DNA of 64,000 nucleotides from Candidatus Marinacidobacterium sp. (GTDB lineage: Bacteria; Acidobacteriota; Vicinamibacteria; Marinacidobacterales; Marinacidobacteraceae). How positions within the stretch are numbered: position 1 is the first letter of the stretch; every line of letters starts with the position of its first letter. A program made the position numbers and the translations under genes. The notes beneath the pieces were generated by a model. It was not told the origin of the DNA. It saw only the letters and a program-made list of their open reading frames with translations, and did no database searches. The stretch spans positions 3,232,001-3,296,000 of the forward strand of contig OZ242011.1 in assembly GCA_965204755.1 (NCBI GenBank), read 5' to 3'. Below are positions 1 to 64,000 of the stretch, in pieces.

Positions 1-544
1 CTCGGTTGAAGGAACTGCGCCAGCGCGCGCCGCCGTGGACGAGTTGGTTGCGGAGCGTGTAGAGGCGCCGGAAGAGGGTGATCAGGATTTTCTTGGTGTT
101 CCGTTCCCGCAACTCGAATTCCAGTTGGCGCTGGACATCCGTGAACCGCGTCTTCCAGCGGCCGGTTCCGCGCTGCCCGTGCGTGGAGTCCCAGAACGGC
201 CCGAACAGGTACTCGTTCGCGAAGAGGGAAGTGACCGTGTCTCGGAGGTCCCCCCACAGCGCTGCTTCGATGGCGCGGTCTTCGTCCAGGGACAGGAGTG
301 TTTCGAGGTACTTCTCGAACGCGCCGCGCTCCGATAGCCTCTCGTCGGAGAAGTCCCGGGAGATGTCCCTCGCATAGGCCGCGTTGAAGGCGATCCAGTA
401 GAGGAGGAAGGCCAAGTCGGGATCGTCCCCGTCCCGCGCCGTCTCGGCGCGTTCCATCCAGGTGTCGGCTCGGCGAAGGCGCACCGAGAAGGAGTGGAGC
501 GGCTCGCCCCTCTGGGCGGGCGCTTCGCCAGAGTCCGAGATCAT
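1..544 (-). CDS. HEPN-domain protein (putative RNase), partial, runs off the window start; paralog of 541..1212
   Basis: Not in the ORF track. Manual translation from ATG at 544 (ATGA overlap with the upstream stop) gives RLRRADTW...DLAFLLYWIAFNAAY...LFRRLYTLRNQLVHGGARWRSSFNR, with HEPN RxxxxH motif RNQLVH. Confidence 0.8.
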   Translation of the reverse strand, partial: MISDSGEAPAQRGEPLHSFSVRLRRADTWMERAETARDGDDPDLAFLLYWIAFNAAYARDISRDFSDERLSERGAFEKYLETLLSLDEDRAIEAALWGDLRDTVTSLFANEYLFGPFWDSTHGQRGTGRWKTRFTDVQRQLEFELRERNTKKILITLFRRLYTLRNQLVHGGARWRSSFNR

Positions 545-1212
545 TCCGGATTCATTTTCCCTTGAAGTCCGGGACGGTAATAGGGAATGCCCCACTGCTC
601 CCCTCGGTGCTGCCGAATGATTCGGACGAAGGCCGGAACCAAGTGCGCCATGATGGGGAGGCCGTGTTCGACGGAACTACGGTTGTACCGACTCTTCCAA
701 GTCGCGCCGCCGTGGACGATCTGGTTGCGTAGCGTGGCCAAGCGCTGGAACAACAGGGAAAGAAGCGTCTTGGCGCGGACCTTCGGGGCCCGGCGCGTGG
801 CGTTTCTCACGCTGGCGAGTTGATCGTCGAACCGCTGCCGCCAGTTCTCGTTCCCCTTTCTGCCGTTTACGAAGTACCAATATCTCTTGAAGAGATACTT
901 GTTGTTCAAGATCTCATGCATGGGACCGGTGAATTTCTCCAACGCGCGGACGATCTCACCGTTATCGTCGAAGCGCAGAACCTGCGCGAAGCACTTGTGA
1001 AATTCCCGGTGAGTATTCGGAGACTCCGAGTCGTCGGTCGCGAAGGCGGCGTTGAACGCAATCCAGTAGAGGACGAAGGCGACATCCCAGTGGCCCGAAG
1101 ACAGGTCGCCTGATTGGTGCGCCCTTCTGGCGCACGCGAGCCAAGATTCAGCGCGGCGGAGCCGCGTCTCGATGTTGCTGAAGTAGGACGAATCGTCGTA
1201 GTCGATCGTCAT
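541..1212 (-). CDS. HEPN-domain protein (putative RNase), 223 aa
   Basis: C-terminal part of ORF 541..2835 from MTIDYDD; AFVLYWIAFNAAF and LRNQIVHGGATW (RxxxxH); more AT-rich than flanking genes. Confidence 0.8.
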   Translation of the reverse strand: MTIDYDDSSYFSNIETRLRRAESWLACARRAHQSGDLSSGHWDVAFVLYWIAFNAAFATDDSESPNTHREFHKCFAQVLRFDDNGEIVRALEKFTGPMHEILNNKYLFKRYWYFVNGRKGNENWRQRFDDQLASVRNATRRAPKVRAKTLLSLLFQRLATLRNQIVHGGATWKSRYNRSSVEHGLPIMAHLVPAFVRIIRQHRGEQWGIPYYRPGLQGKMNPE

Positions 1213-1265
1213 GCGGACAGGCGAGGAGGTAGGGTGAGGCGAAGTCCGGCCGGAGGTGTCTGCCG

Positions 1266-3431
1266 CTACTCCACCCCCAAGTGGTGGAGGACGAAGGCCC
1301 AGCGGTCGGCTTCGAGTTCGATGCGCATGGAGACGGGCATTCCGCCGCCGTGGCCGGCGCTCTTCTGGACGCGCAGGAGGACCGGGTCGGCGCCGCCGCC
1401 GTGGACTTCCTGGAGACGGGCGGCGTACTTGAACGAGTGGCCCGGGGCCACCCGGTCGTCGTGGTCGGCGGTGGTCACCAGGGTAGGCGGGAAGTCGGGA
1501 CTGTCCTCGACATTGTGGTACGGGGAGTACGCGCGCAGGACGGGGAACATCTCCGGGTCGTCGGGGCTTCCGTAGTCGGAAGTCCACGCCCAGCCGATGG
1601 TGAAGCGGTGGAAGCGGAGCATGTCCATGACGCCCACGGCGGGGAGGGCGGCGCCGAACAGTTCGGGCCGCTGGTTGAGAACCGCGCCCACCAAGAGGCC
1701 GCCGTTCGAGCCGCCGGCGATGGCGAGCCGGTCGGGCTGCGTCACGGAGTCGTGGATCAGGAATTCGGCGGCGGCGATGAAGTCGTCGAACACATTCTGC
1801 TTGTTCTCGAGCATCCCGCCCCGGTGCCAGGGCTCCCCGTACTCGCCGCCGCCCCGCAGGTTGGCCTGGACATACACGCCGCCACGCTCCAGGAAGACGA
1901 GAGTCGAGGGGTTGAAGGAGGGGCGCAGGCTGATGTTGAAGCCGCCGTAGCCGTAGAGCAGCGTGGGGTTCTCCCCGTCGCGCTGCATGTCCTTCCGGTG
2001 GGTCAGGAACATCGGTACTTCGGTTCCGTCGTCGGAGGAGTAGAACACCTGGTTCGTCTCGTAGTCGTCGAAGTCGAACGGGGCGTCGGGCTCGTAGTGC
2101 GGGGAGACTTCTCCGCTTTCGAGGTCGTAGCGGTACACCGTCGGCGGGGCGAGGAACGACGAGAAGACGAAGTGGAGCGCGTCGTCCGATCTTCCGCCGG
2201 TCAACTGCGAGACCGAGCCGATGCCGGGAAGCGGCGCGTTCCGCTCGAAGGCGCCGTCGAGCGTATGGACGGCCAGCCGGCTCTTCGCGTCGTCGAGGTA
2301 GGCGAGCGCCAGCCGGTCGCCGACGATTCGCGCGCGTTCCAGCGTGTCCTCGTGTTCCGGGACCACTTCCAGCCAGTTCTCCGGCGCCGGCCGCGCGAGG
2401 TTCACGGCGACCACCCGGTAGCGGGGGGCGTCCCGGTCGGTGAGGAAGTAGAACCGGGGGCCGTCGTTCCCCAGGAACTCGTAGGACGCGTCGAACTCGT
2501 CCAGCAGCGGGACGACTTCGCCGGAGAGGTCCGGCGCGCTCCCGCCGCCGAGATCGAGCACTTGGATCCGCTTCCGTTCGTCGGTGCCCTCGCCGACCGT
2601 GAAGACCACATACCGTCCGTCGTCCGAGACTCGGGCGCCGACACCCCATTCCGGCCGGTCGGGCCGGGCGAACACCACCCGGTCGGAGTCCTGCGGCGTC
2701 CCCAACTCGTGGTACCAGACGGTCTGGTTCTCGGTGATTCCCCCCTGCGCGGCGTCCGGATCCGGTTCCGGGTACCGGCTGTAGAAGAACCCGGCGTTGT
2801 CGCGGGTCCACGAGGCGCCGGAGAACTTGATCCACTGCAGTCGGTCGTCGAGATTCCTCCCGCTCTCGACTTCCATCACCCGCAACTCCCGCCAGTCGGA
2901 GCCGGACTCACCGAGGGCATAGGCGAGCAGCGTCCCGTCCTCGGTGAAGGAGGTGGCGCCGAGGCTCACCGTTCCGTCCTCCGAGAGCGAGTTCGGGTCG
3001 AGCAGCGCCTCCCACTCCGCCTGCGGATCCCCGGGATCGCCGAGCCGGTAGAGCACATCCTGATCCTGCAGCCCGTCGTTCGCGCGGACGAACCAGTGCT
3101 CCCCGAACCGGAAGGGGGCGCTCCGCCGCGCGTAGTTCCACAGTTCCGTCAGCCGATCCCGCAGCGCGTCCCGGCCGGGAAGGGAGCGCAGGTGCTCGAA
3201 GGTGACCTCGTTCTGCGCGTCCACCCACTCCAGGACCTCGGGATCGTGGTCGTCTTCGAGCCACCGGTACGGATCCTCGACGGTGACCCCGTGCAGCGTC
3301 TCCGACACGGCCTCCCGGCGCGTGTCCGGGTAGTCGAACCCGCCCCCGCACGCCGCCAGGAGCGCCAGCGCCAGTCCCGGCGCCGCCGCGAGCGACGCGA
3401 GTTCGAGACCGATGGATCGCTTCGATTTCAT
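1266..3431 (-). CDS. Prolyl oligopeptidase (S9A) with lipoprotein signal
   Basis: DPYRWLE, LYGYGGF, NLRGGGEYG, GGSNGG nucleophile, DDRV, AGHG; LLAAC lipobox; purine-rich RBS before ATG 3431. Confidence 0.93.
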   Translation of the reverse strand: MKSKRSIGLELASLAAAPGLALALLAACGGGFDYPDTRREAVSETLHGVTVEDPYRWLEDDHDPEVLEWVDAQNEVTFEHLRSLPGRDALRDRLTELWNYARRSAPFRFGEHWFVRANDGLQDQDVLYRLGDPGDPQAEWEALLDPNSLSEDGTVSLGATSFTEDGTLLAYALGESGSDWRELRVMEVESGRNLDDRLQWIKFSGASWTRDNAGFFYSRYPEPDPDAAQGGITENQTVWYHELGTPQDSDRVVFARPDRPEWGVGARVSDDGRYVVFTVGEGTDERKRIQVLDLGGGSAPDLSGEVVPLLDEFDASYEFLGNDGPRFYFLTDRDAPRYRVVAVNLARPAPENWLEVVPEHEDTLERARIVGDRLALAYLDDAKSRLAVHTLDGAFERNAPLPGIGSVSQLTGGRSDDALHFVFSSFLAPPTVYRYDLESGEVSPHYEPDAPFDFDDYETNQVFYSSDDGTEVPMFLTHRKDMQRDGENPTLLYGYGGFNISLRPSFNPSTLVFLERGGVYVQANLRGGGEYGEPWHRGGMLENKQNVFDDFIAAAEFLIHDSVTQPDRLAIAGGSNGGLLVGAVLNQRPELFGAALPAVGVMDMLRFHRFTIGWAWTSDYGSPDDPEMFPVLRAYSPYHNVEDSPDFPPTLVTTADHDDRVAPGHSFKYAARLQEVHGGGADPVLLRVQKSAGHGGGMPVSMRIELEADRWAFVLHHLGVE

Positions 3432-3465
3432 GATTCCTCTTCCTCTCCCGGATCGGGCCGGGACC

Positions 3466-4797
3466 TCACCGCGCGCCGGGCCAGCGGAGAACGAGCACTT
3501 CTTCACGCAGTCGGTCTTTGGTGGCCGTCGCCGCGCGAGTGCGAAAGAGATCCGTCCGGACGACTTCGTAGCCCAGGGATTCCGCGACGATGCCGAGCAG
3601 TTCGCCGGTGCGGATCAGGACTCGGAAATAGGAGGCTTGGTCGCCGACGACATAGGCGAGGACGGCGCCCGGTTTGAGGACGCGGCGGAGCGCGGCGAAG
3701 TGGCGGGCCATGCCCCCGAAGTAGAGCAGGGTGACGCGGTGGTCGTTGCGCTCGAAGCCGGAGGTCTTGCCGAGTTCCGAGCGGCGCTCCTCGATGAGCC
3801 GGGCGACCTGCTGCACCGGTTCGATGCGCTCGATGAGTCGGTGGTCGTCGTCGGTCTTGTAGACGCTGCGCGTGTTGGAGCGGACGAGGGTCTTCTTCAG
3901 GCCGCGCAGTTCCTCCATGTTCCGGGCGAAGCCGAGCAGGACGGTCTCGAGCCGGGTCGTCCGCGAATAGTCCTTCTCGTTCGGGTACGGCGGGGAAGTG
4001 ATGACGAAGTCCACCGACTCGGGTTCGAGGCGCGCGGGATCGCGGGCGTCGGCGCGATGGACTCGGCCGGCGCCGGAGGAGCGGAGGCGGGAGACGCGGC
4101 GGAGGTCCTCGGCGATTCCGCGAACCCGCGACAGCCAGGAGTCCACGACCGGGGCGTCCTCCTTGAGGTGGCGAACGCCGACTTCCGGGCCGAAATGCAG
4201 GTTGCTGGCATCGTGGACGATCGTCGTCGCGAGCGCCAGCCGCTCATGCCGCGCCGGTTGGCCGGCGCCCGCGGCCTCCTCGTCGAGGGCTTCGAGCAGC
4301 GCGAGCGTCCGGTCGAGAGGACGGGGGCTGATGGAGTCCTTGATGAGCAGGCGTTGCGCGGCGTCGGGAAGCGTCCGCAGGGCGCGCCCGTTGCGCCGCG
4401 CTTCGAGCCGCGCGGCCCGGACCGCGACGCGCTGCGCGCGCCGGACGAGATCCTCCGGCGGCGGAGTCCAGTCGGTCTTGACGCTGCTGGCGAAGTGGGC
4501 CATCGGCATCGCTTCGAGGCCGACGGCGGAAACGCCGAGTTTGCGGCTTTCGACGAGCGTCGTCCCCGTTCCGCAGAACGGGTCCAGGACGACGCTGTCC
4601 TCGTTCGCGCCGAACTCCGAGAGGTACCGGCGGACGAGATGGGCCGGGAACGAGAGGACGAACCGGTACCAGCGGTGGACGGCCGTGTCCTCTTCTCGCA
4701 GCCGGTTGATCGAGGCGCGGGCGTCGGTCGGACCGGGAGCCGGGAGCGTCGGGAAGAGCGTCGGGGTCGGCGCCCGCCGGGCGGCGGTCGAGGGCAC
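3466..4797 (-). CDS. Orphan DNA methyltransferase, probably N4-cytosine (SPPY), motif I before motif IV
   Basis: LDPFCGTGTT (SAM binding) and VITSPPYPNEKDY; start uncertain (GTG 4797); no adjacent endonuclease. Confidence 0.85.
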   Translation of the reverse strand: MPSTAARRAPTPTLFPTLPAPGPTDARASINRLREEDTAVHRWYRFVLSFPAHLVRRYLSEFGANEDSVVLDPFCGTGTTLVESRKLGVSAVGLEAMPMAHFASSVKTDWTPPPEDLVRRAQRVAVRAARLEARRNGRALRTLPDAAQRLLIKDSISPRPLDRTLALLEALDEEAAGAGQPARHERLALATTIVHDASNLHFGPEVGVRHLKEDAPVVDSWLSRVRGIAEDLRRVSRLRSSGAGRVHRADARDPARLEPESVDFVITSPPYPNEKDYSRTTRLETVLLGFARNMEELRGLKKTLVRSNTRSVYKTDDDHRLIERIEPVQQVARLIEERRSELGKTSGFERNDHRVTLLYFGGMARHFAALRRVLKPGAVLAYVVGDQASYFRVLIRTGELLGIVAESLGYEVVRTDLFRTRAATATKDRLREEVLVLRWPGAR

Positions 4798-4814
4798 GCG
4801 GCTGCCGGGGGAGG

Positions 4815-7800
4815 TCAGCGGGCGGAGGCGCCCGGCGGGGGAGGGGTGTCCTGCGTCCAGAACGGTTCGTACGGCGGGCGTTCCACCGGCCAGATCTGCG
4901 CCATGGTGTTCGCGTCGAACAGTTCGCCGTTCCGCATCACGAACCGCACCGAGTTGGTGTTGCGGAGGTCTTCCAGCGGGTTCTCGTCGAGCACCTGGAG
5001 GTCGGCGAGTTTTCCGGGAGCGAGCGAGCCGAGATCCTCGGCGAGCCCGATGGCTTCGGCGCCGAAGAGGGTGGCGGCGATGAGGGTCTCGTGTTCGGAC
5101 AGCCCGCCGGAGCCCATCGCCCAGATCTCCCAGTGGGCGCCCAGCCCCTGGAGTTGGCCGTGGCTTCCGAGGGCGCATCGCCCGCCGGCGCGGATGACCC
5201 GCGTGCAGCCTTCGGCGATGCCGGCGTGGACATATTCCTCGGGGAGGAACCATTGGCCGCGCCGCCGCACCATGTTGTCCAGGATCGCGGCGGGGATGAA
5301 GCGCGCGAGTTTCTCGTCGCCGGCGACATCGGTGTTCTGGAAGTAGTAGTTCTCCGACCAGGGGCCGCCGTAGGCCACCAGGATCGTGGGCGTGTAGTAG
5401 GTCTTCGTCCGCGCCACATACTGCGCCACATCGTCGTAGATCGGGATGATCGGCAGGCTGTGTTCGTTGCCGGAGTACCCGTCGGCCATCTGCGTGAGGT
5501 CGAGTTTCAGGTCGAGCGCGCCTTCGGTCGTCGGCGTCAGCCGGTGCTTCGCCGAGGCGAGCGCCACCCATTGGCGGACGATCCGGTCGCCGACGACATA
5601 CTGCTTGACGGTCATCGAGTCGTAGGACTCGGCGTATCGCTTCAGGAAGAGGTCGGCGGCCTCTTCGTCGTAGACGCCCGACCGCGAGAAGATGCCCGGC
5701 CCGGTGGCGTAGATGCGCGGCGCGGTGATCCGTCCGATCTCCTGCAGGTCGCGGTAGGCGAAGACATCGGCGGTGGAAGTCTGCGGATCCCGAGTCGTGG
5801 TGACGCCGTAGGCGAGGTTCGCGAGGTGCTGGAAGACCTGCCGCTGGTGCACGCCGCGCGGCGCCCACATGTGCGCGTGGGCGTCCACATACCCCGGCAG
5901 CACGGTCTTGCCGGAGACATCGAAGACCCGGGCGCCTTCGGGCGCTTCGAGTACGGCGCCGACCGCGCGGATGCGGTTGTCTTCGACGAGCACATCGCCG
6001 CCGGCGATCACTTCCTCGCCCTCCATGGTGATGACCCGCGCGGCGTTTCGCAGCAGGATCGTCCCCTCGGGACGGGCGCGCGGCTCGGTTACCAGTGCGG
6101 TGAAGACCTCGCCGTCCGGCGCGGAACGGTGTTCGCCGTCTTCGCGCTCCTCTCCCTCGCCGCGCTCCGCGTCCTCGTCGCCGTCTTCATGCGCGGCTTC
6201 GTCCGCGTCCGCCGCGGCGGCGATGATGGAAGCGATCGGACGGCGGTGGATCCGGTTGCCGAGCGACCAGACCACGGCGTCCCCGGCGGCGCTCCACGAA
6301 AGGTGGCTTCCCCCCTCCGGCGCCGCCTCGCGCACCGGCGCCGGCGTTTCGCCGCCGCCGACCTCGATTTCCAGGGTCTTTCCGCCGGCGGCGGGCGTCT
6401 CGACCAGGTAGTGCCTGTTCTGCAACTCGAAGAACGCCCGGCTCCCGTCCGGGGAGAGGACGATCTGGCTGGCCGGCGGCGGGTTACGCCCGGCGCCGCG
6501 CCCGGTGACCTTCAGATGGGTTCGCCGGTCGGCGCCGTCGAGCCGCAGCGAGTAGAGCCCCTCGCGACCGGTCAGGTACACGCGGTCGGGTTCCGCCGCG
6601 AAATGCGGGAATCGGCCGCCCTCCGCCGGGCCGATCACCACCGGGTCGGCCGGCGCGCCGGACGCCGTAACGAGCAGGAGTTCGCTGAGTTCGGCCGGGC
6701 GCATACCGCCGATCTCTTCCTCCTCGCCGTAGAGGTCGGTGCGCCCGAACGCTGCCCGCAGGTAGGAGTAGAGATGCTCCTTGACCGGCGCCCGGCGGAC
6801 GACGATCCGGTCGCCGTCCGGCGTCCAGACCGGTTCGGCGTAGAACGCCGGCGTCTGCGTCCGGGCGGTTCCGCTGCCGCCGGCCGCGGGGACGGTCATC
6901 ACCTGGCCGCCGTCGCCCGACCAGGTCACATAGGCGACGGCGGCGCCGTCGGGTGACCAGGCGGGCATGAACTCGTCTTCGTCCGAGTCGGTGAGCCGCA
7001 CCGGCGCCCCGCCGGGCAACTCCATCCGGTAGAGGCGGCTGAACGCCGAGAACACCGCCGCGCTCCCGTCCGGCGAAATCCGCGGCCAGCGCACGATCCG
7101 CGCGGTTACCGCGTCGCCGTCGTCCACCCGGCGGGGGTAGTAGAGCCGGGGAGCGACTTCCGCCCGCACTTCCGCCCGGAACGGAATCTCGGTCATCGCT
7201 CCGGTGTCGAACTCGATGCGGAAGATCCCGCCGTTCACCGGCGCGATCAGCGCATCGCCCTCCGGCGTGAAGGCGTAACCGGGCATGGTGTCGCGGCTGG
7301 CGCGCGACTCCTGGTCGTCCCGGGTCACGCCGTTCACCAGCCATCTTTCCTCGCCGGACTCCAGGTCGCGTACGCGGAGCGCGGTGTTCGTCCGGTGCCG
7401 GGTGGCGTACGCCAAGTGGTTGCCGTCGGGGCTCAGCAGCGGGCGCATGGCGCTGCCCGGGGCGCTGGTGATCGTGGTCTCTTCGCCGGTCTTCCGGTCG
7501 AAACGCACGACCTGCCAGATGGGGAACTGCGCGTTGTAGTTGAAGGTTCCGCGCCGCTCCGAGAAATAGACGAACCGGCCGTCCGGGGAGGCGACCGCGC
7601 CCAGGCGATTCACCGGTTGCGGCCCGCCGCCGCCCGGAGTCGGCTCCGGCGGCGCGTCGCCGAGTCGGATGCCGGATCCCCCGTCCCGGTGGATCAGGAA
7701 GACCGAAGCGGTCCGCTCCGGCGGGCGCGAACGCGAGACCAGCAGGTAGTCCCCGTCCGCCGTCCAACTCGGGGAAACCATGAGTTGGGGGCGGTCCCGG

Positions 7801-8255
7801 GTGGGCTTGTCCTCGGTCACCGCGCGGGGGTTCGTCCCGTCGGCATCGGCGATCCAGAGGTTCTCCACGCCGCTGCGGTCGCTGAGGTAAGCGATTTCGC
7901 CGCCGTCCGGGGAATAGACCGGTTGGCTCTCGAAGGAGATGCCGCCGACGATCCGGGTTGCGTCGCCGCCGGTGATCGGCAGGGTGTAGAGGTCGCCGAG
8001 CAACTCGAAGACGATGGTCTGCCCGTCGGGAGACACATCGAGCGACATCCAGGTCCCCTCGGTAACGGTGAACTCGAGGGTCTCCGACGCGGCGAGCGGA
8101 AGTCCTTCGTCCTTTCCGTCCGAGTCGGCGTGGTCTTCGTCCGCGTCCTGCGGGGCGAAGGGGGAGGCCGCGGCGGGCGGCGCCGGGAGGAGGAGACCGA
8201 AGAGCGCGAGGGCGAGGAGCCCCGCGCGGCGGTGTTTCGAGAGGGCGCGGGGCAT
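4815..8255 (-). CDS. Secreted amidohydrolase with N-terminal TolB-like (PD40) beta-propellers
   Basis: Signal peptide; repeated SPDG motifs; PGYVDAHAH, YGVTT, GKLADL amidohydrolase motifs. Confidence 0.88.
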   Translation of the reverse strand: MPRALSKHRRAGLLALALFGLLLPAPPAAASPFAPQDADEDHADSDGKDEGLPLAASETLEFTVTEGTWMSLDVSPDGQTIVFELLGDLYTLPITGGDATRIVGGISFESQPVYSPDGGEIAYLSDRSGVENLWIADADGTNPRAVTEDKPTRDRPQLMVSPSWTADGDYLLVSRSRPPERTASVFLIHRDGGSGIRLGDAPPEPTPGGGGPQPVNRLGAVASPDGRFVYFSERRGTFNYNAQFPIWQVVRFDRKTGEETTITSAPGSAMRPLLSPDGNHLAYATRHRTNTALRVRDLESGEERWLVNGVTRDDQESRASRDTMPGYAFTPEGDALIAPVNGGIFRIEFDTGAMTEIPFRAEVRAEVAPRLYYPRRVDDGDAVTARIVRWPRISPDGSAAVFSAFSRLYRMELPGGAPVRLTDSDEDEFMPAWSPDGAAVAYVTWSGDGGQVMTVPAAGGSGTARTQTPAFYAEPVWTPDGDRIVVRRAPVKEHLYSYLRAAFGRTDLYGEEEEIGGMRPAELSELLLVTASGAPADPVVIGPAEGGRFPHFAAEPDRVYLTGREGLYSLRLDGADRRTHLKVTGRGAGRNPPPASQIVLSPDGSRAFFELQNRHYLVETPAAGGKTLEIEVGGGETPAPVREAAPEGGSHLSWSAAGDAVVWSLGNRIHRRPIASIIAAAADADEAAHEDGDEDAERGEGEEREDGEHRSAPDGEVFTALVTEPRARPEGTILLRNAARVITMEGEEVIAGGDVLVEDNRIRAVGAVLEAPEGARVFDVSGKTVLPGYVDAHAHMWAPRGVHQRQVFQHLANLAYGVTTTRDPQTSTADVFAYRDLQEIGRITAPRIYATGPGIFSRSGVYDEEAADLFLKRYAESYDSMTVKQYVVGDRIVRQWVALASAKHRLTPTTEGALDLKLDLTQMADGYSGNEHSLPIIPIYDDVAQYVARTKTYYTPTILVAYGGPWSENYYFQNTDVAGDEKLARFIPAAILDNMVRRRGQWFLPEEYVHAGIAEGCTRVIRAGGRCALGSHGQLQGLGAHWEIWAMGSGGLSEHETLIAATLFGAEAIGLAEDLGSLAPGKLADLQVLDENPLEDLRNTNSVRFVMRNGELFDANTMAQIWPVERPPYEPFWTQDTPPPPGASAR

Positions 8256-8313
8256 GGCGTTCGATTCTAGTGGCCGGTCGGCGGGCCGGCTCCGGGCCGA
8301 GTCGCGGCCGGAT

Positions 8314-9957
8314 TCAGCCGGTCGTCACCGCCCCGCGGCTGGCGGAGGCGACGGTCTTCGCGTACTTGGCGAGCGCGCCGGTGCGGAAGAGCGGGGCGGG
8401 GGGCGCCGGGCGGCGGGACTCCGCGCCGGTCATCTCCACTTCGATCGCGCGCGCGTCCAGGTCGATCGTGATCCGGTCCCCGTCCCGCGCGAGGGCGATC
8501 GGGCCTCCGGCGGCGGCTTCCGGGGCGACATGGCCGACCATGAAGCCGTGGGTCGCGCCGCTGAACCGGCCGTCGGTGACCAGCGCCACGCTGTCCCCCA
8601 GCCCCCGGCCGATCACCGCGGCGGTGACGCCGAGCATCTCCCGCATTCCCGGGCCGCCGCGCGGCCCCTCGTAACGGATCACGATCACATCGCCGGCGGC
8701 GATGCGCCCTTCCTGGACCGCGGCGAAGGCGTCCTCCTCGGAGTCGAAGACGCGGGCCGGGCCTTCGTGCCGGGTGCGCTCGTGGCCGGCCAACTTGAGC
8801 ACGCAGCCGTCGGGGGCGAGCGAGCCCTTGAGGATGGCCAGTCCGCCCCGGGACTTCAGCGGGCGGCCGGCCGGGCGGATGACTTCCTGGCTTTCGGTTT
8901 CTTCCGCGGCGTCGGCGAGTTCGAAGAGGGAGTCGCCGGAGACCGTCGGCGTCTCGGTGAGCCGGCCCAGCGCCCGCAGGCGGGCGGCCAGCAGGCGCAT
9001 CCCGCCGGCGGCTTCCATTTCCGGCGCGGTGAACCGGCCGCCGGGTTTCAGGTCGGCGAGCACCGGGGTGGCGGCGCCGATCTCGTCGAAGTCCTCGATG
9101 GTGAGGGCGCTGCCGGCTTCGTGGGCGATGGCGAGCAGGTGCAGCACCGCGTTCGTGGAGCCGGCGGTGGCGGAGACCGCGGTGTAGGCGTTACGGAGCG
9201 CTTCCCGCGAAAGGAACTCGCGGGCCGCGCGGCCTTCGGCGAGGAGCGCCATGACCCGCTCGCCGGCGGCGCGCGCCGCTTCGGCCTTGCGCGGGCTCAT
9301 CGCCGGGATCTCGTTCCCGGTCATCGGGGAGATACCGAGGAAGGCGGTCGCGAGGGACATGGTGTTCGCGGTGAACTGTCCGCCGCAGGCGCCCGCGCCG
9401 GGGCAGGCGGCGGCTTCGAGTTCGGCGAGTTCGGCCTCGCTCATGGTTCCGGCGGCGTGGGCGCCGACCGCCTCGAAGACATCCTGGATGGTCACCGACC
9501 GGCCCCGGTAGATCCCGGGGGCGATGGAGCCGCCGTAGAGCATCAACGAGGGCAGGTCGAGCCGCGCGAGCGCCATCACCGTTCCCGGGATCGTCTTGTC
9601 GCAGCCGGAGATGGCCACCACGGCGTCGAGCAGGTGGCCGCGGGCGACGAGTTCGATGGAGTCGGCGACCACTTCGCGGGAGACCAGCGAAGCGCGCATC
9701 CCCGACGAACCCATGGCGATGGCGTCGGAGACGACGATGGTGTTGAACTCGAGCGGCGTTCCCCCGGCGGCGCGCACTCCCGCCTTCACCGCTTCGGCCA
9801 ACTCGCGCAGGTGGCTGTTGCAGGGAGTGATCTCCGTCCAGGTGTTGGCGATGCCGACCAGCGGCCGGGCGATCGCGGCCTCGTCGAGTCCGGTCGCCCG
9901 CAGCATCGCCCGCGCGGGGGCGCGCGCCGGGCCGGTCTTCACTTCGTCGCTTCGCAT
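8314..9957 (-). CDS. ilvD: Dihydroxy-acid dehydratase
   Basis: PCNSHL, GCDKTIPG, CGGQFTANTM, GSTNAVLH, YEGPRGGPGMREML, TDGRFSG. Confidence 0.96.
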   Translation of the reverse strand: MRSDEVKTGPARAPARAMLRATGLDEAAIARPLVGIANTWTEITPCNSHLRELAEAVKAGVRAAGGTPLEFNTIVVSDAIAMGSSGMRASLVSREVVADSIELVARGHLLDAVVAISGCDKTIPGTVMALARLDLPSLMLYGGSIAPGIYRGRSVTIQDVFEAVGAHAAGTMSEAELAELEAAACPGAGACGGQFTANTMSLATAFLGISPMTGNEIPAMSPRKAEAARAAGERVMALLAEGRAAREFLSREALRNAYTAVSATAGSTNAVLHLLAIAHEAGSALTIEDFDEIGAATPVLADLKPGGRFTAPEMEAAGGMRLLAARLRALGRLTETPTVSGDSLFELADAAEETESQEVIRPAGRPLKSRGGLAILKGSLAPDGCVLKLAGHERTRHEGPARVFDSEEDAFAAVQEGRIAAGDVIVIRYEGPRGGPGMREMLGVTAAVIGRGLGDSVALVTDGRFSGATHGFMVGHVAPEAAAGGPIALARDGDRITIDLDARAIEVEMTGAESRRPAPPAPLFRTGALAKYAKTVASASRGAVTTG

Positions 9958-10054
9958 CGGGAGGAGCCCTTTCTTCGTGGTTGTCGCGGTCGGGTTCGGG
10001 CTTTACTTTCTCACAGGCGGCGGCGTTCGGCGTCGGTGTTCGGCGCCGCGCGGT

Positions 10055-10993
10055 TCAGCGGGCGCCGGGCGAGCGCGCGGCGGGGGCGGCTTCGCGCCGG
10101 CGGACGAGGCGGAGCAGCAGGTCGTTCCACGGGGTGGGGACGCCGGCGGCGCGGCCGCGGGCGGAGATGACGCCGTTGATGGCCTCGATCTCGGTGCGGC
10201 GTCCGCGTTCGAGGTCCTGCAACATGCTGGAGCGGTTTTCCGGGGTCGCCGCCGCCACCCGGCGGATGGTCGCTTCGACTTCGCCCGGCTCGCAGGGGAC
10301 GCCTTCGCTCCCGGCGACCCGGCAGGCTTCCGCCGCGACCCGGCTCACGACCAGGCGGCGCCCCGGGTCGGCGAGGAGTTCCCCGGTGCGGAGCCCGAGC
10401 AGCGCCGTTACCGGGTTCACGGCGGCGTTCAGGATCACCTTCTCCCAGAGCGGTTTGCGGATGTCCTCGGTTTCGCGGGCCGGGAAGCCGACGGCGCGGA
10501 AGAGCGCGGCGAGTCGGGCGGCGGCGTCCGCCGGGGTATCGGGCGAGAACGCCCCGAGGACGACCTCGCCGAGTCCCGCGTGGAAGACCTCGCCGTCCTC
10601 CCGCAGCGTGGCGCCGTTGTTCGTAACCGCGCCGAGCACGGGATGCCCGCCGTCGGCGAGGATCTCTTCGTTGCCGAGTCCGTTCTGCAGCGAGACGCGA
10701 ACGGGGTCGTCGGGGAGGCGGTCGAGCGCGGCGGCGGCCTCCGCGGTGTCGGACGACTTCACGGTTACCAGCGCGAAGTCCGGGCGGAAGTCGGCGAGTT
10801 CCTCGGGCGAGGCCGCGGCCGGGAGCCGAACCGCGGCCTCGGTGGCGCCGGTGACGCGGAGTCCGTCGCGGCGGATCGTTTCCAGCCGGGCGCCGCGGGC
10901 GGTTACGGCGACTTCGTGGCGCGAGGCGAGGCGCGCCGCGAAGACGCTCCCCGTCGCCCCGGCGCCGAACACCAGGAACCGGGGCGCCGTCAT
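10055..10993 (-). CDS. panE: 2-dehydropantoate 2-reductase
   Basis: GAGATG, LQNGLG, WEKVILNAAVN, SSMLQD, TEIEAING. Confidence 0.92.
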   Translation of the reverse strand: MTAPRFLVFGAGATGSVFAARLASRHEVAVTARGARLETIRRDGLRVTGATEAAVRLPAAASPEELADFRPDFALVTVKSSDTAEAAAALDRLPDDPVRVSLQNGLGNEEILADGGHPVLGAVTNNGATLREDGEVFHAGLGEVVLGAFSPDTPADAAARLAALFRAVGFPARETEDIRKPLWEKVILNAAVNPVTALLGLRTGELLADPGRRLVVSRVAAEACRVAGSEGVPCEPGEVEATIRRVAAATPENRSSMLQDLERGRRTEIEAINGVISARGRAAGVPTPWNDLLLRLVRRREAAPAARSPGAR

Positions 10994-11075
10994 CGGTAGA
11001 GAGCGTACCGGGGGTTTGGGACGGCGCATGATGCGCGGGTTCGCGCCGGGCCGCGGCGGCGGTCCGCCGGCGGCC

Positions 11076-12746
11076 TTACCCGGTGCCCTTCGGCAGGAGT
11101 TCCTCGGCGATCCGGTCCAGTTTCTCGCGGACTTCGGGGTGGATCTCCTCGGGCTTCATGACCGCGGCGAGTTGGTAGAGGTCGGTCTTCTTCGTCCGCC
11201 GCCCGGCGCGTGCGAGCATGGGGAGGAGGATGTCCTCGCTCGCCTTCACTCGTCTGAGCAGAGGGTGGTCGCCGAAGAAATCCGTACCGTCCGGCAGTTG
11301 CCGACGGAACTCGGCGTCGATCTCGTCAGGGCTCGTCCCCGTAGTTCTTTCGACGAATCGCCTGATGGCGTCGGGGTGGAGCAGGTAGTTCTCGATTTCG
11401 TACCGGCGCCACTGCAGCACGAAGAACCCCGCTTGGTCGGCGCCCTCGTCCTTCCCGTCGCGGTTGTTGCCGTCGAGCAGGCACAGGCCGGGCAACTCCG
11501 GGAACTCGGTCCGCAGCAGGGAGAAGTGGCGGCGCGCCTGCTTCGGCAGCCGCCCGCGAAGCCGGCGGATGTTGGGCAGCGCGAAGAACTTCCTCGCCGG
11601 GTGTTCGAGGATGCGGGCCCATTCCCGCAGGATGTCCTCGTCGGACCCGTCCTCGACATAGAGGATCGCGCCGCGCTCCCGAGCGCGCAGGAGGTCGGAG
11701 ACTTCGAGTTCCCGAAGGGCCTCCACGAGTCGCGTCCGGTCCTGCGATGTCGACAGCGAGCGGGGACCGGTTGAGAAGAAACCGAGGATCTCGGACGGGT
11801 CAGTGGCGTTGAGGACGACCTCGGAGTGCGTTGCCGCGATGAGTTGGCCGCCGCGCCGGGAGATGACTTCGCGGATTCGTTGGACGACCTGCTTCTGCCG
11901 CAAAACATGTTGATGGGCGTCCGGCTCGTCCATCAGGATGACGGAACCGCGCCGGGCATGGAGGAACGCGAAGAGCAGGATCACCTGCAGCGCGCCCGTT
12001 CCCGCGCTCGACAGATCGAGAGGCCTCCGGTGTCCGTGCGCCCGGTACTCACAGCGGATGTAGGCGTCTGCCGGCGCATAGAGCGGTTTTTCCAGTTGGA
12101 TGCCGAGGATTCCCTCGACTACCTCCCGGAGAGCCGGCCAGTCTTCGGTATTCGCGCTGATTTCCAGCAGAAGGTTCCGCAGGATCTCCCCGGTGCGTCC
12201 CTGTCCGACCAGCAGATCCTGCATCCCGCGGTCATGGCGCTGTTCTTCTCGCGCGATTCCCGCAAGCGCCGGGACCTGAACCACTACGAGAGCCCGTGCG
12301 CCCGGGGGCGGGAATGACTCGAACTGTTGGCTGCTCATGTTCTTGACTGCCAACGGGCGCGCATAGAGGAGTTCCGAACTGTGGTACTGGAACTCCATTC
12401 CGCAGGTCCAGGTGTCGCCTTCGGTCTCGGCCTCGACAACGATCTCGATGCGTCGGGGTGTCCTGGGATCGAAGCGAACGGTGCGCTGTTCCCAAAGCAA
12501 GTTCAACTCGCGGACGGGAACCGGAGTGAACTGGCTACGAGTGATGGACGCACCGGTGCGTGCCCTGGCGCGGCTCCGAATGCGGTGCGCCAGCCACCGA
12601 TCCAATCCGAACTTCCAGGTCGAAATCGCCTGGAGCAGCGTCGTCTTGCCGGAGTCGTTCGCGCCCGCGAGGACGACGGACTCGGAGAGGTCGAAGACCT
12701 CCTCTTCGAACCGCTTGAAGTGGCGGACGGTGACGCGGCGGATCAT
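11076..12746 (-). CDS. ABC-type ATPase fused to TOPRIM-like nuclease (OLD/PARIS-like architecture)
   Basis: Walker A GANDSGKT, signature LSSAGTG, Walker B LMDEPDAH, ATHSE, then YVEDGSD and RRYEIENY. Confidence 0.78.
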   Translation of the reverse strand: MIRRVTVRHFKRFEEEVFDLSESVVLAGANDSGKTTLLQAISTWKFGLDRWLAHRIRSRARARTGASITRSQFTPVPVRELNLLWEQRTVRFDPRTPRRIEIVVEAETEGDTWTCGMEFQYHSSELLYARPLAVKNMSSQQFESFPPPGARALVVVQVPALAGIAREEQRHDRGMQDLLVGQGRTGEILRNLLLEISANTEDWPALREVVEGILGIQLEKPLYAPADAYIRCEYRAHGHRRPLDLSSAGTGALQVILLFAFLHARRGSVILMDEPDAHQHVLRQKQVVQRIREVISRRGGQLIAATHSEVVLNATDPSEILGFFSTGPRSLSTSQDRTRLVEALRELEVSDLLRARERGAILYVEDGSDEDILREWARILEHPARKFFALPNIRRLRGRLPKQARRHFSLLRTEFPELPGLCLLDGNNRDGKDEGADQAGFFVLQWRRYEIENYLLHPDAIRRFVERTTGTSPDEIDAEFRRQLPDGTDFFGDHPLLRRVKASEDILLPMLARAGRRTKKTDLYQLAAVMKPEEIHPEVREKLDRIAEELLPKGTG

Positions 12747-12765
12747 GAGCGGCGAATGTCGGCGC

Positions 12766-13593
12766 CTACGGCCGGTTCAGGTTCCAGTCGTAGTCGAGGA
12801 ATCGTACGGGCGCGGAGTCGTTCCCGTCGAGCAGCGTCCGCGCCTCGTCGTTGTAGCGGGCGGCGAACTCGGCGACCGACGGCTCGGCGCCCCGGTTCCC
12901 GGGATCGGTGAAGTCGTCCCCGAACCAGTCCAGGATGCGCGTCAGCACCACGGTCCCGTCCTCCGCCCGGACATAGTCGCGGTCGCCGAGCGTCCGCGCG
13001 GCGGCGGCCTCCAGTTGCTCTTCCAGCCCGTCGCCGGTGAAGGCGTGCTCCGGGAGGGGCGGGCAGGAGAGCGAGGCGCAGTTCACGGCGAAGTGGACGC
13101 GCGGGTCCCGGAAGATCGGACGCAGCACGCCGTGCTCCATGTCGTCGAGGCTGAGCGCGTGTCCGCCCACCGTGTGCGCGGTCACGCCGAACACATCCTC
13201 GATGTCGCGGATGCTCTCGATGCCGAAGTCCCCCTCCGGCGAGACCCGGTTCAGGATGGTCTTGACGGTATAGGCGTTGTAGGCGTTGATGAAGAGCGCC
13301 GCGAGTTCGTCCCCGGAGAGCGACGGGATGTCCGCCGCGCCGAGGGCGGCGAGGTACCGGTCGAGCGCCGCTTCTTCCCGCTTCAGGCCGGCGTAGTCGA
13401 ACCGGCGGCCGCGCTCCCGGGCGTAGGCGCGCGCCAGCCGATCCCATTCGGAGTGGTCGAACGCGGCGCCTCCGGAGGCGATGCCCCGCTCGATGAGTTC
13501 CGGGAGCGTTCCCTCGATGACCTCGGCGCGGGGAACGCACGCGGCGAGAGCGAGCAGGAGCGCCGCGGGAGCGGTTCGGGTGAGTTTCGGCAT
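12766..13593 (-). CDS. DUF547-domain lipoprotein
   Basis: LALAAC lipobox; LFINAYNAYT, SLDDMEHGVLR, DPRVHFAVNCASLSCP, YDWNLN. Confidence 0.88.
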   Translation of the reverse strand: MPKLTRTAPAALLLALAACVPRAEVIEGTLPELIERGIASGGAAFDHSEWDRLARAYARERGRRFDYAGLKREEAALDRYLAALGAADIPSLSGDELAALFINAYNAYTVKTILNRVSPEGDFGIESIRDIEDVFGVTAHTVGGHALSLDDMEHGVLRPIFRDPRVHFAVNCASLSCPPLPEHAFTGDGLEEQLEAAAARTLGDRDYVRAEDGTVVLTRILDWFGDDFTDPGNRGAEPSVAEFAARYNDEARTLLDGNDSAPVRFLDYDWNLNRP

Positions 13594-13608
13594 CGGGTTT
13601 CTCCGTCT

Positions 13609-14520
13609 TCAGTCTTGCGGGGCCGAAGCGGCGGGTTCGCCGGTCTCGACCGGCCGGGCGGGATCGGCGCACCACTCCGACCACGACCCCGAATACACGG
13701 CGACGCCGTCGAACCCGGCGAGCGTCAGGGCGAGCGCGTCGTGCGCGGCGGTGAGCCCGGAACCGCAGTAGCAGACGATCCGCCGCCCGCCGCGCCCTTC
13801 CGCGAGCGGGGCGAAGCGGCGCGCGAGTTCCGCGCTCGGAAGGAAATGGCCGTCGGCGTCGAGATTCCCCTTCCAGAGGTGGTTGCGCGCGCCGGGGATC
13901 CGACCGGCGACCGGGTCGAACGGCTCGATCTCCCCGCGCCAGCGCTCCGGCTCCCGCGCGTCGAGCAAGAGGTCGGCGCCGGCGTCGAGTCCGGCGGCCA
14001 CTTCGCCCGCATCCGGCGAGAGCGACGCCACCGGTTGCGGCGCGAACGAGCGCGCCGCGCGGGTTTCCACTCCGGAGCGCAGTTCACCGCCGGCGCCGCG
14101 CCAGGCGGACAGCCCGCCGTCGAGGAGGGCGGCCCGCCGATGGCCGAGCAGCCGCAGCATCCACCAGAGCCGCGCCGCATACATCCCGGCGGAGGCGTCG
14201 TAGGCGACGACCGCGGTCCCGGGGCCGATCCCGAGGCGTCCGAGGGCGGCAGCCATCCCGGCCACCGGGGGCAGGGGATGGCGCCCGTTCCGGCCGGTCT
14301 TCGGGGCGGAGAGGTCGGCCTCGATGTCGGCGAAGACCGCGCCGGGGATATGCCCCTCCCGGTAGCGCTTCCGCCCCGCCGGGGGATCGCGGAGGTCGAA
14401 CTGGACATCCACGACCAGCAGGTCGGGCCGATCCCCCGCATCCAACCGTTCGCGCAGCCAGCCGGCGGACACCAGCGGACCGAATTCCGCCGTTTCGCGT
14501 CCCGCCGCCGGGTCGTTCAT
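13609..14520 (-). CDS. sseA: Two-domain rhodanese / 3-mercaptopyruvate sulfurtransferase
   Basis: GHIPGAVF, GRHPLP, YCGSGLTA active loop, YSGSWSEW. Confidence 0.88.
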   Translation of the reverse strand: MNDPAAGRETAEFGPLVSAGWLRERLDAGDRPDLLVVDVQFDLRDPPAGRKRYREGHIPGAVFADIEADLSAPKTGRNGRHPLPPVAGMAAALGRLGIGPGTAVVAYDASAGMYAARLWWMLRLLGHRRAALLDGGLSAWRGAGGELRSGVETRAARSFAPQPVASLSPDAGEVAAGLDAGADLLLDAREPERWRGEIEPFDPVAGRIPGARNHLWKGNLDADGHFLPSAELARRFAPLAEGRGGRRIVCYCGSGLTAAHDALALTLAGFDGVAVYSGSWSEWCADPARPVETGEPAASAPQD

Positions 14521-14557
14521 GCCGGGGAGGGTACCCGGCGGCCTCCGGGCGCGCCGG

Positions 14558-16246
14558 TCAGGAAGGGGCCGATCCGGAGGAGGCGTGGGCCAGGGGCGGC
14601 GGAGGGTCGAGCAGGAACTTCCGCAGCCAGTCCGGCGGCCCGCAGTCCGGTCGCATCGCGACAGCGCCGACCCGATGCTCGCAGATGTAGGACTCGTCCG
14701 CCAGCCAGGTGTAGCCGTCGTGCTCCACTGCCGAGGTCGTGGGCGCCACGATCAGCGTCGCCGCCGGTCGGAGTCCCTTCCGGCCCCAGCGCAGGCCGTC
14801 TTGGTAGGCGTGCGCCGTGTCCCCGATCTCGTTCAGGAGGTTCTTCGCCGTGTATTTGGAGTCGAGGAGCACGAAATCCGTTACCTGCCCGTCCCGACTG
14901 CGCGTCAGGAGGAGATCGGGACGGCGTTCCCGCGAGACCGCCCAGCCGTCTTCCCCCGGAACGCCCCAAGTGTTGCGGAAGGTGGATTGGAGATGGAGGG
15001 TGAGTGTGACCCCTCCCGCGCTTCCGACGACTTGCCGCCGGTCGCTCCCTTCCTTCCCGCCCGGAGTCCAGTCCCACTCCGGAAGCCACTTGCGAAGTCG
15101 TTTCGCCAGCGCGACGAAGCACCATCGCTCGTAGATCTCCCAGGTCGGGGCGAGGGGAAGCAGGTCGGTGCGGTCGAGCCCGTACACCCCGGGCCGCAGC
15201 GCCGCCCAGGCGGTCTGCCAGAACCGGGAGTAGATCGGGTGCGCGGAGACCGCGTTCAGGCCGGCGGCGGTCACTTCCGCGCGGGTGACTTGCGAAAACG
15301 GCGGACGCCTCTCCGCGGCGCGGAAGGCGCGCTCCATCTCTCCGAGCAGGGCCACGCGCTCCGGCAGCCGGGCGGCGAGCGCGGTCCGGGTGTCCGATTC
15401 CTGCCGGTCGGCGAGTTCCCGGAGCCGCTTCGGGAGTTCGGCGGCGCGGCGAACCAGGGCGCGCAGCATCAACAGCGCGGCGCGGTTCGCGGGGGAATCC
15501 ACCGTGCGCTCCACCGCCGGCGTGTCGAAGATGGGCTCGGCGGAAATTCCGGGAGTCGACCGGCGGGCTGCGGCCTCCGCGCCGCGTTTCCGAGCGGCCG
15601 GAAGCGACTCGAGCGCGGCCCGGCTGCCGAGCGCCGCCCGCAGCGTGCGAAGGTCGGCGCGTCGGACTTCCCGGAGCGGGACGAAGCGGCGGCGGGGGCG
15701 GAGCACCGTCGCCGGGTCCCGACGCACCGCGGCGATCGCGGCGTCGAGTGGTTCCCGGCGGCTTCGCAGGCGCTCGAAGAGCACCAGCGGGTCGTCCGTC
15801 GGGCCGACGGCCCCCATCTTTCGCTTCGCCGGTTCCTCGCCGAGCAACAGGGCGGCGTCGAAGTCCAGGATCTCTTCGACCATGCGCTCGAAGACCTCGC
15901 CGCCGAGTTTCTCGGGCGCCGGCCCGACATCGAGTCGGTAGGTCGCGAGCGTCTGTCCGCCGGCGTCGACGAGCCGCGCCCGGACTTCGCCGGCGAAGAA
16001 GCCGGGCGTCCACTTCCAGCAGATGGCGCCGTCCGTGGTTTCTTCTGCTTCCAGGAGTTCGTCGTCCACGAAGAGGCGCAGGCCGCGATCCTTCGGCGCG
16101 GCGGCGATGAAGACGGTCTTCCGGAGTTCGGAGAACCCGCCGTTGACTTCGCGCGGATCGAGCGGCTTCCCGTTCTGGACGCGCAACGCGACCGCGCCGT
16201 CCGCCACGGCGTCACCGGGCGGCCGGAGACTCGGCATCTCGTTCAT
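14558..16246 (-). CDS. mcrC: McrC-like DUF2357 / PD-(D/E)XK nuclease
   Basis: From MNEMPSL (ATG 16246); RTVDSPANR, WEIYERWCF, RRPDLLL...LLDSKY catalytic motif; directly downstream of two McrB-like genes. Confidence 0.85.
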   Translation of the reverse strand: MNEMPSLRPPGDAVADGAVALRVQNGKPLDPREVNGGFSELRKTVFIAAAPKDRGLRLFVDDELLEAEETTDGAICWKWTPGFFAGEVRARLVDAGGQTLATYRLDVGPAPEKLGGEVFERMVEEILDFDAALLLGEEPAKRKMGAVGPTDDPLVLFERLRSRREPLDAAIAAVRRDPATVLRPRRRFVPLREVRRADLRTLRAALGSRAALESLPAARKRGAEAAARRSTPGISAEPIFDTPAVERTVDSPANRAALLMLRALVRRAAELPKRLRELADRQESDTRTALAARLPERVALLGEMERAFRAAERRPPFSQVTRAEVTAAGLNAVSAHPIYSRFWQTAWAALRPGVYGLDRTDLLPLAPTWEIYERWCFVALAKRLRKWLPEWDWTPGGKEGSDRRQVVGSAGGVTLTLHLQSTFRNTWGVPGEDGWAVSRERRPDLLLTRSRDGQVTDFVLLDSKYTAKNLLNEIGDTAHAYQDGLRWGRKGLRPAATLIVAPTTSAVEHDGYTWLADESYICEHRVGAVAMRPDCGPPDWLRKFLLDPPPPLAHASSGSAPS

Positions 16247-16269
16247 GGTGGAGCCTTCGAACCCGGTCG

Positions 16270-17211
16270 TCAGCGCCAGAAACTGCAACTGCCGGCGGCT
16301 TCCAGGTCCTCTTGCAGGCCTCGAACCTTGGTGGCGCACCTGTCGAGGCCGGCGTTCTCCAGCACGGCGACCGTGTCCTCCAAACACCTGCGGAATCGTG
16401 GCGTGTCGCTCCCCCGCAGTTTCGGGAGCACCTTGGCGTAGATCACCCGGTCGAGCGCGGCGTCGGCGCCGATCTCGATCCCGGAGTCGCGGGAGCGTCC
16501 CTCGAGGAAACCCACGACCTCCGCAATCACCCGCCAGCCGAAGTGCCGCCGCGCCGGCGAGAGTGTCTTCGCGAGGGCCGCCAGCAGGCCGCGAACCTTC
16601 CTTTTCTCGCCTTCGTCGAGTTCGCGCGACTCCCAGCCGGGCCACTCCTCCGGCTCGATGTCCCAGAACTCGAGGGTGAACGCGCGGTCGAGCACCTTGT
16701 CCGAGATGCCCATCGTCGTCTCGTCCATGTTCACCGTCCCGATGATGACCAGGTTCTTGGGGTAGGCCACGCCGGTCGGTACGCCCAACTCGTCCGGATC
16801 GCCGCGGTGGAGGGGGATCTCCCCGTCCGCGATCTCCATCGCGCTCAGGATCGGGGCGAAGTACTGCTCCGGGTGCGACAGGTTCATCTCGTCCAGGATC
16901 AGGACATGGGTCTCGTCGGGCTTCGCCGCGGCTTCGAGCAGGAAGTTCAGGAACTCGGTGCGCGCGTAGCCGCCGGTCAGCGGATTCACATACCCGAGCA
17001 GCGGGCCGGGGTCGTGCCAACCGGGATGGACGGCGATGACCTCGACGGGCCCTCCGGTGTCGCTCTCCGCCCCGGTGAGCGCCATGGCGTAGTGGAGCGC
17101 GATCCGGGTCTTCCCGGTCCCGGACAGCCCGGAGAGAACCGCGAAGTGCCGCTGTTCGTCCGCCCACAGCCCGAGATGCAGCGCCTCCACGAGCGACCGC
17201 TCGAACCGCAG
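16270..17211. repeat. ~940-bp direct repeat, copy B (AAA module of McrB copy 2)
   Basis: Aligns without gaps to 18360..19301 at a constant 2090-bp offset; mostly identical and ends at the stop codon. Confidence 0.93.
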
Positions 17212-18363
17212 ATTCTCCGCGCCGGCTTGGCGGGCCATCGTTCCCCACAACTTGGCGAACTCGCTCAACCCCGAGAACAGGCCGTCGATCGGATACACGC
17301 GCTGCGGTCTGTCGAAGATTCCGGGGTCGGTGAAATCGCTGCGCGGAATCTCGGCAGGCGCCCACTTCACCGGCCGCGTATGCCGATGCTGTCCGTTCAC
17401 TTCGCCGTGCTCGTACTCCCCGTCGACGGTTCCCCACGCGATGCGCCTCCCGGCTTGCCGGCGGGGAAGGATCACGATGTCGCCCCCACGCATCTCCCGG
17501 GCGAACTTCCAGACCTGCGCGGCCCGGCCCGCCACTCCCTGCAACGACTGCTCCGGGTTCTGCTGGTGAACGACGGTGCGGTAACGCCGGAAGTCGCTGG
17601 TATCGGGGGCGGGCAGGTCGGCGAAGCCGATCATGGCCAAGCGGTTGGACAGCACGAAGTCTTCCGGGCCCTTCTCGTCGTGCTCGCCGGCCCGGACCAC
17701 CCAGATCGTCGGCCGGGTTTCTTCGGGCGGCTCGTGTCCGTTCCGCTCTCGCGACAGCAGACTGAGTTCGTTGACCAGGAGCATCCGCTCCGCCGTCCCT
17801 GCCAGTGCGTCCGCCGGCGCCCCGATCACTTCCCGGAGCCGGTCGAGCACGAGGCGGTGCGCCCCAATCGGATTGTTTCCGGGAACGGGACATCCGATGG
17901 CTCTCGAGAGTCCTACGATCCAATCCTTGTAGGCGAGGCCGGTGAAGTCCTCGGGGAAAAAGAGGGCCAGCGTGCGCAGGCTCTCGATCCACGGCTTTCT
18001 GGCGCCGCCCTTCGCGATCCGTTCCAGCGCATCGTCGTTCAGTCTTCGAAGGAACCGGACGCGCTCGTCCCGGCCCTCCGGCGGCGTCTGGACGGTCCGG
18101 CTCGCAAACCAGGCGCAGAAGTCCGCGTCGAGGAAACCGAAGTCCTTGACGAGGCCGCCCTCCCACAGCGTGCGGTCCGCCCAGACCTCACGCTGAAAGG
18201 CATCTGCCGCCCGCTCGCTTCGGTTCGCGTCGCGGATCCGCTGAAGCAACCGCGCCAGTCTCTCCACCCGTTCGGGGGCGACCCGCTCCCCGGCCCGCCG
18301 GCAGGCGGTCCTCAGCCCCTCGTCGGTCTTGAGTTCGAGGGGCGCCCGATCGGCCGGCGTCAT
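16270..18363 (-). CDS. mcrB: McrB-like AAA+ GTPase, copy 2 (helical N-domain, WxVRAG PUA/EVE-like domain, AAA)
   Basis: GLSGTGKT, LILDEMNLS, GTVNMDE (NxD signature), KVLDRA, KVLPKLRG; ATG 18363 overlaps the stop of copy 1. Confidence 0.9.
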   Translation of the reverse strand: MTPADRAPLELKTDEGLRTACRRAGERVAPERVERLARLLQRIRDANRSERAADAFQREVWADRTLWEGGLVKDFGFLDADFCAWFASRTVQTPPEGRDERVRFLRRLNDDALERIAKGGARKPWIESLRTLALFFPEDFTGLAYKDWIVGLSRAIGCPVPGNNPIGAHRLVLDRLREVIGAPADALAGTAERMLLVNELSLLSRERNGHEPPEETRPTIWVVRAGEHDEKGPEDFVLSNRLAMIGFADLPAPDTSDFRRYRTVVHQQNPEQSLQGVAGRAAQVWKFAREMRGGDIVILPRRQAGRRIAWGTVDGEYEHGEVNGQHRHTRPVKWAPAEIPRSDFTDPGIFDRPQRVYPIDGLFSGLSEFAKLWGTMARQAGAENLRFERSLVEALHLGLWADEQRHFAVLSGLSGTGKTRIALHYAMALTGAESDTGGPVEVIAVHPGWHDPGPLLGYVNPLTGGYARTEFLNFLLEAAAKPDETHVLILDEMNLSHPEQYFAPILSAMEIADGEIPLHRGDPDELGVPTGVAYPKNLVIIGTVNMDETTMGISDKVLDRAFTLEFWDIEPEEWPGWESRELDEGEKRKVRGLLAALAKTLSPARRHFGWRVIAEVVGFLEGRSRDSGIEIGADAALDRVIYAKVLPKLRGSDTPRFRRCLEDTVAVLENAGLDRCATKVRGLQEDLEAAGSCSFWR

Positions 18364-19301
18364 CGCCAGAAACTGCAACTGCCGGTCGCGTCCAGGTCTT
18401 CCTTCAGACTCCGAACCTTCCGGGCGCACATCTCGAGTCCCGCCTTCTCCAGCGCGGCGGCCGTCTCGTCCAGGCACTTGCGGAACCGGGGCGTGTCGCT
18501 TCCCCGCAGTTTCGGCAGCACCTTGGCGTAGATCACCTGGTCGAGCGCCGCGTCAGGGCCGATCTCGATTCCGGAGTCGCGGGAGCGTCCCTCCAAGAAG
18601 CCCACGACTTCCGAGATCACCCGCCACCCGAAGTGCCGCCGCGCCGGCGAGAGAGTCCTCGTGAGGGCCGCCAGCAGGCCGCGAACCTTCGCCTTCTCGC
18701 TTCCGTCGAGTCCGCAGGACTCCCAGCCGGGCCACTCCTCGGGCTCGATGTCCCAGAACTCGAGAGTGAACGCGCGGTCGAGCACCTTGTCCGAGATCCC
18801 CATCGTGGTCTCGTCCATGTTGACCGTCCCGATGAGGACCAAGTTCTTCGGGTAGGGGACTCCCGTCGGGACGCCCAACTTTTCGGGGTCGCCGCGGTGG
18901 AGCGGGATCTCGCCGTCGGGGATCTCCATCGCGCTCAGGATCGGCGCGAAGTACTGCTCCGGGTGCGACAGGTTCATCTCGTCCAGGATCAGGACATGGG
19001 TCTCCTCCGGTTTGGCCGCGGCTTCGAGCAGGAAGTTCAGGAACTCGGTGCGCGCGTAGCCGCCGGTCAGCGGGTTCACATACCCGAGCAGCGGGCCGGG
19101 GTCGTGCCAACCGGGATGGACGGCGATGACCTCGACCGGCCCTCCGGTGTCGCTCTCCGCCCCGGTGAGCGCCATCGCGTAGCGCAACGCGATCTGGGTC
19201 TTCCCGGTCCCGGACAGCCCGGAGAGAACTGCGAAGTGCCGCTGCTCGTCCGCCCACAGCCCGAGATGCAGCGCCTCCACCAACGACCGCTCGAACCGCA
19301 G
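18360..19301. repeat. ~940-bp direct repeat, copy A (AAA module of McrB copy 1)
   Basis: Near-identical to 16270..17211. Confidence 0.93.
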
Positions 19302-20981
19302 GTCGGCCTCGTCGGCTTGAAGACGAATCGCCTCCCACAAGTCGTCCATCGGGGGCAGCGGGTTGGCGCGCTCGGGCGTCCAGTGAATCTTCTTCCGCCA
19401 CCTGACGCCGCGCTCGGTGAGGGAGAGACTGCCGGCGTCATCTGCCTTGACGACCCTCACCTGACGGAGAAAGTTCACCAAATCTGAAGCGGCGCCTTCC
19501 TTCATGGCGACCTTCGACTGCAGGTGGGCCACCAAGTCCTTCTTGGGTTGCGGATTCGCCTCGAGCCGACTAAGGGCGTGGTCGGCGCCGCGGATGCGCG
19601 TCAGGAGGCACTCCATCAGGAGTTCGGCGTCGTTGTCTTCGCGCACCTTGCGACCGAGATCAGTGATCAGAATTCTCCCGTCCACGGTTTCCGTGCAGCG
19701 CAACACCGTCGCGGCTTCGATCTGGAAGTCGGTCGTCCCGACAGGCTGTCCCGGGAATTCCTCCGTCATCCGGGTGTGCAGGGCGTTCCGGTCGATTCCT
19801 TCGCCGACCAAACCCAGCATCCAGTACAACCGGCCGAAAGGATCGTCTCCTCCGAGGTGGAGGAGGATCCGGCGTTCCTGCAAAGGCAGCGGCTGCATCC
19901 CGTTGAGCACCGGCTCGATGTGTTCCGCGCGCTTGTGTAGGGAGAAGACCGTCGGGGGTTGGTCGAAGTACCTCCTATGGTCGCCGAACGCGGTCCGGGG
20001 AATGTCCGTGCGAACCCACTTCACCGGGCGCGTGTGGCGCGGCTGGCCCTCGACTTCTCGGTGCGCATATTCCCCTTCCACCGTGCCCCACGCGATGTGT
20101 CGTTCCCCTCTCTTTCGGGGAAGAACGACGATGTCTCCCTTTTGGATCTCCCACGCGAAGTTCCAGACCTGATCTGCGTTCGCCGTCACGGCGTTCTTCG
20201 GCCAGTCGGGATGCAGTGCCTGAACCACCTTGCGGTACGCCTTGTGGTCGTCGGTGTCGGGAGCGGGCAGGTTCTCGAAACCGAGCATGGCGATCCCGTT
20301 CGCCAGGACATATTCCTCATCCTGACCATCGCCGCCGGCGCGCACCCCCCAGAGGCGGGGCTCGGTGCACAGGTTCCAATACAGTTCATAACCGGTCAGC
20401 ATCCGCTCCGCCAGCCCATCGAAGCCTTCCTCCGGCGACCCGAGCACGCCTTCCAGGCGATCCAGAATGAGGCGATTCGCCTGGACCGGGTCATTGCCCG
20501 CGACATCGAGATCCAGCGTGTCGGCCAACCGTTTGAGTTTCCCCTTGTTGGCGAGATCCGTGAAGGACTCTGGAAAGAAGAGCGCGAGAGTTCGCAGGGC
20601 CTCCACATGCGGCTTGAAGTCGAGCGCCGACTGTGCGCGAAGCAGGATCTCTTCCAGGAAGCGCTTCAACGCCTTGGTTCGCTGGTGTTCGTCCTCTCGC
20701 TGAACCAGCACGGTCTCTCCGACGAACCACTGGCAGAAATCTTTCGAGAGGAGCGTGTCCAGTTGCGTTTCCGACATCAGGCCGCCGTCCCATACGAGGT
20801 TGCTGCTCCAGGCGCGCTTCTGGAACGCGCGATCTGCTCGGCGTGCCTCGGTGGCGCCGTCGATCTCCGCCAGGTACTCGGCGAGGTTCGCGATGTCGCC
20901 GCCGTCGATCCCGGAGATGGCGACCTCGCAGGCGGCCTTCAGGCCGTCGTCGGTCTTTGGGTCGTGCGGGACTCTGGGCAT
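18360..20981 (-). CDS. mcrB: McrB-like AAA+ GTPase, copy 1 (as copy 2 plus an extra ~190-aa probable winged-helix region)
   Basis: Same AAA motifs; LWGVRAG...GDIVVLP...HTRPVKW domain; ITDLG and LSLTERG wing-like motifs. Confidence 0.9.
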   Translation of the reverse strand: MPRVPHDPKTDDGLKAACEVAISGIDGGDIANLAEYLAEIDGATEARRADRAFQKRAWSSNLVWDGGLMSETQLDTLLSKDFCQWFVGETVLVQREDEHQRTKALKRFLEEILLRAQSALDFKPHVEALRTLALFFPESFTDLANKGKLKRLADTLDLDVAGNDPVQANRLILDRLEGVLGSPEEGFDGLAERMLTGYELYWNLCTEPRLWGVRAGGDGQDEEYVLANGIAMLGFENLPAPDTDDHKAYRKVVQALHPDWPKNAVTANADQVWNFAWEIQKGDIVVLPRKRGERHIAWGTVEGEYAHREVEGQPRHTRPVKWVRTDIPRTAFGDHRRYFDQPPTVFSLHKRAEHIEPVLNGMQPLPLQERRILLHLGGDDPFGRLYWMLGLVGEGIDRNALHTRMTEEFPGQPVGTTDFQIEAATVLRCTETVDGRILITDLGRKVREDNDAELLMECLLTRIRGADHALSRLEANPQPKKDLVAHLQSKVAMKEGAASDLVNFLRQVRVVKADDAGSLSLTERGVRWRKKIHWTPERANPLPPMDDLWEAIRLQADEADLRFERSLVEALHLGLWADEQRHFAVLSGLSGTGKTQIALRYAMALTGAESDTGGPVEVIAVHPGWHDPGPLLGYVNPLTGGYARTEFLNFLLEAAAKPEETHVLILDEMNLSHPEQYFAPILSAMEIPDGEIPLHRGDPEKLGVPTGVPYPKNLVLIGTVNMDETTMGISDKVLDRAFTLEFWDIEPEEWPGWESCGLDGSEKAKVRGLLAALTRTLSPARRHFGWRVISEVVGFLEGRSRDSGIEIGPDAALDQVIYAKVLPKLRGSDTPRFRKCLDETAAALEKAGLEMCARKVRSLKEDLDATGSCSFWR

Positions 20982-21167
20982 GGTGTTTCAGTCGTCAGGA
21001 AGGGCGAGCGGACAGGGCGTCGGCCGGGCGTCGCAGCGGGAAAGCGTCGGGCCCAGCCTCCGGTGATCGGGAATCGCGGAGAATACGCGACCGGTAGGCC
21101 GGTTCGACCTCCGGCGACCGGAGCAATGGGATCGAGGTCAACTCGCCCTTCGTGGCCGGGCGCCCAC

Positions 21168-21982
21168 TCACGCTTGCGCGTTCCACGGGGGATCGAGATC
21201 GCGGATGAGTCGGGCTTCGAGCGGGCGGGGCTCGGCGGTCTCGTGGATCCAGAGTTCGATGGCCCGGCCGGCGCGAGATTCGAGGAGGAACGCGTGGTTG
21301 ACCTTGCAGTTCGTGGACTGGCCGCCCTCGAAGCAGTTCCGGGGCGAGATGCGGCCGTAGCCCATGGGGCCCCACCGCTGCCGGATGTCCACGGAGATGC
21401 CCACATAGACCACCGCGCCGGCGACGGTGACCGCGTAGACGCCCGGCGCCGACGGCAGCCCCGGCACCGTGAATTCGCAGAACGGGCCCGCGCCGTGGGC
21501 GTTGAGGCGGAGCCGCCGATGTTGGCGTAGCGTCCCTGCGGCATCTCTTCCCGGATCGCGCCGCCGGGCTCCCGAACCGGCTCGATGGCGCCCGCCCAGC
21601 CGAAAGCGAGGCCATCCAGCGACAGCGTGTCGCCGCTCTCAGGTGTCGCGGGGAAGTGCTGCGGGTCACTCCGCGGCGGGCGCGAAGTCGGCGGGCTGGG
21701 GCGGGGCGCCCGGCGTGGGGCCGGGGGCGCCGCAGAGCCGACTCGGTGGAACTCCACGGTCTCGCCGTGGTGATCCACATTGGCCGTTTCCCAGCCGGCA
21801 TCGATCCAAGCCTTGGCCTGGCTGTGGCTCCGGTCGTTGTTGCTCCACCACGCGGGGTACATCCGCGCAGAGGGGGGCAGTTCTTTGCCGAGTACGGCTT
21901 CGATCTCGGAAAAAGTCGCGCGCCACGGGCTCGTGTCCCGCGCTGCGAGGAAGTCACCGAGAGGCTGGTACTTGCTGGCCAT
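21168..21982 (-). pseudogene. DUF7662 + GIY-YIG nuclease fusion interrupted by a 1-nt frameshift near 21511-21518
   Basis: MASKYQPL...TFSEIE...LPPSA...WWSN...SQAKAW (DUF7662-like) reads to QGRYANIG; the -1 frame continues LRLNAHGAGPFCEFTVPGLPSAPGVYAV...VYVG...GGQSTNCKVN...PPWN. Confidence 0.72.
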
Positions 21983-22114
21983 GTGTCCGCGTCTCCATTC
22001 GGGTTGGGGCAAGGCCCGGAGGCGGCGTTCGACGGCCGACCGACCGGGGGAGCCCCACCATAGACGAATGACCGGACAGAATCCGTCACCCCATTCCCGG
22101 GGCGACGGCCGGGG

Positions 22115-22816
22115 TCAGCGGGCGCCGGCGCCGAAAGTGTCCCGGAGGGCGGGGGCGTTGGCGATGAGTTCGCCGAGGTCCGTCATCGCGTTCTCCATCG
22201 CGATCTCCACGGCGGCGCCGAGGATCGTGGCGCCCTGGTCGCACCCGAAGCCGGAACTGGTCTGCACCGCGTTGCCCTCCACGGACTCCCGGAACAGCAG
22301 GCCGTCCTCGGTGAAGACGGAGACGGCGAGGACGAGGGCGGTGGAGGCCTCCAGCCCCATGAACCCGGTCGAGGCGACCGCGGCGTTGAAGACCTCGGCG
22401 CGGACGGCCACCACCATGTCGAAGCCCCGCTCCACCATGTCGTCCCGCCGCATCTGCACCGGCGTGAGATCCACCTGCCGCACGAGGGGCTGCAGCGTGC
22501 CCACGACCGAGCCGGCCAAGGCGTCGCGGGCGTCCACCGGGTAGTTGGAGTTCTCGCAGTGCCCGTCCTCTTCCGCGAGGATCTGGACATCGCGCCAGAG
22601 TTGCTCCCCGTCCACGAAGACCGCGGCGCGGGCCGGCAGCGGCGAGTCGAAGGCGTAGGCGGCGCGGGACGGCGCGGCGCGCACGACGACGCCGTAGGTG
22701 CAGGCCGACGCGGCGAGGGCCCCGGCCGCCAGGGCGGCAGCGGCGGCGAGGAGCGCCGGCCTCGGCTGGCGCTGCGAACGTTCCCGGTTGGCGCCGGGTT
22801 CTGGGCGTGGATTCAT
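22115..22816 (-). CDS. Hypothetical lipoprotein
   Basis: LAASAC lipobox after a hydrophobic stretch; AAGGAG RBS; protein-like composition. Confidence 0.7.
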   Translation of the reverse strand: MNPRPEPGANRERSQRQPRPALLAAAAALAAGALAASACTYGVVVRAAPSRAAYAFDSPLPARAAVFVDGEQLWRDVQILAEEDGHCENSNYPVDARDALAGSVVGTLQPLVRQVDLTPVQMRRDDMVERGFDMVVAVRAEVFNAAVASTGFMGLEASTALVLAVSVFTEDGLLFRESVEGNAVQTSSGFGCDQGATILGAAVEIAMENAMTDLGELIANAPALRDTFGAGAR

Positions 22817-23070
22817 GTCGTCTCTCCTTCGATGGCGGCGACGAGGGGGATGCGGTTCCGGAATCGGGAACCGCTCCGCGTCCCGGTTCGGGACCGGCGC
22901 GGCGCGCGGCGGAGGGTGGCCCGCGCCGAGTCGGTTTCCGGCGGGCCCGTTTCGCCGGCCCCGTTTCGCCGGGCCGGGCGGGAAATCTACCCGCCGAGGC
23001 GAATTCCCGGCGCCGGCGGCGCCGGCCGGGGCGGTGGCGCGGAGGCCGGGGGCGTCGGCGGGCCGCAGGA

Positions 23071-24132
23071 TCAGTTCCTCTCCCCTTCCCGCACGGCGAG
23101 GCGGGCGATCCGGTCGCAGAGTTCGGGGAAACCGATCCCGGCGACGGCCGCGGACTGGGGGAGCAGGCTGCGGGTGGTCATCCCCGGCAGGGTGTTGGCT
23201 TCGAGCACGGAGGGCTCGCCGGCCGCGTCGAGCCGGAGGTCCACCCGCGAAAAGTGCCGGAGCCCGAGCGCCCGGTGGCTGGCGACCGCGAGTTCCGACA
23301 GCGTTCGCGCGAGACGCGCCGGGATGCGCGCGGGAAACACCTCTTCGGCGAACCCGGGCGTGTACTTCGCGTGGTAGTCGAAGAGCGGCGTCTCGGTGAC
23401 GATCTCGCCGATTCCGAGGGCCTCGGGCGGGCCGCCGGCGAGCGGCTCCAAGACACCCACCGTGAATTCGCGTCCGGGAAGCAGGCTCTCCACCAGGACG
23501 CGCGTGTCGTGGCGGTGGGCGGAGGCGACGGCGGCGAGCGCTTCGTCGAAATTGCGCGCCAGGGCCAGGCCGACCGACGAGCCGACCCGCGACGGCTTCA
23601 CGATCAGCGGGTAACCGAGCGCGTCGATCGTTTCCTTCCGCTCGGCGGGGATTTCGGCCTCGAACAGTTCGAAAGCGGGGCTCGGGATCCCCGCGCCGCG
23701 CAGGACCCGCTTGGCGGACGCCTTTTCCATCGCCAGCGCGCTGGCGAGCACGCCGCTCCCGGTGTACGCCTTCCGGCCGAGTTCGAGCACCGCCTGGATG
23801 CGTCCTCCCTCGCCGTCGAGCCCGTGGAGGACCAGAAAGGCGAGGTCGCAGTCGCGCACCGCCGGCCGGCGGACCAGCCCGGCGGCGTCCTCCCGCCGCC
23901 GCATCCGGGCGAGCGCCGCGTCGTCCGGCGGCGCCTGCCCCACGCGGAGCGCGAGCAGACGCCCCTCCTGTTCGGGGCCGAGTTCGCCCTCGACGGTGTC
24001 CACCACCGAGACTTCGTGGCCGCGCGCCCGAAGCGCCCGCAGGACTTCCCCGGCGCCGGAGAGCGCGACTTCCCGCTCCGGCGTCGAGCCGCCGGTGACG
24101 AGCGCGACCCGCAGGCGGTCCCCGGGCGTCAT
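23071..24132 (-). CDS. ddl: D-alanine--D-alanine ligase
   Basis: GGSTPEREVAL, LHGLDGEGG, VKPSRVGSSVG, FDYHAKY, SRVD, LEANTLPGMT. Confidence 0.93.
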   Translation of the reverse strand: MTPGDRLRVALVTGGSTPEREVALSGAGEVLRALRARGHEVSVVDTVEGELGPEQEGRLLALRVGQAPPDDAALARMRRREDAAGLVRRPAVRDCDLAFLVLHGLDGEGGRIQAVLELGRKAYTGSGVLASALAMEKASAKRVLRGAGIPSPAFELFEAEIPAERKETIDALGYPLIVKPSRVGSSVGLALARNFDEALAAVASAHRHDTRVLVESLLPGREFTVGVLEPLAGGPPEALGIGEIVTETPLFDYHAKYTPGFAEEVFPARIPARLARTLSELAVASHRALGLRHFSRVDLRLDAAGEPSVLEANTLPGMTTRSLLPQSAAVAGIGFPELCDRIARLAVREGERN

Positions 24133-25634
24133 CAGAGGGTGAGCGCGAGGCGCACTGCCTCCGGCGGTTCGGGCGGCTTCGACAGCAGGCTCGCGGCGAC
24201 GACGGTCGCGAAGCCGGCGGCCATGGCGGTGGCCGCGGGAGGCGGACCGACCTGGGGCGCCAGGAGTTCCAGCGCGAGGAGCGTCCCGAGCCCGACCGCC
24301 ATCGCCAGCGCGGCCGCCGCCGCGGTCGTCCGCTCCCAGACCAGGCCGACGGTCAGGGGGGGCGCCAGCGCCGCCGCGAACGCGCCGAAACCGAGCGTTC
24401 CGAGGAAGGCGATGAGCCCGCCGCCGGATTGGTGGAGCGCGGCCACGCCGAGGGCCGCCGCGGCGACCGCCGCGGATCCCCGGCGGGCGCTGGCGAGGGA
24501 ACGGCGGTCGGCGTCCGTCCGGCCTTCCGGCGAAGCGCCCGGGGCCGCCCGCCGCGGGCGGCGAAGGGAGCGGGGCAGGTCGCGGACCAGCGCAGCCGCG
24601 CCCAGGTTCAGGAAGGCGTCGCTGGTGGACATGATCGCGGCGAGCGCCGCGGCGGCGACGAGACCCTTCAGCAGGGCGGGGGCGGCCGGGATCGAGAGCG
24701 CCGCCAGCGCGGCGTCGTCCGGGTGCGCCAGGGGCCCGAGGCGGCCGTCGGCGGTGAACGCGAGGACCGCCGCGCCCAGCCCGAACCAGACCAGCAGGCT
24801 CAGTCCCTGCGCCCCGCCGATGACCGCCGGGAGGTAGCGCAGCGCCTCCGGGCTCTTGAGCATCAGGAACTTGTGGAGCATATGGGGCTGGCCGAGGGTT
24901 CCGAGGGAGAACAGGAACAGCAGGCCGAACCCCCGCGCCGGGGTCAGGACGCCGAGGGGATGGAGCAGGCGCGCCCCCTCCGGCCCGGAAGCCGCGACCG
25001 CCGCCGCGGCGCCTTCCGGGCCGCCCACCGCGCCGAGCGCCCAGGCGAACGCGAGCGCGGCCGCCCCCGCCATGAGGAGGCCCTGCAGCACATCGGTGTT
25101 CACGGAGGCGGTCATGCCCCCGGCGAGCGAGTAGGCCAGGACGATCCCGGCGCCGAGGGCCAGCATCGCCCCCGGAGGGGCGCCGGGGAAGGCGAACCGG
25201 CCGGCCAGGGCGAGCGCCGAGAACTGGACGCCCAGGTAGATGACGCTGCCCGCCAGGATGCCGAACGCTCCCAGCCCGGCGGCGGCGCGGGCGCCGCGCT
25301 GTCCCCGGAAGCGGAAGGCGAGGACTTCGGGGAGGGTGAGCGCGCCGCACGCTTCGGCGGCGAGCGCCAGACGGCGGCCCACGGTTCGGCAGAGCAGGGC
25401 GGCGGTGAAGCCGGCGGGAACGACGATGAAGAGCGAGCCGAAGCCGATCTGCCCGGTGAGGCCGGGGCCGCCGAGGAAGACGAAGCCGCTGAAGGCGGAG
25501 GCGGCGACCGCGAGCCCGGCGCGGAACGCGCCGAGGCGGCGCCCGGCGACGAAGAAGTCGGCCGCGTTGCGGGTCCGCCGCAGCGCCGCCAGGCCGACGG
25601 CCAGCGTGGCGGCGAGGAGGAGCGTCGGGATCAT
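24132..25634 (-). CDS. Sodium:solute symporter (PutP-like)
   Basis: DFFVAGR, SAFSGFVFLG, GGMTASVNTDVLQG, GQPH, AAIMSTSD; many TM helices. Confidence 0.88.
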   Translation of the reverse strand: MIPTLLLAATLAVGLAALRRTRNAADFFVAGRRLGAFRAGLAVAASAFSGFVFLGGPGLTGQIGFGSLFIVVPAGFTAALLCRTVGRRLALAAEACGALTLPEVLAFRFRGQRGARAAAGLGAFGILAGSVIYLGVQFSALALAGRFAFPGAPPGAMLALGAGIVLAYSLAGGMTASVNTDVLQGLLMAGAAALAFAWALGAVGGPEGAAAAVAASGPEGARLLHPLGVLTPARGFGLLFLFSLGTLGQPHMLHKFLMLKSPEALRYLPAVIGGAQGLSLLVWFGLGAAVLAFTADGRLGPLAHPDDAALAALSIPAAPALLKGLVAAAALAAIMSTSDAFLNLGAAALVRDLPRSLRRPRRAAPGASPEGRTDADRRSLASARRGSAAVAAAALGVAALHQSGGGLIAFLGTLGFGAFAAALAPPLTVGLVWERTTAAAAALAMAVGLGTLLALELLAPQVGPPPAATAMAAGFATVVAASLLSKPPEPPEAVRLALTL

Positions 25635-26110
25635 CGCCCGGCGTCGTCTTCCGCCGGCGCTTCGCGGGCGGCGCGCCGCAGGCGATCCAGGTCCTCCGCG
25701 GACGGCGGGCGGAAGGAGAGCGCGAAGCCGAGGGAGGTGAGCAGCAGCGGCGCGAGGAAGACGCCGAGGATCAGGGCGGACAGGGACGGGGGGAAGGCCG
25801 GCGCTTCGGGCCCCCGGGCTGTCGGGAGCGAGGCGGTGAGGAGGGCGCCCGCTCCGAGGGAGACGAGGAAGGCGGCGGTGGTCCGGCGTCCCGCGCGGCG
25901 GCGTGGCCGTCGCGCCCCGGCGGGCCGGTCGTCGGCGGGCGGACGGGCGCCGAGCAGCCAAGCCCCGGCGATGGCGGCGGCGGTGGCGAGCGCCGAGACG
26001 ACCGCCGCCGGCCGTTCGTCCGCCCCGAGGAGTCCGACCAGCAGCAGGACGGCGCCGGCGCCGGCGATCGGCAGCGCCGCGAGCGGGGCGCGAAGGGACG
26101 GGGAGGGCAC
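25631..26110 (-). CDS. Small membrane protein coupled to the symporter
   Basis: About four hydrophobic segments at the end of ORF 25631..27508; its TGA overlaps the symporter ATG; start uncertain. Confidence 0.6.
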   Translation of the reverse strand: MPSPSLRAPLAALPIAGAGAVLLLVGLLGADERPAAVVSALATAAAIAGAWLLGARPPADDRPAGARRPRRRAGRRTTAAFLVSLGAGALLTASLPTARGPEAPAFPPSLSALILGVFLAPLLLTSLGFALSFRPPSAEDLDRLRRAAREAPAEDDAGR

Positions 26111-26431
26111 GGAGGGGATGGAGTTTCGGGGCGGCGACGGGGGATTCTGCGGCCTCCGCAGTCCGGGGAGCGGACTCGTCGAGTCCCGGTTGCGCGGAGG
26201 CGATAGGCGTCGGCCTCCCGGCGCGCGGCCCGGTCGGTGTCCGCCGGCGGCCGCGCGAGGCGCGCCCCGAAGCCGCGGCGCGCCGGAAGCCGGTCGGCGC
26301 TTCTCCGCCGTGACCGTCGAGCGCCGCGTCGCGGCGCGGGTCGACGATCGTCGCGTCCCCGCCGCTGTCGGAGGAATCCCGCGAATGCCCGTGACGAAAT
26401 CTGTCCTCACCCGGAAGGACGATCCTCGGCG

Positions 26432-27427
26432 ATGCCGGCGCCTCGGCTCGCGGATCCCCGTTCCGTCCGACTCCCCGGTGATCCCGGCGGGGAAACCGAT
26501 ACCTCGGCGCGAAAGCGGCGGACCGGCCGGTTCTATACCGTCGCCAACCCGTTCCGGCATCCGGCGTTTCGCGCTTGGGCGAAGGCGGCGGGGCTGCCGG
26601 GGCGACGAATCCTCGAACCCTTCGCCGGGTCGAACCGACTCATCGAATTCCTCGAGGAGATGGATCTCTGCCGCGATTCCCGGTCGTTCGACATCGCGCC
26701 GGCGGCCCCGCGCGTTCGCCGGCGGGACACGCTGCGGTCGTTTCCCTCCGGTTACGAAGTGTGCGTGACCAATCCGCCGTGGCTCGCGCGAAACAGCGCC
26801 GCGTTCCGCGGGCTGTCGTTTCCCCCTTGCCGACACGACGACCTCTACAAGTGGTGTCTCGAGAAGTGTCTTTCGCGGTGCTCGTGGGTCGCCGCGCTCA
26901 TCCCCGAGTCGTTCCTGCGCTCCGGGCTTTTCCGGACGCGCCTTCGCGACTTCGTCTCGCTCACCGCGCGGATGTTCGCGGACACCGGCCACCCGGTGGG
27001 CCTCGCCCTCTTCGGGCCGGACCGGAGCGCCGATGCCGCGGTTTGGGCCGACTCCCTTCGCGTCGGCGCCCTCTCCGACCTCGAACGACTGCGCCCCTCG
27101 CCGACCGCCGACGGGCCGGCGATGCGCTTCAACGACCCGCGCGGAAATGTGGGGCTGATCGCGCTCGACAACACGCGAACGGCGTCCATCCGCTTCTGCG
27201 AGGTTCGGGAACTGGCCGGTTACCGGGTGAAGAAGACCGGGCGCCACATCACGCGGATCACGGTCCGGGGGCCGATCCGCATCGAGGCCTGGAACGGGTA
27301 CCTGGGGGAGTTCCGGGAGAGGACGCGCGATGTGCTCATGACCGGTTACAAGGGCATCCGCAAGGACGGGATGTACCGCCGGCGTCTCGACTGGCGGTTG
27401 GCCCGGGGCATCGTGCACCACGCCTGA
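26432..27427 (+). CDS. Orphan N6-adenine DNA methyltransferase-like protein
   Basis: GRFYT, ILEPFAGS (motif I), VTNPPW (motif IV), DDLYK; no adjacent endonuclease; start approximate. Confidence 0.75.
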   Translation: MPAPRLADPRSVRLPGDPGGETDTSARKRRTGRFYTVANPFRHPAFRAWAKAAGLPGRRILEPFAGSNRLIEFLEEMDLCRDSRSFDIAPAAPRVRRRDTLRSFPSGYEVCVTNPPWLARNSAAFRGLSFPPCRHDDLYKWCLEKCLSRCSWVAALIPESFLRSGLFRTRLRDFVSLTARMFADTGHPVGLALFGPDRSADAAVWADSLRVGALSDLERLRPSPTADGPAMRFNDPRGNVGLIALDNTRTASIRFCEVRELAGYRVKKTGRHITRITVRGPIRIEAWNGYLGEFRERTRDVLMTGYKGIRKDGMYRRRLDWRLARGIVHHA

Positions 27428-27520
27428 GCCGCCGGATTGCGCGGCGGTCGAGATGGCGCGGCGGGCGGGGAGGCCGGGCCGGGGAGCGGCGTTCGCCGTG
27501 GTTAGCATTCCGCGCTTCCC

Positions 27521-27562
27521 GGTGTTCCCGATGAGGTAATCCCGATGAGGTGTTCCCGATGA
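27521..27562 (+). repeat. Three tandem 14-bp repeats GGT(GT/AA)TCCCGATGA covering the RBS and start codon of the cyclase gene
   Basis: ggtgttcccgatga / ggtaatcccgatga / ggtgttcccgatga read directly. Confidence 0.85.
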
Positions 27563-28422
27563 GTCGTCTCCGTTCCTTCCTTCCTCTCGCCCTCTTCGCC
27601 GCGGCGGCGCTGTCCGGCGTGGCGCTCGCAGCCGGCTGCGGCGCGCCGGCGGAAGAAGCGTCCGCCCCTCTGCCGACGGGGCCCGAAGCGGTGGCCGGCT
27701 GGCGGATGGTGGACCTCAGCCATGCCTACGGCGAGGACACGCTCTACTGGCCGACGGACACGCGCGGGTTCGCCCAGAACACGCTCGCCGAGGGGGAGAC
27801 GCCGGGCGGCTACTACTACGCCGCCCGCGACTTCGCGAGCGCCGAGCACGGCGGCACCCACCTGGATGCCCCGATCCACTTCGCCGAGGGCGGGGACGAC
27901 GCGGCGGAAGTGCCGCTGTCCCGCCTGATCGCCCCCGGCGTGGTGGTGGATGTGTCCGCCGCCGCGGAGGCCGATCCCGACTACCGGATCACCGCCGCCG
28001 ACATCGAAGCCTGGGAGGCCGAGCACGGGCCGATCCCGGCCGGCGCGGCCGCGCTCTTCCACACCGGCTGGGCGGCCCGTTGGCCGGATGCGTTGGCCTA
28101 TCTCGGCGACGACACGCCGGGGGACGCGGGGAACCTCCACTTCCCCGGGGTGGGCGAGGACGCGATGCGGTTGCTGGTGGCCCGGGAAGTCGGGCTCGTC
28201 GGGATCGACACCGCGAGTTTGGACTACGGGCCGTCGCAGGACTTCATCGCGCACCGGGTCGGCGCCGCCGCCGGCATCCCGAACCTGGAAAATGTGGGCG
28301 ACCTTTCGGAGTTGCCGGCGACCGGTTTCCTGCTGGTCGCGCTGCCGATGAAGATCGAGCGGGGAACGGGCGGACCGGTCCGCATCGTCGCCCTGATTCC
28401 GCCCGCGGCGCCCGCCGGTTGA
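27559..28422 (+). CDS. Cyclase family (kynurenine formamidase-like) metal hydrolase, exported
   Basis: EHGGTHLDAPIHF, HFPG, GIDTASLD, NLENV, PMKIERGTGGPVR; LAAGC lipobox. Confidence 0.9.
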   Translation: MSRLRSFLPLALFAAAALSGVALAAGCGAPAEEASAPLPTGPEAVAGWRMVDLSHAYGEDTLYWPTDTRGFAQNTLAEGETPGGYYYAARDFASAEHGGTHLDAPIHFAEGGDDAAEVPLSRLIAPGVVVDVSAAAEADPDYRITAADIEAWEAEHGPIPAGAAALFHTGWAARWPDALAYLGDDTPGDAGNLHFPGVGEDAMRLLVAREVGLVGIDTASLDYGPSQDFIAHRVGAAAGIPNLENVGDLSELPATGFLLVALPMKIERGTGGPVRIVALIPPAAPAG

Positions 28423-28511
28423 TTTCCGGCGAACCCGAGGCCGGCCCCGTCCCGTTCGTCCGCCGCCGGTCCGCGGCGGGCTGACCCGCCGCCCGACCCG
28501 AGGCCCCCCGC

Positions 28512-29912
28512 GTGTCCGACGCCCCCGATCGCAAGGGGTTCTTGGCGCTCCTCCGCGAGTCGTTCCGCAGTTCCGAAGACCGCGACCTGACCTCCGGGCC
28601 GCTCTCGCCGGCGGTGCTGGTGCTCGCGGTGCCGATGGCGCTGGAGATGGTGGGCGAGTCCATCTTCGCGGTGGTGGACGCGCTCTTCATTTCGCGCCTC
28701 GGGTCGGCGGCGCTCGCGTCCGCCGGGCTGACCGAGACGGCGCTCGACCTGGTCTATGCGGTGGCGATCGGGTTCTCGTTCGCGGTGACCGCCGTGGTGT
28801 CCCGCCGGGTGGGCGAGGGGGACCGCCGGGCGGCGGCGCGGGCGGGAGTCCAGTCCATCGGCCTCGGGCTCGTGGTTTCGATCGTCCTCGGAGCGGTCGG
28901 CGTGTTCTTCGCCCCGCACGCGCTCCGGGTCATGGGCGCGGACGCCGACACGATCGCCGTGGGCACGACCCACGCCCGGATCATGTACGCCGGGATGGCG
29001 ACGATCATCCTGCTCTTCCTGAACAACGCCATCCTCCGGGGCGCGGGGGACGCGCAGGCGGCGATGCGTTCGCTGTGGCTCGCCAACGGGATCAACATCG
29101 TCCTCGATCCCTGCCTGATCTTCGGGCTGGGCCCGTTCCCGGAACTCGGATTGCCGGGAGCGGCGGTGGCGACCACCATCGGCCGCGGGATCGGCGTCCT
29201 CTACCAGTTCCGGGTGCTCGCGCGCGGCCCGCGGCTGAAGATCCTGCGGGAGGACCTGCGCGCCGAGTGGGACGTGCTGCGAAACCTCTGCCGGGTATCG
29301 ATCGGCGGCATCGGGCAGATGCTCGCGGACATGCTGCCCTGGATCCTGCTCATCCGCATCATCGCCGGATTCGGGACCGTCGCGGTCGCCGGCTGGGTGA
29401 TCGCCATCCGGGTGGCGCTCTTCGTGATCCTGCCGTCCTGGGGTCTCTCGAACGCCGCCGCCACGCTGGTGGGTCAAAACCTCGGCGCCGGGAAACCCCA
29501 CCGCGCGGAGCGGGCGGTCTGGATCACCGGCGGCTGGAACATGGCGTTCATGGGCGCGGTCACCGGCGTGTTCGTCGTCTTCGCGGCGCCGATCGCCGGC
29601 ATCTTCACCACGGACCCGGAGGTGCTCCGCACCGCGGCGACCGCCCTGCGGGTCGTGAGTTACGGCTATGTGTTCTACGCGATCGGGATGGTCACCCGGC
29701 AGGCGTTCAACGGCGCCGGCGACACCCGGACGCCCACGGTCATCGACCTCCTGTGTTTCTGGGCGTTCGAGATCCCGCTCGCCTGGCTCCTCTCCCGCAC
29801 GGCGCTCGGCGTGGACGGCGTGTTCTGGGCGGTCGCGGTTGCCTATTCGCTGTCCGCCGTGGTGAGCATGTTGTGGTTCCGCCGCGGGAAGTGGAAGACG
29901 ACGAAGGTCTGA
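28512..29912 (+). CDS. MATE family efflux transporter
   Basis: LAVPMALE, RGAGD, NIVLDPCLIFG, VGQNLGAG, FNGAGDTRTP. Confidence 0.92.
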   Translation: MSDAPDRKGFLALLRESFRSSEDRDLTSGPLSPAVLVLAVPMALEMVGESIFAVVDALFISRLGSAALASAGLTETALDLVYAVAIGFSFAVTAVVSRRVGEGDRRAAARAGVQSIGLGLVVSIVLGAVGVFFAPHALRVMGADADTIAVGTTHARIMYAGMATIILLFLNNAILRGAGDAQAAMRSLWLANGINIVLDPCLIFGLGPFPELGLPGAAVATTIGRGIGVLYQFRVLARGPRLKILREDLRAEWDVLRNLCRVSIGGIGQMLADMLPWILLIRIIAGFGTVAVAGWVIAIRVALFVILPSWGLSNAAATLVGQNLGAGKPHRAERAVWITGGWNMAFMGAVTGVFVVFAAPIAGIFTTDPEVLRTAATALRVVSYGYVFYAIGMVTRQAFNGAGDTRTPTVIDLLCFWAFEIPLAWLLSRTALGVDGVFWAVAVAYSLSAVVSMLWFRRGKWKTTKV

Positions 29913-29956
29913 GAGCCCTTCGCGTCGCCGCGCCGCCTGCCGGTAACCTGACCGGT

Positions 29957-31378
29957 ATGGCCCGCCACTCCTTCCGGCGATTCGTTCGCGCGTTTCGCGC
30001 TCCCGCTCTCGGCGCCGCTCTCGCGGCCGGGGGCGCCGCTCCGTCGCCCGCCGGGGAGGCGCCGCTCGCCCTGGTGGGCGTGACGGTAGTCCCGATGGAT
30101 CGCGAGCGGACGCTCCCGGATCACACGGTGTTCATCCGCGGCGGGCGGATCGCGGCGCTCGGCCCCGCGGACGCGGTCGAGGTTCCCGCCGACGCCCGGC
30201 GGGTCTCCGCGGCCGGTCGCTTCCTGATTCCCGGTCTCGCCGAGTGGCACGGCCACCTGCCGGGGGCGGGGAGCCCGCCGCAACTCACGGAGGATGTGCT
30301 CTGGCTCTACGCGGCGAACGGCGTCACCACCGTGCGCGGGATGCAGGGGCACGCGAGCCAACTCGAACTGCGCGACCGCGTCGCGGCGGGGGAATTGGTC
30401 GGGCCGCGCCTGGTGGTGGGGAGCCCGGCGATGAGCGGGCGCGTCGAGTCCCCGGAGGAGGCGCGGCGGCTGGTGGCGGAATACGCCGAGGCCGGTTTCG
30501 ACCTGCTGAAGGTCCACGAAGGGTTCGCCCCGGAGGTGTACGCGGCGCTCGCCGCCGCCGCCCGCGAGCGGGGAATCCCCTTCGCCGGGCATGTGGCGGA
30601 CCGGGTCGGTCTGTTCGATTCTCTGGTTGCGGGGCAGGACACGGTGGACCACCTGGACAACTTCGTGGAGGCAATGATTCCGGAGACGGCGCGCGCCGGA
30701 ATGGAGGCGCTCCGCGGGATCGCCTCGCTCGCCGACCGGGTGGAGCGGGAGCGTCTCGACGCCGCGGTGGCGGCGATTCGGGACAGCGGCGCCGCGGTCG
30801 TTCCGACGATGGTGCTCTGGGAGTCGGGCATCCTGCCGACCCGGCCCGCGGAGGCCCTGCTGGCGGAGCGCTCCGAAGTTCGGTACATGCCGAAGGAAAC
30901 GGTCGAACGCTGGACCGCTGCCGTGGAGCAGGGTCTCGCGCGGCCGGGAGCGGAGAACCACCGGGCCGTCGCCGCGCTGCGGCGGGACATCCTGGCCGCG
31001 CTCCACCGCGCCGGGGTCCCGATCCTGCTCGGAACGGACTCGCCGCAGATATTCAGCGTTCCCGGTTTCTCGGTCCCGCGGGAACTGGCGGTCTATGTGG
31101 AGGTCGGGATGACGCCCTGGGAGGCGCTCCTGACCGGCACCCGAGCGGTGGCCGAGCATTCGGCGCGGAACGGTTGGATGCCCGGGGACTTCGGGACGAT
31201 CGCGGAGGGGAAACGCGCCGACCTGGTGTTGCTCGAGGGGAATCCGCTCGAGGACATCGGCGCCGCGGGCGCGGTCGCCGGCGTGGTGCTGTCCGGGCGC
31301 TACCTGGACGGGGAGGAGATCCGCGCCGCCCTCGCGGCCATCGAACGGCGGCGGGCCGCGGAGTCCGCCGGTTCCTGA
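29957..31378 (+). CDS. Amidohydrolase family protein
   Basis: PGLAEWHGH, NGVTTVR, LGTDS, GKRADLVLL; signal peptide. Confidence 0.88.
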   Translation: MARHSFRRFVRAFRAPALGAALAAGGAAPSPAGEAPLALVGVTVVPMDRERTLPDHTVFIRGGRIAALGPADAVEVPADARRVSAAGRFLIPGLAEWHGHLPGAGSPPQLTEDVLWLYAANGVTTVRGMQGHASQLELRDRVAAGELVGPRLVVGSPAMSGRVESPEEARRLVAEYAEAGFDLLKVHEGFAPEVYAALAAAARERGIPFAGHVADRVGLFDSLVAGQDTVDHLDNFVEAMIPETARAGMEALRGIASLADRVERERLDAAVAAIRDSGAAVVPTMVLWESGILPTRPAEALLAERSEVRYMPKETVERWTAAVEQGLARPGAENHRAVAALRRDILAALHRAGVPILLGTDSPQIFSVPGFSVPRELAVYVEVGMTPWEALLTGTRAVAEHSARNGWMPGDFGTIAEGKRADLVLLEGNPLEDIGAAGAVAGVVLSGRYLDGEEIRAALAAIERRRAAESAGS

Positions 31379-31396
31379 CTCGCGCCGGCCGGTCGG

Positions 31397-32566
31397 TTAC
31401 GAGAGTGCGCCGCCGGCGATCCGGTCCGGCAGGGCGGGCAGGTGCGAGACCGGCAGCGCGGAGATCTTCCCGGCGAGCGGATACGGTTCGTCGCCGGGGT
31501 AGATCACGAAGAGGTGGTCGAGCCCCAGGTCGGAGAGAGCCGTGTGCATCGAGCGCGTGGTTCCGGGAGCGTCGCTGAACTTCACCTCGAAGCCCAGCCG
31601 CTGCTGTCCGCGAATCAGCAGCAGGTCGAGTTCCGCGCCGGTTCGGGTTCTCCAGAAGAAGGCGCTTCGCGGTCGGAAGGCGGCGAGCGCCTGCTCGATC
31701 GCGAACCCCTCGAACGACGCGCCGACCTTCGGATGCCCCGACAGGCGTTCCCGCCCGGTAGTTTCCAGCAGACCGTGCAGCAGCCCGCTGTCCCGCAGGT
31801 AGATCTTCGGTGAGCGGACCTGCCGCTTTTTCAGGTTCTCGAACCAGGGCGGGAGTACGCGAACCAGGTAGGTCCCGGCGAGGATGTCGAGATAGCGGCG
31901 GGCCGTGCCTTCGCTCGAACCGAGCGATCTCGCGAACTCCGCGGCGTTCCGGACTTGGCCGTGCCAGTGCGCGACCATCATCCAGAACCTCCGGAGCGCC
32001 TCGGCCGGGATGCGAATTCCCAACTGGGGGAGGCCGCGCTTCAGAAAGGTGCTGACGAAGTCGTCGCGCCAGTCGGTTGCGTCCTCGTCGTCGGCGGCGA
32101 GGAAGGAGCGCGGGAAGCCGCCCCGCAGCCAGAGGTCTTGCCAGCGCGCCGTCCCGACTTCCTCCAGGTCGAATCCGGTCAGCGGGACCAGCCCGACCCG
32201 GCCGGCCAACGACTCGGACACGCCGCGGACGAGCGTCGGCGACGCGCTCCCGGTCAGGAGGAATCGCGCGCGGTTGTCCGGCCGCTCCGCCAGGACGCGC
32301 AGGACTTCGTAGAGATCCGGCCGGCGCTGGATCTCGTCCACGACGACGAGGCCGCCCAAGGCGCCGAGCGCCTGCTCCGGGGCGGCGAGACGCTCGCGGT
32401 CACGCGGCCGTTCCAGGTCGAAGTAGGCCTCGGCGCGCTCGGCCTCGGCGATTTCGGAGGCGATCGTCGTCTTCCCGCACTGCCGCGGGCCGTTGAGGGC
32501 TACGACCGGATGGCCCCGGAAGGCGCGGTGGACCCGAGCGATGACCCCGGGCCGGGGAAGGAGCAT
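31397..32566 (-). CDS. AAA_14 ATPase + DUF4143 protein
   Basis: GPRQCGKT, VDEIQ, LTGSAS, SESLAGR, RGGFP, PKIYLRDSGLLH, ELDL...FEVK. Confidence 0.9.
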   Translation of the reverse strand: MLLPRPGVIARVHRAFRGHPVVALNGPRQCGKTTIASEIAEAERAEAYFDLERPRDRERLAAPEQALGALGGLVVVDEIQRRPDLYEVLRVLAERPDNRARFLLTGSASPTLVRGVSESLAGRVGLVPLTGFDLEEVGTARWQDLWLRGGFPRSFLAADDEDATDWRDDFVSTFLKRGLPQLGIRIPAEALRRFWMMVAHWHGQVRNAAEFARSLGSSEGTARRYLDILAGTYLVRVLPPWFENLKKRQVRSPKIYLRDSGLLHGLLETTGRERLSGHPKVGASFEGFAIEQALAAFRPRSAFFWRTRTGAELDLLLIRGQQRLGFEVKFSDAPGTTRSMHTALSDLGLDHLFVIYPGDEPYPLAGKISALPVSHLPALPDRIAGGALS

Positions 32567-32582
32567 GTCGCCAGTTCAACCC

Positions 32583-32613
32583 GGCATATCCGCAGTCCGG
32601 ATGCGGATTTGCC
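32583..32613. promoter_or_regulatory. Inverted repeat (12-bp arms, 7-bp spacer) upstream of the AAA-DUF4143 gene; possible operator
   Basis: GGCATATCCGCA-gtccgga-TGCGGATTTGCC, 11/12 complementary. Confidence 0.5.
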
Positions 32614-32706
32614 ACCTCACCGTTCGGCGAGGAAGTTGACGGAATCGGCCGGGAGGTGGTCGGGGGCCGCGCCGGGGTAGCCGCCGGGTCGCCGGAGAAC
32701 CGGTCT

Positions 32707-33450
32707 TCAGTCGGCGGTGAGTTCCCCGAGGATCTCGCCGATTTCGCCTCTCAGCACCAGGTCCGCGAGGTCGTCCGCCGGCGTCGGTTCGCGGTTCACG
32801 ATCACCAGCCGGGCGCCGGACTGCCGGGCCAGTACCGGAAGCGCCGCCGCCGGGTGGACCACGAGGGAGGAGCCCACGGCGAGGAAGAGGTCGCAGTCGC
32901 GGGCGGCGTCCGTGGCGCGGGCGAGGACTTCCGGGGAGAGAGCCTGTCCGAAGGAGACGGTCGCCGGCTTCAGCAGGCCGCCGCAGCGCCGGCAGCGGGG
33001 GGCCGGTTCGCCGTCCTGCACCCGGCGGAACGCCTCGTCGAAGGGAATGCGGTCTTCGCAGGAGAGACACGCCGCTTCCGTGTTCGTGCCGTGCAGTTCG
33101 CAGACGGTTTCGCGCGGAAGGCCCGATCGCTGGTGGAGCCCATCTATGTTCTGGGTGATCAGCAGGGCGAGTTTCCCCCGTCGGAACAGGCGGACGAAGG
33201 CTTCGTGCCCGGCGTTCGGGGCGGCGTCCCGCATTCCCGGCCAGAGCAGGACTTTCTGCCGCCAGTACTCGACCCGGGACTCTTCGTTCGCGAGGAAGTC
33301 GTCGAAGTACACGGTCTCGAACCTCGCCCATACCCCGTCCGGGCTGCGGAAGTCCGGGATGCCGGACTCCGTGGAGATCCCCGCGCCGGTGAACCCGACG
33401 ATCCGTGTTGCGGAGCGCGCGAGCGCCCGCGCGCGGGCCAGCGGATCCAT
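32707..33450 (-). CDS. cobB: NAD-dependent protein deacylase (sirtuin)
   Basis: GAGISTESGIPDFRS, TQNIDGLH, ELHG, two CxxC Zn pairs, GSSLVVHPAA. Confidence 0.92.
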   Translation of the reverse strand: MDPLARARALARSATRIVGFTGAGISTESGIPDFRSPDGVWARFETVYFDDFLANEESRVEYWRQKVLLWPGMRDAAPNAGHEAFVRLFRRGKLALLITQNIDGLHQRSGLPRETVCELHGTNTEAACLSCEDRIPFDEAFRRVQDGEPAPRCRRCGGLLKPATVSFGQALSPEVLARATDAARDCDLFLAVGSSLVVHPAAALPVLARQSGARLVIVNREPTPADDLADLVLRGEIGEILGELTAD

Positions 33451-33500
33451 CGGCCGATGCCGCCTCCGTTCTTCCGCGGCCCGGGAGTTCGCGCGGGGAG

Positions 33501-34877
33501 TCAGCGGCCCCGGCCCAGGCCCCGCCCCAGGCCCCGATAGAAGCCCCGCTTCAACATGCGGAAGGTCGTCGAGCCCGGGCGGACCAGGTTCTTGCAGCGG
33601 CGGGAAAGGTCCAGGACGAGGAACTCCAGCGGCGCGCGTCTTCGGTACGCGGCGCGGTACGCCTTCAACTCCGCCTTGGTGCGGGCGCCGCCGTTGTCGG
33701 CGTATCTCGCCACATACGGCGTGAAGTCCGGATGCAGGCCGTGCTTCGGTCGGAGCCCGTGGATGGTGGTGCGCATGTAGTTGCCGATGAGCAGGTCGTC
33801 GAACACCTGCGCCCGGATCGCGGTCATGAGCGAGCCGCGCGGGGCCTCGAAGGTGAGGCCGCGCCCGTGGCCCCGGCCGAGGTCGATCGTGTGCTCCCTG
33901 CCGCCGACGCGCAGCCTGATGAAGTCCCAGGCGGAGGACAAGTGTTCGATCTCCGAAAAGTACCGCGACGCGTCCCGGAGGTCGTCCGGGTCGAGTTCGT
34001 CGCTCCAGTTGTCCCCGAATTCCTCCGGCTCGTGGAGGATCGGTTCGTTCGGCGCCGGGCGGATCTCCTCGAAGGCGTCCGTCGCGCAGGAATAACGGAC
34101 GAACGGGGGGAAGTTCCGGTGGGCGTTTCCTTCCCGCCGGGGCGGGGGATACTCGTCCACGCGGACCGAGTGCTCCGCGGCCCAGATGCTGTCCTTCCGC
34201 TGGTACCGGTGCAGGGAACTGAAGGGGATGAACGCCGTGGCGCCGACCAGCCGCATCTTGTTCCGGATCTTCACTTCCAGCGGGACTTTCTCGACCACGC
34301 TGCCGGGCAGCGCGCGGCGGCCGTCCTCGTCGTGGACATTGATCATGTCGGTGTCGCCGTGGCCGGTGAGGCTCAGGACGAAGGAACGGTCGAACCCCTT
34401 CACGATCTTGCGGACCGTCATGAGCCAGCCGCTGTCCCACCGCGCGTCGTTCAGGTTCACGAGCAGCAGCCCGTCGAGGTCGATGAGGAGGATGCCGTCC
34501 TGGTTGCAGTCCGCCACGCAGAACACCCGAATGCGGTCGGACAGGCGATGCCACTTCCGATCCTCCAGGATCGTCACCTCGCAACCGGCCTCCCGGTAGG
34601 CGCGCGCGATGCGGCCGCCGAAGTGATCCGGCAGGAGGATCTTCTTCTTCGAGAAGACGGATTCCGAGTCGGCGTTCAGGTGGTCGGGGTGTCCGTGGGA
34701 GATCCAGACGAACTCGCAGTCCCGGATCGCTTCGAGTTGCTGCTCGGGCACCGCGTGCGAGAGCCCCCAACTGCCGAAGTAGGCGCTTCCCTGCACCCAA
34801 GGGTCCGTTACGAGCACCGGCCCCCGGTCGTAGCAGACCAGCGTCGCGTTCCCGATGGTGTCGAAACCGAGATCCAT
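33501..34877 (-). CDS. Metallo-beta-lactamase-fold hydrolase, function unknown
   Basis: LVTDPW, ISHGHPDH (HxHxDH), NLND, FIPFSS. Confidence 0.8.
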   Translation of the reverse strand: MDLGFDTIGNATLVCYDRGPVLVTDPWVQGSAYFGSWGLSHAVPEQQLEAIRDCEFVWISHGHPDHLNADSESVFSKKKILLPDHFGGRIARAYREAGCEVTILEDRKWHRLSDRIRVFCVADCNQDGILLIDLDGLLLVNLNDARWDSGWLMTVRKIVKGFDRSFVLSLTGHGDTDMINVHDEDGRRALPGSVVEKVPLEVKIRNKMRLVGATAFIPFSSLHRYQRKDSIWAAEHSVRVDEYPPPRREGNAHRNFPPFVRYSCATDAFEEIRPAPNEPILHEPEEFGDNWSDELDPDDLRDASRYFSEIEHLSSAWDFIRLRVGGREHTIDLGRGHGRGLTFEAPRGSLMTAIRAQVFDDLLIGNYMRTTIHGLRPKHGLHPDFTPYVARYADNGGARTKAELKAYRAAYRRRAPLEFLVLDLSRRCKNLVRPGSTTFRMLKRGFYRGLGRGLGRGR

Positions 34878-34924
34878 CTCGTTCGTCTCGTTTTTCGGTG
34901 CGCCCTCCCGGGTCTGCGCCGGGT

Positions 34925-36676
34925 TCAGCCGGCCCCCTCGGTGGCCAGATAGGTCTCGGCGATGGCGTCCAGTTTCTCCCGGACTTCGTCGGGGATCTCT
35001 TCCTCCGGCAGGTACTGCACCAGTCGGTGGAGATTCTTCTTGGGCATCTCGTTGTATTGGCCGAGCGCGGCGAAGTAGTTCGCGAGGATCGGTTCCAGAA
35101 CCTCAGTACTGGCCTTGGCGTCGTGGCTCCAGAGAGGCGGCAGGTTCAATACCTGCAGCCCGGCGCGGACTTTCTCGATGGTCCGGCGCATGGTTTCGAC
35201 CCGGTGAGGCGCGAACAGGTCCGGCGTGTCGGTCTTCCGCTGCGCCGCGGCGAACGCGAGGAGGCAGGCCTCGGTGCAGAAATAGTTCTCGATCTCGCGG
35301 CGTTGCCACATCAGAATGCGCAGCGTTTCGTCGGAAGGCGTCGGGGTCTTGATACGGTCGAACAGCGCGACGCCCCGGAGCGTGGCGGATGCCTCACGCA
35401 GGCCGTGGAAGTGCCGCTGCGCAGCCTTCGGTTCTCGGCGGACATAGCGGGCGAACGGGGCTTCGAGCGCTCGCAGCGCGGGCTCGTGGCCGAGTCGCTC
35501 GGCGAAGGCGCGCAGGATCGCCAAGTCCGTCGGCCCCTCGACATAGAGCACCCAACCGGTCTGCTCGGCGAGCGCATAGTCCCGGAACTCGATCTCCCCG
35601 AGCGCCTTGCGGAGTGCGCTCCGATGACGACCGATGCGGTGCGGTCGCCCCACGAACGCGACTACGGCGTCTTGGCCTGCGGCCTCATTGAGGAGCACTT
35701 CGGAATGGGTGGCGATGATGATCTGGCCGCCCGTATTGGACGCCGCGTTGCCGAGCAACTCGTAGATCTGTCGCTGGCGGAGGATCTCCAAGTGGGCGTC
35801 GGGTTCGTCGAGTAGCAGGACGGCGCCCGGATGCAGCGAAAGGAACGAGAGCAGGAGCAAGGTCTGCTGGCAGCCGCGGCCCGAGGCCGAAATGTCGAGC
35901 CGCGTTCCGTGTTCTCGATATCCCAGTTCGATCTCTCCGCGCGCTGCGATATGGCGAGGCGGGTCGAGGTTCACGCCGAACACCTTCTCGACTCTGTCGG
36001 CCACGCGCTCCCACTCTGTCTTGTTTTCTTCGTAGAGCCGGAAGCAGAGGTTCCGAAGCACTTCGGCCGTTCGGCCTTCGCCGATTCGCACATTCACGGC
36101 GCCCGGTTCCAGGCGAGTCTCGTTCAGGGCGAGGCCGGACATGGGCGGCAGGTAAGCCAGTTCCACCGCGGCGGCCTCGTCGGGCACGGAGAAAGCGGCA
36201 GTCGGGTCGTCCCCCCGCAGCGGACGGCAGTAGAAGGACTCTTCGTTGGCGTAGTCGAACTCGAGGCCGCAGGTCCATTCGCCCTTGCCGGCGTCGCCGG
36301 ACACGGAGACTTCGATCAGGATGTTCGTCGTGCGCTGCTTGCCGTTCTCGCGGCGGACATCCCGAACATGCAGGTCGCGCCACAGCATCTTGGCTTGGGG
36401 TACGGGAGCCGCCAGCAGGTCGCGGCGGTTGATCGTGACCCCCGGGCGCTTCTCCGGCGTCTTCTTCCCGGAGCGTTTCTCGATCCAGCGCCGCACGCCG
36501 GCCTGCCACAGCGCCAGCGCCTGGAGGGCGGAGGTCTTGCCGGAGTTGTTGGGGCCGACGAAGACGACCGGGGAGTCGAGTTCGATCTCCACGGACTCGA
36601 ACCGCTTGAAGTTGCGGATCGCGAGCCGCGTGAGTCGCGACCGGGGCGGAGTCGGCGGCGCCGGGGTGTCGGTCAT
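34925..36676 (-). CDS. ABC-type ATPase fused to TOPRIM-like nuclease, paralog of 11076..12746
   Basis: GPNNSGKT, ISASGRG, LLDEPDAH, ATHSE, YVEGPTD, RREIENY; ATGA overlap with the upstream peptidase. Confidence 0.8.
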   Translation of the reverse strand: MTDTPAPPTPPRSRLTRLAIRNFKRFESVEIELDSPVVFVGPNNSGKTSALQALALWQAGVRRWIEKRSGKKTPEKRPGVTINRRDLLAAPVPQAKMLWRDLHVRDVRRENGKQRTTNILIEVSVSGDAGKGEWTCGLEFDYANEESFYCRPLRGDDPTAAFSVPDEAAAVELAYLPPMSGLALNETRLEPGAVNVRIGEGRTAEVLRNLCFRLYEENKTEWERVADRVEKVFGVNLDPPRHIAARGEIELGYREHGTRLDISASGRGCQQTLLLLSFLSLHPGAVLLLDEPDAHLEILRQRQIYELLGNAASNTGGQIIIATHSEVLLNEAAGQDAVVAFVGRPHRIGRHRSALRKALGEIEFRDYALAEQTGWVLYVEGPTDLAILRAFAERLGHEPALRALEAPFARYVRREPKAAQRHFHGLREASATLRGVALFDRIKTPTPSDETLRILMWQRREIENYFCTEACLLAFAAAQRKTDTPDLFAPHRVETMRRTIEKVRAGLQVLNLPPLWSHDAKASTEVLEPILANYFAALGQYNEMPKKNLHRLVQYLPEEEIPDEVREKLDAIAETYLATEGAG

Positions 36677-38808
36677 TCCGCTTCGCTTCCGGTTCCGGGG
36701 TCGTCGTCGGCCTCGGCGAGGCCGGTGACGAAGGCGTAGGTCATCGCCGTTTCGTCGAGGCCGCGGTACCGGCCGGAGCGGCCGCCGTGGCCGGCGTCGA
36801 GGTTCGTGTGCAGGAGGATGAGCGAGTTCGGGTCGGTGTTTCGTTCGCGGAGCCGCAGCACCCACTTCGTGGGCTCCTTGAACTGCACCTGGGAATCGTG
36901 GAGGCCGCTCGTGGCGAGGATGTGGGGGTAGGCGGCTTCGCGGATGTTCTCGTAGGGCGACCAGGCGGCGATGCGGCGGAAGTCCTCGGCTCGACCCGGG
37001 TCGCCCCACTCGTCGTACTCGCCGGTGGTGAGCGGGAGGGTCGGGTCGAGCATCGAGTTCAGCGCGTCCACGAACGGCACCATCGCCACGACGCCCCGGA
37101 AGAGGTCGGGGGCGAGGTTCACGACCGCGCCCACGAGCAGGCCCCCGGCGCTTCCGCCCAGTGCGAACATCCGGTCGGGGTCGCACAGGCCCCGGTCGCG
37201 CAGGAACTCGGCCGAGGAGATGAAGTCCGTGAAGGTGTTGCTCTTGTGTTCCTTGCGTCCGGCCTCGTACCAGGCGCGTCCGAGTTCCTGGCCGCCGCGG
37301 ATGTGCGCCATCGCGTAGAGGAAGCCCCGGTCGAGGAGGCTCAGGCGGCTGGACGAAAAACCCGGATCCATGGAGATGCCGTAGGCGCCGTAACCGTAGA
37401 GGAGCAGCGGCGTGTTCGGGCCCGGCGGCCGGTCGGCCCGGAAGACCAGCGAGAGCGGGATTCGAGCCCCGTCGGCGGCGCGGGCGAAGAGGCGCTTCGT
37501 CCGGTAGTCGCCGGCGCGGAAGTTCGGCACGCGCTCGCGCTTCAGCCGGCGGCGTTTGCCCGTGGCGAGTTCCACCGCGAGAACCGTGGGCGGCATTCGC
37601 GGGGTGCTCACGGCGACGCGCACCTCGTCGGCGCCGGGTTCGGGGTTGTCCTCCGGGTCGAGGGCGCGCACCGGACCGGGCAGGGGAACCGCTCGGGCGT
37701 CGCCGTCGTCCCAGCGGCGGACTTCGAGTTCCTGGCGGCCCCGGCGGCGGAGGAAGAGCGCGAGGTGGGAATCGAAGAGTTCGAAGTCCTCGAGATGCGT
37801 TCCGTCCTCCGCGGGAACGACATCGCGCCAGCCGCGGCCCGGGTCGTCTTCCGGCGCCTCGACCAGGCGGAAGTCGGGGGCGCCGCGATTCGTCCGAATG
37901 TAGAACCGTCCCCGGAAGTGGTCCAACTCGAACTCGTGTTTCTCCTCGCGCGGCACGAGCACGCGGACCGGCGCGTCGGGCCGGCGGCTCGGAACGGCGA
38001 GCGCCTCGGTGCGCTCGGTCTGGACGCAGTGGAGGAGCAGGTACTCGCGCGACCGGCTGGCGGAGACCGAAACATTGAAGGCCTCGTCCTTCTCGTGGAA
38101 GACGACTTCGTCACTTTCCGCCGGCTCGCCCAACCGGTGGCGCTTCACCCGGTCCCAGCGCAGGGTCTGCTCGTCCTGGACGACATAGAGGATCGTGTCC
38201 CCGGTCTCCGACCAGACCAGGTTGGGAGCGGTCCGCGGGATCTCGTCCGGCAGCAGGCGCCCGGCGTCGGCGTCGAGGAAGCGGATCGTGTAGATGCGGC
38301 GGCCGACGGTGTCCACCGCGAAGGCGTAGAGCCGGTGCTTCGGGCATACCTCGACCGTCCCGAGGTGGAAGTAGCCGTCCGCGGCGTCCCCGTGCGCCTC
38401 CCGGGCCAGTCGGTTCCCGTCGAGGAGGACGCGCCAGCGCGCGCCCTTCTTCGGGGTCTTGCGGCAGAGCGCCGGGTATTCCTCGCCCTCGCGGTATCGC
38501 CACCGGTAGAGGAACGGGCCGTCGCGCAACGGCGGCGTGGAGGTGTTCGGGACGATCCGCGCCTTCAGTTCCGCGAGGATCTCTTCCCGCCGGCCCGGGA
38601 ACCGGCCGAGCGCGCGCTCGGTCCACTCGTTCTCCGCCCGCAGGTGGTCGAGGACTTCCGGGTCATTTCGCTCGCGCAGGTAGGCCCAGGGGTCCGTCCG
38701 GCGGACGCCGTGGTCTTCCGAAGTGACCGGCCGCTTAGGCAGCGTCGGCGGCGCCGCGGCGGGCGGCGCCGGCCGCGGCCGGGACGGGCGCGCGCCGCGT
38801 TGGCTCAA
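36673..38808 (-). CDS. ptrB: Oligopeptidase B (S9A)
   Basis: YGYGAYG, HIRGGQELG, GGSAGG, VPFVD, EYDEWGDP, HDSQV, AGHGG; probable TTG start after a GAGGGG RBS. Confidence 0.88.
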   Translation of the reverse strand: MSQRGARPSRPRPAPPAAAPPTLPKRPVTSEDHGVRRTDPWAYLRERNDPEVLDHLRAENEWTERALGRFPGRREEILAELKARIVPNTSTPPLRDGPFLYRWRYREGEEYPALCRKTPKKGARWRVLLDGNRLAREAHGDAADGYFHLGTVEVCPKHRLYAFAVDTVGRRIYTIRFLDADAGRLLPDEIPRTAPNLVWSETGDTILYVVQDEQTLRWDRVKRHRLGEPAESDEVVFHEKDEAFNVSVSASRSREYLLLHCVQTERTEALAVPSRRPDAPVRVLVPREEKHEFELDHFRGRFYIRTNRGAPDFRLVEAPEDDPGRGWRDVVPAEDGTHLEDFELFDSHLALFLRRRGRQELEVRRWDDGDARAVPLPGPVRALDPEDNPEPGADEVRVAVSTPRMPPTVLAVELATGKRRRLKRERVPNFRAGDYRTKRLFARAADGARIPLSLVFRADRPPGPNTPLLLYGYGAYGISMDPGFSSSRLSLLDRGFLYAMAHIRGGQELGRAWYEAGRKEHKSNTFTDFISSAEFLRDRGLCDPDRMFALGGSAGGLLVGAVVNLAPDLFRGVVAMVPFVDALNSMLDPTLPLTTGEYDEWGDPGRAEDFRRIAAWSPYENIREAAYPHILATSGLHDSQVQFKEPTKWVLRLRERNTDPNSLILLHTNLDAGHGGRSGRYRGLDETAMTYAFVTGLAEADDDPGTGSEAE

Positions 38809-38816
38809 CGGCCCCC

Positions 38817-41315
38817 TCAGTTCGCGGGTTCGAGGACGAGTCGGTGTTCGGTGACCGATTCCACCTTGGCGCGGGTATACGCCAACGGGAAGTACTGGTG
38901 ACGCACCCACAGTTCGAACAGGTCCCGGTAGTGCGGGCTCTCCGGATCGCCCGACTGGCCCGGCGCGCTCGTCGCCACCGAGTTGTCCCAGTTCGACGGG
39001 TCGAGGATCACGCGGAAACTGCCGCCGGAACGCTGGTTGTCGCTTCCGCCGGTGTTGTTCACCGTGGACTCGTAGCCGCCGCGCGGCCAGGGGCCCACTT
39101 CCAGCAGGGCGCGGGTCTCTTCGTCCACCGCGTTCGCCAGGTAGTGCGTGATGTGGACATGCTTCATCGCTTCCTGCCCGTAGCGCCAACCGTCGTGGTC
39201 GGCGCCGAACCGCTCTTCCACTTCGACGGCGGCGGCGGCGAAGGCGTCGAGCAGCAGTTCGTCCCGCCCGGCGATCGGGTCCTCCCCGAACCGGCCGTCG
39301 GGCGCCAGCAGGTGGTCGAGCATCCGCTTCTTGTTCAGGCCCCGAACGAGATCGCGCGCCGCTTCCGGAACGAAGAGTTCGCGCATCGCGGCCGATACCT
39401 GCCGCTCGAAGTGGAGATAGAGCGTCGCCCCCGAGGACTCCTTCGCCATCACGAAGTCCCAGTCGGCGAGGAGCGCCTTCGCCGCGCTCCCCGGCGGCTC
39501 CGCCGACAGCAGCAGCGGTACGAGGTTTCGCGCCACGACGCTCAGTTCGTCGTGCTGGAAGGCCATCATGTCCTGCACGGTGAGCCGCCGGCCGGTGCGC
39601 ATCAACTCGTCCACGCGCAGTCCGCGCATCTCGTCGCCCCAGGTGAAGTGGAGCGCTTCGGGGTGGGGGTAGTCGGAGGCCACCGCCGGCGCCATCAGGT
39701 TGTTCGCCGTGCCCCAAAAGCCCTTCGGCGGGTTCAGCACCGACGGCAGCGCCTTGATCGGCAGGTATCCCGACCATTCGTAGCGTCCGTCGCCGGGAAC
39801 CGGCACCAGGCCGCTCCAGCGGGCGTTGCGGATCGGCGAGACCCCGACCGCTTGGTAGCCGATGTTGCCGTCCACATCGCCCCAGATCATGTTCTCCGCC
39901 GGGATGCCGCTGTAGTTGCAGGCTTCCACGAACTCTTCCCAAGTCTCGGCCTGGTCCATCCGCAAACTGGCGAGGTAGGGCGAGTTCCCGATCTCCAGCC
40001 AGGCCGCGTTCAGCGCGTACGCCTTCCGGTTCTCCGGGTCCTCGTACACCACCGGCCCGTGCCGGGTGTACTTCAGGGTCGCTTCGTGGTCGGCCTGCCC
40101 TTCCACCGGGATGCGCTCCGCGCGGACGGTCATCGCCTCCCACTCGCCGAGGTATCGGTACTCGTTCGGGTTCGCCGGGTTCGTGTCATAGACCATCAGG
40201 TCTTCGTTGTCCTGGCCGAACACGGTGAGGCCCCAGCCGCCCTTCTCGTTGTGGCCGATGGAGAGGCCGGGGAGCACCGGTTCGCCGCCGCCGATGACAT
40301 TCCAGCCGGGGGCGTGGAGGTGGACGAAGTAACGGAGCGACGGCGCCACGATGGTCCGGTGGGGGTCGTTCACGATGAGCGGGAGGCCGGTCCAGGTGCG
40401 TTCGCCGCCGACCACCCAGTTGTTGCTGCCGATGTGTTCGCCGAGGTCGGTGAGCCGCAACTCCGAAGGGATCTGCCGGAGCAGCGCCTGCCGCCCCGCG
40501 TCCGGGTTGCGCCGCTCTTCGAGGACGACCTGTTCCGGCAGGAAGTTCACCGGCCCGCGAAAGGCGCGGTAGGTGTCCAGGATCTCCGGTTTCAGCAGCG
40601 AGCCGTCGATCGCCGGGTCGAGGTCGAGCATCGGGACTCCCGGGCGGAACCACTCCACATCGCGCAGGACTTCCGGCCCGACCGCCGCGACCGCCATTCC
40701 ATACTCCAACTCCCGGGTGACATTGGACAGGAGCCCCTGGTGCCGCGAGATGACCGCGGCTTCGGTCCAGGGCTCGGGCCGGATGCCCAGCAGTCGGAAC
40801 TCCAGGGGCAGCGAGTCCGGGTCCTCGTTCGCCCGCGCGATGGCGGCGTTGATGCCCCGGACGAACGCGGGGATGATCCGGTCGCCGCGCGGGTGGTAGT
40901 AGCGCATTTCGTCGCCGAGGTCCTTGCGGAAGCGGTGGAGGCGCGCGCCGATGTCCCGGTCGAGTTCGGCGGGGCCGAGGATTTCCGCCACCGTCCCGGT
41001 CGCCTGCCGGCGCCACATCTCGAACTGGAAGAGGCGGCTCTCGGCGGCGCGGTAGCCCTGGACGAAGAACAGGTCGTCCTCGTTCCCGGCGTAGATGTGG
41101 TCGATGCCCCAGCGGTCGGCGAGGACTTCCACGCCGGCCCGGAGACCGGGGACGCTGCGGTGCTCCTCGGTCTGCGCGGCGGCGCCCGCCGGGGCGAGCG
41201 CGGCGAACGCGAACGCCGCCGCCGCGACGGCGGAAAGCAGCCCCGGTGTCCGACGGCTCGGCGGCGGGGCGGGCGCCGCGGCGGAGCGGATACTCGTCGT
41301 CGTCTCGGTCTTCAT
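38817..41315 (-). CDS. Penicillin acylase family (Ntn-hydrolase), secreted
   Basis: DRWGIDHIYA, RLFQ, GSNNWVV autoproteolysis site, NDPH, TRHGP, PGQSG. Confidence 0.93.
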   Translation of the reverse strand: MKTETTTSIRSAAAPAPPPSRRTPGLLSAVAAAAFAFAALAPAGAAAQTEEHRSVPGLRAGVEVLADRWGIDHIYAGNEDDLFFVQGYRAAESRLFQFEMWRRQATGTVAEILGPAELDRDIGARLHRFRKDLGDEMRYYHPRGDRIIPAFVRGINAAIARANEDPDSLPLEFRLLGIRPEPWTEAAVISRHQGLLSNVTRELEYGMAVAAVGPEVLRDVEWFRPGVPMLDLDPAIDGSLLKPEILDTYRAFRGPVNFLPEQVVLEERRNPDAGRQALLRQIPSELRLTDLGEHIGSNNWVVGGERTWTGLPLIVNDPHRTIVAPSLRYFVHLHAPGWNVIGGGEPVLPGLSIGHNEKGGWGLTVFGQDNEDLMVYDTNPANPNEYRYLGEWEAMTVRAERIPVEGQADHEATLKYTRHGPVVYEDPENRKAYALNAAWLEIGNSPYLASLRMDQAETWEEFVEACNYSGIPAENMIWGDVDGNIGYQAVGVSPIRNARWSGLVPVPGDGRYEWSGYLPIKALPSVLNPPKGFWGTANNLMAPAVASDYPHPEALHFTWGDEMRGLRVDELMRTGRRLTVQDMMAFQHDELSVVARNLVPLLLSAEPPGSAAKALLADWDFVMAKESSGATLYLHFERQVSAAMRELFVPEAARDLVRGLNKKRMLDHLLAPDGRFGEDPIAGRDELLLDAFAAAAVEVEERFGADHDGWRYGQEAMKHVHITHYLANAVDEETRALLEVGPWPRGGYESTVNNTGGSDNQRSGGSFRVILDPSNWDNSVATSAPGQSGDPESPHYRDLFELWVRHQYFPLAYTRAKVESVTEHRLVLEPAN

Positions 41316-41486
41316 GGTCACGGCCTCCCTCGGCCCGGCGCGGCCGGCTGCGGTCTGTCCCCGAATCCGGCGGGGCGGCGCCGGCGGGCCGATGGTACCC
41401 GCCCCGGCGAAGGGTCCCGGCGGCGCCGCTCGTCCGTCGGTTGATACTTCCGGCCCCCGCCGAGCCCTCCCGCGGCGCCCTTCGCA

Positions 41487-42707
41487 GTGACTTCCCCGCC
41501 TTCGCCCTCCCGCCGGACGCCGTCGCTCGCCACGCTCATGTTCGCCGCCATGGGCGTCGGGGCGGGGCTCGGGGCGCTCCTCGGCGAACGGGCCGCCGCC
41601 GGGGCGTTCCTCGGGGACATCTTCATCCGGCTGCTCATCCTGGCGGCCGTGCCCCTCCTCTTCCTGAACCTGGTGAGCGCCCTCGGCTCGGCGGGCGCCG
41701 GCGGAGGGATCTCCGCGGTGGCCTGGCGCTTCGGCGCGTTCGCCGTGCTGACCACCGCCGGCGCCGGCCTCGCCGGTTTCGCGCTCGTGTCGCTGTTCGA
41801 GCCGGGCGCCGGCATGGCGGCGGTCCTCGGGGGCGAGTCCGCCTCGTCGGAACCGCCGGCCGCGTTCGACGGGCCGGAGTTCCTGCGTTCCCTGGTTCCG
41901 GAGAGCGTCTTCGGCGTGTTCGTCGAGCGGCGGGTCGCGGCGGTGGTCGCGCTGGCCCTGTTCCTCGGCGCCGCCTTGCGGACGCTGGAAGAAGGGCCCC
42001 GGGGCGAGATCCTCCGATTCGTCAACGCCGCCACGGCGCTGTTCCGGCGGCTCACCGAAGGCGTGCTGTGGTTCGGGCCGGTGGGGGTCGCCGCCCTCGC
42101 CGCCGCCGCGGTCGGCGAGTACGGAGGCGCGGTCTTCGGGCCGCTCGGCCGCTACATCGCGGCGATCTGGGCGGCGGACCTGGCGGTGCTGCTCACCTAC
42201 CTGGTGTGGATCCGCGCGCTGGCCCGGAGGCCGGCGATCGGGTTCGTCCGCCGCGCGTCCACCGCCTGGATGACCGCGGCCACCACCTGCAGCAGTCTGG
42301 CGAGCCTCTCCGCTTCGCTGGAAACGGCCGGCCGGATCGGGCTGCCGCGCTCCGTGTACTCGTTCACGCTGCCGCTCGGCGCGCAACTCAACAAGGATGG
42401 CAGCGCGGTGATGCTCGGCGGCATGTTCCTGTTCACCGCCCAATCGTCGGGCGCGGACTTCGGATTCGGCGACCTGGCCGCGGTGCTCGCGTTGGCGGTG
42501 CTCATCACCTTCGCGCTTCCCGGCGTGGTGAACGGCGGCGTGGTGGGGCAGATGCTGCTCGTCGGCGCCTTCGGACTCCCGCCGTCGCTGGTCCTGCTCG
42601 TCGCCGGCGTCTATCGCCTGGTGGACATGCCCATGACCGCGCTGAACATCTTCGGCGACCTGGTGGGAACCACGGTCGTCGCGAAACGGCTCGGCCGCGC
42701 GGAATGA
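41487..42707 (+). CDS. Dicarboxylate/amino acid:cation symporter (DAACS)
   Basis: TCSSLASL, LPLGAQLNKDG, DMPMTALNIFGD. Confidence 0.9.
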   Translation: MTSPPSPSRRTPSLATLMFAAMGVGAGLGALLGERAAAGAFLGDIFIRLLILAAVPLLFLNLVSALGSAGAGGGISAVAWRFGAFAVLTTAGAGLAGFALVSLFEPGAGMAAVLGGESASSEPPAAFDGPEFLRSLVPESVFGVFVERRVAAVVALALFLGAALRTLEEGPRGEILRFVNAATALFRRLTEGVLWFGPVGVAALAAAAVGEYGGAVFGPLGRYIAAIWAADLAVLLTYLVWIRALARRPAIGFVRRASTAWMTAATTCSSLASLSASLETAGRIGLPRSVYSFTLPLGAQLNKDGSAVMLGGMFLFTAQSSGADFGFGDLAAVLALAVLITFALPGVVNGGVVGQMLLVGAFGLPPSLVLLVAGVYRLVDMPMTALNIFGDLVGTTVVAKRLGRAE

Positions 42708-43957
42708 CCGCGTCCGGCGCGGCGCCGCGGCGGCGGCCGATCCACGAGGCGCGTTCCCTCTACCCCGGCGCGGCTCGCCGGCCGTACTTCGATGTGGCGG
42801 TGCGCAGCCTGCTGGCCGCGCCGGTGCGCGAAGCGGTGGACCGCTTCCTGGATCGCGCGATGGAAGGCGGTCCGGACAAGGAAGGCCTCCTGGCGGTGGT
42901 GGAGCGGGGCCGCGAGCGGTTCGCCCGCTGGATCGGCGCGGCGCCCGACGAAGTGGCCTGGACCCGGAATGTCACCGACGGCCTGAACCTGTTCCTCGGC
43001 TCGCTGGACTGGCGGACGGGCGACGAGGTGGTGCTCTGCCCGGAGTTGGAGCACCCGGCGAATGTGCTGCCCTGGCGCAACCTGGCGGCGCGGCGCGGCG
43101 TCCGGCTGGTCGAGGTTCCGGCGGACCGGGGGCGTCTCCCGTCTGCGCGGATGGCGGAAGCGGTCGGGCCGCGGACGCGGGTGATCGCCGCCGCCACGGT
43201 CTCGTTCGCTCCCGGACTCGCCGCCGACCTGGGGCCGCTCCGGGAGGCCCGGCGGTCTTCCGGAGCGCTTCTCGTCCTCGACGCCGCGCAGTCCGCGGGC
43301 GTGCTGCCCACCGAGGTGGACGCGCTCGGCGCGGACGCCCTGGCGGTGGCGACGCAGAAGGGGCTCTCGGCGTTCTACGGGACCGGTTTCCTCTACTGCC
43401 GCCGGGAGGTGGCCGAGGCGCTGACTCCGGCCGCGCTCGGGCGGTATGGACTGGACGGCGACGGGGCGGAGACCGAGATTCCGGAGGAGGGGCTGCCCTA
43501 CGCCGGCGGCGCCCGGCGCTTCGACTTGGGCAACTACAACTATCCGGGCGCGGTCGCGGCCGACCGGGCGCTGGAGATGCTCGCCGAGTTCGGGGCGGAG
43601 GCGATCGGGGAGCGCGCGGTCGGCCTGGCGGCGCGGCTGGCGGAAGGGCTCGCCGAACTCGGGTTGCCGGTGGCCGGGTTCGACGGAGCGGACGGGCCGG
43701 GGGCGCCGCGGGAATGGCCCGGAGGGAGCCACATCGTTTCGGTCGGCGCGCCGGGGCGCGGCGGGCATCGGACCACGGAGGATCCGCGGTGGAACGCGCT
43801 CTACCGGCGGCTCGCGGCGGCCGGAGCGCGGCTTTCCATCCGGCGGGGCGTCCTGCGGTTCTCCTGCCACCTGTGGAACGAGGAAAGCGAGGTGGACGGG
43901 ATCCTGGAGGTCGCCGGCGGGTTCGTCCGGGCCGGGGGCCTCCGGCAGCCGGGCTGA
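42704..43957 (+). CDS. Class V PLP aminotransferase (cysteine desulfurase-like)
   Basis: EHPANVLPW, DAAQSAG, TQKGL (PLP lysine); ATGA overlap with the symporter. Confidence 0.88.
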   Translation: MTASGAAPRRRPIHEARSLYPGAARRPYFDVAVRSLLAAPVREAVDRFLDRAMEGGPDKEGLLAVVERGRERFARWIGAAPDEVAWTRNVTDGLNLFLGSLDWRTGDEVVLCPELEHPANVLPWRNLAARRGVRLVEVPADRGRLPSARMAEAVGPRTRVIAAATVSFAPGLAADLGPLREARRSSGALLVLDAAQSAGVLPTEVDALGADALAVATQKGLSAFYGTGFLYCRREVAEALTPAALGRYGLDGDGAETEIPEEGLPYAGGARRFDLGNYNYPGAVAADRALEMLAEFGAEAIGERAVGLAARLAEGLAELGLPVAGFDGADGPGAPREWPGGSHIVSVGAPGRGGHRTTEDPRWNALYRRLAAAGARLSIRRGVLRFSCHLWNEESEVDGILEVAGGFVRAGGLRQPG

Positions 43958-44046
43958 CCGGGGCGGGCGGCGGGTACACTCCGCCTTCTGCATTCGGCGC
44001 GGCGCGTCCGCGCTCCGGAGAACCTTCCCCAGGAGGAATCCCGACC

Positions 44047-44559
44047 ATGACTCGACCGACGATGACTCGAATCGCCGCCGCCCTCGCGGGCCTGTTCGCC
44101 GCCGGCGGGCTCGCCGCCGCGCATCCGCACTTCAACAAGACGGTCTCCACCACCGTCGGCGAAGTGGAAGTGTCCGTCTCCTACAACTCCACCGACGCCA
44201 ACATGGAGCGGGTGGCCGCCGTCGAGGCCGACACCTTCGTGAGCCCCCGCGGCCCGCGCCTGAACCTGTCCGGCGAAGTGATGGCCGGAGGAACGACGAT
44301 CGCCGCCGGCGAGTACACCATCGGCGTCATGAAGAGCATGGACGGCGCCTGGACGATGGCGCTCCACGAGGGCCGGATTCCCCGCGGCGAGATGCCGGAC
44401 ATGGCGAAGGTGACGAAGTTGGACTCGCGCTACTCCGAGGACATGGGGTCGGCCGCCCACATGCGGATCGACATCACCGCCGGCTCCGGCGACTTCGCCG
44501 GCAAACCGGTGATCGAGATCCACTTCGGCCACATGCACCTGCAGGCGGCCATCGGGTAG
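44047..44559 (+). CDS. Exported protein, DUF2911-like
   Basis: AGGAGG RBS, signal peptide, GGTTIAAGEYTI...WT motif. Confidence 0.6.
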   Translation: MTRPTMTRIAAALAGLFAAGGLAAAHPHFNKTVSTTVGEVEVSVSYNSTDANMERVAAVEADTFVSPRGPRLNLSGEVMAGGTTIAAGEYTIGVMKSMDGAWTMALHEGRIPRGEMPDMAKVTKLDSRYSEDMGSAAHMRIDITAGSGDFAGKPVIEIHFGHMHLQAAIG

Positions 44560-44742
44560 GGCCCGAGAACCTCTGTCGCGCGGCGCCGGCGGCTGCGACA
44601 GCCGGCGCCGCGTTCCACGGCGCCCGCGTCTTGCCGGTCGCCGTTCCGGGGACGGACAGTCCGGCGAACTGCGACGCGCCGCCATGACCCCGCGAGCGCC
44701 GCCGGGCGCCCGCCGATCGCCGCTGCCTCGGTACTCGCGCAC

Positions 44743-47553
44743 ATGAATCTCCACCGACTTTCCGCCGGCGCCCGCTACGCGCTGCTCGGCGTCGGGGTCC
44801 TGGGCGCCTTGGCGGCGAGGTGGCAGGCGCTCCCCTACGAGTCCGGGGACTACATCAATCATCTCGGCCCCTGGTGGAACTTCATTCGGGACAACGGCGG
44901 CTTCGCCGCCCTCCGACACGAGTTCTCGAACTACAACCCGCCCTACCTGTATTTGCTCGCTGCCGGTTCTTATCTCGATCCATGGGTTCGCGACCTGACC
45001 GTGATCAAGGGGATCGGCTTCTTCTTCGATCTCCTCCTCGCCTTCTTCGTCCTGCTTGCCGTCCGGCTCCGGCACCCCCCGCCGAGTCTCCTCCCGGCCG
45101 GCGCGGCGCTCGCCGTCCTGTTCGCGCCCTGGGTGTTCCTGAACAGCGCCGTGTGGGGGCAGGCGGACTCCACCTATGTCGCCTTCCTGGCCGGGTCCCT
45201 GTACTTCCTGCTCGCCGGACGCCGCGCGTGGGCGTTCCTCTTCTTCGGCCTTGCGTTCTCGTTCAAACTGCAGGCGATCTTCTTCGCGCCGCCGCTCCTC
45301 TGGCTGCTGCTCAAGGGCGAAGCGCGCTGGCGCGAGGCTCTGCTGAGTCCGCTGGCTTTTGCGCTGTCGCTGCTCCCGGCCGCCTGGATCGGTCGGCCGT
45401 GGAGCGAACTGCTCTCGATCTACCCGGCCCAGACGACCGTCTCGCGCGCCCTCGCCAACACCGGCCCGGGCCTGTACCACTGGTTCTTCATCTCCGGCGA
45501 GTGGGCGCCGCTGTTCGTGGGCGCCGCCGCGATCGCGCTGCTGCTCGTCACCGACTTCCTGGTGAGGAGTGGCCGCGCGATCGGCGAGCGGCTCACGCTG
45601 CTCGCCACCTTCGCAGCGCTGCTCCTCCCTTGGATCCTGCCGCATATTCGGGAGCGGGACTACTATCCGGCCGAGACGCTGTCGATCGTACTCGCGTTCT
45701 TCTGTCCGCGCTACTGGTTCGCACCGGTGACTCTCGGTCTGATCGCGACGATCGGATACCTGCAGTACCTGTTGTGGTGGGGGCGCAACCCGGTTCCGGA
45801 ACATTGGCTCTCACTCGGCGTGTTGTCGCTGCTGGTCGTGTTGGGGCGCCGCGTGTTCCGGGACTTCGCCGTCCCGAACGGCAACCCTGCCATGCGCTCG
45901 CTGTTTCGCGGTCCCCGGGCGCTGGTCTGGTTCTCGGTAGTCTTGGTGGCCACCGCCTCCGCGGCGTACGGCGGACACCGCGCGCTGCGCCACCGGGCGG
46001 TGGAGGAGCGCATCGCGGCGGCGGGAGCGCCCGTCGTTCCTGCTCCGTGGGCGGTCTATCGGGAAGAGGACGGCGAAGAGCGAAACCTGCTCTATTTCCG
46101 GGAAGGGTGCTACACGAAGACGGATCGCTTCGTTCTGCACTTCTATCCCCGGGACGCGGAGCGCCTGGCGCCGACTCGAAGACGATGGGGTTTCTCCGTT
46201 CTCGAGTTCGACTTCGAGGAGCGCGAACTGATGTGGGGCCGGAATTGTCTCGCTTCCGTACCGTTGCCCGATTACCCCCTGAGTTCCGTCGTGACCGGTC
46301 AAGTGCGAGAACGGGACGACCGCTCGCCCAAGTTCCTTTGGCTCGCGGGATTTCGCCCCCCCCCCCCCCCCCCCCCCCCCCCCGGCACCGGGACCGGGAC
46401 CGCTCCGCCGGAGGAGACGGCTTCCCCGAGGTTCGAGGGGCCGATCGACCCGGAGCGCTACCGGACGCCGCTCAGCGCCCTCGCCGCCGGGGAGTGGGGG
46501 GCGCTGGTCGCGAGGTCCGCATTCGACATCTACCTCCGGGGGAGCGAACTCCGATATCACCGGGAACACTGCACGCGGGCTGACCTGAGGGGGCGTTTCC
46601 TCCTGCGTCTCCACCTCCCTTCTTCCGACGCCGCGCCGGCCCGTGAACCGCTGATTCGGGACTTCGACTTCTACGACTACGGGGTCATCGAAGACGGACG
46701 ATGCCTGGCGCTCGTCCCCCTTCCGGAAGGCCGCTACACGAAGTTGAACACCGGCCAGTTTACGGAGTCGAGTCTATGGCGGGTTTCGGTCGATCTGGGA
46801 CATCGGGAGGCGCTTCGTTCGCTGACGGCGGGGGAGTGGGGTGAACCCGAGGCGCGGGCCGCCTTCGATGTCTATCTCTACGGAAACGAGATCCGGTACT
46901 TCCGGGAACCGTGCGCCGCCCGCGATGTGGAGGCCCGCTTCTTCTTGCACTTCTACGGCCCTCCGATCGAGTTGCCGCCCGGTTCGTCAGCGGATGCCGC
47001 CAGGAAACGGGTGTTCGCAAACCGGGACTTCGCTTTCTCCGAATACGGCGCCATCCTCGGCGACCGTTGCCTGGCGATGGTTCCGGCGACGGACCCGGAC
47101 GCCTTCCGCATCTCGACCGGCCAGTTCGCGGCGGGGGAACTGCCGACCTGGAATGTCGACCTGTGGCCCGGGAAACGCCTTCTCGAGTCGCGGCTCGAAG
47201 CCGTCTCCTCCGGCGGGCTCGGTGAGCCGAAAGCCCGCTCCGCCTTCGACATCTATCTCGAGGACTCCGCCGTGGTGTTCCATCGCGCTTCGTGCGCATC
47301 GAGTGATTTGGAGGCGCGTTTCTTCCTCCGCTTCGATCCGGCGCGAGAGACCGACGCGCCGCTCGAGGCCGGCGACGCCGGCCTCCTCGAACGATACTTC
47401 GACTTCACCGAATTCGGGTTCCTCTCCGCCGGTCAGTGTCTCGCGCGCGTGCCGATCCCGGACTCCGCCGGAGACCGCTTCCGCGCCGGTCAGTTTTCGT
47501 CGGACGGATGGTCGCAGTGGTGGGCGGAAGTGAAGTTTTCCCCCGGTCGGTAG
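44743..47553 (+). CDS. GT-C membrane glycosyltransferase (Gpi18-like mannosyltransferase) with four C-terminal Cys-containing repeats
   Basis: SNYNPPYLY, NSAVWGQADS, FSFKLQAIF, PHIRERDYY; many TM helices; repeats FDxYL...C...RFFL...DF...G...C...TGQF. Confidence 0.8.
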   Translation: MNLHRLSAGARYALLGVGVLGALAARWQALPYESGDYINHLGPWWNFIRDNGGFAALRHEFSNYNPPYLYLLAAGSYLDPWVRDLTVIKGIGFFFDLLLAFFVLLAVRLRHPPPSLLPAGAALAVLFAPWVFLNSAVWGQADSTYVAFLAGSLYFLLAGRRAWAFLFFGLAFSFKLQAIFFAPPLLWLLLKGEARWREALLSPLAFALSLLPAAWIGRPWSELLSIYPAQTTVSRALANTGPGLYHWFFISGEWAPLFVGAAAIALLLVTDFLVRSGRAIGERLTLLATFAALLLPWILPHIRERDYYPAETLSIVLAFFCPRYWFAPVTLGLIATIGYLQYLLWWGRNPVPEHWLSLGVLSLLVVLGRRVFRDFAVPNGNPAMRSLFRGPRALVWFSVVLVATASAAYGGHRALRHRAVEERIAAAGAPVVPAPWAVYREEDGEERNLLYFREGCYTKTDRFVLHFYPRDAERLAPTRRRWGFSVLEFDFEERELMWGRNCLASVPLPDYPLSSVVTGQVRERDDRSPKFLWLAGFRPPPPPPPPPGTGTGTAPPEETASPRFEGPIDPERYRTPLSALAAGEWGALVARSAFDIYLRGSELRYHREHCTRADLRGRFLLRLHLPSSDAAPAREPLIRDFDFYDYGVIEDGRCLALVPLPEGRYTKLNTGQFTESSLWRVSVDLGHREALRSLTAGEWGEPEARAAFDVYLYGNEIRYFREPCAARDVEARFFLHFYGPPIELPPGSSADAARKRVFANRDFAFSEYGAILGDRCLAMVPATDPDAFRISTGQFAAGELPTWNVDLWPGKRLLESRLEAVSSGGLGEPKARSAFDIYLEDSAVVFHRASCASSDLEARFFLRFDPARETDAPLEAGDAGLLERYFDFTEFGFLSAGQCLARVPIPDSAGDRFRAGQFSSDGWSQWWAEVKFSPGR
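46356..46383 (+). repeat. C28 homopolymer, in frame (last base of an Arg codon plus Pro9)
   Basis: 28 consecutive C counted in the sequence. Confidence 0.95.
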
Positions 47554-47557
47554 AAGA
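46864..47557. repeat. ~690-bp direct repeat, copy A (3' end of glycosyltransferase 1)
   Basis: Gapless match to 49269..49962 at a 2405-bp offset, extending 4 nt past the stop. Confidence 0.92.
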
Positions 47558-47582
47558 TCGGGGGGTCGAGTTCGCTCGGCGC

Positions 47583-49958
47583 GTGGTTCAGGTCTGCCTC
47601 CGCCGTCCGTGGCGCTCGCTCGCCGCGAGGACCGGCGGACGCCCTCTCGGGCGGGGCCCCACGGCCTACCTCGTCGTCGTTTCCGCGTTGGCCGCGGCCT
47701 TGGTGCTGGCGCGCATGTCCACTTGGGGAGTGGGCTGGGAGAGGGACTCCGCCCACTACCTCGCCGCGGCGCGCACGCTGCTGGCCGGAGAGGGTCTCCA
47801 GGAAGTGCGCGATGCCCCGTTCACCTGGTGGCCCCCGCTCTACCCGCTCCTCCTGGCGGCGGGAGGCATCTTCGTCGACCCGCTCGAAGTTCCCGGCCCG
47901 CTGAACCTGGTCGCTTTCGCGCTGACGATCTTCTGCTTCGGCCGCTATCTCTGGGCGCGACTGGATTCGATCTTCCTCAGGGTCTGGATCCCGCTCGCCT
48001 GTGCGCTCTCGCTGCCGCTCGCCGAGGGCGCTCGCTGGGCGATGACAGAGACGCCGTTCATCCTCCTGACGACGCTCGCACTCATGAGCGTCGACGAGTA
48101 CCGCGCGAATGGCTCGTCGAAGGCTTTCCTCTTCACGGCAGTCCTCTCCGCCCTGGCGTGGCAGACCAGATACATGGGCGCGGCTCTCGTGGTCACCGCG
48201 GGACTGTTGATCCTGTTCGACGGACGACGCCTCGTTCCGGAACGGGTGAAGCGCCTCGCGGTGTTCGGCGCCATAGCCTCGGCGCCGATGGCGCTGTGGG
48301 TTCTGCGCAACTACGGTTTCGCCGGCCGGCCGATCCCGAGTATCGTTCCGCAGGACTACAGTTGGCGAGGACTCTTCGAGGATCTCGTCGGCCACCTGTG
48401 GAGTTGGGCCGACTTCGATCGGGGCCCCGCGACGCTGGTGTTCGTCCTCTTGCTGGCGCTCGTTGCGGCTCTGGCGCGAGGGCGGCTCGCAGCGATCGGC
48501 CAACGGACGGGCCGCTCGGCGGCCTCTGCCTCGAACCTCGTTACCGTCTGGGGGTTCTTCGGGCTCGCGTATCTCGCCTGCTTGATGGCTTCCCTGATGA
48601 TGGGGGCTTCGTGGAGCGGGGTGCAGGCCCGCTATGTGACGCCCTTGTACATTCCGGCGCTCGCCGTCTTGGCGGGCCTGCTCGACCGGTTCCTCGTCCG
48701 GGAGCGAGCCCGCCGCCGGTCCGTAAGTCGCCTGTTGAGCCCGGTCTCGATGATCTGTCTGTCGGCTTGGTTGGTCGGGCAGGGCGCCCCCACCGTCCGC
48801 GCGATCACTCGCGCGAATTCGGAAGATTTCTCCAACCGGAACGGTTTGGCCGCCGCGCGTTGGACCCGTTCGGAGACGCTGGACGCCCTCGTACGCCTTC
48901 AGTCCTTGCGTATCCGACCGACTGCCACCAACGATGCGGACGCCGTGTCCCTCCACACCGGCGCGCGCGGTTTGCGGGACCTGCCGACAAACCGTGAAAT
49001 CGCCGTGAATTCCGACTTCACCGAGTGGCTCGACCGCCTGCCCGACGGGACCCGCATCGTCTGGTTTCGGCGATGGGACGCGGAAAGGGAACACTTCGTC
49101 CCGACCCCGCTCGCGCTGCGGTTCACGCCCGGTCTCGTTCCGGTCGGAGAGTTCGGCGACGGAGCCATCCTGGAGGTCGACCGTTCTTCTTCCCCGAAGG
49201 TTCCGCCGGCAGCCCGTTTCGATTCGCGGGCCGTCGCTCCGCCGGGCGCGCTGATCGCCGGCGATGTATTCGATGTCTATCTCGACGGGAACGAAATCCG
49301 GTACTTCCGGGAACCGTGCGCCGCCCGCGATGTGGAGGCCCGCTTCTTCCTGCATTTCTACGGCCCTCCGACCGAGTTGACGGCCGGTTCGCCGGCGGAT
49401 GCCGCCCGGAAACGGAAGTTCGAGAACCGGGACTTCTCTTTCTTCGAATACGGCGCCATCCTCGATGGCCGTTGCTTGGCGATGGCGCCGGCGGCGGATC
49501 CGGGCGCCTTCCGGATCTCCACCGGCCAGTTCGCGCCGGGAGAACCGCCGACCTGGAGCGTCGACCTGTGGCCCGGGAAGCGCCTTCTCGAGTCGCGACT
49601 CGAATCCATCTCCTCCGGCGGGCTCGGCGAGCCGAAAGCCCGCTCCGCCTTCGACATCTATCTCGAGGATTCCGCCGTGGTGTTCCATCGCGCTTCGTGC
49701 GCTTCGAGTGACTTGGAGGCGCGTTTCTTCCTCCGCTTCGGTCCGGCGCGCGAGACCGACCCGCCGCTCGATCCCGCTGGCCGCGGTCTTCTCGAACGGG
49801 ACTTCGATTTCACCGATTTCGGGTTTCTCTCCGACGGTCAGTGTCTCGCGCGGGCGCCGCTCCCGGACTCTGTCGGGGGCCGCCTCCGCGCCGGTCAGTT
49901 CTCGCCCGACGGAGAGCCGCTCTGGTCGGTGGAAGTCGCCCTTTCCCCCGGTCGGTAG
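47583..49958 (+). CDS. GT-C membrane glycosyltransferase (ArnT/PMT-like) with two C-terminal Cys-containing repeats
   Basis: DSAHYLAAA, WPPLYPLLL, MTETPF, TRYMG, ARYVTP; start uncertain. Confidence 0.78.
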   Translation: MVQVCLRRPWRSLAARTGGRPLGRGPTAYLVVVSALAAALVLARMSTWGVGWERDSAHYLAAARTLLAGEGLQEVRDAPFTWWPPLYPLLLAAGGIFVDPLEVPGPLNLVAFALTIFCFGRYLWARLDSIFLRVWIPLACALSLPLAEGARWAMTETPFILLTTLALMSVDEYRANGSSKAFLFTAVLSALAWQTRYMGAALVVTAGLLILFDGRRLVPERVKRLAVFGAIASAPMALWVLRNYGFAGRPIPSIVPQDYSWRGLFEDLVGHLWSWADFDRGPATLVFVLLLALVAALARGRLAAIGQRTGRSAASASNLVTVWGFFGLAYLACLMASLMMGASWSGVQARYVTPLYIPALAVLAGLLDRFLVRERARRRSVSRLLSPVSMICLSAWLVGQGAPTVRAITRANSEDFSNRNGLAAARWTRSETLDALVRLQSLRIRPTATNDADAVSLHTGARGLRDLPTNREIAVNSDFTEWLDRLPDGTRIVWFRRWDAEREHFVPTPLALRFTPGLVPVGEFGDGAILEVDRSSSPKVPPAARFDSRAVAPPGALIAGDVFDVYLDGNEIRYFREPCAARDVEARFFLHFYGPPTELTAGSPADAARKRKFENRDFSFFEYGAILDGRCLAMAPAADPGAFRISTGQFAPGEPPTWSVDLWPGKRLLESRLESISSGGLGEPKARSAFDIYLEDSAVVFHRASCASSDLEARFFLRFGPARETDPPLDPAGRGLLERDFDFTDFGFLSDGQCLARAPLPDSVGGRLRAGQFSPDGEPLWSVEVALSPGR

Positions 49959-49962
49959 AAGA
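49269..49962. repeat. ~690-bp direct repeat, copy B (3' end of glycosyltransferase 2)
   Basis: High identity to 46864..47557. Confidence 0.92.
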
Positions 49963-50003
49963 GCCGGGCGGCTCGCGGCGGGCGGTCGCCGAGGCCGGCG
50001 GTC

Positions 50004-51170
50004 TCAGTCCCGGCCGCCGAGGCGGGGCAGGTCGCGCGTGATGCGCCGCGCCGGCAGCGCGCGGATGTTCGGAGCGAGGTCGTAGGTCTCCGTCCCGGCG
50101 TGGATTACTTCGAGTCGTTCGAGACCGAGCGACTCGAACGCCGACGCCATCGAAGGTGTCCGCCGCGGCGCCTCGGCGCGCTTCACTTCGAAGCCGAGTC
50201 GCCGATTGCCGGAGACGACCAGGAGGTCGAGCGACGCGCCGGAGTGGGCGGTCCAGTGGTAGCAGTCCCGCCGGGGAACGCCCGACGCGCGGACGACCTG
50301 CTCGATGACGAAACCTTCCCAGGACGCGCCCGCCTTCGGATGGGAGAGCACTTCCTCGCGCCCGGTGAGGCCGAGCAGGGCATGGAGCAGCCCGGAATCG
50401 CCCAGGTAGATCTTCGGCGAGCGCGACTGGCGCTTACGCAGGTTCTCGAACCACGGCGGAAGTTGCCGCACGAGGAAGACCGAGGTGAGGAAATCCAGGT
50501 AGCGCCGGACGGTCGTATGCGAGACGCCGAAGGATCGGCCGATCTCGGCGCCGTTCCATAGTTGCCCGTGCCAGTGGGCGAGCATCGTCCAGAACCGCCG
50601 GTAGGTCGTGGAGGAGACCGGACTGCCCCACGCCGCCAGGTCCCGCGCCAGGAAGGTCTCGATGAAGAGGTCCCGCCACCGGCGGCTCGCCCGCTCCGAG
50701 GCTGCGAGGAAGGACCGCGGAAAGCCGCCGCGTATCCACAACCTGTCGATGTCGTTTCCGGCTTCCGACAGGTCGAGACCCTCCAGGTGGTGGAACGCCA
50801 CCCGCCCGGCGAGCGACTCGGAGGTCTGGCGGAGCAGGTCGCCCGACGCGCTGCCCAGCACCAGGAACCGGGCGGGCGTCTTCGGGCGGTCGGCCAACAC
50901 GCGCAGCAGCGGGAACACCTCGGGGAGGTGGTGGATCTCGTCGAGGACGACGAGCCCGCGCAGGGGCCGCAGTTCGAGCCCGGCGTCGGAGAGCCGGGCG
51001 AGATGGATCGGATCCTCCAGGTCGAACCAGTGCGTCGGGCCGCGCCGGGCGTCCCGCAACTGTCCGGCGAGGGTGGTCTTGCCGACTTGGCGCGCGCCGA
51101 GCAGGCAGACGACCGGGAACTCGCGGAGGAGTCGGCGGACGCGCCGCAACTCGCCGGGCCGGGAAATCAT
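50004..51170 (-). CDS. AAA_14 ATPase + DUF4143 protein, paralog of 31397..32566
   Basis: GARQVGKT, LDEIH, LGSAS, SESLAGR, RGGFP, PKIYLGDSGLLH, FEVK. Confidence 0.9.
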   Translation of the reverse strand: MISRPGELRRVRRLLREFPVVCLLGARQVGKTTLAGQLRDARRGPTHWFDLEDPIHLARLSDAGLELRPLRGLVVLDEIHHLPEVFPLLRVLADRPKTPARFLVLGSASGDLLRQTSESLAGRVAFHHLEGLDLSEAGNDIDRLWIRGGFPRSFLAASERASRRWRDLFIETFLARDLAAWGSPVSSTTYRRFWTMLAHWHGQLWNGAEIGRSFGVSHTTVRRYLDFLTSVFLVRQLPPWFENLRKRQSRSPKIYLGDSGLLHALLGLTGREEVLSHPKAGASWEGFVIEQVVRASGVPRRDCYHWTAHSGASLDLLVVSGNRRLGFEVKRAEAPRRTPSMASAFESLGLERLEVIHAGTETYDLAPNIRALPARRITRDLPRLGGRD

Positions 51171-51209
51171 GACTGGAAATATGAACGCATCACGCACAGA
51201 TTTCAAGTC
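51171..51209. promoter_or_regulatory. Inverted repeat (13-bp arms, 13-bp spacer) abutting the AAA-DUF4143 start codon; possible operator
   Basis: GACTGGAAATATG-N13-CAGATTTCAAGTC, 11/13 complementary. Confidence 0.45.
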
Positions 51210-51327
51210 GCGAGGCCGGCCCGCGCGGGGAGGGCGCCCCGGCGGGGGATCGAGCCGGGGGATCGAACGGAGACTTCGTACTCTCCGGTCGAGGATGCGG
51301 CGGGCGGGGAGATTCCCCCGCGGGCCG

Positions 51328-53412
51328 TCACCTGCCGATGCGGCGGAGGAGGTCGGCGGCTTCGGCGGCGAAGGGGTCGTTCGGCGGGACGGACTGCAGC
51401 AGGGTGAGCGCCTCCGGGAGGCGCTGCTGCGAAAGGCGGGTGATCGCCATGAAGAACCGGATCCCCTGCTGGTTCGGGTCGAGGGTGTAACTCTGCTCGA
51501 AGGCCCGTTCCGCCGCCGCCGGGTTTCCGTCGAGCACATGGAGGCGGCCGAGGTTCAACTGCTGGGGGGCGTCGTCGGCGAAGAAGTTGCCCCGGATGGC
51601 GTGGCGGCGCTTCGCCGTCTCGAAGAGTTCCCCGGCTTCGCCCGGCAGTTCGCGGACGCCGACATTGAGCAGCGAAATGGCGGCGTTCATCCGCACGACC
51701 CGCTTCTCGTCCCGGATGCGCTCGACCAGGACCTCGCGGATGTCGAGGCCTTCCGCGCTTCCGCCGGTCTCCCCCAGTTTCAGCGCCGCCACCGCCCGCA
51801 CCAGCGGATGGGGATCGGAGGCGGCGCGGACCAGCGCGGCGGCGGCGGCCTCTTTCGTCCCGGCGTCGGCGAGGTAGCGGCCGAGGTGGCCGGAGGCGTT
51901 CGCCCGGTTCAGCGGGCCTTCGGCCTCGTCCGCGGAGATCGCCAGCAGGTCGTCGAGCGCCTGCCGGTCGAGCGCCCGCGCCCCGGTGTAGGCGCTCGCG
52001 CGGCGTGCGATCTTCCGGCGGCGGGGAGTGTCTCCCCACCACTCGTCCATGCGCGCCTCCGCCCACTCCGGAGTCGTCCCGTCGTGGCATTCGTTGCAGG
52101 CGTTCGGGATGCCGTACCTGGCGGTGTTGGCCGGGGAGGGGATGGAGATGCTGTGGTCGCGCATGGTCGCCCGGATGCTCACCACCGAGCGGGGCATGTG
52201 GCACTCCACGCAGGAACTGCCGGCGCTGTCCGCCGCGTGGAAGGTATGGGCGGTCAGGTCTTCGCCGAGGGCCTGGTGGCAGTTCGCGCAGAGCCCGTTG
52301 TTCGTCGGCAGGAGTTGTTCGTTCTGCTCGATGTCCGTGAGGTGGGCCGCCACATGGCAGCCGGTGCAGGTCGCGCCGCCCTCGACGAAACACTCGCTCT
52401 GCCAGATGCCGAGCGAGTTCGTGGAGAACCGGCGGGTCTTGCCGTCGGGATACCAGGTGGGGTCCTCCGACTCCTCCTGCGTGTATTCGAGCAGCGGGAG
52501 GAAGTGGTCGTAGTAGTCGTCGCCGGCGCGGAAACCGAAGTCCATCTGGTCGCGGAAGGAATGGCACTGGGCGCAGACCATCGAGTCCCGCTCCGCGTCC
52601 AGCCGGGTCTGCAGCACGATCCAGGTCTCGGGGTCGTCGCCGTAGCGGTCGAGGTTTTGGTACTTGTCCACATGGCGGCTGCCGGGGCCGTGGCACCGCT
52701 CGCAGGTGATCCCGAAGTCGAGCCAGGTCGTGTCGTAGCGGTCTTCGTCGGCGTGGAAGCCCTTGACCTGGTCGCTCACATGGCAGCCGAAACAGTTCTT
52801 GTTCCAGAGTTGGACCGGGATGATCCCCTGCTGCTGGTCGGGAGCGGCGATCTCCAGGTTGTGGAACCACTCCCGCCGGAGGATGTCCCAACTCGGCGGC
52901 AGCACCACGATGCGCCCGTCGTCGAGCGTCGACAGGTAGTGCTGGATGCGCCGGTTGCCGAGCGTGTAGTCCACGCGGTGCTCCCGGGGTTCGCCGGTGA
53001 AGAAACTCTCCGTGATGAAGTACTCGTTCCCGGCGCGGCGGAGGGCGTAGCGCTCGCCGCGGAGTTCCAGCGCCCCGGCGGAGAAGTCGCCCTGCACGGC
53101 CGTCGGCGTGGCGGGCTGGACCATCTTGGAGTGCCGCGAGGAAATCCAGACCTCGTGCGCCGAGTCGTGGCAAACCGCGCAGGCGGCGTTCCCGACCATC
53201 ATCGCCGGCTGCTCCGCGAGGGGCGGCGGCTGCGCCGGCGCCGGGAGCGCGGCCGGTTCGCTCGCGGTCGGCGAGCCGGCCGCCGGAGCGGGTGGTTGGG
53301 CGGCGAAGACGACGACCGCGGCGGGCAGCGCGGCGGCGAAGAGCGCGGCGAAGACCGGACTGCCGGCGGCGCGGCGGGGGCGCGGCGGCCGGGGCGCCGC
53401 TCCCGGCGTCAT
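51328..53412 (-). CDS. Exported multiheme c-type cytochrome (8 CxxCH) with HEAT/TPR C-terminus
   Basis: CAVCH, CFGCH, CERCH, CAQCH, CTGCH, CANCH, CVECH, CNECH; signal peptide; helical repeats. Confidence 0.88.
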   Translation of the reverse strand: MTPGAAPRPPRPRRAAGSPVFAALFAAALPAAVVVFAAQPPAPAAGSPTASEPAALPAPAQPPPLAEQPAMMVGNAACAVCHDSAHEVWISSRHSKMVQPATPTAVQGDFSAGALELRGERYALRRAGNEYFITESFFTGEPREHRVDYTLGNRRIQHYLSTLDDGRIVVLPPSWDILRREWFHNLEIAAPDQQQGIIPVQLWNKNCFGCHVSDQVKGFHADEDRYDTTWLDFGITCERCHGPGSRHVDKYQNLDRYGDDPETWIVLQTRLDAERDSMVCAQCHSFRDQMDFGFRAGDDYYDHFLPLLEYTQEESEDPTWYPDGKTRRFSTNSLGIWQSECFVEGGATCTGCHVAAHLTDIEQNEQLLPTNNGLCANCHQALGEDLTAHTFHAADSAGSSCVECHMPRSVVSIRATMRDHSISIPSPANTARYGIPNACNECHDGTTPEWAEARMDEWWGDTPRRRKIARRASAYTGARALDRQALDDLLAISADEAEGPLNRANASGHLGRYLADAGTKEAAAAALVRAASDPHPLVRAVAALKLGETGGSAEGLDIREVLVERIRDEKRVVRMNAAISLLNVGVRELPGEAGELFETAKRRHAIRGNFFADDAPQQLNLGRLHVLDGNPAAAERAFEQSYTLDPNQQGIRFFMAITRLSQQRLPEALTLLQSVPPNDPFAAEAADLLRRIGR

Positions 53413-55133
53413 TCCGGTTCCTCCGGGGTCTCCCCCGCGTCCTCCCGCACCGGCAGCACCTGACGGGGCGCCGGGTTCCGGAGGCGGGTCTCGGCGCCGG
53501 AGGGCCACGCCACCAGGGCCTCCCGCGCCCGCCCGGCGGGGCCGAGGCCGAACACCACTTCGAGTTGGCTCTGCGAGGCGTAGCCGGAGGCGTTCTTGAC
53601 GATCCGGGTCTCCGCGCGCTCCACGCCGTTCTCCTCGATGGTGAGGGTGATCTTGGCGCCGATTCCGTCCCGATTCGAATCCGATCCCCGGAGGCGGAAC
53701 CCGACCCAACCGTTCCGCTCCCCGCCGTCGTTGCGGAAGAGGCGCCCGGGCCCGCCGTTCTCGCTCACCGCCAGGTCGAGGTCGCCGTCCCCGTCGATGT
53801 CGGCGAAGGCCGCCCCCCGGGCGACCATGGGGATCGCCAGGTCGGGCGAGGCGGCGGTCCGTTCCTCGAACCGCCCGCCGCCCAGGTTCCGGAACAGGTG
53901 CGGCGGCTGCCGGTACCGGACGCGCTGCTGCACTGCCGCGATGTCGTTCTCCACATGGCCGTTGGCGATGAACACATCCTGGCGGCCGTCGAGATCGTAG
54001 TCGAAGAAGAACGCCGCGAACGCCAGGGTGAGGAGGCTGGTTCGGCCGATCTCGGAAACCGGCGCCTGGTCGATGAAGAAGCCGAGTCCCTCGTTGTGGT
54101 AGAGCGAGACCATCTCGTTCGAGAAGTTGCCGATCACCAGGTCCGGCAGCCCGTCGCCGTCGTAGTCGGAAGCGTCGATGCCCATCGCCCCCCGCGCGGC
54201 GCCGTTCTCGGCGAAGGCGATCCCGGCGAGCATCCCGGAGTCCTCGAATCGCGCGCCGCCGAGATTCCGGTAGAGGTAGTTCGGCTGGGTGTCGTTGGCG
54301 ACGGCGATGTCCGGGAGCCCGTCGTCGTCGTAGTCGAAGACCGCCGCGCCGAGCCCCTTGCCGCGCGGCTCGTGGAGACCGGCGGCCTCGGTGATGTCCG
54401 TGAACCCCGACGCGCCGTCGTTGCGGTAGAGCGCGGCGCTCGCGCCGCGGTAGGACTCCGGCGTGCAGTAACTCTTGTTCTTCCCGTCCAGCGCGCAGAA
54501 GATGTCCTTCTCGATGCTCCATTCCACATAGTTCAGAACGAAGAGGTCGAGGTCGCCGTCCCGATCCGCGTCGAACCACACCGCGCCGGAGGAGAATCCT
54601 TCGTGGGCTACGGCATCCGATTCCGGGGCGGGCCGGAACCGTCCGCTGCCGTCGTTCGCGAGCAGCCGGTTCGGGCCGAGCGCCGCCAGGTAGAGGTCCT
54701 GGTCGCCGTCGCCGTCGTAGTCGGCCGCGGCCGCGCCGAGCCCGTAGAGCGGTTCGTCCAGACCGGAACCGGCGGTGGCGTCTTCGAAGGTCCCGTCCCC
54801 CCGGTTGCGGTAGAACGCGGCGGTCGCGGGTTCTCCTTCCCGGCGTCCCGGCCACCGCCGCCCGTTGACGAACAGCAGGTCCTGGTCGTTGTCCCCGTCC
54901 GCGTCGAAGAACACCACGCCGCTCCCCATGGTCTCCGGCAGGTACTTCTCCCCGAAGGCCCCGTTCTCATGGACGAACGAAATCCCGGCTTCGCCGGTGA
55001 CTTCGACGAACCGAGGCTCTTCCGCTGCCCCTGCGGCCGCTGCCAGCGCGAGCGATCCGGCGGCGGCGCCCGCCGCGAAGCGATTCCTGCCTTTCCGCGC
55101 CAGGTGGACGCGAAGGGCATCTCCCGGGCTCAC
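53409..55133 (-). CDS. CRTAC1-family protein (FG-GAP/VCBS repeats + ASPIC/UnbV)
   Basis: Repeated DxDGDGDxDL, LYRN, SNRDGIGA, SGYASQS, FGLG; probable GTG start overlapping the upstream stop. Confidence 0.9.
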   Translation of the reverse strand: MSPGDALRVHLARKGRNRFAAGAAAGSLALAAAAGAAEEPRFVEVTGEAGISFVHENGAFGEKYLPETMGSGVVFFDADGDNDQDLLFVNGRRWPGRREGEPATAAFYRNRGDGTFEDATAGSGLDEPLYGLGAAAADYDGDGDQDLYLAALGPNRLLANDGSGRFRPAPESDAVAHEGFSSGAVWFDADRDGDLDLFVLNYVEWSIEKDIFCALDGKNKSYCTPESYRGASAALYRNDGASGFTDITEAAGLHEPRGKGLGAAVFDYDDDGLPDIAVANDTQPNYLYRNLGGARFEDSGMLAGIAFAENGAARGAMGIDASDYDGDGLPDLVIGNFSNEMVSLYHNEGLGFFIDQAPVSEIGRTSLLTLAFAAFFFDYDLDGRQDVFIANGHVENDIAAVQQRVRYRQPPHLFRNLGGGRFEERTAASPDLAIPMVARGAAFADIDGDGDLDLAVSENGGPGRLFRNDGGERNGWVGFRLRGSDSNRDGIGAKITLTIEENGVERAETRIVKNASGYASQSQLEVVFGLGPAGRAREALVAWPSGAETRLRNPAPRQVLPVREDAGETPEEPE

Positions 55134-56770
55134 GACTCCGAGAACAGGCCGCGGGCCGGCCGCGGCGCGGGGGGCGCGAGTCCCGCCGAAGCAGCCGCCG
55201 CGGCGGGAATCGGCAAACGCTCCAGTGACCGCGGCTCGACCTTGATCGCACCCGAGCCGTACGACTTTCCGACGCGGGCGAGGTTCGCGACGGCCTCCGG
55301 GTGCTGGAGGACACGGAAGAGGCCATCGACCGACGCGTTGTCGGTGTGGTGGGGATACACGCAAGAGAAGTTGCTGAGCGGAATGGCGCCGGCGCGGTTG
55401 CGGATGAATCGCGCGTTGCGCCGCCCCAGATAGGCGAACAGCAACGGCGGAGGATCGCGCTTCTCCATCTTGTACCAAGGCCGCCTCGTGGAAATGAGGC
55501 TCCGTTGCGGAATCCCTTCGGCTTCACCGGCAGCGAGGTACCGGCGGACGGCAGAAGGAAAGCGCCGCGCCTCCCGTCCGTCGGGCGTGAAGAGCAGGGT
55601 CGGCCGTCCTCGTTCGTCGAGCGCGTCCAGAGTCCCGGTCGTGATGTGGTCGTCAGGGGCGTCCCGTGTCCGGCCGATGGCCGGCGCGAGGAACGCTTCC
55701 GGGATTCCGAGATCGCGCGCCCGCTGTGTCGTCAGGAAGAAGAACGCATTGGCGCCGGTGGCGATCCCCCGCATGACTCGGGCGAAGTCACCGAGGCGCA
55801 TCTCGCCGTCCTTGCCGTCGGTCGGTGGTCGCGACAGACCGGTCTCGACCGCCTCGGACACCGCGCGCCGCCGAATGTCGAGAACTCGGGGGTCGGACTC
55901 CGTGAACCCCGACGAGGTCCACCGGCGCAGCGTGTCCGTCTCCGGTTGCCGGCATCTCGCCCACTGGATTTCCCCGTTCGGTGCGGCGTTCTCGATGAGG
56001 AAGACGATCGGGTTCGTGTCCACCTGAGGAAACGGTGTCGCCTCGGGCGCGAAGGTGATGACGGCATCCAAGCGGAACTGTGCGGCGATCCAGCGCCAGA
56101 GGATCGGGGCGAAGACGCCTTCGCAGGTGTCGGCCGGCATGATGAACGCGAGGCGCCCCCCCTCGCGCAGGCGCTCCAGGGCGCGGAGGAGGAAGAAGAT
56201 GTGGAGCCCCGCGCGGCCGTCGAGCGGCCGGCCGATCGTTCCGCCGGCGATGGCGCGGAGTACCGATTTGACCGATCGGTCCAAGCGGTGATGGCGGATG
56301 TACGGGGGATTGGCGACGATCGCGCCGAACGGCCCTTTTGGGGGCGACAACACGAAGTCGCGGATTTCGACTCCGCGCAGATCGTCCGGCCGAAGGCCGC
56401 TTGTCCGGGCCTCCCGCAACGCGTCCGGATCGATTTCGGCGCCGGAGAGGGCGAGACGGCGCCCGGTTCGCCGTTCCTGCCGTTTTGCCGCGCGAAAGAA
56501 CGCTCCCGCGCCGACCGCCGGATCGAAGAGTTCGCCCCCGTTCTCCCCCGCAGCGTAAGCGACCATGGCGTCGGCGACCCAGTCGGGAGTCCAGAACTGC
56601 CCTTTCTGGCGCAGTCGCTCCCGCTCCGGGCCGGCGGAGGGAATGCCGGCGGTCGCCGTCAGACGGGAGAAGAATCGCGGCGGTGGCGGCGGCGATCCAT
56701 GCGAGACGGACACGGCTGTCGACCGATTCGAAACGATACAGGAGGCGGAGTCGAGTCGGTGATCTCGCAT
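55130..56770 (-). CDS. Orphan N6-adenine DNA methyltransferase (gamma class, type II-like)
   Basis: KGQFWTP, FDPAVGAGAF, ANPPYIRH, RGIATGANAFF; start uncertain (ATG 56770 or GTG 56713). Confidence 0.87.
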   Translation of the reverse strand: MRDHRLDSASCIVSNRSTAVSVSHGSPPPPPRFFSRLTATAGIPSAGPERERLRQKGQFWTPDWVADAMVAYAAGENGGELFDPAVGAGAFFRAAKRQERRTGRRLALSGAEIDPDALREARTSGLRPDDLRGVEIRDFVLSPPKGPFGAIVANPPYIRHHRLDRSVKSVLRAIAGGTIGRPLDGRAGLHIFFLLRALERLREGGRLAFIMPADTCEGVFAPILWRWIAAQFRLDAVITFAPEATPFPQVDTNPIVFLIENAAPNGEIQWARCRQPETDTLRRWTSSGFTESDPRVLDIRRRAVSEAVETGLSRPPTDGKDGEMRLGDFARVMRGIATGANAFFFLTTQRARDLGIPEAFLAPAIGRTRDAPDDHITTGTLDALDERGRPTLLFTPDGREARRFPSAVRRYLAAGEAEGIPQRSLISTRRPWYKMEKRDPPPLLFAYLGRRNARFIRNRAGAIPLSNFSCVYPHHTDNASVDGLFRVLQHPEAVANLARVGKSYGSGAIKVEPRSLERLPIPAAAAASAGLAPPAPRPARGLFSES

Positions 56771-56817
56771 CCAACGGCGTTCCGTCGAGGAGTGGCGCGG
56801 GCGGGTCTTCGTTCTCG

Positions 56818-59595
56818 TTACTCCGCCGGGTCGGGGAGGGCGTTCCCGTGTTCGTGGATGGGGAGGCGTTCGTTGTTGTCTTCGGGGTGGGCGCGGCGGT
56901 AGTCGCCGGTCAGGAAGTCGGCGGACTCGTCGGCCTTGAAGCGGAGGTACAACTCGCGGTGGCGGGCGGCGCGCTCCCGGTCGCCGAGGCCCTGGGAGGA
57001 GAGCATCAGGTTGTAGTGGGCTTCGAGGTCCTCCGGATCGATGCGGAGGGTGCGCTCGAAGATCTCCACGGCGCGGGCGAAGTCGCGGCGGAGGAAGTGG
57101 AGGCGGCCCAACTGGTTGTTGGCGACCCGGTCGCGCGGGAAGCGGGCGAGCACCGCCCTCAGGTGCTCCTCCGCCTCGTCGTATCGCCCGAGCGCCTTCA
57201 GCGCCATCGCGGCGAAGAACCGCGCCCGGGGCAGGGACGGGTCGAGGGCGAAGGCGTCTTCGAGAGCCGCGAGCGCGCCCTCGGGGTCACCCTCCTGGAT
57301 GCGGACGCGCCCGAGGTTCACGAAGGCGTCGGCGTACTCCGGAGCGCGGCGGGCGACTTCGGCGAAGGCGGCCTCGGCGGCGCGGAGGTCTCCGGCGAGC
57401 AGCAGGCCGATCCCGTAGTCGTTGAACCGCAGCGCCTCGGCGAGCCCGCCGGGGCCGCCGGCGGGAGGCGAATCGGGGGGCGAAGCCGACTCCGCTTCGC
57501 CGTCCTCCGTCGGCAGCGTCACGCGGGCCGAGGCCATCTCGACGGGCGGCAGGACCGGAGCGGAGACGGTTTCGTCCAGCCGCCAGTCCCGGTCGTCGTA
57601 GCCCGGCGCCACCGTGTCCGCCGCCGGGGCGTCGGCGCGGCCCCGGAAGACCCACTGGGTGTGCCACCACCGGAACTTCCGGTAGTGGAGCCGGGCGGTG
57701 AGCGTCACCGGGCCGCGGACGCCTTCGGGTACCCGCACCCGGTAACGCACGGTGTGGGCGGCGCCGGGGGGGATCTGCGAGACATAGAGGGCGGTGCGGG
57801 CGGCCCAGGCGTTCCGCTTGTCGATCGGGTTGCCGCGGGCGTCCAGCATCAGCGAGCGGAAGAAGTGCGCGGAGGGTTCGACCGGCCCGTCTCCCGGGTC
57901 ATCGGGCGGCGGCCCGGAGGCGCCCGCGGCGGGCTCGGTGAAGCCGCTCCGGAAGAACGGCCGGCCGTCCCGGTCGTCGGCGCGGAACTCCAGCCAGACA
58001 TCGTGGGCGTCCACCGTGCCGCTCGGGAAGAAGTGGCCCACATTCCGGGTGCGGACGACCACATCCACCCGCACGGTCTCGCCGGGGCGCAGCGCGGCGC
58101 CGGCCTCGTCGAGCGGGGCGGTCAGCGTCCCGGGCGCTCCCGCCGGTCGGTAGCGCGCCGGGGCGGCGGAAGCCTCCTCCCCCACCGCGAAAGTCGAGGC
58201 CAGCGCCAGCGGGTCCGCGCTCGGCTCGACGGCCGCTTCGATCGGGCCCTCGTCGTTCCTGGTGAGCGCGAAGATGTCCACCGTCACCTGGCCGGCGCGG
58301 AGGAAGTCCCGAACCGCTTCGAGTTGCCGGTCGAGGCCGAAGTGGGTCGGCAGCGCGGTGTTCGCGGCGGCGAACCGGTGGGAGCGGACGAGTCCGTCCG
58401 GCGCCGCCGGGTCCTCGCCGGCGACGGCGGGCATGTGGCAGTCGGCGCAGGTGCGGGGCTCTTCCGGGTAGTAGAAGGAGCGCGCGCCCTCGCCGGAGAC
58501 GCCGCTCGCCTGCCAGTTGTCGTAACTGTTGAAGCCGCGCAGCCACCGGTAGGAGTTCACCGGCTCGTCGAGATGCACCTTGTGGCAGGTGGAGCAGAAC
58601 GCGGAACTGTCGCCGGTGTGGAGCGGCTTCAGAAAAGCGCGGCGGTGCGGTTCCGGGTCGAGGTGGAGGACGAGGTCGTGGAGCGTCCGGAGCAACGGGT
58701 CGGCGGAGGCCGCGAGGTCGTGCATCTCCGGGTACTCGATGACGAATCCGGCGTTCCCGGAGGTGTCCTTCACGCGGGTGACCGCGTGGCAGGAGACGCA
58801 GGCCAGACCGGCGCTCGCCGCCGGGAGGTCGACGATTTCGGCGAGCGGGCGATCCATCAACCCGGAGAAGAGGACGGCGTGGTCGTGGCAGCCGGCGCAC
58901 CACTTGGACGGCGTCACGCCGACCACGCTCTGCATGTATTCGATGGATCGCCGGTACCAAGGGTTGTTGAACGAGGCGAACCGGTGGGCGGACTCGGCCC
59001 ACTGTTCGGTGATGTCGGCGTGGCAGCGGCCGCAGGTCTCGCTCTCCAGGAAGAAGTCCTCGGGGATCAGTCCGCCGTGGGCGGTCTCGGCGGCGCTCGG
59101 GAAGAACGGGCCGTCCGCTCCGCCCATCGCTTCCCCGGACATCGCCGCCGGCGGGAGACCGGCGTTCAGCACCGGCCCCGGGGAGGGCAGGTAGTCCCGG
59201 AGGAGGCCGCCGACGGGGATCGAGACCGCGACCAGCAGCGGGGCGAGCAGGATGCGCCGACGGGCGAGGAGCGCGGCGAGTCCGGCGGCGGCGGCGAGGT
59301 GCGCCCACAGGAGCGGGCGGGTCGTCGGAGTGGCGCCGAGGACGAGAAGACTCAGGCCGGTGGCGAGGAGAACGCCGCCGGACAGGAAGAAGAGCGGGCG
59401 GAGCGGGTCGGCGCGGAGCGCCGGGCCCACCGTCCGCCGGGCCCAGATCGCGAGTTTCAGCGCGCCGATCCCCAGCAGCGGGTGCAGCAGGATCTGCGCG
59501 GCGTGGAAGAGGCTCGCCTCTTCCGCCGCCAGCAGGTAGCCGGAGTTCAGCGCGGCGAGCCCCCCGGCGACGAACAGGGCTCGGCTGCGAGTCAT
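56818..59595 (-). CDS. Membrane-anchored multiheme cytochrome c554-like protein (5 CxxCH) with TPR repeats
   Basis: N-terminal TM helices; CGRCH, CAGCH, CVSCH, CSTCH, CADCH; C-terminal TPRs. Confidence 0.87.
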   Translation of the reverse strand: MTRSRALFVAGGLAALNSGYLLAAEEASLFHAAQILLHPLLGIGALKLAIWARRTVGPALRADPLRPLFFLSGGVLLATGLSLLVLGATPTTRPLLWAHLAAAAGLAALLARRRILLAPLLVAVSIPVGGLLRDYLPSPGPVLNAGLPPAAMSGEAMGGADGPFFPSAAETAHGGLIPEDFFLESETCGRCHADITEQWAESAHRFASFNNPWYRRSIEYMQSVVGVTPSKWCAGCHDHAVLFSGLMDRPLAEIVDLPAASAGLACVSCHAVTRVKDTSGNAGFVIEYPEMHDLAASADPLLRTLHDLVLHLDPEPHRRAFLKPLHTGDSSAFCSTCHKVHLDEPVNSYRWLRGFNSYDNWQASGVSGEGARSFYYPEEPRTCADCHMPAVAGEDPAAPDGLVRSHRFAAANTALPTHFGLDRQLEAVRDFLRAGQVTVDIFALTRNDEGPIEAAVEPSADPLALASTFAVGEEASAAPARYRPAGAPGTLTAPLDEAGAALRPGETVRVDVVVRTRNVGHFFPSGTVDAHDVWLEFRADDRDGRPFFRSGFTEPAAGASGPPPDDPGDGPVEPSAHFFRSLMLDARGNPIDKRNAWAARTALYVSQIPPGAAHTVRYRVRVPEGVRGPVTLTARLHYRKFRWWHTQWVFRGRADAPAADTVAPGYDDRDWRLDETVSAPVLPPVEMASARVTLPTEDGEAESASPPDSPPAGGPGGLAEALRFNDYGIGLLLAGDLRAAEAAFAEVARRAPEYADAFVNLGRVRIQEGDPEGALAALEDAFALDPSLPRARFFAAMALKALGRYDEAEEHLRAVLARFPRDRVANNQLGRLHFLRRDFARAVEIFERTLRIDPEDLEAHYNLMLSSQGLGDRERAARHRELYLRFKADESADFLTGDYRRAHPEDNNERLPIHEHGNALPDPAE

Positions 59596-60413
59596 CGGTC
59601 GGCTGCGGGGCCTCTTCCGCGGTCGTCCGGGCCGCCGCCGCGCCGGGCGGGGCCGGCCTCGCCGCGCGGATCGCCCTCGCCGAGGCGAGGCGGCTGGCCG
59701 TCGGCGTCGGCGTCCGAGGCGAAGTCGAGGTTCGCGCCGGCGGTTTCGACGCCCGCTTCGCGGAGCGCTCGTCGGGCGGTCCGGGTGATGAGCACCGTGG
59801 CCGCCACGAACGCGGCGAGTCCGGCGAGGCGGAGCGCCAGTTCCGCGGTCTCGGTTTCGCCGGACACCGCGGCGCTCGCGCTCGCGCCGATCGTGATGTA
59901 GAGCAGCGTTCCCGGCAGGATCCCGACCGCTGACGCGAGGAGGTAGCCGGGGAAGGGCGCGCCGGTGATGCCGTAGGCGTAGTTCAGCACCGTGAACGGG
60001 AAGACCGGGGTGAGCCGCGTGAGGAACACGATCTTCCAGCCCTCCTTGGCCACGGCGCGGTCCACCGCGGCGAACGAGGGCTTCGTGGCGAGCCACTTCG
60101 AGACCGCGTCCCGCGCGAAGCGGCGGGCGACGAGGAACGAGAGCGCGAGACCGGCGGTGGCGCCGATCCAGACGGAGAGCAATCCGGCGGCGACCCCGAA
60201 CGCCCCGCCCGCGAGCAGGGTGAGCGCGGAACCGGGGACGGCGAAGACGGTGGCGACGGCGTAGATGCCGGCGAAGACCGCGATGCCGAGCGGGCCGAGG
60301 CTCCGCGTCCACTCCGCCGCGGCGGTGACGCCGGCGCCGATCTCGTCGCCGAAGAACACCAGCGCGGCGACGACCGGCGCGAGGATCGCGCCGATGCGGA
60401 GCGCGCGGCTCAT
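59592..60413 (-). CDS. TVP38/TMEM64 (DedA/VTT) membrane protein
   Basis: PGSALTLLAGGAFG, GATAG, RLTPVFPFTVLNY, GILPGTLLY. Confidence 0.92.
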   Translation of the reverse strand: MSRALRIGAILAPVVAALVFFGDEIGAGVTAAAEWTRSLGPLGIAVFAGIYAVATVFAVPGSALTLLAGGAFGVAAGLLSVWIGATAGLALSFLVARRFARDAVSKWLATKPSFAAVDRAVAKEGWKIVFLTRLTPVFPFTVLNYAYGITGAPFPGYLLASAVGILPGTLLYITIGASASAAVSGETETAELALRLAGLAAFVAATVLITRTARRALREAGVETAGANLDFASDADADGQPPRLGEGDPRGEAGPARRGGGPDDRGRGPAADR

Positions 60414-61912
60414 CGCCGCCTCCGGTACAGCCAGGAGAAGACCGCCTTCGCCTTCGGGGTGAGCCGCGTCCGTTGGTAGGCGTCCGCCGCGCGCTGGACG
60501 GCCTGCGCCCAGGTGGGGTAGCCGTGGATGGTGGAGGACAGGGAGGAGAGCCCGACGCCGTGCCGCGCGGCCACCAGGATTTCGTGGAGGATCTCCCCGG
60601 CGCGGGGCGCGGCCACGGTGGCGCCGAGGATTCGGTCCTTGCCGCGCCGGGTCACGACCTTCACGAAGCCGCGGGTGGCGTTCTCGGTGATCGCCCGGTC
60701 CAGGTCGGCGTTCTCGTGGCGGTGGACTTCCACCGGGATGCCCCGCGCCTCGGCGTCGGCTTCGGAGAGGCCGAAGTGGGCGATCTCCGGATCCACATAG
60801 GTCACCCAGGGGACCTGCCGGTAGTCGGCGCGGGCGCGGGGGACGGGCCGGGGGAGCAGGACATTCCGGACGACCAGCCGCGCCTGGTAGTCGGCGGTGT
60901 GGGTGAAGCGGTAGGGCCCGGTCACATCGCCGGCGGCGTAGATGTGGCGGACATTCGTGCGGAGCGCCGCGTCCACCGGGATTCCCCGGCGGGCGTCGTA
61001 CTCGACGCCGGCGGCGTCGAGGCCGAGGTCGCCCACATTCGGCGTCCGCCCGGCGGCGAGCAGGAGCCGCTCCGCAGTGAAACGGCGTTCTTCGCCGCCG
61101 CTGCCGCCGCCGTCTTTCGTTCGGACGGAGGCCTCGACGGCGCCGTCTTCCAACTTCCGGAAACGCTCGACCCGGCAGTGGCGGACGACCTCGATGCCTT
61201 CGGCGGCGAAGGCCTCCTCCACCACGGAGGAGGCCTCCGGGTCGTCTCTGGGCAGCAGCCGCCCCACATCGGTGAGGATGGTCACGCGGACCCCGAGCCG
61301 GCGCATCACCTGTCCGAGTTCGCACCCGATGGGGCCGCCGCCGAGGATGAGCAGTGACTTCGGCGCCGTGTCCTGGCGGTCGAAGAAGGTCTCGTTCGTG
61401 AGGTAGGGGATGTCCGCGAGGCCGGGGATGTCGGGCGCGTACGGCCGCGTGCCGGTGGCGATCACGAAGTTCGCCGAGGCGAGCCTCCGGCCGTCGTCGA
61501 GTTCCACTTCGCCGGGGCTGACGAACCGGGCGCGGGCCTCGAAGACCTCCACGCCGAGCCCGCGGAACCGCTCCGGGGAGTCGTTGGGGGCGATCGCGGC
61601 GCGGCGCTCGCGCATGTGCTCGAAGACCCGTTCGAACCGGAACCGGGGCTCCGTCTCGTCGAGCCCGTGGTGTTCGGCGCTCCGGATCTGCTGGATGAGT
61701 TTCGAGGTGGAGACCAGCGCCTTCGAGGGCACGCAGCCGTAGTTCAGGCAGTCGCCCCCCATCTTCGCCGCTTCGACCAGCGCCACCCGCCCCCCGAGAC
61801 CGGCGGTCCCCGCCGCGGAGACCAGCCCGGCGGTGCCGCCGCCGATGGCGACCAGGTTGTAGCGGGCGGGACGCGCCGATCCGGCGGGCGGCGGCGTGAC
61901 GGATTCGCTCAT
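60410..61912 (-). CDS. Pyridine nucleotide-disulfide oxidoreductase (MerA/LpdA-like)
   Basis: GGGTAG, GGDCLNYGCVPSK, GGGPIGCE, AAGD, IHGYPT; no C-terminal CC pair. Confidence 0.9.
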   Translation of the reverse strand: MSESVTPPPAGSARPARYNLVAIGGGTAGLVSAAGTAGLGGRVALVEAAKMGGDCLNYGCVPSKALVSTSKLIQQIRSAEHHGLDETEPRFRFERVFEHMRERRAAIAPNDSPERFRGLGVEVFEARARFVSPGEVELDDGRRLASANFVIATGTRPYAPDIPGLADIPYLTNETFFDRQDTAPKSLLILGGGPIGCELGQVMRRLGVRVTILTDVGRLLPRDDPEASSVVEEAFAAEGIEVVRHCRVERFRKLEDGAVEASVRTKDGGGSGGEERRFTAERLLLAAGRTPNVGDLGLDAAGVEYDARRGIPVDAALRTNVRHIYAAGDVTGPYRFTHTADYQARLVVRNVLLPRPVPRARADYRQVPWVTYVDPEIAHFGLSEADAEARGIPVEVHRHENADLDRAITENATRGFVKVVTRRGKDRILGATVAAPRAGEILHEILVAARHGVGLSSLSSTIHGYPTWAQAVQRAADAYQRTRLTPKAKAVFSWLYRRRR

Positions 61913-62006
61913 GGGGGCCGGGGAAACTCTACCGGCGCGGGCCCCCCCGCCGACCGCTGCGGAGGCGCCGCGGGGGCGGTCGGGGCCGTTGGTAGATTCC
62001 GCGGCG

Positions 62007-62741
62007 ATGGAGCCGCGCGGCGCAACGGGTCGGCCCGGAGCGGCGCCGGGCCGCCGCAGCCGCCGCCTGATCCTCGGGCTGGACGAAGCGGGGCGGGGGC
62101 CGGCGCTCGGCCCGCTGGTGGTGGCGGGCGTGGCGCTCGATGTGCCGGCGGCCGCCGCCCTCCGGCGGCGGGGCGTGAAGGACTCGAAGGACTTCGGCCC
62201 CGGCGAGGAGGGGCGCGAGCGGCGGCGCGAACTGGCGGCGGAAGTGCGGAAGCGGGCGGCCGGCGTCTTCGTGCGGGTTCTCTCCGCCGCCGAAGTGGAC
62301 CGCTATGTCGAAGTGCGCGGCCTCAACGCGCTGGAGCGCCGCGCCGCCGACGAGATCGTCACCGAAGCCGGCCCGGCGCGCCGCATCGTGGCCGACGGCG
62401 CGAGGCTCTTCGGCCCCCTGGCCGGGCGGTATCCGCACCTCGAGGCGCTCGACCGGGGCGAGTCGCAGCACGCGGCGGTGGCCGCCGCCAGCGTGGTCGC
62501 CAAGGATCGGCGCGACGAGTTGTTCGCCGAAATCGCCGAGCGGTACCGCGCCGACTTCGGCGAAGTGCGCGGCGGCGGCTATGTGAACCGCGACACCGAG
62601 GCCTTCCTCCGCCGCTTCCACGCCGCCCGCGGCCGCCTCCCGGAGGAGACCCGCCTCAGTTGGCGCTGGTCGGTCATCCGCGAGTTGAACGGCCAACCCC
62701 GATTGTTCGGCGGCGCCGGCGCCCCGGGCGGTGGCGCCTGA
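62007..62741 (+). CDS. rnhB: Ribonuclease HII
   Basis: GLDEAGRGPALGPLVV, VKDSK, VAAASVVAK, GGGY. Confidence 0.9.
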   Translation: MEPRGATGRPGAAPGRRSRRLILGLDEAGRGPALGPLVVAGVALDVPAAAALRRRGVKDSKDFGPGEEGRERRRELAAEVRKRAAGVFVRVLSAAEVDRYVEVRGLNALERRAADEIVTEAGPARRIVADGARLFGPLAGRYPHLEALDRGESQHAAVAAASVVAKDRRDELFAEIAERYRADFGEVRGGGYVNRDTEAFLRRFHAARGRLPEETRLSWRWSVIRELNGQPRLFGGAGAPGGGA

Positions 62742-62856
62742 CGGTTGCGGCAGCGGCCTCCCGAGGTTAGTGTTCCGGGTTGTGCGGGGGGCCCTGAGGG
62801 CGGCCTGCCCTCCCGCCATGCGACGCACGGCCGCCGTTTTGAGCGAGGGCGGAGTC

Positions 62857-63774
62857 GTGACCGCGCTGGAGCGAGCCTACTACCGACAGGAGTTCCGGAT
62901 CGCCCTCCTTGAAAAGGAGGGTCAGGAGTTCCAAGACTGGTTCTGTGAACTCGCTCGTCGGGCCATTGGGCCCGACTTCGAGCCCATCGGCCATGAAGGC
63001 GCACAGGGAGACCAGGCAGCTGACGGGCGTAGGCGGAGCGACGGCACCATCTTTCAGTGCTACGCTCCGCACACCGTCCGCGCAGATCGTGTCCGGCGAA
63101 AGATACGGGCCGACTTCGCGAGTGCCTTGCGACACTGGCCGAGGTTCCTGAAACACTGGGTCTTCGTGCACAACATCAGGCGTGGCTTGGGCCCCACTGC
63201 GAACAAGGAGTTGGATGCACTTGGAAGAGAGTATCCTGCGGTGAAGATCGCGACTTGGTCGAAGCCGGAGTTGACGGAGCTCTTCGATCAGTTGGAACTC
63301 GCCGACTGCGAGTGGTTGTTCGGTCCTGCTCCATCGGCGGAAGACTTGGAGGGCGTCACGCCGGCGCATGTCGCGGAAGTGATTGGCCACTTGGAGCAGA
63401 CCAAGCCCGAGCCGGGCAGGGAGCCGCTCGCGCCGCCGTCGGTGGACAAGATCGAGAAGAACGATCTCTCGCCCGATGTACTCGACCTGCTCCGCGCGGG
63501 TAAGCGCAAGGATTACTTGACGGAGCGGTACTTCGAGAAGGAACCGGGTCCGGAGGCCGGAGAGCGAGTCGCGGAAGCGTTTCGGCAGCGTTACGCATCA
63601 CTCAAGGAGAGTGCCGAGTCACCTGACGACATCTTCGCCGGACTCCAGAGATTCGCCGGACACGGGGGCAGCCCCAAGCACCAGGTGGCGGTACTGGCCG
63701 TTCTGTCCTACTTGTTCGACCGCTGTGACATCTTCGAGGATCCGCGCGGCGTGGTTCCGGGTCGTCCGGTGTGA
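62857..63774 (+). CDS. ABC-three-component (Lamassu LmuA-like) effector: PD-(D/E)XK-like nuclease + C-terminal domain
   Basis: GQEFQDWF...GDQAADG...IFQCYAP; KIEKNDLS; terminal YLFDRCDIFE; GTG start after GGAG. Confidence 0.78.
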   Translation: MTALERAYYRQEFRIALLEKEGQEFQDWFCELARRAIGPDFEPIGHEGAQGDQAADGRRRSDGTIFQCYAPHTVRADRVRRKIRADFASALRHWPRFLKHWVFVHNIRRGLGPTANKELDALGREYPAVKIATWSKPELTELFDQLELADCEWLFGPAPSAEDLEGVTPAHVAEVIGHLEQTKPEPGREPLAPPSVDKIEKNDLSPDVLDLLRAGKRKDYLTERYFEKEPGPEAGERVAEAFRQRYASLKESAESPDDIFAGLQRFAGHGGSPKHQVAVLAVLSYLFDRCDIFEDPRGVVPGRPV

Positions 63775-63998
63775 TCCTTCCGACGAAGCACATGCGCCCG
63801 TACCGCAGCCTCTTGGGGCTCGGCGCGACGATTCTGGACACGATCACGCGGCCGATGACCGTTTCCGCGCTCTGGGATCGGTTGCGAAGGGCGTCACATC
63901 CCGGACTGAGTTACGGATGGTTCATCCTCGCGCTGGATCTGCTCTACATGATCGGCGCCATCGACTTTCGTCGCGGTCTCCTCGTTCGCGCGAAGTAG
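63771..63998 (+). CDS. ABC-three-component middle component (MC6 / LmuC-like)
   Basis: MILPTKH...SLLGLGATIL...TVSALW...FILALDLLYMIG; GTGA overlap; a GTG at 63998-64000 may start the SMC-like ATPase. Confidence 0.8.
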   Translation: MILPTKHMRPYRSLLGLGATILDTITRPMTVSALWDRLRRASHPGLSYGWFILALDLLYMIGAIDFRRGLLVRAK

Positions 63999-64000
63999 TG

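What the first reader, a model, noticed from the sequence alone, without database searches (positions are those of the whole stretch)
1..64000. The tetramer AGCT is essentially erased from the window; the only two sites found lie in the Lamassu effector
Seen: reading AGC trinucleotides by eye across the window, I found AGCT only at 63018-63021 and 63278-63281. At about 70% GC, roughly 175 are expected (0.15 x 0.35 x 0.35 x 0.15 x 64000). Codon pairs are visibly bent to avoid it (Glu-Leu as GAA CTC or GAG TTG, Gln-Leu as CAA CTC), while GATC, TCGA, GTAC, CATG and TGCA are common. Inference: long-term selection or mutation linked to an AGCT-specific restriction or modification enzyme. Even the AT-richer defence genes have no AGCT, so the site may act as a filter on which foreign DNA is kept.
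Basis: partly seen in the sequence, partly recalled or inferred. Interest (0 to 1): 0.8.

Follow-up and report, generated by a model that had tools for sequence, protein, structure and literature searches.

The report
Two four-letter DNA words purged genome-wide
This soil-type bacterium has almost completely removed the short DNA words AGCT and ACGT from its whole chromosome, most likely because restriction enzymes that cut those words lived in its lineage for a long time.

Summary
AGCT occurs twice in the window (63018, 63278) against 141±10 in shuffles. Genome-wide (3.98 Mb, Acidobacteriota) AGCT is 332 against 7,446 expected and ACGT 265 against 7,147. In core genes the depletion is 100-200-fold.

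It is lineage-specific. Of 56 other genomes sampled, AGCT is depleted only in the congener G001. ACGT is depleted in G001, in two non-sister genera (G005, G007) and in one distant genome (G307).

At 445 AGCT and 675 ACGT positions of normal relatives, this genome keeps none; changes are mostly one-step synonymous. Survivors sit in the rRNA operon, a genome-specific 14-nt repeat, and low-GC DNA.

Best reading: long-term selection against sites of 4-bp restriction-modification systems. m5C deamination is a possible contributor.

No enzyme could be assigned. Several methyltransferases co-distribute with the depletion:
- two m5C-methylase/paraMORC-like/DUF6339 operons (PADLOC PDC-M33)
- a beta-class methylase
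- a D12-class methylase

Homologues elsewhere mostly lack depletion. The "filter on foreign DNA" idea is not supported as stated.

The parts
1..64000 (.). Whole window: near-total absence of AGCT and ACGT (2 each), CTAG 1, TTAA 0. It is a sample of a genome-wide property.
63018..63021 (.). Residual AGCT site 1
63278..63281 (.). Residual AGCT site 2
62731..63774 (+). Gene holding both AGCT sites. It has lower GC3 (0.76) and matches PDC-M68A / CTD10 of ABC-3C, so it is the Lamassu-like first gene. Its partner (PDC-M68B, weak LmuB match) starts just beyond the window end.
22778..22781 (.). Residual ACGT site 1
29272..29275 (.). Residual ACGT site 2
8267..8270 (.). Only CTAG site in the window. 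CTAG scarcity is shared by the whole family.

Best explanation
AGCT and ACGT were purged from this chromosome by long-lasting selection against the recognition sites of 4-bp-specific restriction-modification systems. These systems were carried, now or formerly, by this genus. For ACGT they were also carried by a few other lineages that share the same mobile methylase genes.

Proposed mechanism (inferred, not shown). Each unmethylated or transiently unprotected site carries a small risk of self-cleavage. In large populations that cost removes sites through whatever substitutions are tolerated. In coding DNA those are almost only one-step synonymous changes, for example GAG CTG to GAA CTG or GAG TTG, AGC T to AGT T, and GAC GTC to GAT GTC.

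Where sites persist. They remain where change is forbidden (rRNA) or where the DNA is young (low-GC islands and a repeat family unique to this genome).

Status of each step. Shown: the purge, its lineage distribution, the substitution pattern and the survivors. Inferred: that restriction is the agent, and which genes encode it.
For: 1. Size of the purge. Genome-wide AGCT is 332 against 7,446 (Markov) and ACGT 265 against 7,147. In 1,573 core-like genes the codon-context O/E for frames 0/1/2 is 0.012/0.005/0.064 for AGCT and 0.007/0.005/0.093 for ACGT. TCGA and GATC are about 1.

2. Lineage specificity. In 20-kb samples, 21 of 24 family genomes and 16 of 16 sampled genomes of the other two families of the order are normal. 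Larger samples give:
- G001: AGCT 31/298, ACGT 18/298
- G005: ACGT 9/280, AGCT 298/280
- G007: ACGT 41/223
- G307: ACGT 1/368 in 105 kb

3. Independent origins. The ACGT-depleted lineages are not sisters in a 2-protein tree.

4. Orthologous positions. 0 of 445 AGCT and 0 of 675 ACGT sites of normal relatives are kept here, against 1,077 of 2,102 TCGA. There is no excess of amino-acid change at the lost sites (0.65 and 0.49 identical, against a background of 0.56).

5. Where deamination products would be non-synonymous (xxA GCT), sites are still depleted 16-fold. They are replaced by GCC/GCG-type synonymous changes; 0 of 26 became AGTT or AACT.

6. Variant copies of the AGCT-bearing repeat are AGGT (22), AGCC (6) and AGGC (3), never AGTT or AACT.

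7. Gradient with DNA age. O/E falls from 0.17 in GC<0.65 bins to 0.01-0.02 in GC>0.72 bins.

8. Methylases that co-distribute with the depletion:
- The m5C methylase of the PDC-M33 operon at G000:1259155-1263828 occurs in 2 of 55 genomes of the order, G000 and G001.
- The beta-class methylase G000:1033879-1035120 occurs in 4 of 55 (G000, G001, G007, and a fragment in G005), and in G307.
- The D12-class methylase G000:1255485-1256492 occurs in G000, G001, G005 and G007, plus G009 at 44%.

9. Literature. Orthodox Type II systems cause site avoidance that grows with residence time and can outlast the system (PMC4687349, abstract read).
Against: No restriction endonuclease for AGCT or ACGT was identified.
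- The ORF I first took for a partner of the beta-class methylase is the antisense shadow of a beta-lactamase-family gene.
- The PDC-M33 operons contain no recognisable nuclease. The A protein is a GHKL ATPase. The B protein is a beta-sandwich fold with no match at E<=0.001.
- PMC4687349 reports avoidance only for orthodox Type II systems.

Predictive tests mostly failed.
- AGCT operon methylase: only 1 of 4 other genomes with a homologue is AGCT-depleted. G312 and G403 (about 60% identity) and G373 (40%) are not.
- Second operon's methylase: 2 of 8 holders are ACGT-depleted.
- Metagenome contigs: none of 80 carrying the operon's methylase (38-60% identity) shows AGCT depletion.
- Beta-class methylase: G127 has a 66% homologue next to a CfrBI-family endonuclease, yet ACGT is over-represented there.

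Other points.
- The AGCT operon's DUF6339 gene carries an in-frame TGA in this genome.
- Several unrelated methylases share the same distribution, so co-occurrence is confounded by a shared mobile gene pool.
- Depletion of 100-200-fold is far beyond what I recall for usual restriction avoidance.
Confidence: 0.55

Rival explanations
1. Mutational decay. Resident m5C methyltransferases methylate AGCT and ACGT, and 5-methylcytosine deamination (C to T on either strand) erodes the sites faster than they are re-created. Selection plays little part.
For: - The genome has 6 C5-methylase genes, against 1 in G008 and 1 in G005.
- Two of them track the depleted lineages.
- The commonest replacements are the deamination products: AGTT/AACT in 264 of 445 and ATGT in 283 of 675.
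- Against normal relatives, the gain in AACT+AGTT (about 17.5 per 10 kb) nearly equals the AGCT loss (20.2 per 10 kb).
- In rRNA, 3 of the 4 ACGT losses I could polarise by majority state are C to T.
- Residual sites are relatively enriched in the frame where deamination would change the amino acid.
- The Vsr gene beside the second operon's methylase is reduced to a C-terminal remnant in this genome.
Against: - In frames 0 and 1 the deamination products are also the only one-step synonymous escapes, so they do not discriminate.
- Frame-2 sites are still 11-16-fold depleted, and through non-deamination changes.
- ACG T is replaced mainly by ACC T (37 of 81), never ACA T.
- Repeat variants are AGGT/AGCC, not AGTT/AACT.
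- G005 has an apparently intact Vsr next to its only C5 methylase, yet shows the strongest ACGT loss outside G000 and G307.
- A 100-200-fold depletion against a strong GC-ward bias exceeds CpG decay in vertebrates (about 5-fold, recalled).
- The best-correlated ACGT methylase is a beta-class N4/N6 enzyme, not m5C.
- 23S rRNA keeps as many AGCT as relatives do (17 against 14-20).
Confidence: 0.2
2. Trace of systems now gone, or pressure from outside the cell. The purge records restriction systems since lost, or enzymes met by the DNA during exchange within a community that shares these methylases. No current gene in this genome is responsible.
For: - The AGCT operon has a nonsense codon in its DUF6339 gene.
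- The beta-class methylase has no adjacent endonuclease here and is only a fragment in strongly depleted G005.
- A repeat family unique to this genome has spread 69-70 AGCT copies, which suggests that present pressure is weak.
- G007 is only partly depleted.
- PMC4687349 describes avoidance that outlasts the system (abstract).
Against: - Depletion in G000 is deeper than in its congener G001 (0.03-0.045 against 0.06-0.10). That argues for continued pressure in G000.
- Absence of an endonuclease gene is not shown. Only genes next to methylases were inspected.
Confidence: 0.17
3. Artefact. Systematic base-calling or polishing errors at methylated motifs in a long-read, single-contig assembly make the motifs seem absent.
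For: - The genome is a single contig of 89% estimated completeness. That is compatible with a long-read metagenome assembly.
- The nonsense codon in the DUF6339 gene could be an assembly error.
Against: - Losses respect the reading frame. There is no excess of amino-acid change at lost sites.
- 24 AGCT and 6 ACGT are retained in the rRNA operon at positions shared with relatives.
- The same erasure appears in four other independent assemblies, including fragmented ones (G007 with 410 contigs, G307 with 440 contigs).
Confidence: 0.02

Closest known systems
Restriction-site (palindrome) avoidance in prokaryotic genomes caused by orthodox Type II R-M systems (Rusinov et al. 2015, PMC4687349, abstract read; Gelfand & Koonin 1997 and Rocha et al. 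2001, recalled)
   Same: - Short palindromes are under-represented.
- The effect is lineage-specific.
- It is stronger in older DNA.
- It may persist after the system is lost.
- The genome is rich in methylases.
   Different: - The degree is far larger: 25-fold genome-wide and 100-200-fold in core genes.
- Two tetramers are affected at once.
- No orthodox endonuclease/methylase pair could be tied to either site.
AGCT absence in Pandoravirus genomes (Poirot et al. 2019, bioRxiv 10.1101/712018; abstract and discussion passages read)
   Same: - The same tetramer is affected.
- Erasure is near-total in GC-rich megabase genomes.
- It is clade-specific within a family.
- Sites are removed from coding and non-coding DNA alike.
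   Different: - That case is a virus of amoebae with no methylase or endonuclease candidates. Sites in related strains were unprotected, so the authors rejected R-M.
- Here the genome is methylase-rich, ACGT is erased too, and lineage-specific methylases co-distribute with the loss.
paraMORC (GHKL ATPase) restriction-modification-like operons predicted by Iyer, Abhiman & Aravind 2008 (PMC2292703; passages read); PADLOC candidate PDC-M33
   Same: - The two candidate operons encode a C5 cytosine methylase next to a GHKL ATPase whose model matches Hsp90, topoisomerase VI-B and MORC3 structures.
- An invariant E413...H417 pair fits the ExxxH motif that the paper gives for paraMORC2.
- Vsr is adjacent in G005.
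   Different: - No experimental function is known.
- No nuclease domain was recognised.
- About 50 homologous operons elsewhere show no site depletion in their contigs.
- Their link to the purge is correlative only.
CpG depletion by 5-methylcytosine deamination (vertebrates; CpG-methylating Mollicutes; recalled)
   Same: - The target is a methylated short motif.
- C-to-T products are the commonest replacements.
   Different: - Depletion here is much deeper.
- It extends to frames where deamination is non-synonymous.
- Vsr repair genes are present.

Membership tests
Restriction-site avoidance by a resident Type II R-M system | The site is significantly under-represented against a Markov or codon-aware null | tested here: met
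Restriction-site avoidance by a resident Type II R-M system | Under-representation tracks presence of the system across related genomes | tested here: inconclusive
   Within the order the match is perfect for several methylases. Outside it the match mostly fails, with one success, G307.
Restriction-site avoidance by a resident Type II R-M system | A methyltransferase of that specificity is encoded | not testable with these tools
   No REBASE and no methylome were available. Methylases with 38-66% identical homologues elsewhere may differ in specificity.
Restriction-site avoidance by a resident Type II R-M system | An independently acting cognate endonuclease is encoded | tested here: not met
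   None was found next to the candidate methylases. The one clear Type II endonuclease (G000:2394090-2395562) is absent from G001, and its gene holds 4 ACGT. The rest of the genome was not screened for endonucleases.
paraMORC2-type GHKL ATPase R-M-like operon (Iyer et al. 2008) | GHKL ATPase fold with a following S5/transducer-like domain | tested here: met
   The AlphaFold model of the G001 A protein (pLDDT 80.8) matches Hsp90/TRAP1, topoisomerase VI-B and MORC3 at E 4e-9 to 2e-4.
paraMORC2-type GHKL ATPase R-M-like operon (Iyer et al. 2008) | Conserved ExxxH motif after the ATPase module | tested here: met
   E413 and H417 are invariant in 38 sequences. The motif is as described in PMC2292703.
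paraMORC2-type GHKL ATPase R-M-like operon (Iyer et al. 2008) | Operon linkage with a cytosine methylase and Vsr | tested here: met
PADLOC PDC-M33 | HMM matches to M33A, M33B and M33C in one operon | tested here: met
   AGCT-candidate operon: A 1.5e-98, B 7e-44, C 3.6e-46 (G001 copies). Second operon: A only 6e-6 and no match for B or C, so its membership rests on synteny and BLAST.
Lamassu (for the gene holding the window's two AGCT sites) | LmuB SMC-like ATPase next to an effector-bearing LmuA | tested here: inconclusive
   The neighbour matches LmuB only weakly (E 1.4e-9) but matches PDC-M68B at 2.7e-158. The site-bearing gene has CTD10 of ABC-3C and matches PDC-M68A.

The most novel reading that the evidence does not exclude
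The m5C-methylase / paraMORC2-like GHKL ATPase / beta-sandwich protein / DUF6339 operons (PADLOC PDC-M33) are a working, uncharacterised class of restriction-like system that here reads 4-bp palindromes. One operon would read AGCT and the other ACGT. Their self-toxicity would be high enough to strip thousands of sites from the host chromosome, which would make a bacterial counterpart, with genes in hand, of the unexplained AGCT erasure in pandoraviruses.
Probability: 0.15. Interest if true: 0.85.

Novelty: new member of a known kind. Interest (0 to 1): 0.6.

Why it matters
If the purge reflects restriction pressure, this is one of the most extreme cases of site avoidance in a cellular genome. 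It has closely related genomes that lack it, which gives a natural experiment on how fast and by what substitutions a genome can rid itself of thousands of sites.

It affects codon usage by forcing rare codons at thousands of positions. It also distorts k-mer-based binning and horizontal-transfer detection.

It gives a bacterial comparison for the unexplained AGCT absence in pandoraviruses.

Finally, it flags testable candidate genes, among them a widespread but uncharacterised methylase-paraMORC-DUF6339 operon.

Tried and rejected
I sampled 20-kb stretches instead.

2. Assigning AGCT to the PDC-M33 operon methylase by prediction failed or was inconclusive.
- G312, G403 and G373 carry homologues (40-61%) and are not AGCT-depleted.
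- None of 80 metagenome loci is AGCT-depleted.

3. Assigning ACGT to the second operon's methylase fared no better. G435, G403, G203, G400, G088 and G054 carry homologues (38-60%) without depletion.

4. CAGCTG is absent from G312 (0 against 15), which looked like support for an AGCT-core specificity. I dropped it because CAGCTG is depleted across normal family members as well (19 against 113).

5. The '457-aa conserved neighbour' of the beta-class methylase was rejected as a gene. Its GC1/GC3 pattern is that of an antisense frame. The sense frame encodes a beta-lactamase/PBP-family protein (E 9e-25 to PDB 2qmi). The other plus-strand ORF, 6142-7263, is also a shadow frame.

6. The CfrBI-family endonucleases next to the homologous methylases in G127 and G307 suggested CCWWGG (recalled specificity). 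CCWWGG is not depleted in either genome.

7. The Type II pair at G000:2393-2396 kb was rejected as a shared cause, because the endonuclease was not found in G001.

8. The fold of the operon's B protein gave no match at E<=0.001.

9. Protein-atlas look-ups of B and of the shadow ORF were uninformative.

10. A profile search of A against PDB sequences gave nothing meaningful.

11. Frame-specific depletion does not separate mutation from selection, because the flux that creates new sites differs by frame. I report the numbers only.

12. No paper mentions DUF6339 or PDC-M33 in the searched library. Supplements were not consulted.

14. The trees rest on 4 and 2 proteins. G005 was dropped from the first for low coverage, and 17 of 41 genomes were dropped from the second. 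No support values were printed.

15. Unpublished genome G033 was never fetched. It enters only as one of the 55 order genomes counted as non-matching, and among the 41.
Full report
1. THE OBSERVATION

The window has exactly two AGCT, at 63018 and 63278. Dinucleotide-preserving shuffles give 141±10. The Markov-2 expectation is 108 and the zero-order expectation 172.

- ACGT is just as rare: 2 sites, at 22778 and 29272, against a shuffle mean of 193.
- CTAG occurs once, against a shuffle mean of 59.
- TTAA does not occur.
- GATC, TCGA, GTAC, CATG and TGCA are at ordinary levels.

The window is G000:C1:3232001-3296000 of a single-contig genome of 3,975,858 bp at 71.7% GC. The closest named relatives of one of its proteins are Acidobacteriota metagenome-assembled genomes (55-59% identity).

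Genome-wide counts:

| Tetramer | Observed | Markov-2 expected | O/E |
|---|---|---|---|
| AGCT | 332 | 7,446 | 0.045 |
| ACGT | 265 | 7,147 | 0.037 |
| CTAG | 385 | 2,942 | 0.13 |

These are the three lowest of all 256 tetramers. The finding is therefore a genome property, not a window property.

2. A CODON-AWARE NULL

I used my own crude GC3-based gene calls: 1,963 ORFs covering 69% of the genome. From these I took the 1,573 genes with GC3 of at least 0.85, and compared codon-pair counts with the product of the marginals. Frames 0, 1 and 2 mean that the tetramer starts at codon position 1, 2 or 3.

| Tetramer | Frame 0 (obs/exp) | Frame 1 (obs/exp) | Frame 2 (obs/exp) |
|---|---|---|---|
| AGCT | 15/1,203 | 24/5,023 | 9/140 |
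| ACGT | 11/1,656 | 27/5,273 | 10/107 |

TCGA and GATC lie near or above expectation. In core genes the depletion is thus about 100-200-fold in the two common frames and 11-16-fold in the rare one.

3. WHO ELSE HAS IT

I sampled 20 kb around an orthologous gene in 24 genomes of the same family and 16 of the two other families of the order. Larger samples followed for the interesting genomes.

AGCT is depleted only in the congener G001: 31 observed against 298 zero-order expected in 120 kb.

ACGT is depleted in four genomes:
- G001: 18/298
- G005: 9/280, with AGCT normal at 298/280
- G007, partly: 41/223, with AGCT 240/223
- G307, a distant 38%-GC member of the phylum: 1 site in 105 kb, against 103 Markov and 368 zero-order expected

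The other 21 family genomes range from 0.53 to 1.10 for AGCT and from 0.57 to 1.45 for ACGT. The 16 order genomes and the other phylum genomes sampled are normal.

CTAG is scarce throughout the family. CAGCTG is depleted in the normal family members too, at 19 against 113 pooled.

In a two-protein FastTree, G000 and G001 are sisters at the base of the family, while G005 and G007 branch beside the normal genus g2. The tree kept 24 of 41 genomes, and no support values were printed. ACGT loss therefore seems to have arisen more than once, but this rests on a thin tree.

4. WHAT REPLACED THE SITES

I made codon alignments of G000 genes against the relatives' loci: 209 tblastn segments with at least 55% identity. 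They give 445 AGCT and 675 ACGT positions in the 21 normal relatives. These are not independent, because the relatives are kin.

G000 keeps none of them. By contrast it keeps 1,077 of 2,102 TCGA and 539 of 1,553 GGCT.

The replacements:

| Site context in relatives | Main state in G000 |
|---|---|
| AGC T | AGT T in 82 of 141 |
| xAG CTx | xAA CTx in 110 and xAG TTx in 72 of 278 |
| xAC GTx | xAT GTx in 283 of 571 |
| ACG T | ACC T in 37 of 81 |
| xxA GCT | GCC/GCG-type changes; 0 of 26 became AGTT or AACT |

Both amino acids are unchanged at 65% of lost AGCT sites and 49% of lost ACGT sites. The background is 56%. The losses are therefore not bought with protein change and are not sequencing noise.

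Against pooled normal relatives, the gain in AACT+AGTT (about 17.5 per 10 kb) nearly equals the AGCT loss of 20.2 per 10 kb.

5. WHERE SITES SURVIVE

Depletion is graded with local GC. O/E is 0.17 in 5-kb bins below 65% GC and falls to 0.01-0.02 above 72%.

Of the 332 AGCT:
- 24 lie in the region of the only rRNA operon (2266240-2271960). Its 23S gene has as many AGCT as relatives do (17 against 14-20). It has fewer ACGT: 2-3 in G000, G001 and G005 against 6-11 in three normal genomes.
- 69-70 lie in nine arrays of a 20-21-bp repeat whose core is AATTGTGTAT followed by AGCT. There are 100 copies, with variants AGGT (22), AGCC (6) and AGGC (3).
- This motif was not found in G001, G005, G007, G008 or G004, so it is a young expansion specific to this genome.

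The window's two AGCT lie in a lower-GC3 defence gene (PDC-M68A/CTD10).

6. SELECTION OR MUTATION

The commonest replacements are what 5-methylcytosine deamination would produce. In frames 0 and 1, however, they are also the only one-step synonymous escapes, so they decide nothing.

Points favouring selection on the site itself:
- Frame-2 sites are still depleted more than 10-fold, and through non-deamination changes.
- ACG T goes to ACC T, not ACA T.
- Repeat variants are never AGTT or AACT.
- G005 has a Vsr mismatch endonuclease next to its only C5 methylase and is still purged.
- The depth of the purge runs against a strong GC-ward bias.

Points favouring a mutational contribution:
- The genome has six C5 methylases.
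- Of the 4 rRNA ACGT losses that I could polarise by the majority state, 3 are C-to-T.
- Survivors are relatively enriched in frame 2. Differences in the flux that creates new sites could also explain that enrichment.

I put selection at roughly 0.55, with a further 0.17 for the 'trace of lost or external systems' variant. I put pure deamination at 0.2.

7. WHICH GENES

The genome is rich in methylases, by Pfam family:
- 6 PF00145 matches
- 26 PF01555 matches
- 6 PF02086 matches
- 14 PF02384 matches

One C5 methylase is a Dcm/EcoRII pair. Four candidates co-distribute with the purge.

(a) G000:1262791-1263804. This m5C methylase is 73% identical to a G001 gene. It was found in 2 of 55 genomes of the order. 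It heads an operon M-A-B-C that matches PADLOC candidate PDC-M33.

(b) G000:1519707-1521068. This m5C methylase is 73-80% identical to the only C5 methylase of G005 and 43% identical to a G001 gene. It closes an operon of the same architecture. In G005 a Vsr follows the methylase. In G000 only a C-terminal Vsr remnant does.

(c) G000:1033879-1035120. This beta-class N4/N6 methylase was found in 4 of 55 order genomes: G000, G001 at 80%, G007 at 59%, and a fragment in G005. In the phylum sample of 401 it occurs in G127 (66%) and G307 (44%).

(d) G000:1255485-1256492. This D12-class methylase lies beside operon (a). It has homologues in G001 (65%), G005 (59%), G007 (58%) and G009 (44%). It was not found in G307, G127, G435 or G312.

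The A protein of the operons is a GHKL ATPase. The AlphaFold model of the G001 copy has pLDDT 80.8. It matches Hsp90/TRAP1, topoisomerase VI-B and MORC3 structures. E413 and H417 are invariant, which fits the ExxxH motif that Iyer et al. give for paraMORC2 in predicted restriction-modification operons with cytosine methylases and Vsr (PMC2292703, passages read).

B folds as beta-sandwich domains plus helices and has no significant structural match. C is DUF6339. In G000 the C gene has an in-frame TGA where G001 has arginine. No nuclease was recognised in any of the three.

8. TESTS OF THESE CANDIDATES OUTSIDE THE FAMILY

Candidate (a). G312 and G403 hold the whole operon with about 60% identical methylases. 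G403's copy is degenerate. Neither is AGCT-depleted. G373 (40%) is not depleted either.

In metagenome contigs, 80 loci carry a 38-60% identical methylase, and 72 of them also show an A-like gene. My ORF filter recovered 51 A, 46 B and 39 C genes. None of the 80 loci shows AGCT depletion.

Candidate (b). 2 of 8 other holders are ACGT-depleted.

Candidate (c). 4 of 5 other holders are depleted, including the distant G307. G127 is the exception, with ACGT 312 against 154 expected. None of the 51 sampled genomes without a match to (c) is depleted.

In G127 and G307 the methylase sits next to CfrBI-family endonucleases, but CCWWGG is not depleted there. In G000 and G001 the methylase has no endonuclease beside it. 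The ORF I first took for one is the antisense shadow of a beta-lactamase-family gene.

Because four unrelated methylases share nearly the same distribution, co-occurrence is confounded by a shared mobile gene pool, and none can be assigned. Homologues at 40-66% identity may differ in specificity or be recent arrivals. Rusinov et al. report that recently acquired systems show no avoidance and that avoidance can outlast a lost system (PMC4687349, abstract).

9. COMPARISON AND VERDICT

The phenomenon belongs to restriction-site avoidance, which is a known kind, but it is an extreme member: two tetramers are near-erased in a free-living bacterium.

Near-total AGCT absence has been described for pandoraviruses and left unexplained (10.1101/712018, abstract and discussion passages). 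I found no report of such erasure in Acidobacteriota in one literature search. That is not an exhaustive claim.

Its 'filter' idea is not supported.

The agent remains unidentified. The most novel reading still open is that the methylase-paraMORC-DUF6339 operons are the 4-bp restriction-like systems responsible.

Noticed in passing
outside the window: G000:C1 nine loci near 357.9, 756.0, 1208.0, 1660.0, 2045.5, 2895.4, 2970.8, 3119.1 and 3494.2 kb: Paired arrays, about 250-300 bp apart, of a 20-21-bp repeat with the core AATTGTGTAT followed by AGCT. There are 100 copies in all. In the one locus I read (756 kb), each array is preceded by a similar GC-rich leader. The motif was not found in five relatives, congener included. 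It may be a protein-binding or small-RNA repeat family, or a young mobile element. It holds a fifth of all AGCT in the genome.
   Followed up: partly
outside the window: family-wide, loci L082-L119: CAGCTG (the PvuII-type site) is depleted in the normal members of the family (19 observed against 113 expected, pooled). CTAG is scarce in all of them. GTCGAC is depleted in G000 (0.20), G005, G007 and G001.
   Followed up: partly
outside the window: G307 (L313, L327-L346): This 38%-GC genome of the same phylum is poor in many palindromes at once: ACGT 0.01, CTAG 0.012, CATG 0.20, GTAC 0.22, GGCC 0.23, and CCWGG-type CCAGG 0.07. It looks like a very restriction-rich organism.
   Followed up: partly
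window 50004-51539 (-): An AAA_14 + DUF4143 ATPase gene matches PADLOC candidate PDC-S01 (E 1e-79). This is another defence candidate in the window, and it has no AGCT or ACGT.
   Followed up: no
window 56818-60312 (-): A large protein with multihaem cytochrome c-type domains (Cytochrome_C554/C7, MtrC-like) and C-terminal TPR repeats. Next to it is an FG-GAP/ASPIC-UnbV protein (53409-55478).
   Followed up: no
window 4507-4665 (-) and 56129-56611 (-): Weak partial matches to DNA-methylase families: PF01555 at E 3e-9 over positions 161-212 of the profile, and PF02384 at E 6e-11. I did not examine them. The second lies just downstream of, not inside, the cytochrome/TPR ORF (56818-60312) and may be spurious.
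   Followed up: no
outside the window: G000:C1:1259203-1259733: The DUF6339 gene of the AGCT-candidate operon has an in-frame TGA where the congener has Arg. This is either a pseudogene or an assembly error.
   Followed up: yes
window 46356-46383: A run of 28 C in a row, inside ORF 44743-47553, which has no family match.
   Followed up: no

Follow-up and report, generated by a model that had tools for sequence, protein, structure and literature searches.

Open reading frame calls across the window, the whole 64,000-nt stretch of DNA that was analysed, place four genes in a row on the minus strand, in the 5' to 3' order DUF7662/GIY-YIG-like gene (21168..21982), McrB1 (18360..20981, 873 aa), McrB2 (16270..18363, 697 aa) and McrC (14558..16246, 562 aa). 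McrB2 begins within an ATGA (18360..18363) that overlaps the stop codon of McrB1, and McrC starts 23 nt past the McrB2 stop. Gene order, gene lengths and the coupling of the two McrB genes are as the first-pass annotation had them. Its assignment to an McrBC-type locus with two McrB paralogues and one McrC is likewise borne out: a phmmer search aligns the AAA core of the McrBs with E. coli McrB chains (E 4.9e-10, McrB2 residues 408-572), McrB1 being ~90% identical to McrB2 across the matching region, and the DUF2357 domain of McrC (residues 151-323) exceeds its Pfam cut-off (27.6 vs 23.3 bits). Among type IV restriction enzymes, McrBC is the textbook example of a motor-driven one. At the level of sequence, the locus is confirmed as a putative McrBC-type DNA-restriction defence locus with two McrBs and one nuclease.

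In Pfam, McrC has no nuclease-family match at E <= 0.01, and phmmer of McrC against the PDB gave nothing meaningful. Its sequence carries RPD-x14-DSK, a PD...DxK motif read directly from RPDLLL (14923-14906) and LLDSKY (14869-14852), and the McrC orthologue of the sister species (63% identity) matches PDDEXK_7 at 26.8 bits, above the cut-off of 22.1. No PADLOC model matched McrC, nor the HEPN and winged-helix genes described below. A metagenome scan by McrC alone yielded 99 pattern matches and 0 relatives.

Both McrBs end in an AAA+ module, defined by alignment and motifs and located at 18363..19301 in McrB1 (residues 561-873) and at 17211-16273 in McrB2. Both paralogues have intact Walker motifs, GLSGTGKT (A) and LILDEMN (B), and an intact NMDE motif, the McrB1 copies lying at 19220-19197, 18992-18972 and 18824-18810. 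VNMDE aligns gaplessly on E. coli MNTAD and reads NxD then E, so that, as judged from the motif, the GTPases are of the NxD type described in section 7 of PMC11090510. Pfam AAA_5 scores 17.6 and 18.7 bits for the two paralogues, below its cut-off of 22, and McrB1 matches the PADLOC model PDC-M26A at 3.6e-34. The NCBIfam McrB equivalog has a cut-off of 637 bits and gives 32.5 and 33.1; McrB1 and McrB2 are distant relatives of E. coli McrB, not its orthologues. The two AAA modules had been called almost identical. In their final 313 aa (939 nt), they share 90.1% protein and 90.5% DNA identity, with 31 differing residues, most of them conservative and 23 within the last 120 residues; they are highly alike, although the earlier wording slightly overstates 90%.

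The gene upstream of McrB1 had been described as a GIY-YIG nuclease, without mention of a frameshift. The gene is present, and its DUF7662 part is well above the Pfam cut-off (57.9 vs 26 bits, E 8.7e-16, residues 5-80), but this part (21982 to ~21512) and the GIY-YIG-like part (~21527-21168) stand in different frames, separated by a 1-nt deletion near 21512 relative to intact 271-aa homologues such as P0001, which share 96% identity with the GIY-YIG-like part used as query. A sequencing error is an unlikely source of the frameshift, as a 6783-nt contig of run X1 matches 19251-21982 with 0 differences, frameshift included; X1 is possibly the source sample, and this agreement is then not independent of the strain. 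X3 has one additional C behind 21512. The GIY-YIG label rests on partial matches to NCBIfam models of UvrC type (E 5e-4 and 1.7e-3), whose cut-offs lie far above the scores, on a homologue of 49% identity (P0070) that carries the NCBI name GIY-YIG nuclease, and on the string GVYAVT...VYVG in this part of the sequence. Pfam gave no GIY-YIG match in the GIY-YIG-like part, and no PADLOC model matched the GIY-YIG homologues. In the sister species, homologues of the GIY-YIG-like gene sit elsewhere in the genome and a HEPN gene fills the upstream place, which, together with the frameshift, weakens the case for a working part here. The best explanation of these sequences is that the gene is a variable accessory nuclease, variable because a HEPN gene takes its position in the sister locus, and presumably inactive (frameshifted) in this strain.

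Domains of the reader heads

The heads of McrB1 and McrB2 are ~45% identical, in keeping with the proposal of homologous but diverged N-domains. In McrB1, an all-helical domain termed N200 (residues 1-205, 20367..20981) is followed by a PUA/YTH/EVE-like domain (residues 206-350, 19932..20366, Pfam DUF8426) and a tandem winged-helix block (residues ~365-539, 19365..19889); McrB2 has N200 (18363-17719) and the PUA-like DUF8426 domain (17718-17314) ahead of its motor. The N200 domain and the winged-helix block were placed by structure models (pLDDT 95.0 and 89.8 for the McrB1 domains) and VIA-align, and the PUA-like domain by VIA-align and DUF8426. These folds were assigned from VIA-align Z scores of 8-11, which the tool describes as a common range.

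In the model, N200 (~200 aa) looks like an HhH-GPD glycosylase fold. The Tm1821 8-oxoG glycosylase aligns with Z 8.3 (rmsd 4.0, 158 aligned), a value that, for a helical domain, lies below the caution level of the tool and may mirror just a common arrangement, and 13 of the 50 VIA-align rows listed are HhH-GPD-type proteins, spanning residues ~9-207. In HhH-GPD DNA glycosylases, the helix-hairpin-helix is followed by a conserved catalytic Asp (and Lys). An alignment of 34 N200 sequences contains no invariant Asp or Lys, so that N200 does not evidently look like an active glycosylase. The only invariant positions of this alignment are F53 and P137, and W58, R130 and R175 come close. A profile of the 34 domains returned one chance row (E 0.14) from PDB sequences.

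McrB1 residues 208-350 adopt, in the model, a PUA-like beta-barrel fold. The closest structural matches by VIA-align are the VcaM4I N-domain (Z 9.1, rmsd 3.1, 111 aligned over residues 208-350), PH1033 (Z 8.9) and YTH domains (Z 6.5-8.0), which agrees with the PUA/EVE-like domain first proposed; THYN1 with 5mC DNA (Z 6.3) and archaeal McrB N-domains (Z 5.0-5.5) also align. Foldseek matches are weak (best E 1.5e-2, probability 0.99), Pfam EVE (PF01878) does not match, and the isolated head domains gave chance-level rows only, up to E 5. DUF8426 has an Atlas score of 0.91 here, the family (PF28530.1) is also precomputed for McrB1, and the PADLOC model PDC-S02 matches the domain at 5e-27.

The extra block of ~190 aa, present in McrB1 and absent from McrB2 as the first-pass annotation stated, models as a FokI/BpuJI-like pair of winged helices. 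It aligns with the FokI recognition domain (Z 11.1, 163 aligned), N.BspD6I (Z 10.6, 161 aligned) and BpuJI (Z 9.8, 167 aligned), and BpuJI is the top Foldseek match (E 2.9e-3). Across the two McrB1 head models (residues 1-350 and 345-560), Foldseek gave no match at E <= 0.001. Strains X3 and X7 have the winged-helix segment 19428-19922 exchanged for 505 other letters. In the wider family, the winged-helix block is the common element and the PUA-like domain a clade-specific addition.

Recurrence of the tandem and the histories of heads and motors

The McrB1/McrB2 junction (18360-18363) is bridged by contigs of all four runs examined, from four studies (X1, X3, X7 and X11), and the X1 contigs cross it with 0 differences over 17161-18795. 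The parts left uncovered, 19270-21982 in X11 and parts of 19022-19765 in X3, do not count as evidence that sequence is missing. Within what contigs can reveal, mis-assembly is rejected.

The tandem recurs in relatives, including the only other species of the genus. A family search found two adjacent AAA matches in 2/28 species genomes, which are the two species of the genus, and outside the clade 0/160 related loci are tandem. The locus of the sister species (G001) reads winged-helix (wH) gene, Bb, Ba, McrC; its McrB genes lie 17 nt apart, without overlap and with their own GAGGAG, and immediately upstream of them lies the gene for a 191-aa protein of two winged helices. The upstream HEPN gene is Swt1-like (HEPN_Swt1, E 1.6e-33) and fused to the same winged-helix pair. 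With equal-sized contigs grouped as a proxy, 17 contig groups carry two or three McrBs each, co-location being inferred for the 15 groups besides G000 and G001. Single-McrB loci with their own McrC also occur, the B2-like form in G004 and G009 and the B1-like form in G006. A tandem of coupled McrBs with differing heads and one McrC was not found in the literature searched, within which the double-McrB arrangement is a real and previously undescribed McrBC variant.

Between McrB1 and McrB2, dS is 0.27 in the AAA module and 1.13 in the head; the G001 pair gives 0.37 and 1.84, and AAA dS between genomes is 0.49-0.63. McrB1 and McrB2 form a clade in the AAA tree (support 99/96). N200 clustering of 37 proteins resolved seven head types, which occur in many pairings across the 17 contig groups, and AAA identity within a contig is 89-97% in 17/17 groups, reaching 98.7% between differing head types on separate contigs. 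On these divergence and pairing data, the history of the heads is uncoupled from that of the motors. A head dS above 1 shows that the heads are old, and seven head types on one ~90% uniform motor indicate that heads have been swapped, or that gene conversion has acted, where head and motor meet. In a quick tree of 44 AAA modules, the long-form and short-form modules of G000-like strains group separately (supports 86 and 94), implying that no conversion has occurred since these strains split and that homogenisation is episodic.

These data also bear on whether the double gene is an artefact or a neutral accident, that is, mis-joined or collapsed strain alleles, or a duplicate heading for loss. 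Short contigs of all four runs do end inside the repeated AAA regions, as contigs do in repeats. With the junction bridged in every run, the same tandem in G001, both McrB genes intact, head dS above 1 and orthologues of McrB1 and of McrB2 in several strains, we consider such an origin extremely improbable.

Proposed working and relation to known systems

The locus is probably a modification-dependent type IV system of the NxD branch, in which two coupled McrBs with different heads and a shared motor design serve one McrC. Each McrB would form GTP-dependent hexamers through its AAA+ module, and the heads would bind modified or otherwise foreign DNA, to which the FokI/BpuJI-like winged helices of McrB1 may add sequence- or shape-specific binding. 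McrC would dock on either kind of hexamer, stimulate GTP hydrolysis and cut. Two heads on one compatible motor could thereby widen the target range with one nuclease. What keeps the motor modules alike may be recombination, or gene conversion, acting where head and motor join, and the same process would exchange head types between loci.

A possible but doubtful alternative, which sharpens the mixed-hexamer proposal of the first-pass annotation, is an obligate heteromer, either mixed McrB1/McrB2 hexamers or McrB1 and McrB2 hexamers bridged by McrC dimers, so that cleavage would need two different marks or sites (coincidence detection) or specificity would be combined. The ATGA coupling favours balanced co-expression, the motor modules are ~90% alike in every pair examined, the differences between McrB1 and McrB2 are mostly conservative and gathered towards the C terminus, and known McrBC consists, according to passages of 10.64898/2026.08.31.748284, of two hexamers linked through McrC. 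However, each architecture is also found alone with its own McrC and can therefore work as a homomer, the G001 genes are spaced without overlap, and the free pairing of head types does not suggest co-adapted partners. Uniform motors fit homohexamers sharing McrC, or plain gene conversion in a tandem repeat, equally well as mixed hexamers. In E. coli, McrBs acts as a modulator. One paralogue might likewise modulate the other, through McrC titration or capping of the complex: the locus also yields two McrB polypeptides per McrC, and the second E. coli polypeptide, McrBs, has the same AAA module without a DNA-binding domain (excerpts of PMC6344862). This seems improbable to us, given that both paralogues retain complete heads as well as unbroken Walker A, Walker B and NMDE motifs and that the conservation of head types across contigs argues for a reading function in both.

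The remaining alternative is that RNA is sensed or cut instead of, or besides, DNA, as in CoCoNuT relatives. NMDE fits the NxD(E/D) motif of PMC11090510 (section 7), which in its relevant sections predicts RNA targeting for the NxD branch, CoCoNuTs included, and records no characterised NxD-branch GTPase as of 2024. Among the best structural relatives of the PUA-like domain are YTH domains that read m6A in RNA, and the Swt1-like HEPN gene of the sister locus, together with the RNA prediction for the branch, means that a DNA target is not certain. Yet McrC keeps PD...DxK, the PUA-like domain has as its top structural match the DNA reader of a restriction enzyme, VcaM4I, the winged-helix pair resembles type IIS DNA recognition domains, N200 resembles DNA glycosylases, and neither Pfam nor the McrB1 head models showed a coiled coil or a cold-shock or SmpB-like domain; we therefore rate an RNA target as a poor prospect. 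Returning to the two-headed DNA-directed system, a broader version of it can be put forward tentatively: a modular multi-headed McrBC with two or three McrBs per locus and at least seven exchangeable heads, where boundary recombination would keep the motors compatible with McrC and with each other, a heteromer would integrate two DNA marks, an interchangeable GIY-YIG or HEPN nuclease would be recruited via the winged-helix module, and the head would be a new reader derived from an inactivated glycosylase fold.

With E. coli McrBC, the locus shares an AAA+ GTPase McrB with an N-terminal reader and an McrC with DUF2357 and a putative PD-(D/E)xK nuclease in one operon (parts of PMC11090510), as well as two McrB polypeptides, which in E. 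coli are McrB and McrBs with one AAA module (excerpts of PMC6344862). It differs in having two separate genes with two different full heads, in its motif, NMD(E) where E. coli has NTAD, and in its glycosylase-like and PUA-like heads (with winged helices in McrB1) where E. coli has a 5mC-binding domain. Like the NxD branch and the CoCoNuTs as presented in sections of PMC11090510, it has NxD then E, a YTH-like/EVE-superfamily domain on the GTPase and a second, putative nuclease gene beside McrBC, GIY-YIG-like and frameshifted in the window and HEPN in G001. It differs from that branch in that the McrB1 head models (residues 1-350 and 345-560) are globular without a long coiled coil, the remainder being the 313-aa AAA module; the window McrC keeps PD...DxK, and loci of the clade have two or three McrB genes. 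The main text of PMC11090510 contains no mention of two, multiple or second McrBs, paralogs, heterohexamers, GIY-YIG, glycosylases or winged helices.

A modified-cytosine reader on a restriction machine is also found in the McrBs of Thermococcus gammatolerans and Staphylothermus marinus (YTH-like) and in VcaM4I (PUA plus HNH), whose N-domains match with Z 5.0, 5.5 and 9.1, respectively, at 5-14% sequence identity; the window reader differs in lying behind a further helical domain and in belonging to DUF8426. In the three-gene McrBC systems LlaI and BsuMI, as passages of 10.64898/2026.08.31.748284 describe them, the DNA-binding module can be a separate polypeptide, comparable to the 191-aa winged-helix protein of G001. 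Those systems are site-specific, and the FokI/BpuJI-like block may be too, although it is fused inside McrB1 and LlaI has one motor gene. Intragenomic McrB paralogues diverge in the DNA-binding part (parts of PMC2614495 and PMC2993543), and for B. anthracis an excerpt of PMC4722110 puts forward the idea that two McrBs may be served by one McrC. The paralogues in the portions of these three sources lie in separate mcrBC loci or unlinked genes, in contrast to tandem coupled genes with homogenised motors and exchangeable heads.

The locus offers a natural experiment on target change, in which motor and nuclease stay constant and heads vary by being duplicated, swapped, split off, as in the winged-helix gene of G001, or fused in series, as in the double-headed protein P0315. 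Should both heads function with the single McrC, this would be a cheap route to wider immunity and a ready scaffold on which to engineer McrBC specificity, which a discussion passage of the LlaI preprint (10.64898/2026.08.31.748284) raises as a problem. A literature search for DUF7662 and DUF8426 found no paper, and the glycosylase-like N200 and DUF8426 are two candidate readers without a described function. DUF8426-like heads also occur on the distant McrBs L165 and L177, at 34-35% AAA identity.

Layout and recurrence of the tandem McrB locus

Open reading frame listing and translation placed McrB1 (B1; 873 aa) at 20981-18360, McrB2 (B2; 697 aa) at 18363-16270, with its ATG overlapping the McrB1 TGA as ATGA, and McrC (562 aa) at 16246-14558, starting 23 nt past the McrB2 stop with GAAGG ahead of the gene. 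A DUF7662 gene starts upstream at 21982, 186 nt ahead of McrB1, and all four genes are on the minus strand. The order McrB1/McrB2/McrC and the ATGA coupling agree with the first-pass annotation, which had, however, read the upstream gene as one frame and missed a frameshift. Three-frame translation divided this gene over two frames of the minus strand, with the DUF7662 part running from 21982 to ~21512 and a GIY-YIG-like part (...GVYAVT...VYVG...) from ~21527 to a stop at 21168. The window sits on a single 3.98-Mb contig and is G+C-rich (0.63-0.78). Because the G+C content dips to 0.63-0.68 across 16000-21000, compared with 0.72-0.78 in flanks made up of housekeeping genes (ilvD, panE, rhodanese, ddl), the composition suggests that the McrBC locus is an acquired islet.

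We placed Logan contigs from four sequencing runs of four studies on 14558-21982. The B1/B2 junction was bridged by a contig in every run: X1 at 17161-18795 (0 differences), X3 at 17747-18542, X7 at 17109-18585 and X11 at 17125-18587. Contig breaks fell within the repeated AAA parts, as repeats predict. In X1, perhaps the source sample, a second contig spanned 19251-21982 free of differences or gaps and therefore shares the frameshift. The frame is restored in X3, from a related strain, by one extra C behind 21512 at a depth of 93.3 of 93.3. In both X3 and X7, segment 19428-19922 within the winged-helix block of McrB1 was swapped for a stretch of similar length, 505 unlike letters, between flanks that are 92-99% identical; this block is therefore hypervariable between strains. 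Related strains were present in sponge and marine metagenome runs. The two-McrB tandem with one McrC, proposed from the sequence alone, is real by these contigs and recurs in the sister species (G001).

When the AAA module was used as query, 10 of 28 species genomes of the family, the window's included, matched at E <= 1e-60, and two adjacent AAA matches were found only in the two species of the genus. The G001 locus begins, at L017 10013-11900 (minus strand), with a gene in which a Swt1-like HEPN domain (E 1.6e-33) is joined to a winged-helix pair, followed by a separate 191-aa winged-helix-pair gene ending 1 nt ahead of the first McrB, Bb (711 aa). It continues with a second McrB, Ba (716 aa), 17 nt past the Bb stop, and with McrC, which overlaps Ba as ATGA. 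The winged-helix pair that is inserted in McrB1 here is a free-standing protein in G001. Single-copy relatives with their own McrC are B2-like in two genomes of the family (G004, G009) and B1-like in a third (G006), and other domain orders occur, such as a PUA-like domain placed first in G007. Across the wider family, a second AAA module was absent from all 80 genome loci (the best 80 of 591) and from all 80 metagenome loci (the best 80 of 584, many on short contigs). The usual architectures in these loci are the ~200-aa N-domain (N200) joined to AAA, and N200, winged-helix pair and AAA, so the winged-helix block is the common element and the PUA-like domain an addition in the window's clade. 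Going by titles, the nearest titled loci among the matches listed belong to Acidobacteriota (Vicinamibacteria-type) and 'Spirochaetia' MAGs.

Family assignment and predicted folds of the heads

Pfam recognized DUF7662 at 57.9 bits against a cut-off of 26 and, in McrC, DUF2357 at 27.6 bits against 23.3; on both McrBs it returned AAA_5 and AAA_22 alone, below threshold. With the NCBI E. coli-type McrB model the McrBs scored 32-33 bits, below the cut-off of 637. The AAA cores aligned with chains of E. coli McrB at E 4.9e-10. Both B1 and B2 retain intact Walker A (GLSGTGKT) and Walker B (LILDEMN) motifs, and the signature motif VNMDE aligns without gaps on E. coli MNTAD, giving the form in which NxD is followed by E or D. 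According to PMC11090510, this motif defines a large McrB branch in which no GTPase has been characterized. McrC contains RPD...x14...DSK, and its G001 orthologue (63% identical) matches PDDEXK_7 above cut-off. PADLOC had candidate models for the AAA core (PDC-M26A, E 1e-34) and for the WxVRAG domain (PDC-S02, 5e-27 and 4.9e-23), and none for McrC.

The head, the predicted N-terminal reader part, was modelled in B1 over residues 1-350 from an alignment of 86 sequences (pLDDT 95.0, pTM 0.81). When the PDB was searched with Foldseek, nothing matched at E <= 0.001, and the top rows (best E 1.5e-2) were exclusively YTH domains and PH1033-type proteins. VIA-align, which is independent of Foldseek, resolved the model into two domains. 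Residues 208-350 matched the DNA-reading N-domain of VcaM4I, a modification-dependent enzyme (Z 9.1, rmsd 3.1, 111 aligned), PH1033 (Z 8.9), YTH domains (Z 6.5-8.0), THYN1 with 5mC DNA (Z 6.3), ASCH (Z 5.7) and the McrB N-domains of S. marinus (Z 5.5) and T. gammatolerans (Z 5.0). The earlier call of a PUA/EVE-like domain is thereby borne out at the level of fold. The family is DUF8426 (ESM Atlas score 0.91; PF28530.1 precomputed for B1 and B2); Pfam EVE did not match the isolated PUA-like domains, and a literature search on DUF8426 and DUF7662 returned no paper. DUF8426-like domains are also joined directly to distant McrB motors (34-35% AAA identity) in loci L165 (1306-2691) and L177 (361-1773), so McrBs have recruited this reader domain more than once.

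The preceding domain, N200 (B1 9-207, 'KTDDGL...LRTLALFFPE...AERML'), matched the 8-oxoguanine glycosylase Tm1821 (VIA-align Z 8.3, 158 aligned). Another 12 of the 50 rows listed were HhH-GPD-type proteins: MagIII, EndoIII, AGOG, Mag1, MutY, NTHL1, thymine glycosylase, Ogg and queuine-salvage DUF2419. A search of PDB sequences with an N200 profile found nothing. The model somewhat favors an HhH-GPD-glycosylase-like fold for N200, and our confidence is no more than moderate because Z 8.3 falls in the caution range of VIA-align for helical domains. Among 34 aligned N200 domains, F53 and P137 are the sole invariant residues, with no invariant Asp or Lys. If the fold call is right, N200 probably serves as a reader rather than as an active glycosylase.

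The block specific to B1, modelled over residues 345-560 from 43 sequences (pLDDT 89.8), consists of two tandem winged helices. Both were covered in VIA-align matches to BrxA (Z 8.6) and to the recognition domains of FokI (Z 11.1, 163 aligned), N.BspD6I (Z 10.6, 161) and BpuJI (Z 9.8, 167), the last also matched by Foldseek at E 2.9e-3.

Separate histories of heads and motors

BLASTP and codon-aware alignment of B1 with B2 revealed a sharp break in identity ~5 residues ahead of LRFERSL. Identity over the last 313 aa is 90.1%, with 23 of the 31 differences in the last 120 residues, and the 939 nt coding for them are 90.5% identical; the heads are ~45% identical. Third-codon-position identity is ~0.45 in the heads and ~0.85 in the AAA part, and Nei-Gojobori estimates gave dS 1.13 and dN 0.52 for the head against dS 0.27 and dN 0.05 for the AAA part. 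Such a fourfold synonymous-site gap within one gene pair is inexplicable by protein-level constraint, and at the level of sequence the head and AAA halves of B1 and B2 have different histories. Between genomes the AAA dS (0.49-0.63) exceeded that within the window's genome (0.27) and within G001 (0.37).

A search of a 5.8-billion-protein collection with the B1 AAA module returned 1267 proteins at E <= 1e-60, and in the best 120 of these many pairs or triplets share the exact size of their longest contig, a proxy for co-location that was confirmed for the window's genome and G001 only. When the first 200 residues were clustered by single linkage at 65% identity, the 37 proteins in 17 proxy-defined contig groups fell into seven head types. 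These were combined as T3+T4 in five groups (the window's species), T1+T5 in three, T6+T2, T6+T1 and T1+T2 in two each, one of the last with a third McrB of type T7, and T5+T2, T1+T7 and T2+T7 in one each. T1, T5 and T6 each include both proteins that have the winged-helix block (long forms) and proteins that lack it (short forms). Within one contig group AAA identity was 89-97%, whatever the heads, and across contigs it reached 98.7% (P0307/P0308) and 96.8% (P0304/P0295) under unlike head types.

In the AAA tree, B1 and B2 form a clade (99/96) separate from the G001 pair, and a quick tree of 44 AAA rows recovered same-contig sisters in groups c16281 (100), c53933 (96), c25472 (97), c47654 (80) and c104296 (80). 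Long-form and short-form AAA modules of the window's species grouped separately in the quick tree (supports 86, 94). The head tree of the four sequences from the two species is an unresolved star with branches of 0.54-0.82. A single old duplication whose copies evolved independently is not compatible with the pairings, the trees and the dS values. Taken together, the head pairings, AAA identities, trees and dS indicate instead that the motor has been episodically homogenized, or the heads exchanged, or both, by recombination at the head/motor boundary.

Several further forms were observed. P0315 (1254 aa; 16095-nt contig) is a 'double-headed' McrB that has two heads in series ahead of its single AAA module, the first of B1 type (72% identical) and the second complete and with a winged-helix pair. 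Recombination seems to have removed the first motor; an assembly artefact could also account for this protein. Some contigs appear to hold three McrBs (P0284, P0309 and the 570-aa P0095; P0320, P0321 and P0318). The 570-aa form has N200 without the PUA-like domain. A 4.33-Mb genome holds three McrBs with the PUA-like domain first.

Putative accessory nuclease and proposed sharing of McrC

Intact 271-aa homologues of the upstream gene (P0001) are 96% identical to its GIY-YIG-like part, and the window is one base short relative to them. In G001 the homologues lie at 2.70 and 3.86 Mb, away from the McrBC locus at 2.44 Mb, and none was found in the 160 wider loci (80 genome, 80 metagenome). By the contig-size proxy, a homologue sits on one contig with McrBs of the clade four more times (P0002 with P0265 and P0247; P0012 with P0279; P0013 with P0310; P0006 with P0315). 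P0013 (441 aa; 6928-nt contig) has, in place of DUF7662, a winged-helix pair joined to its GIY-YIG-like domain (77% identity to that in the window); the same pair occurs in McrB1 and the G001 HEPN protein. For the upstream GIY-YIG nuclease noted in the first-pass annotation the evidence is thus mixed: the four proxy cases and the P0013 fusion speak for an accessory role, and the frameshift, the G001 positions and its absence from the wider loci speak against a core one. To us, the place upstream of the McrBs looks like one where a second nuclease can be exchanged for another; in the window's strain this nuclease is inactive. Within a 2.2-kb stretch of G001 (C1:2702218-2704416) the DUF7662/GIY-YIG-like protein matches four times, once with an internal stop, which suggests that this family is multi-copy or mobile.

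By analogy with established McrBC (PMC7680126, PMC6344862 and 10.64898/2026.08.31.748284), the AAA modules would form GTP-dependent hexamers, into which McrC would insert and stimulate hydrolysis, and two hexamers would be joined via McrC. Two kinds of head-bearing subunit would then compete for, or share, the single McrC. We rank an arrangement of two enzymes with one nuclease above an obligate heteromer because each McrB architecture also occurs alone elsewhere; B1 and B2 may also form mixed hexamers. The tandem locus is a variant within McrBC, itself already known. Divergent McrB paralogues within one genome have been noted before (PMC2614495, PMC2993543), and one McrC was suggested to serve two unlinked McrBs in B. 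anthracis (PMC4722110). In E. coli, McrBs comes from the same gene as McrB, as its second product (PMC6344862), whereas here there are two separate genes. Our literature search returned no tandem coupled McrB genes with homogenized motors and exchangeable heads; the supplements of PMC11090510, which announces a follow-up on non-CoCoNuT NxD systems, may list such loci.

Elsewhere in the window, a 233-aa open frame at 22115-22816 (minus strand) separates the DUF7662 gene from ddl; neither Pfam nor PADLOC assigns it a family, and it may not be a gene, given the G+C-rich DNA. The window's genome holds two further weak McrB-like AAA matches, one at C1:2364262-2364735 (L004; E 4.7e-9) in a 521-aa open frame and one at C1:3066280-3066540 (L005; E 7.6e-4) in an 857-aa frame. 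A 556-aa ABC-type ATPase at 11076-12746 (minus strand; Pfam AAA_15 and AAA_21) lies where G+C is low (0.65); PADLOC ranks AriA/AriAB (PARIS) first for it, followed by NsnB, AbiLi, PtuA and GajA, and it may be a second small defence gene amid housekeeping genes.
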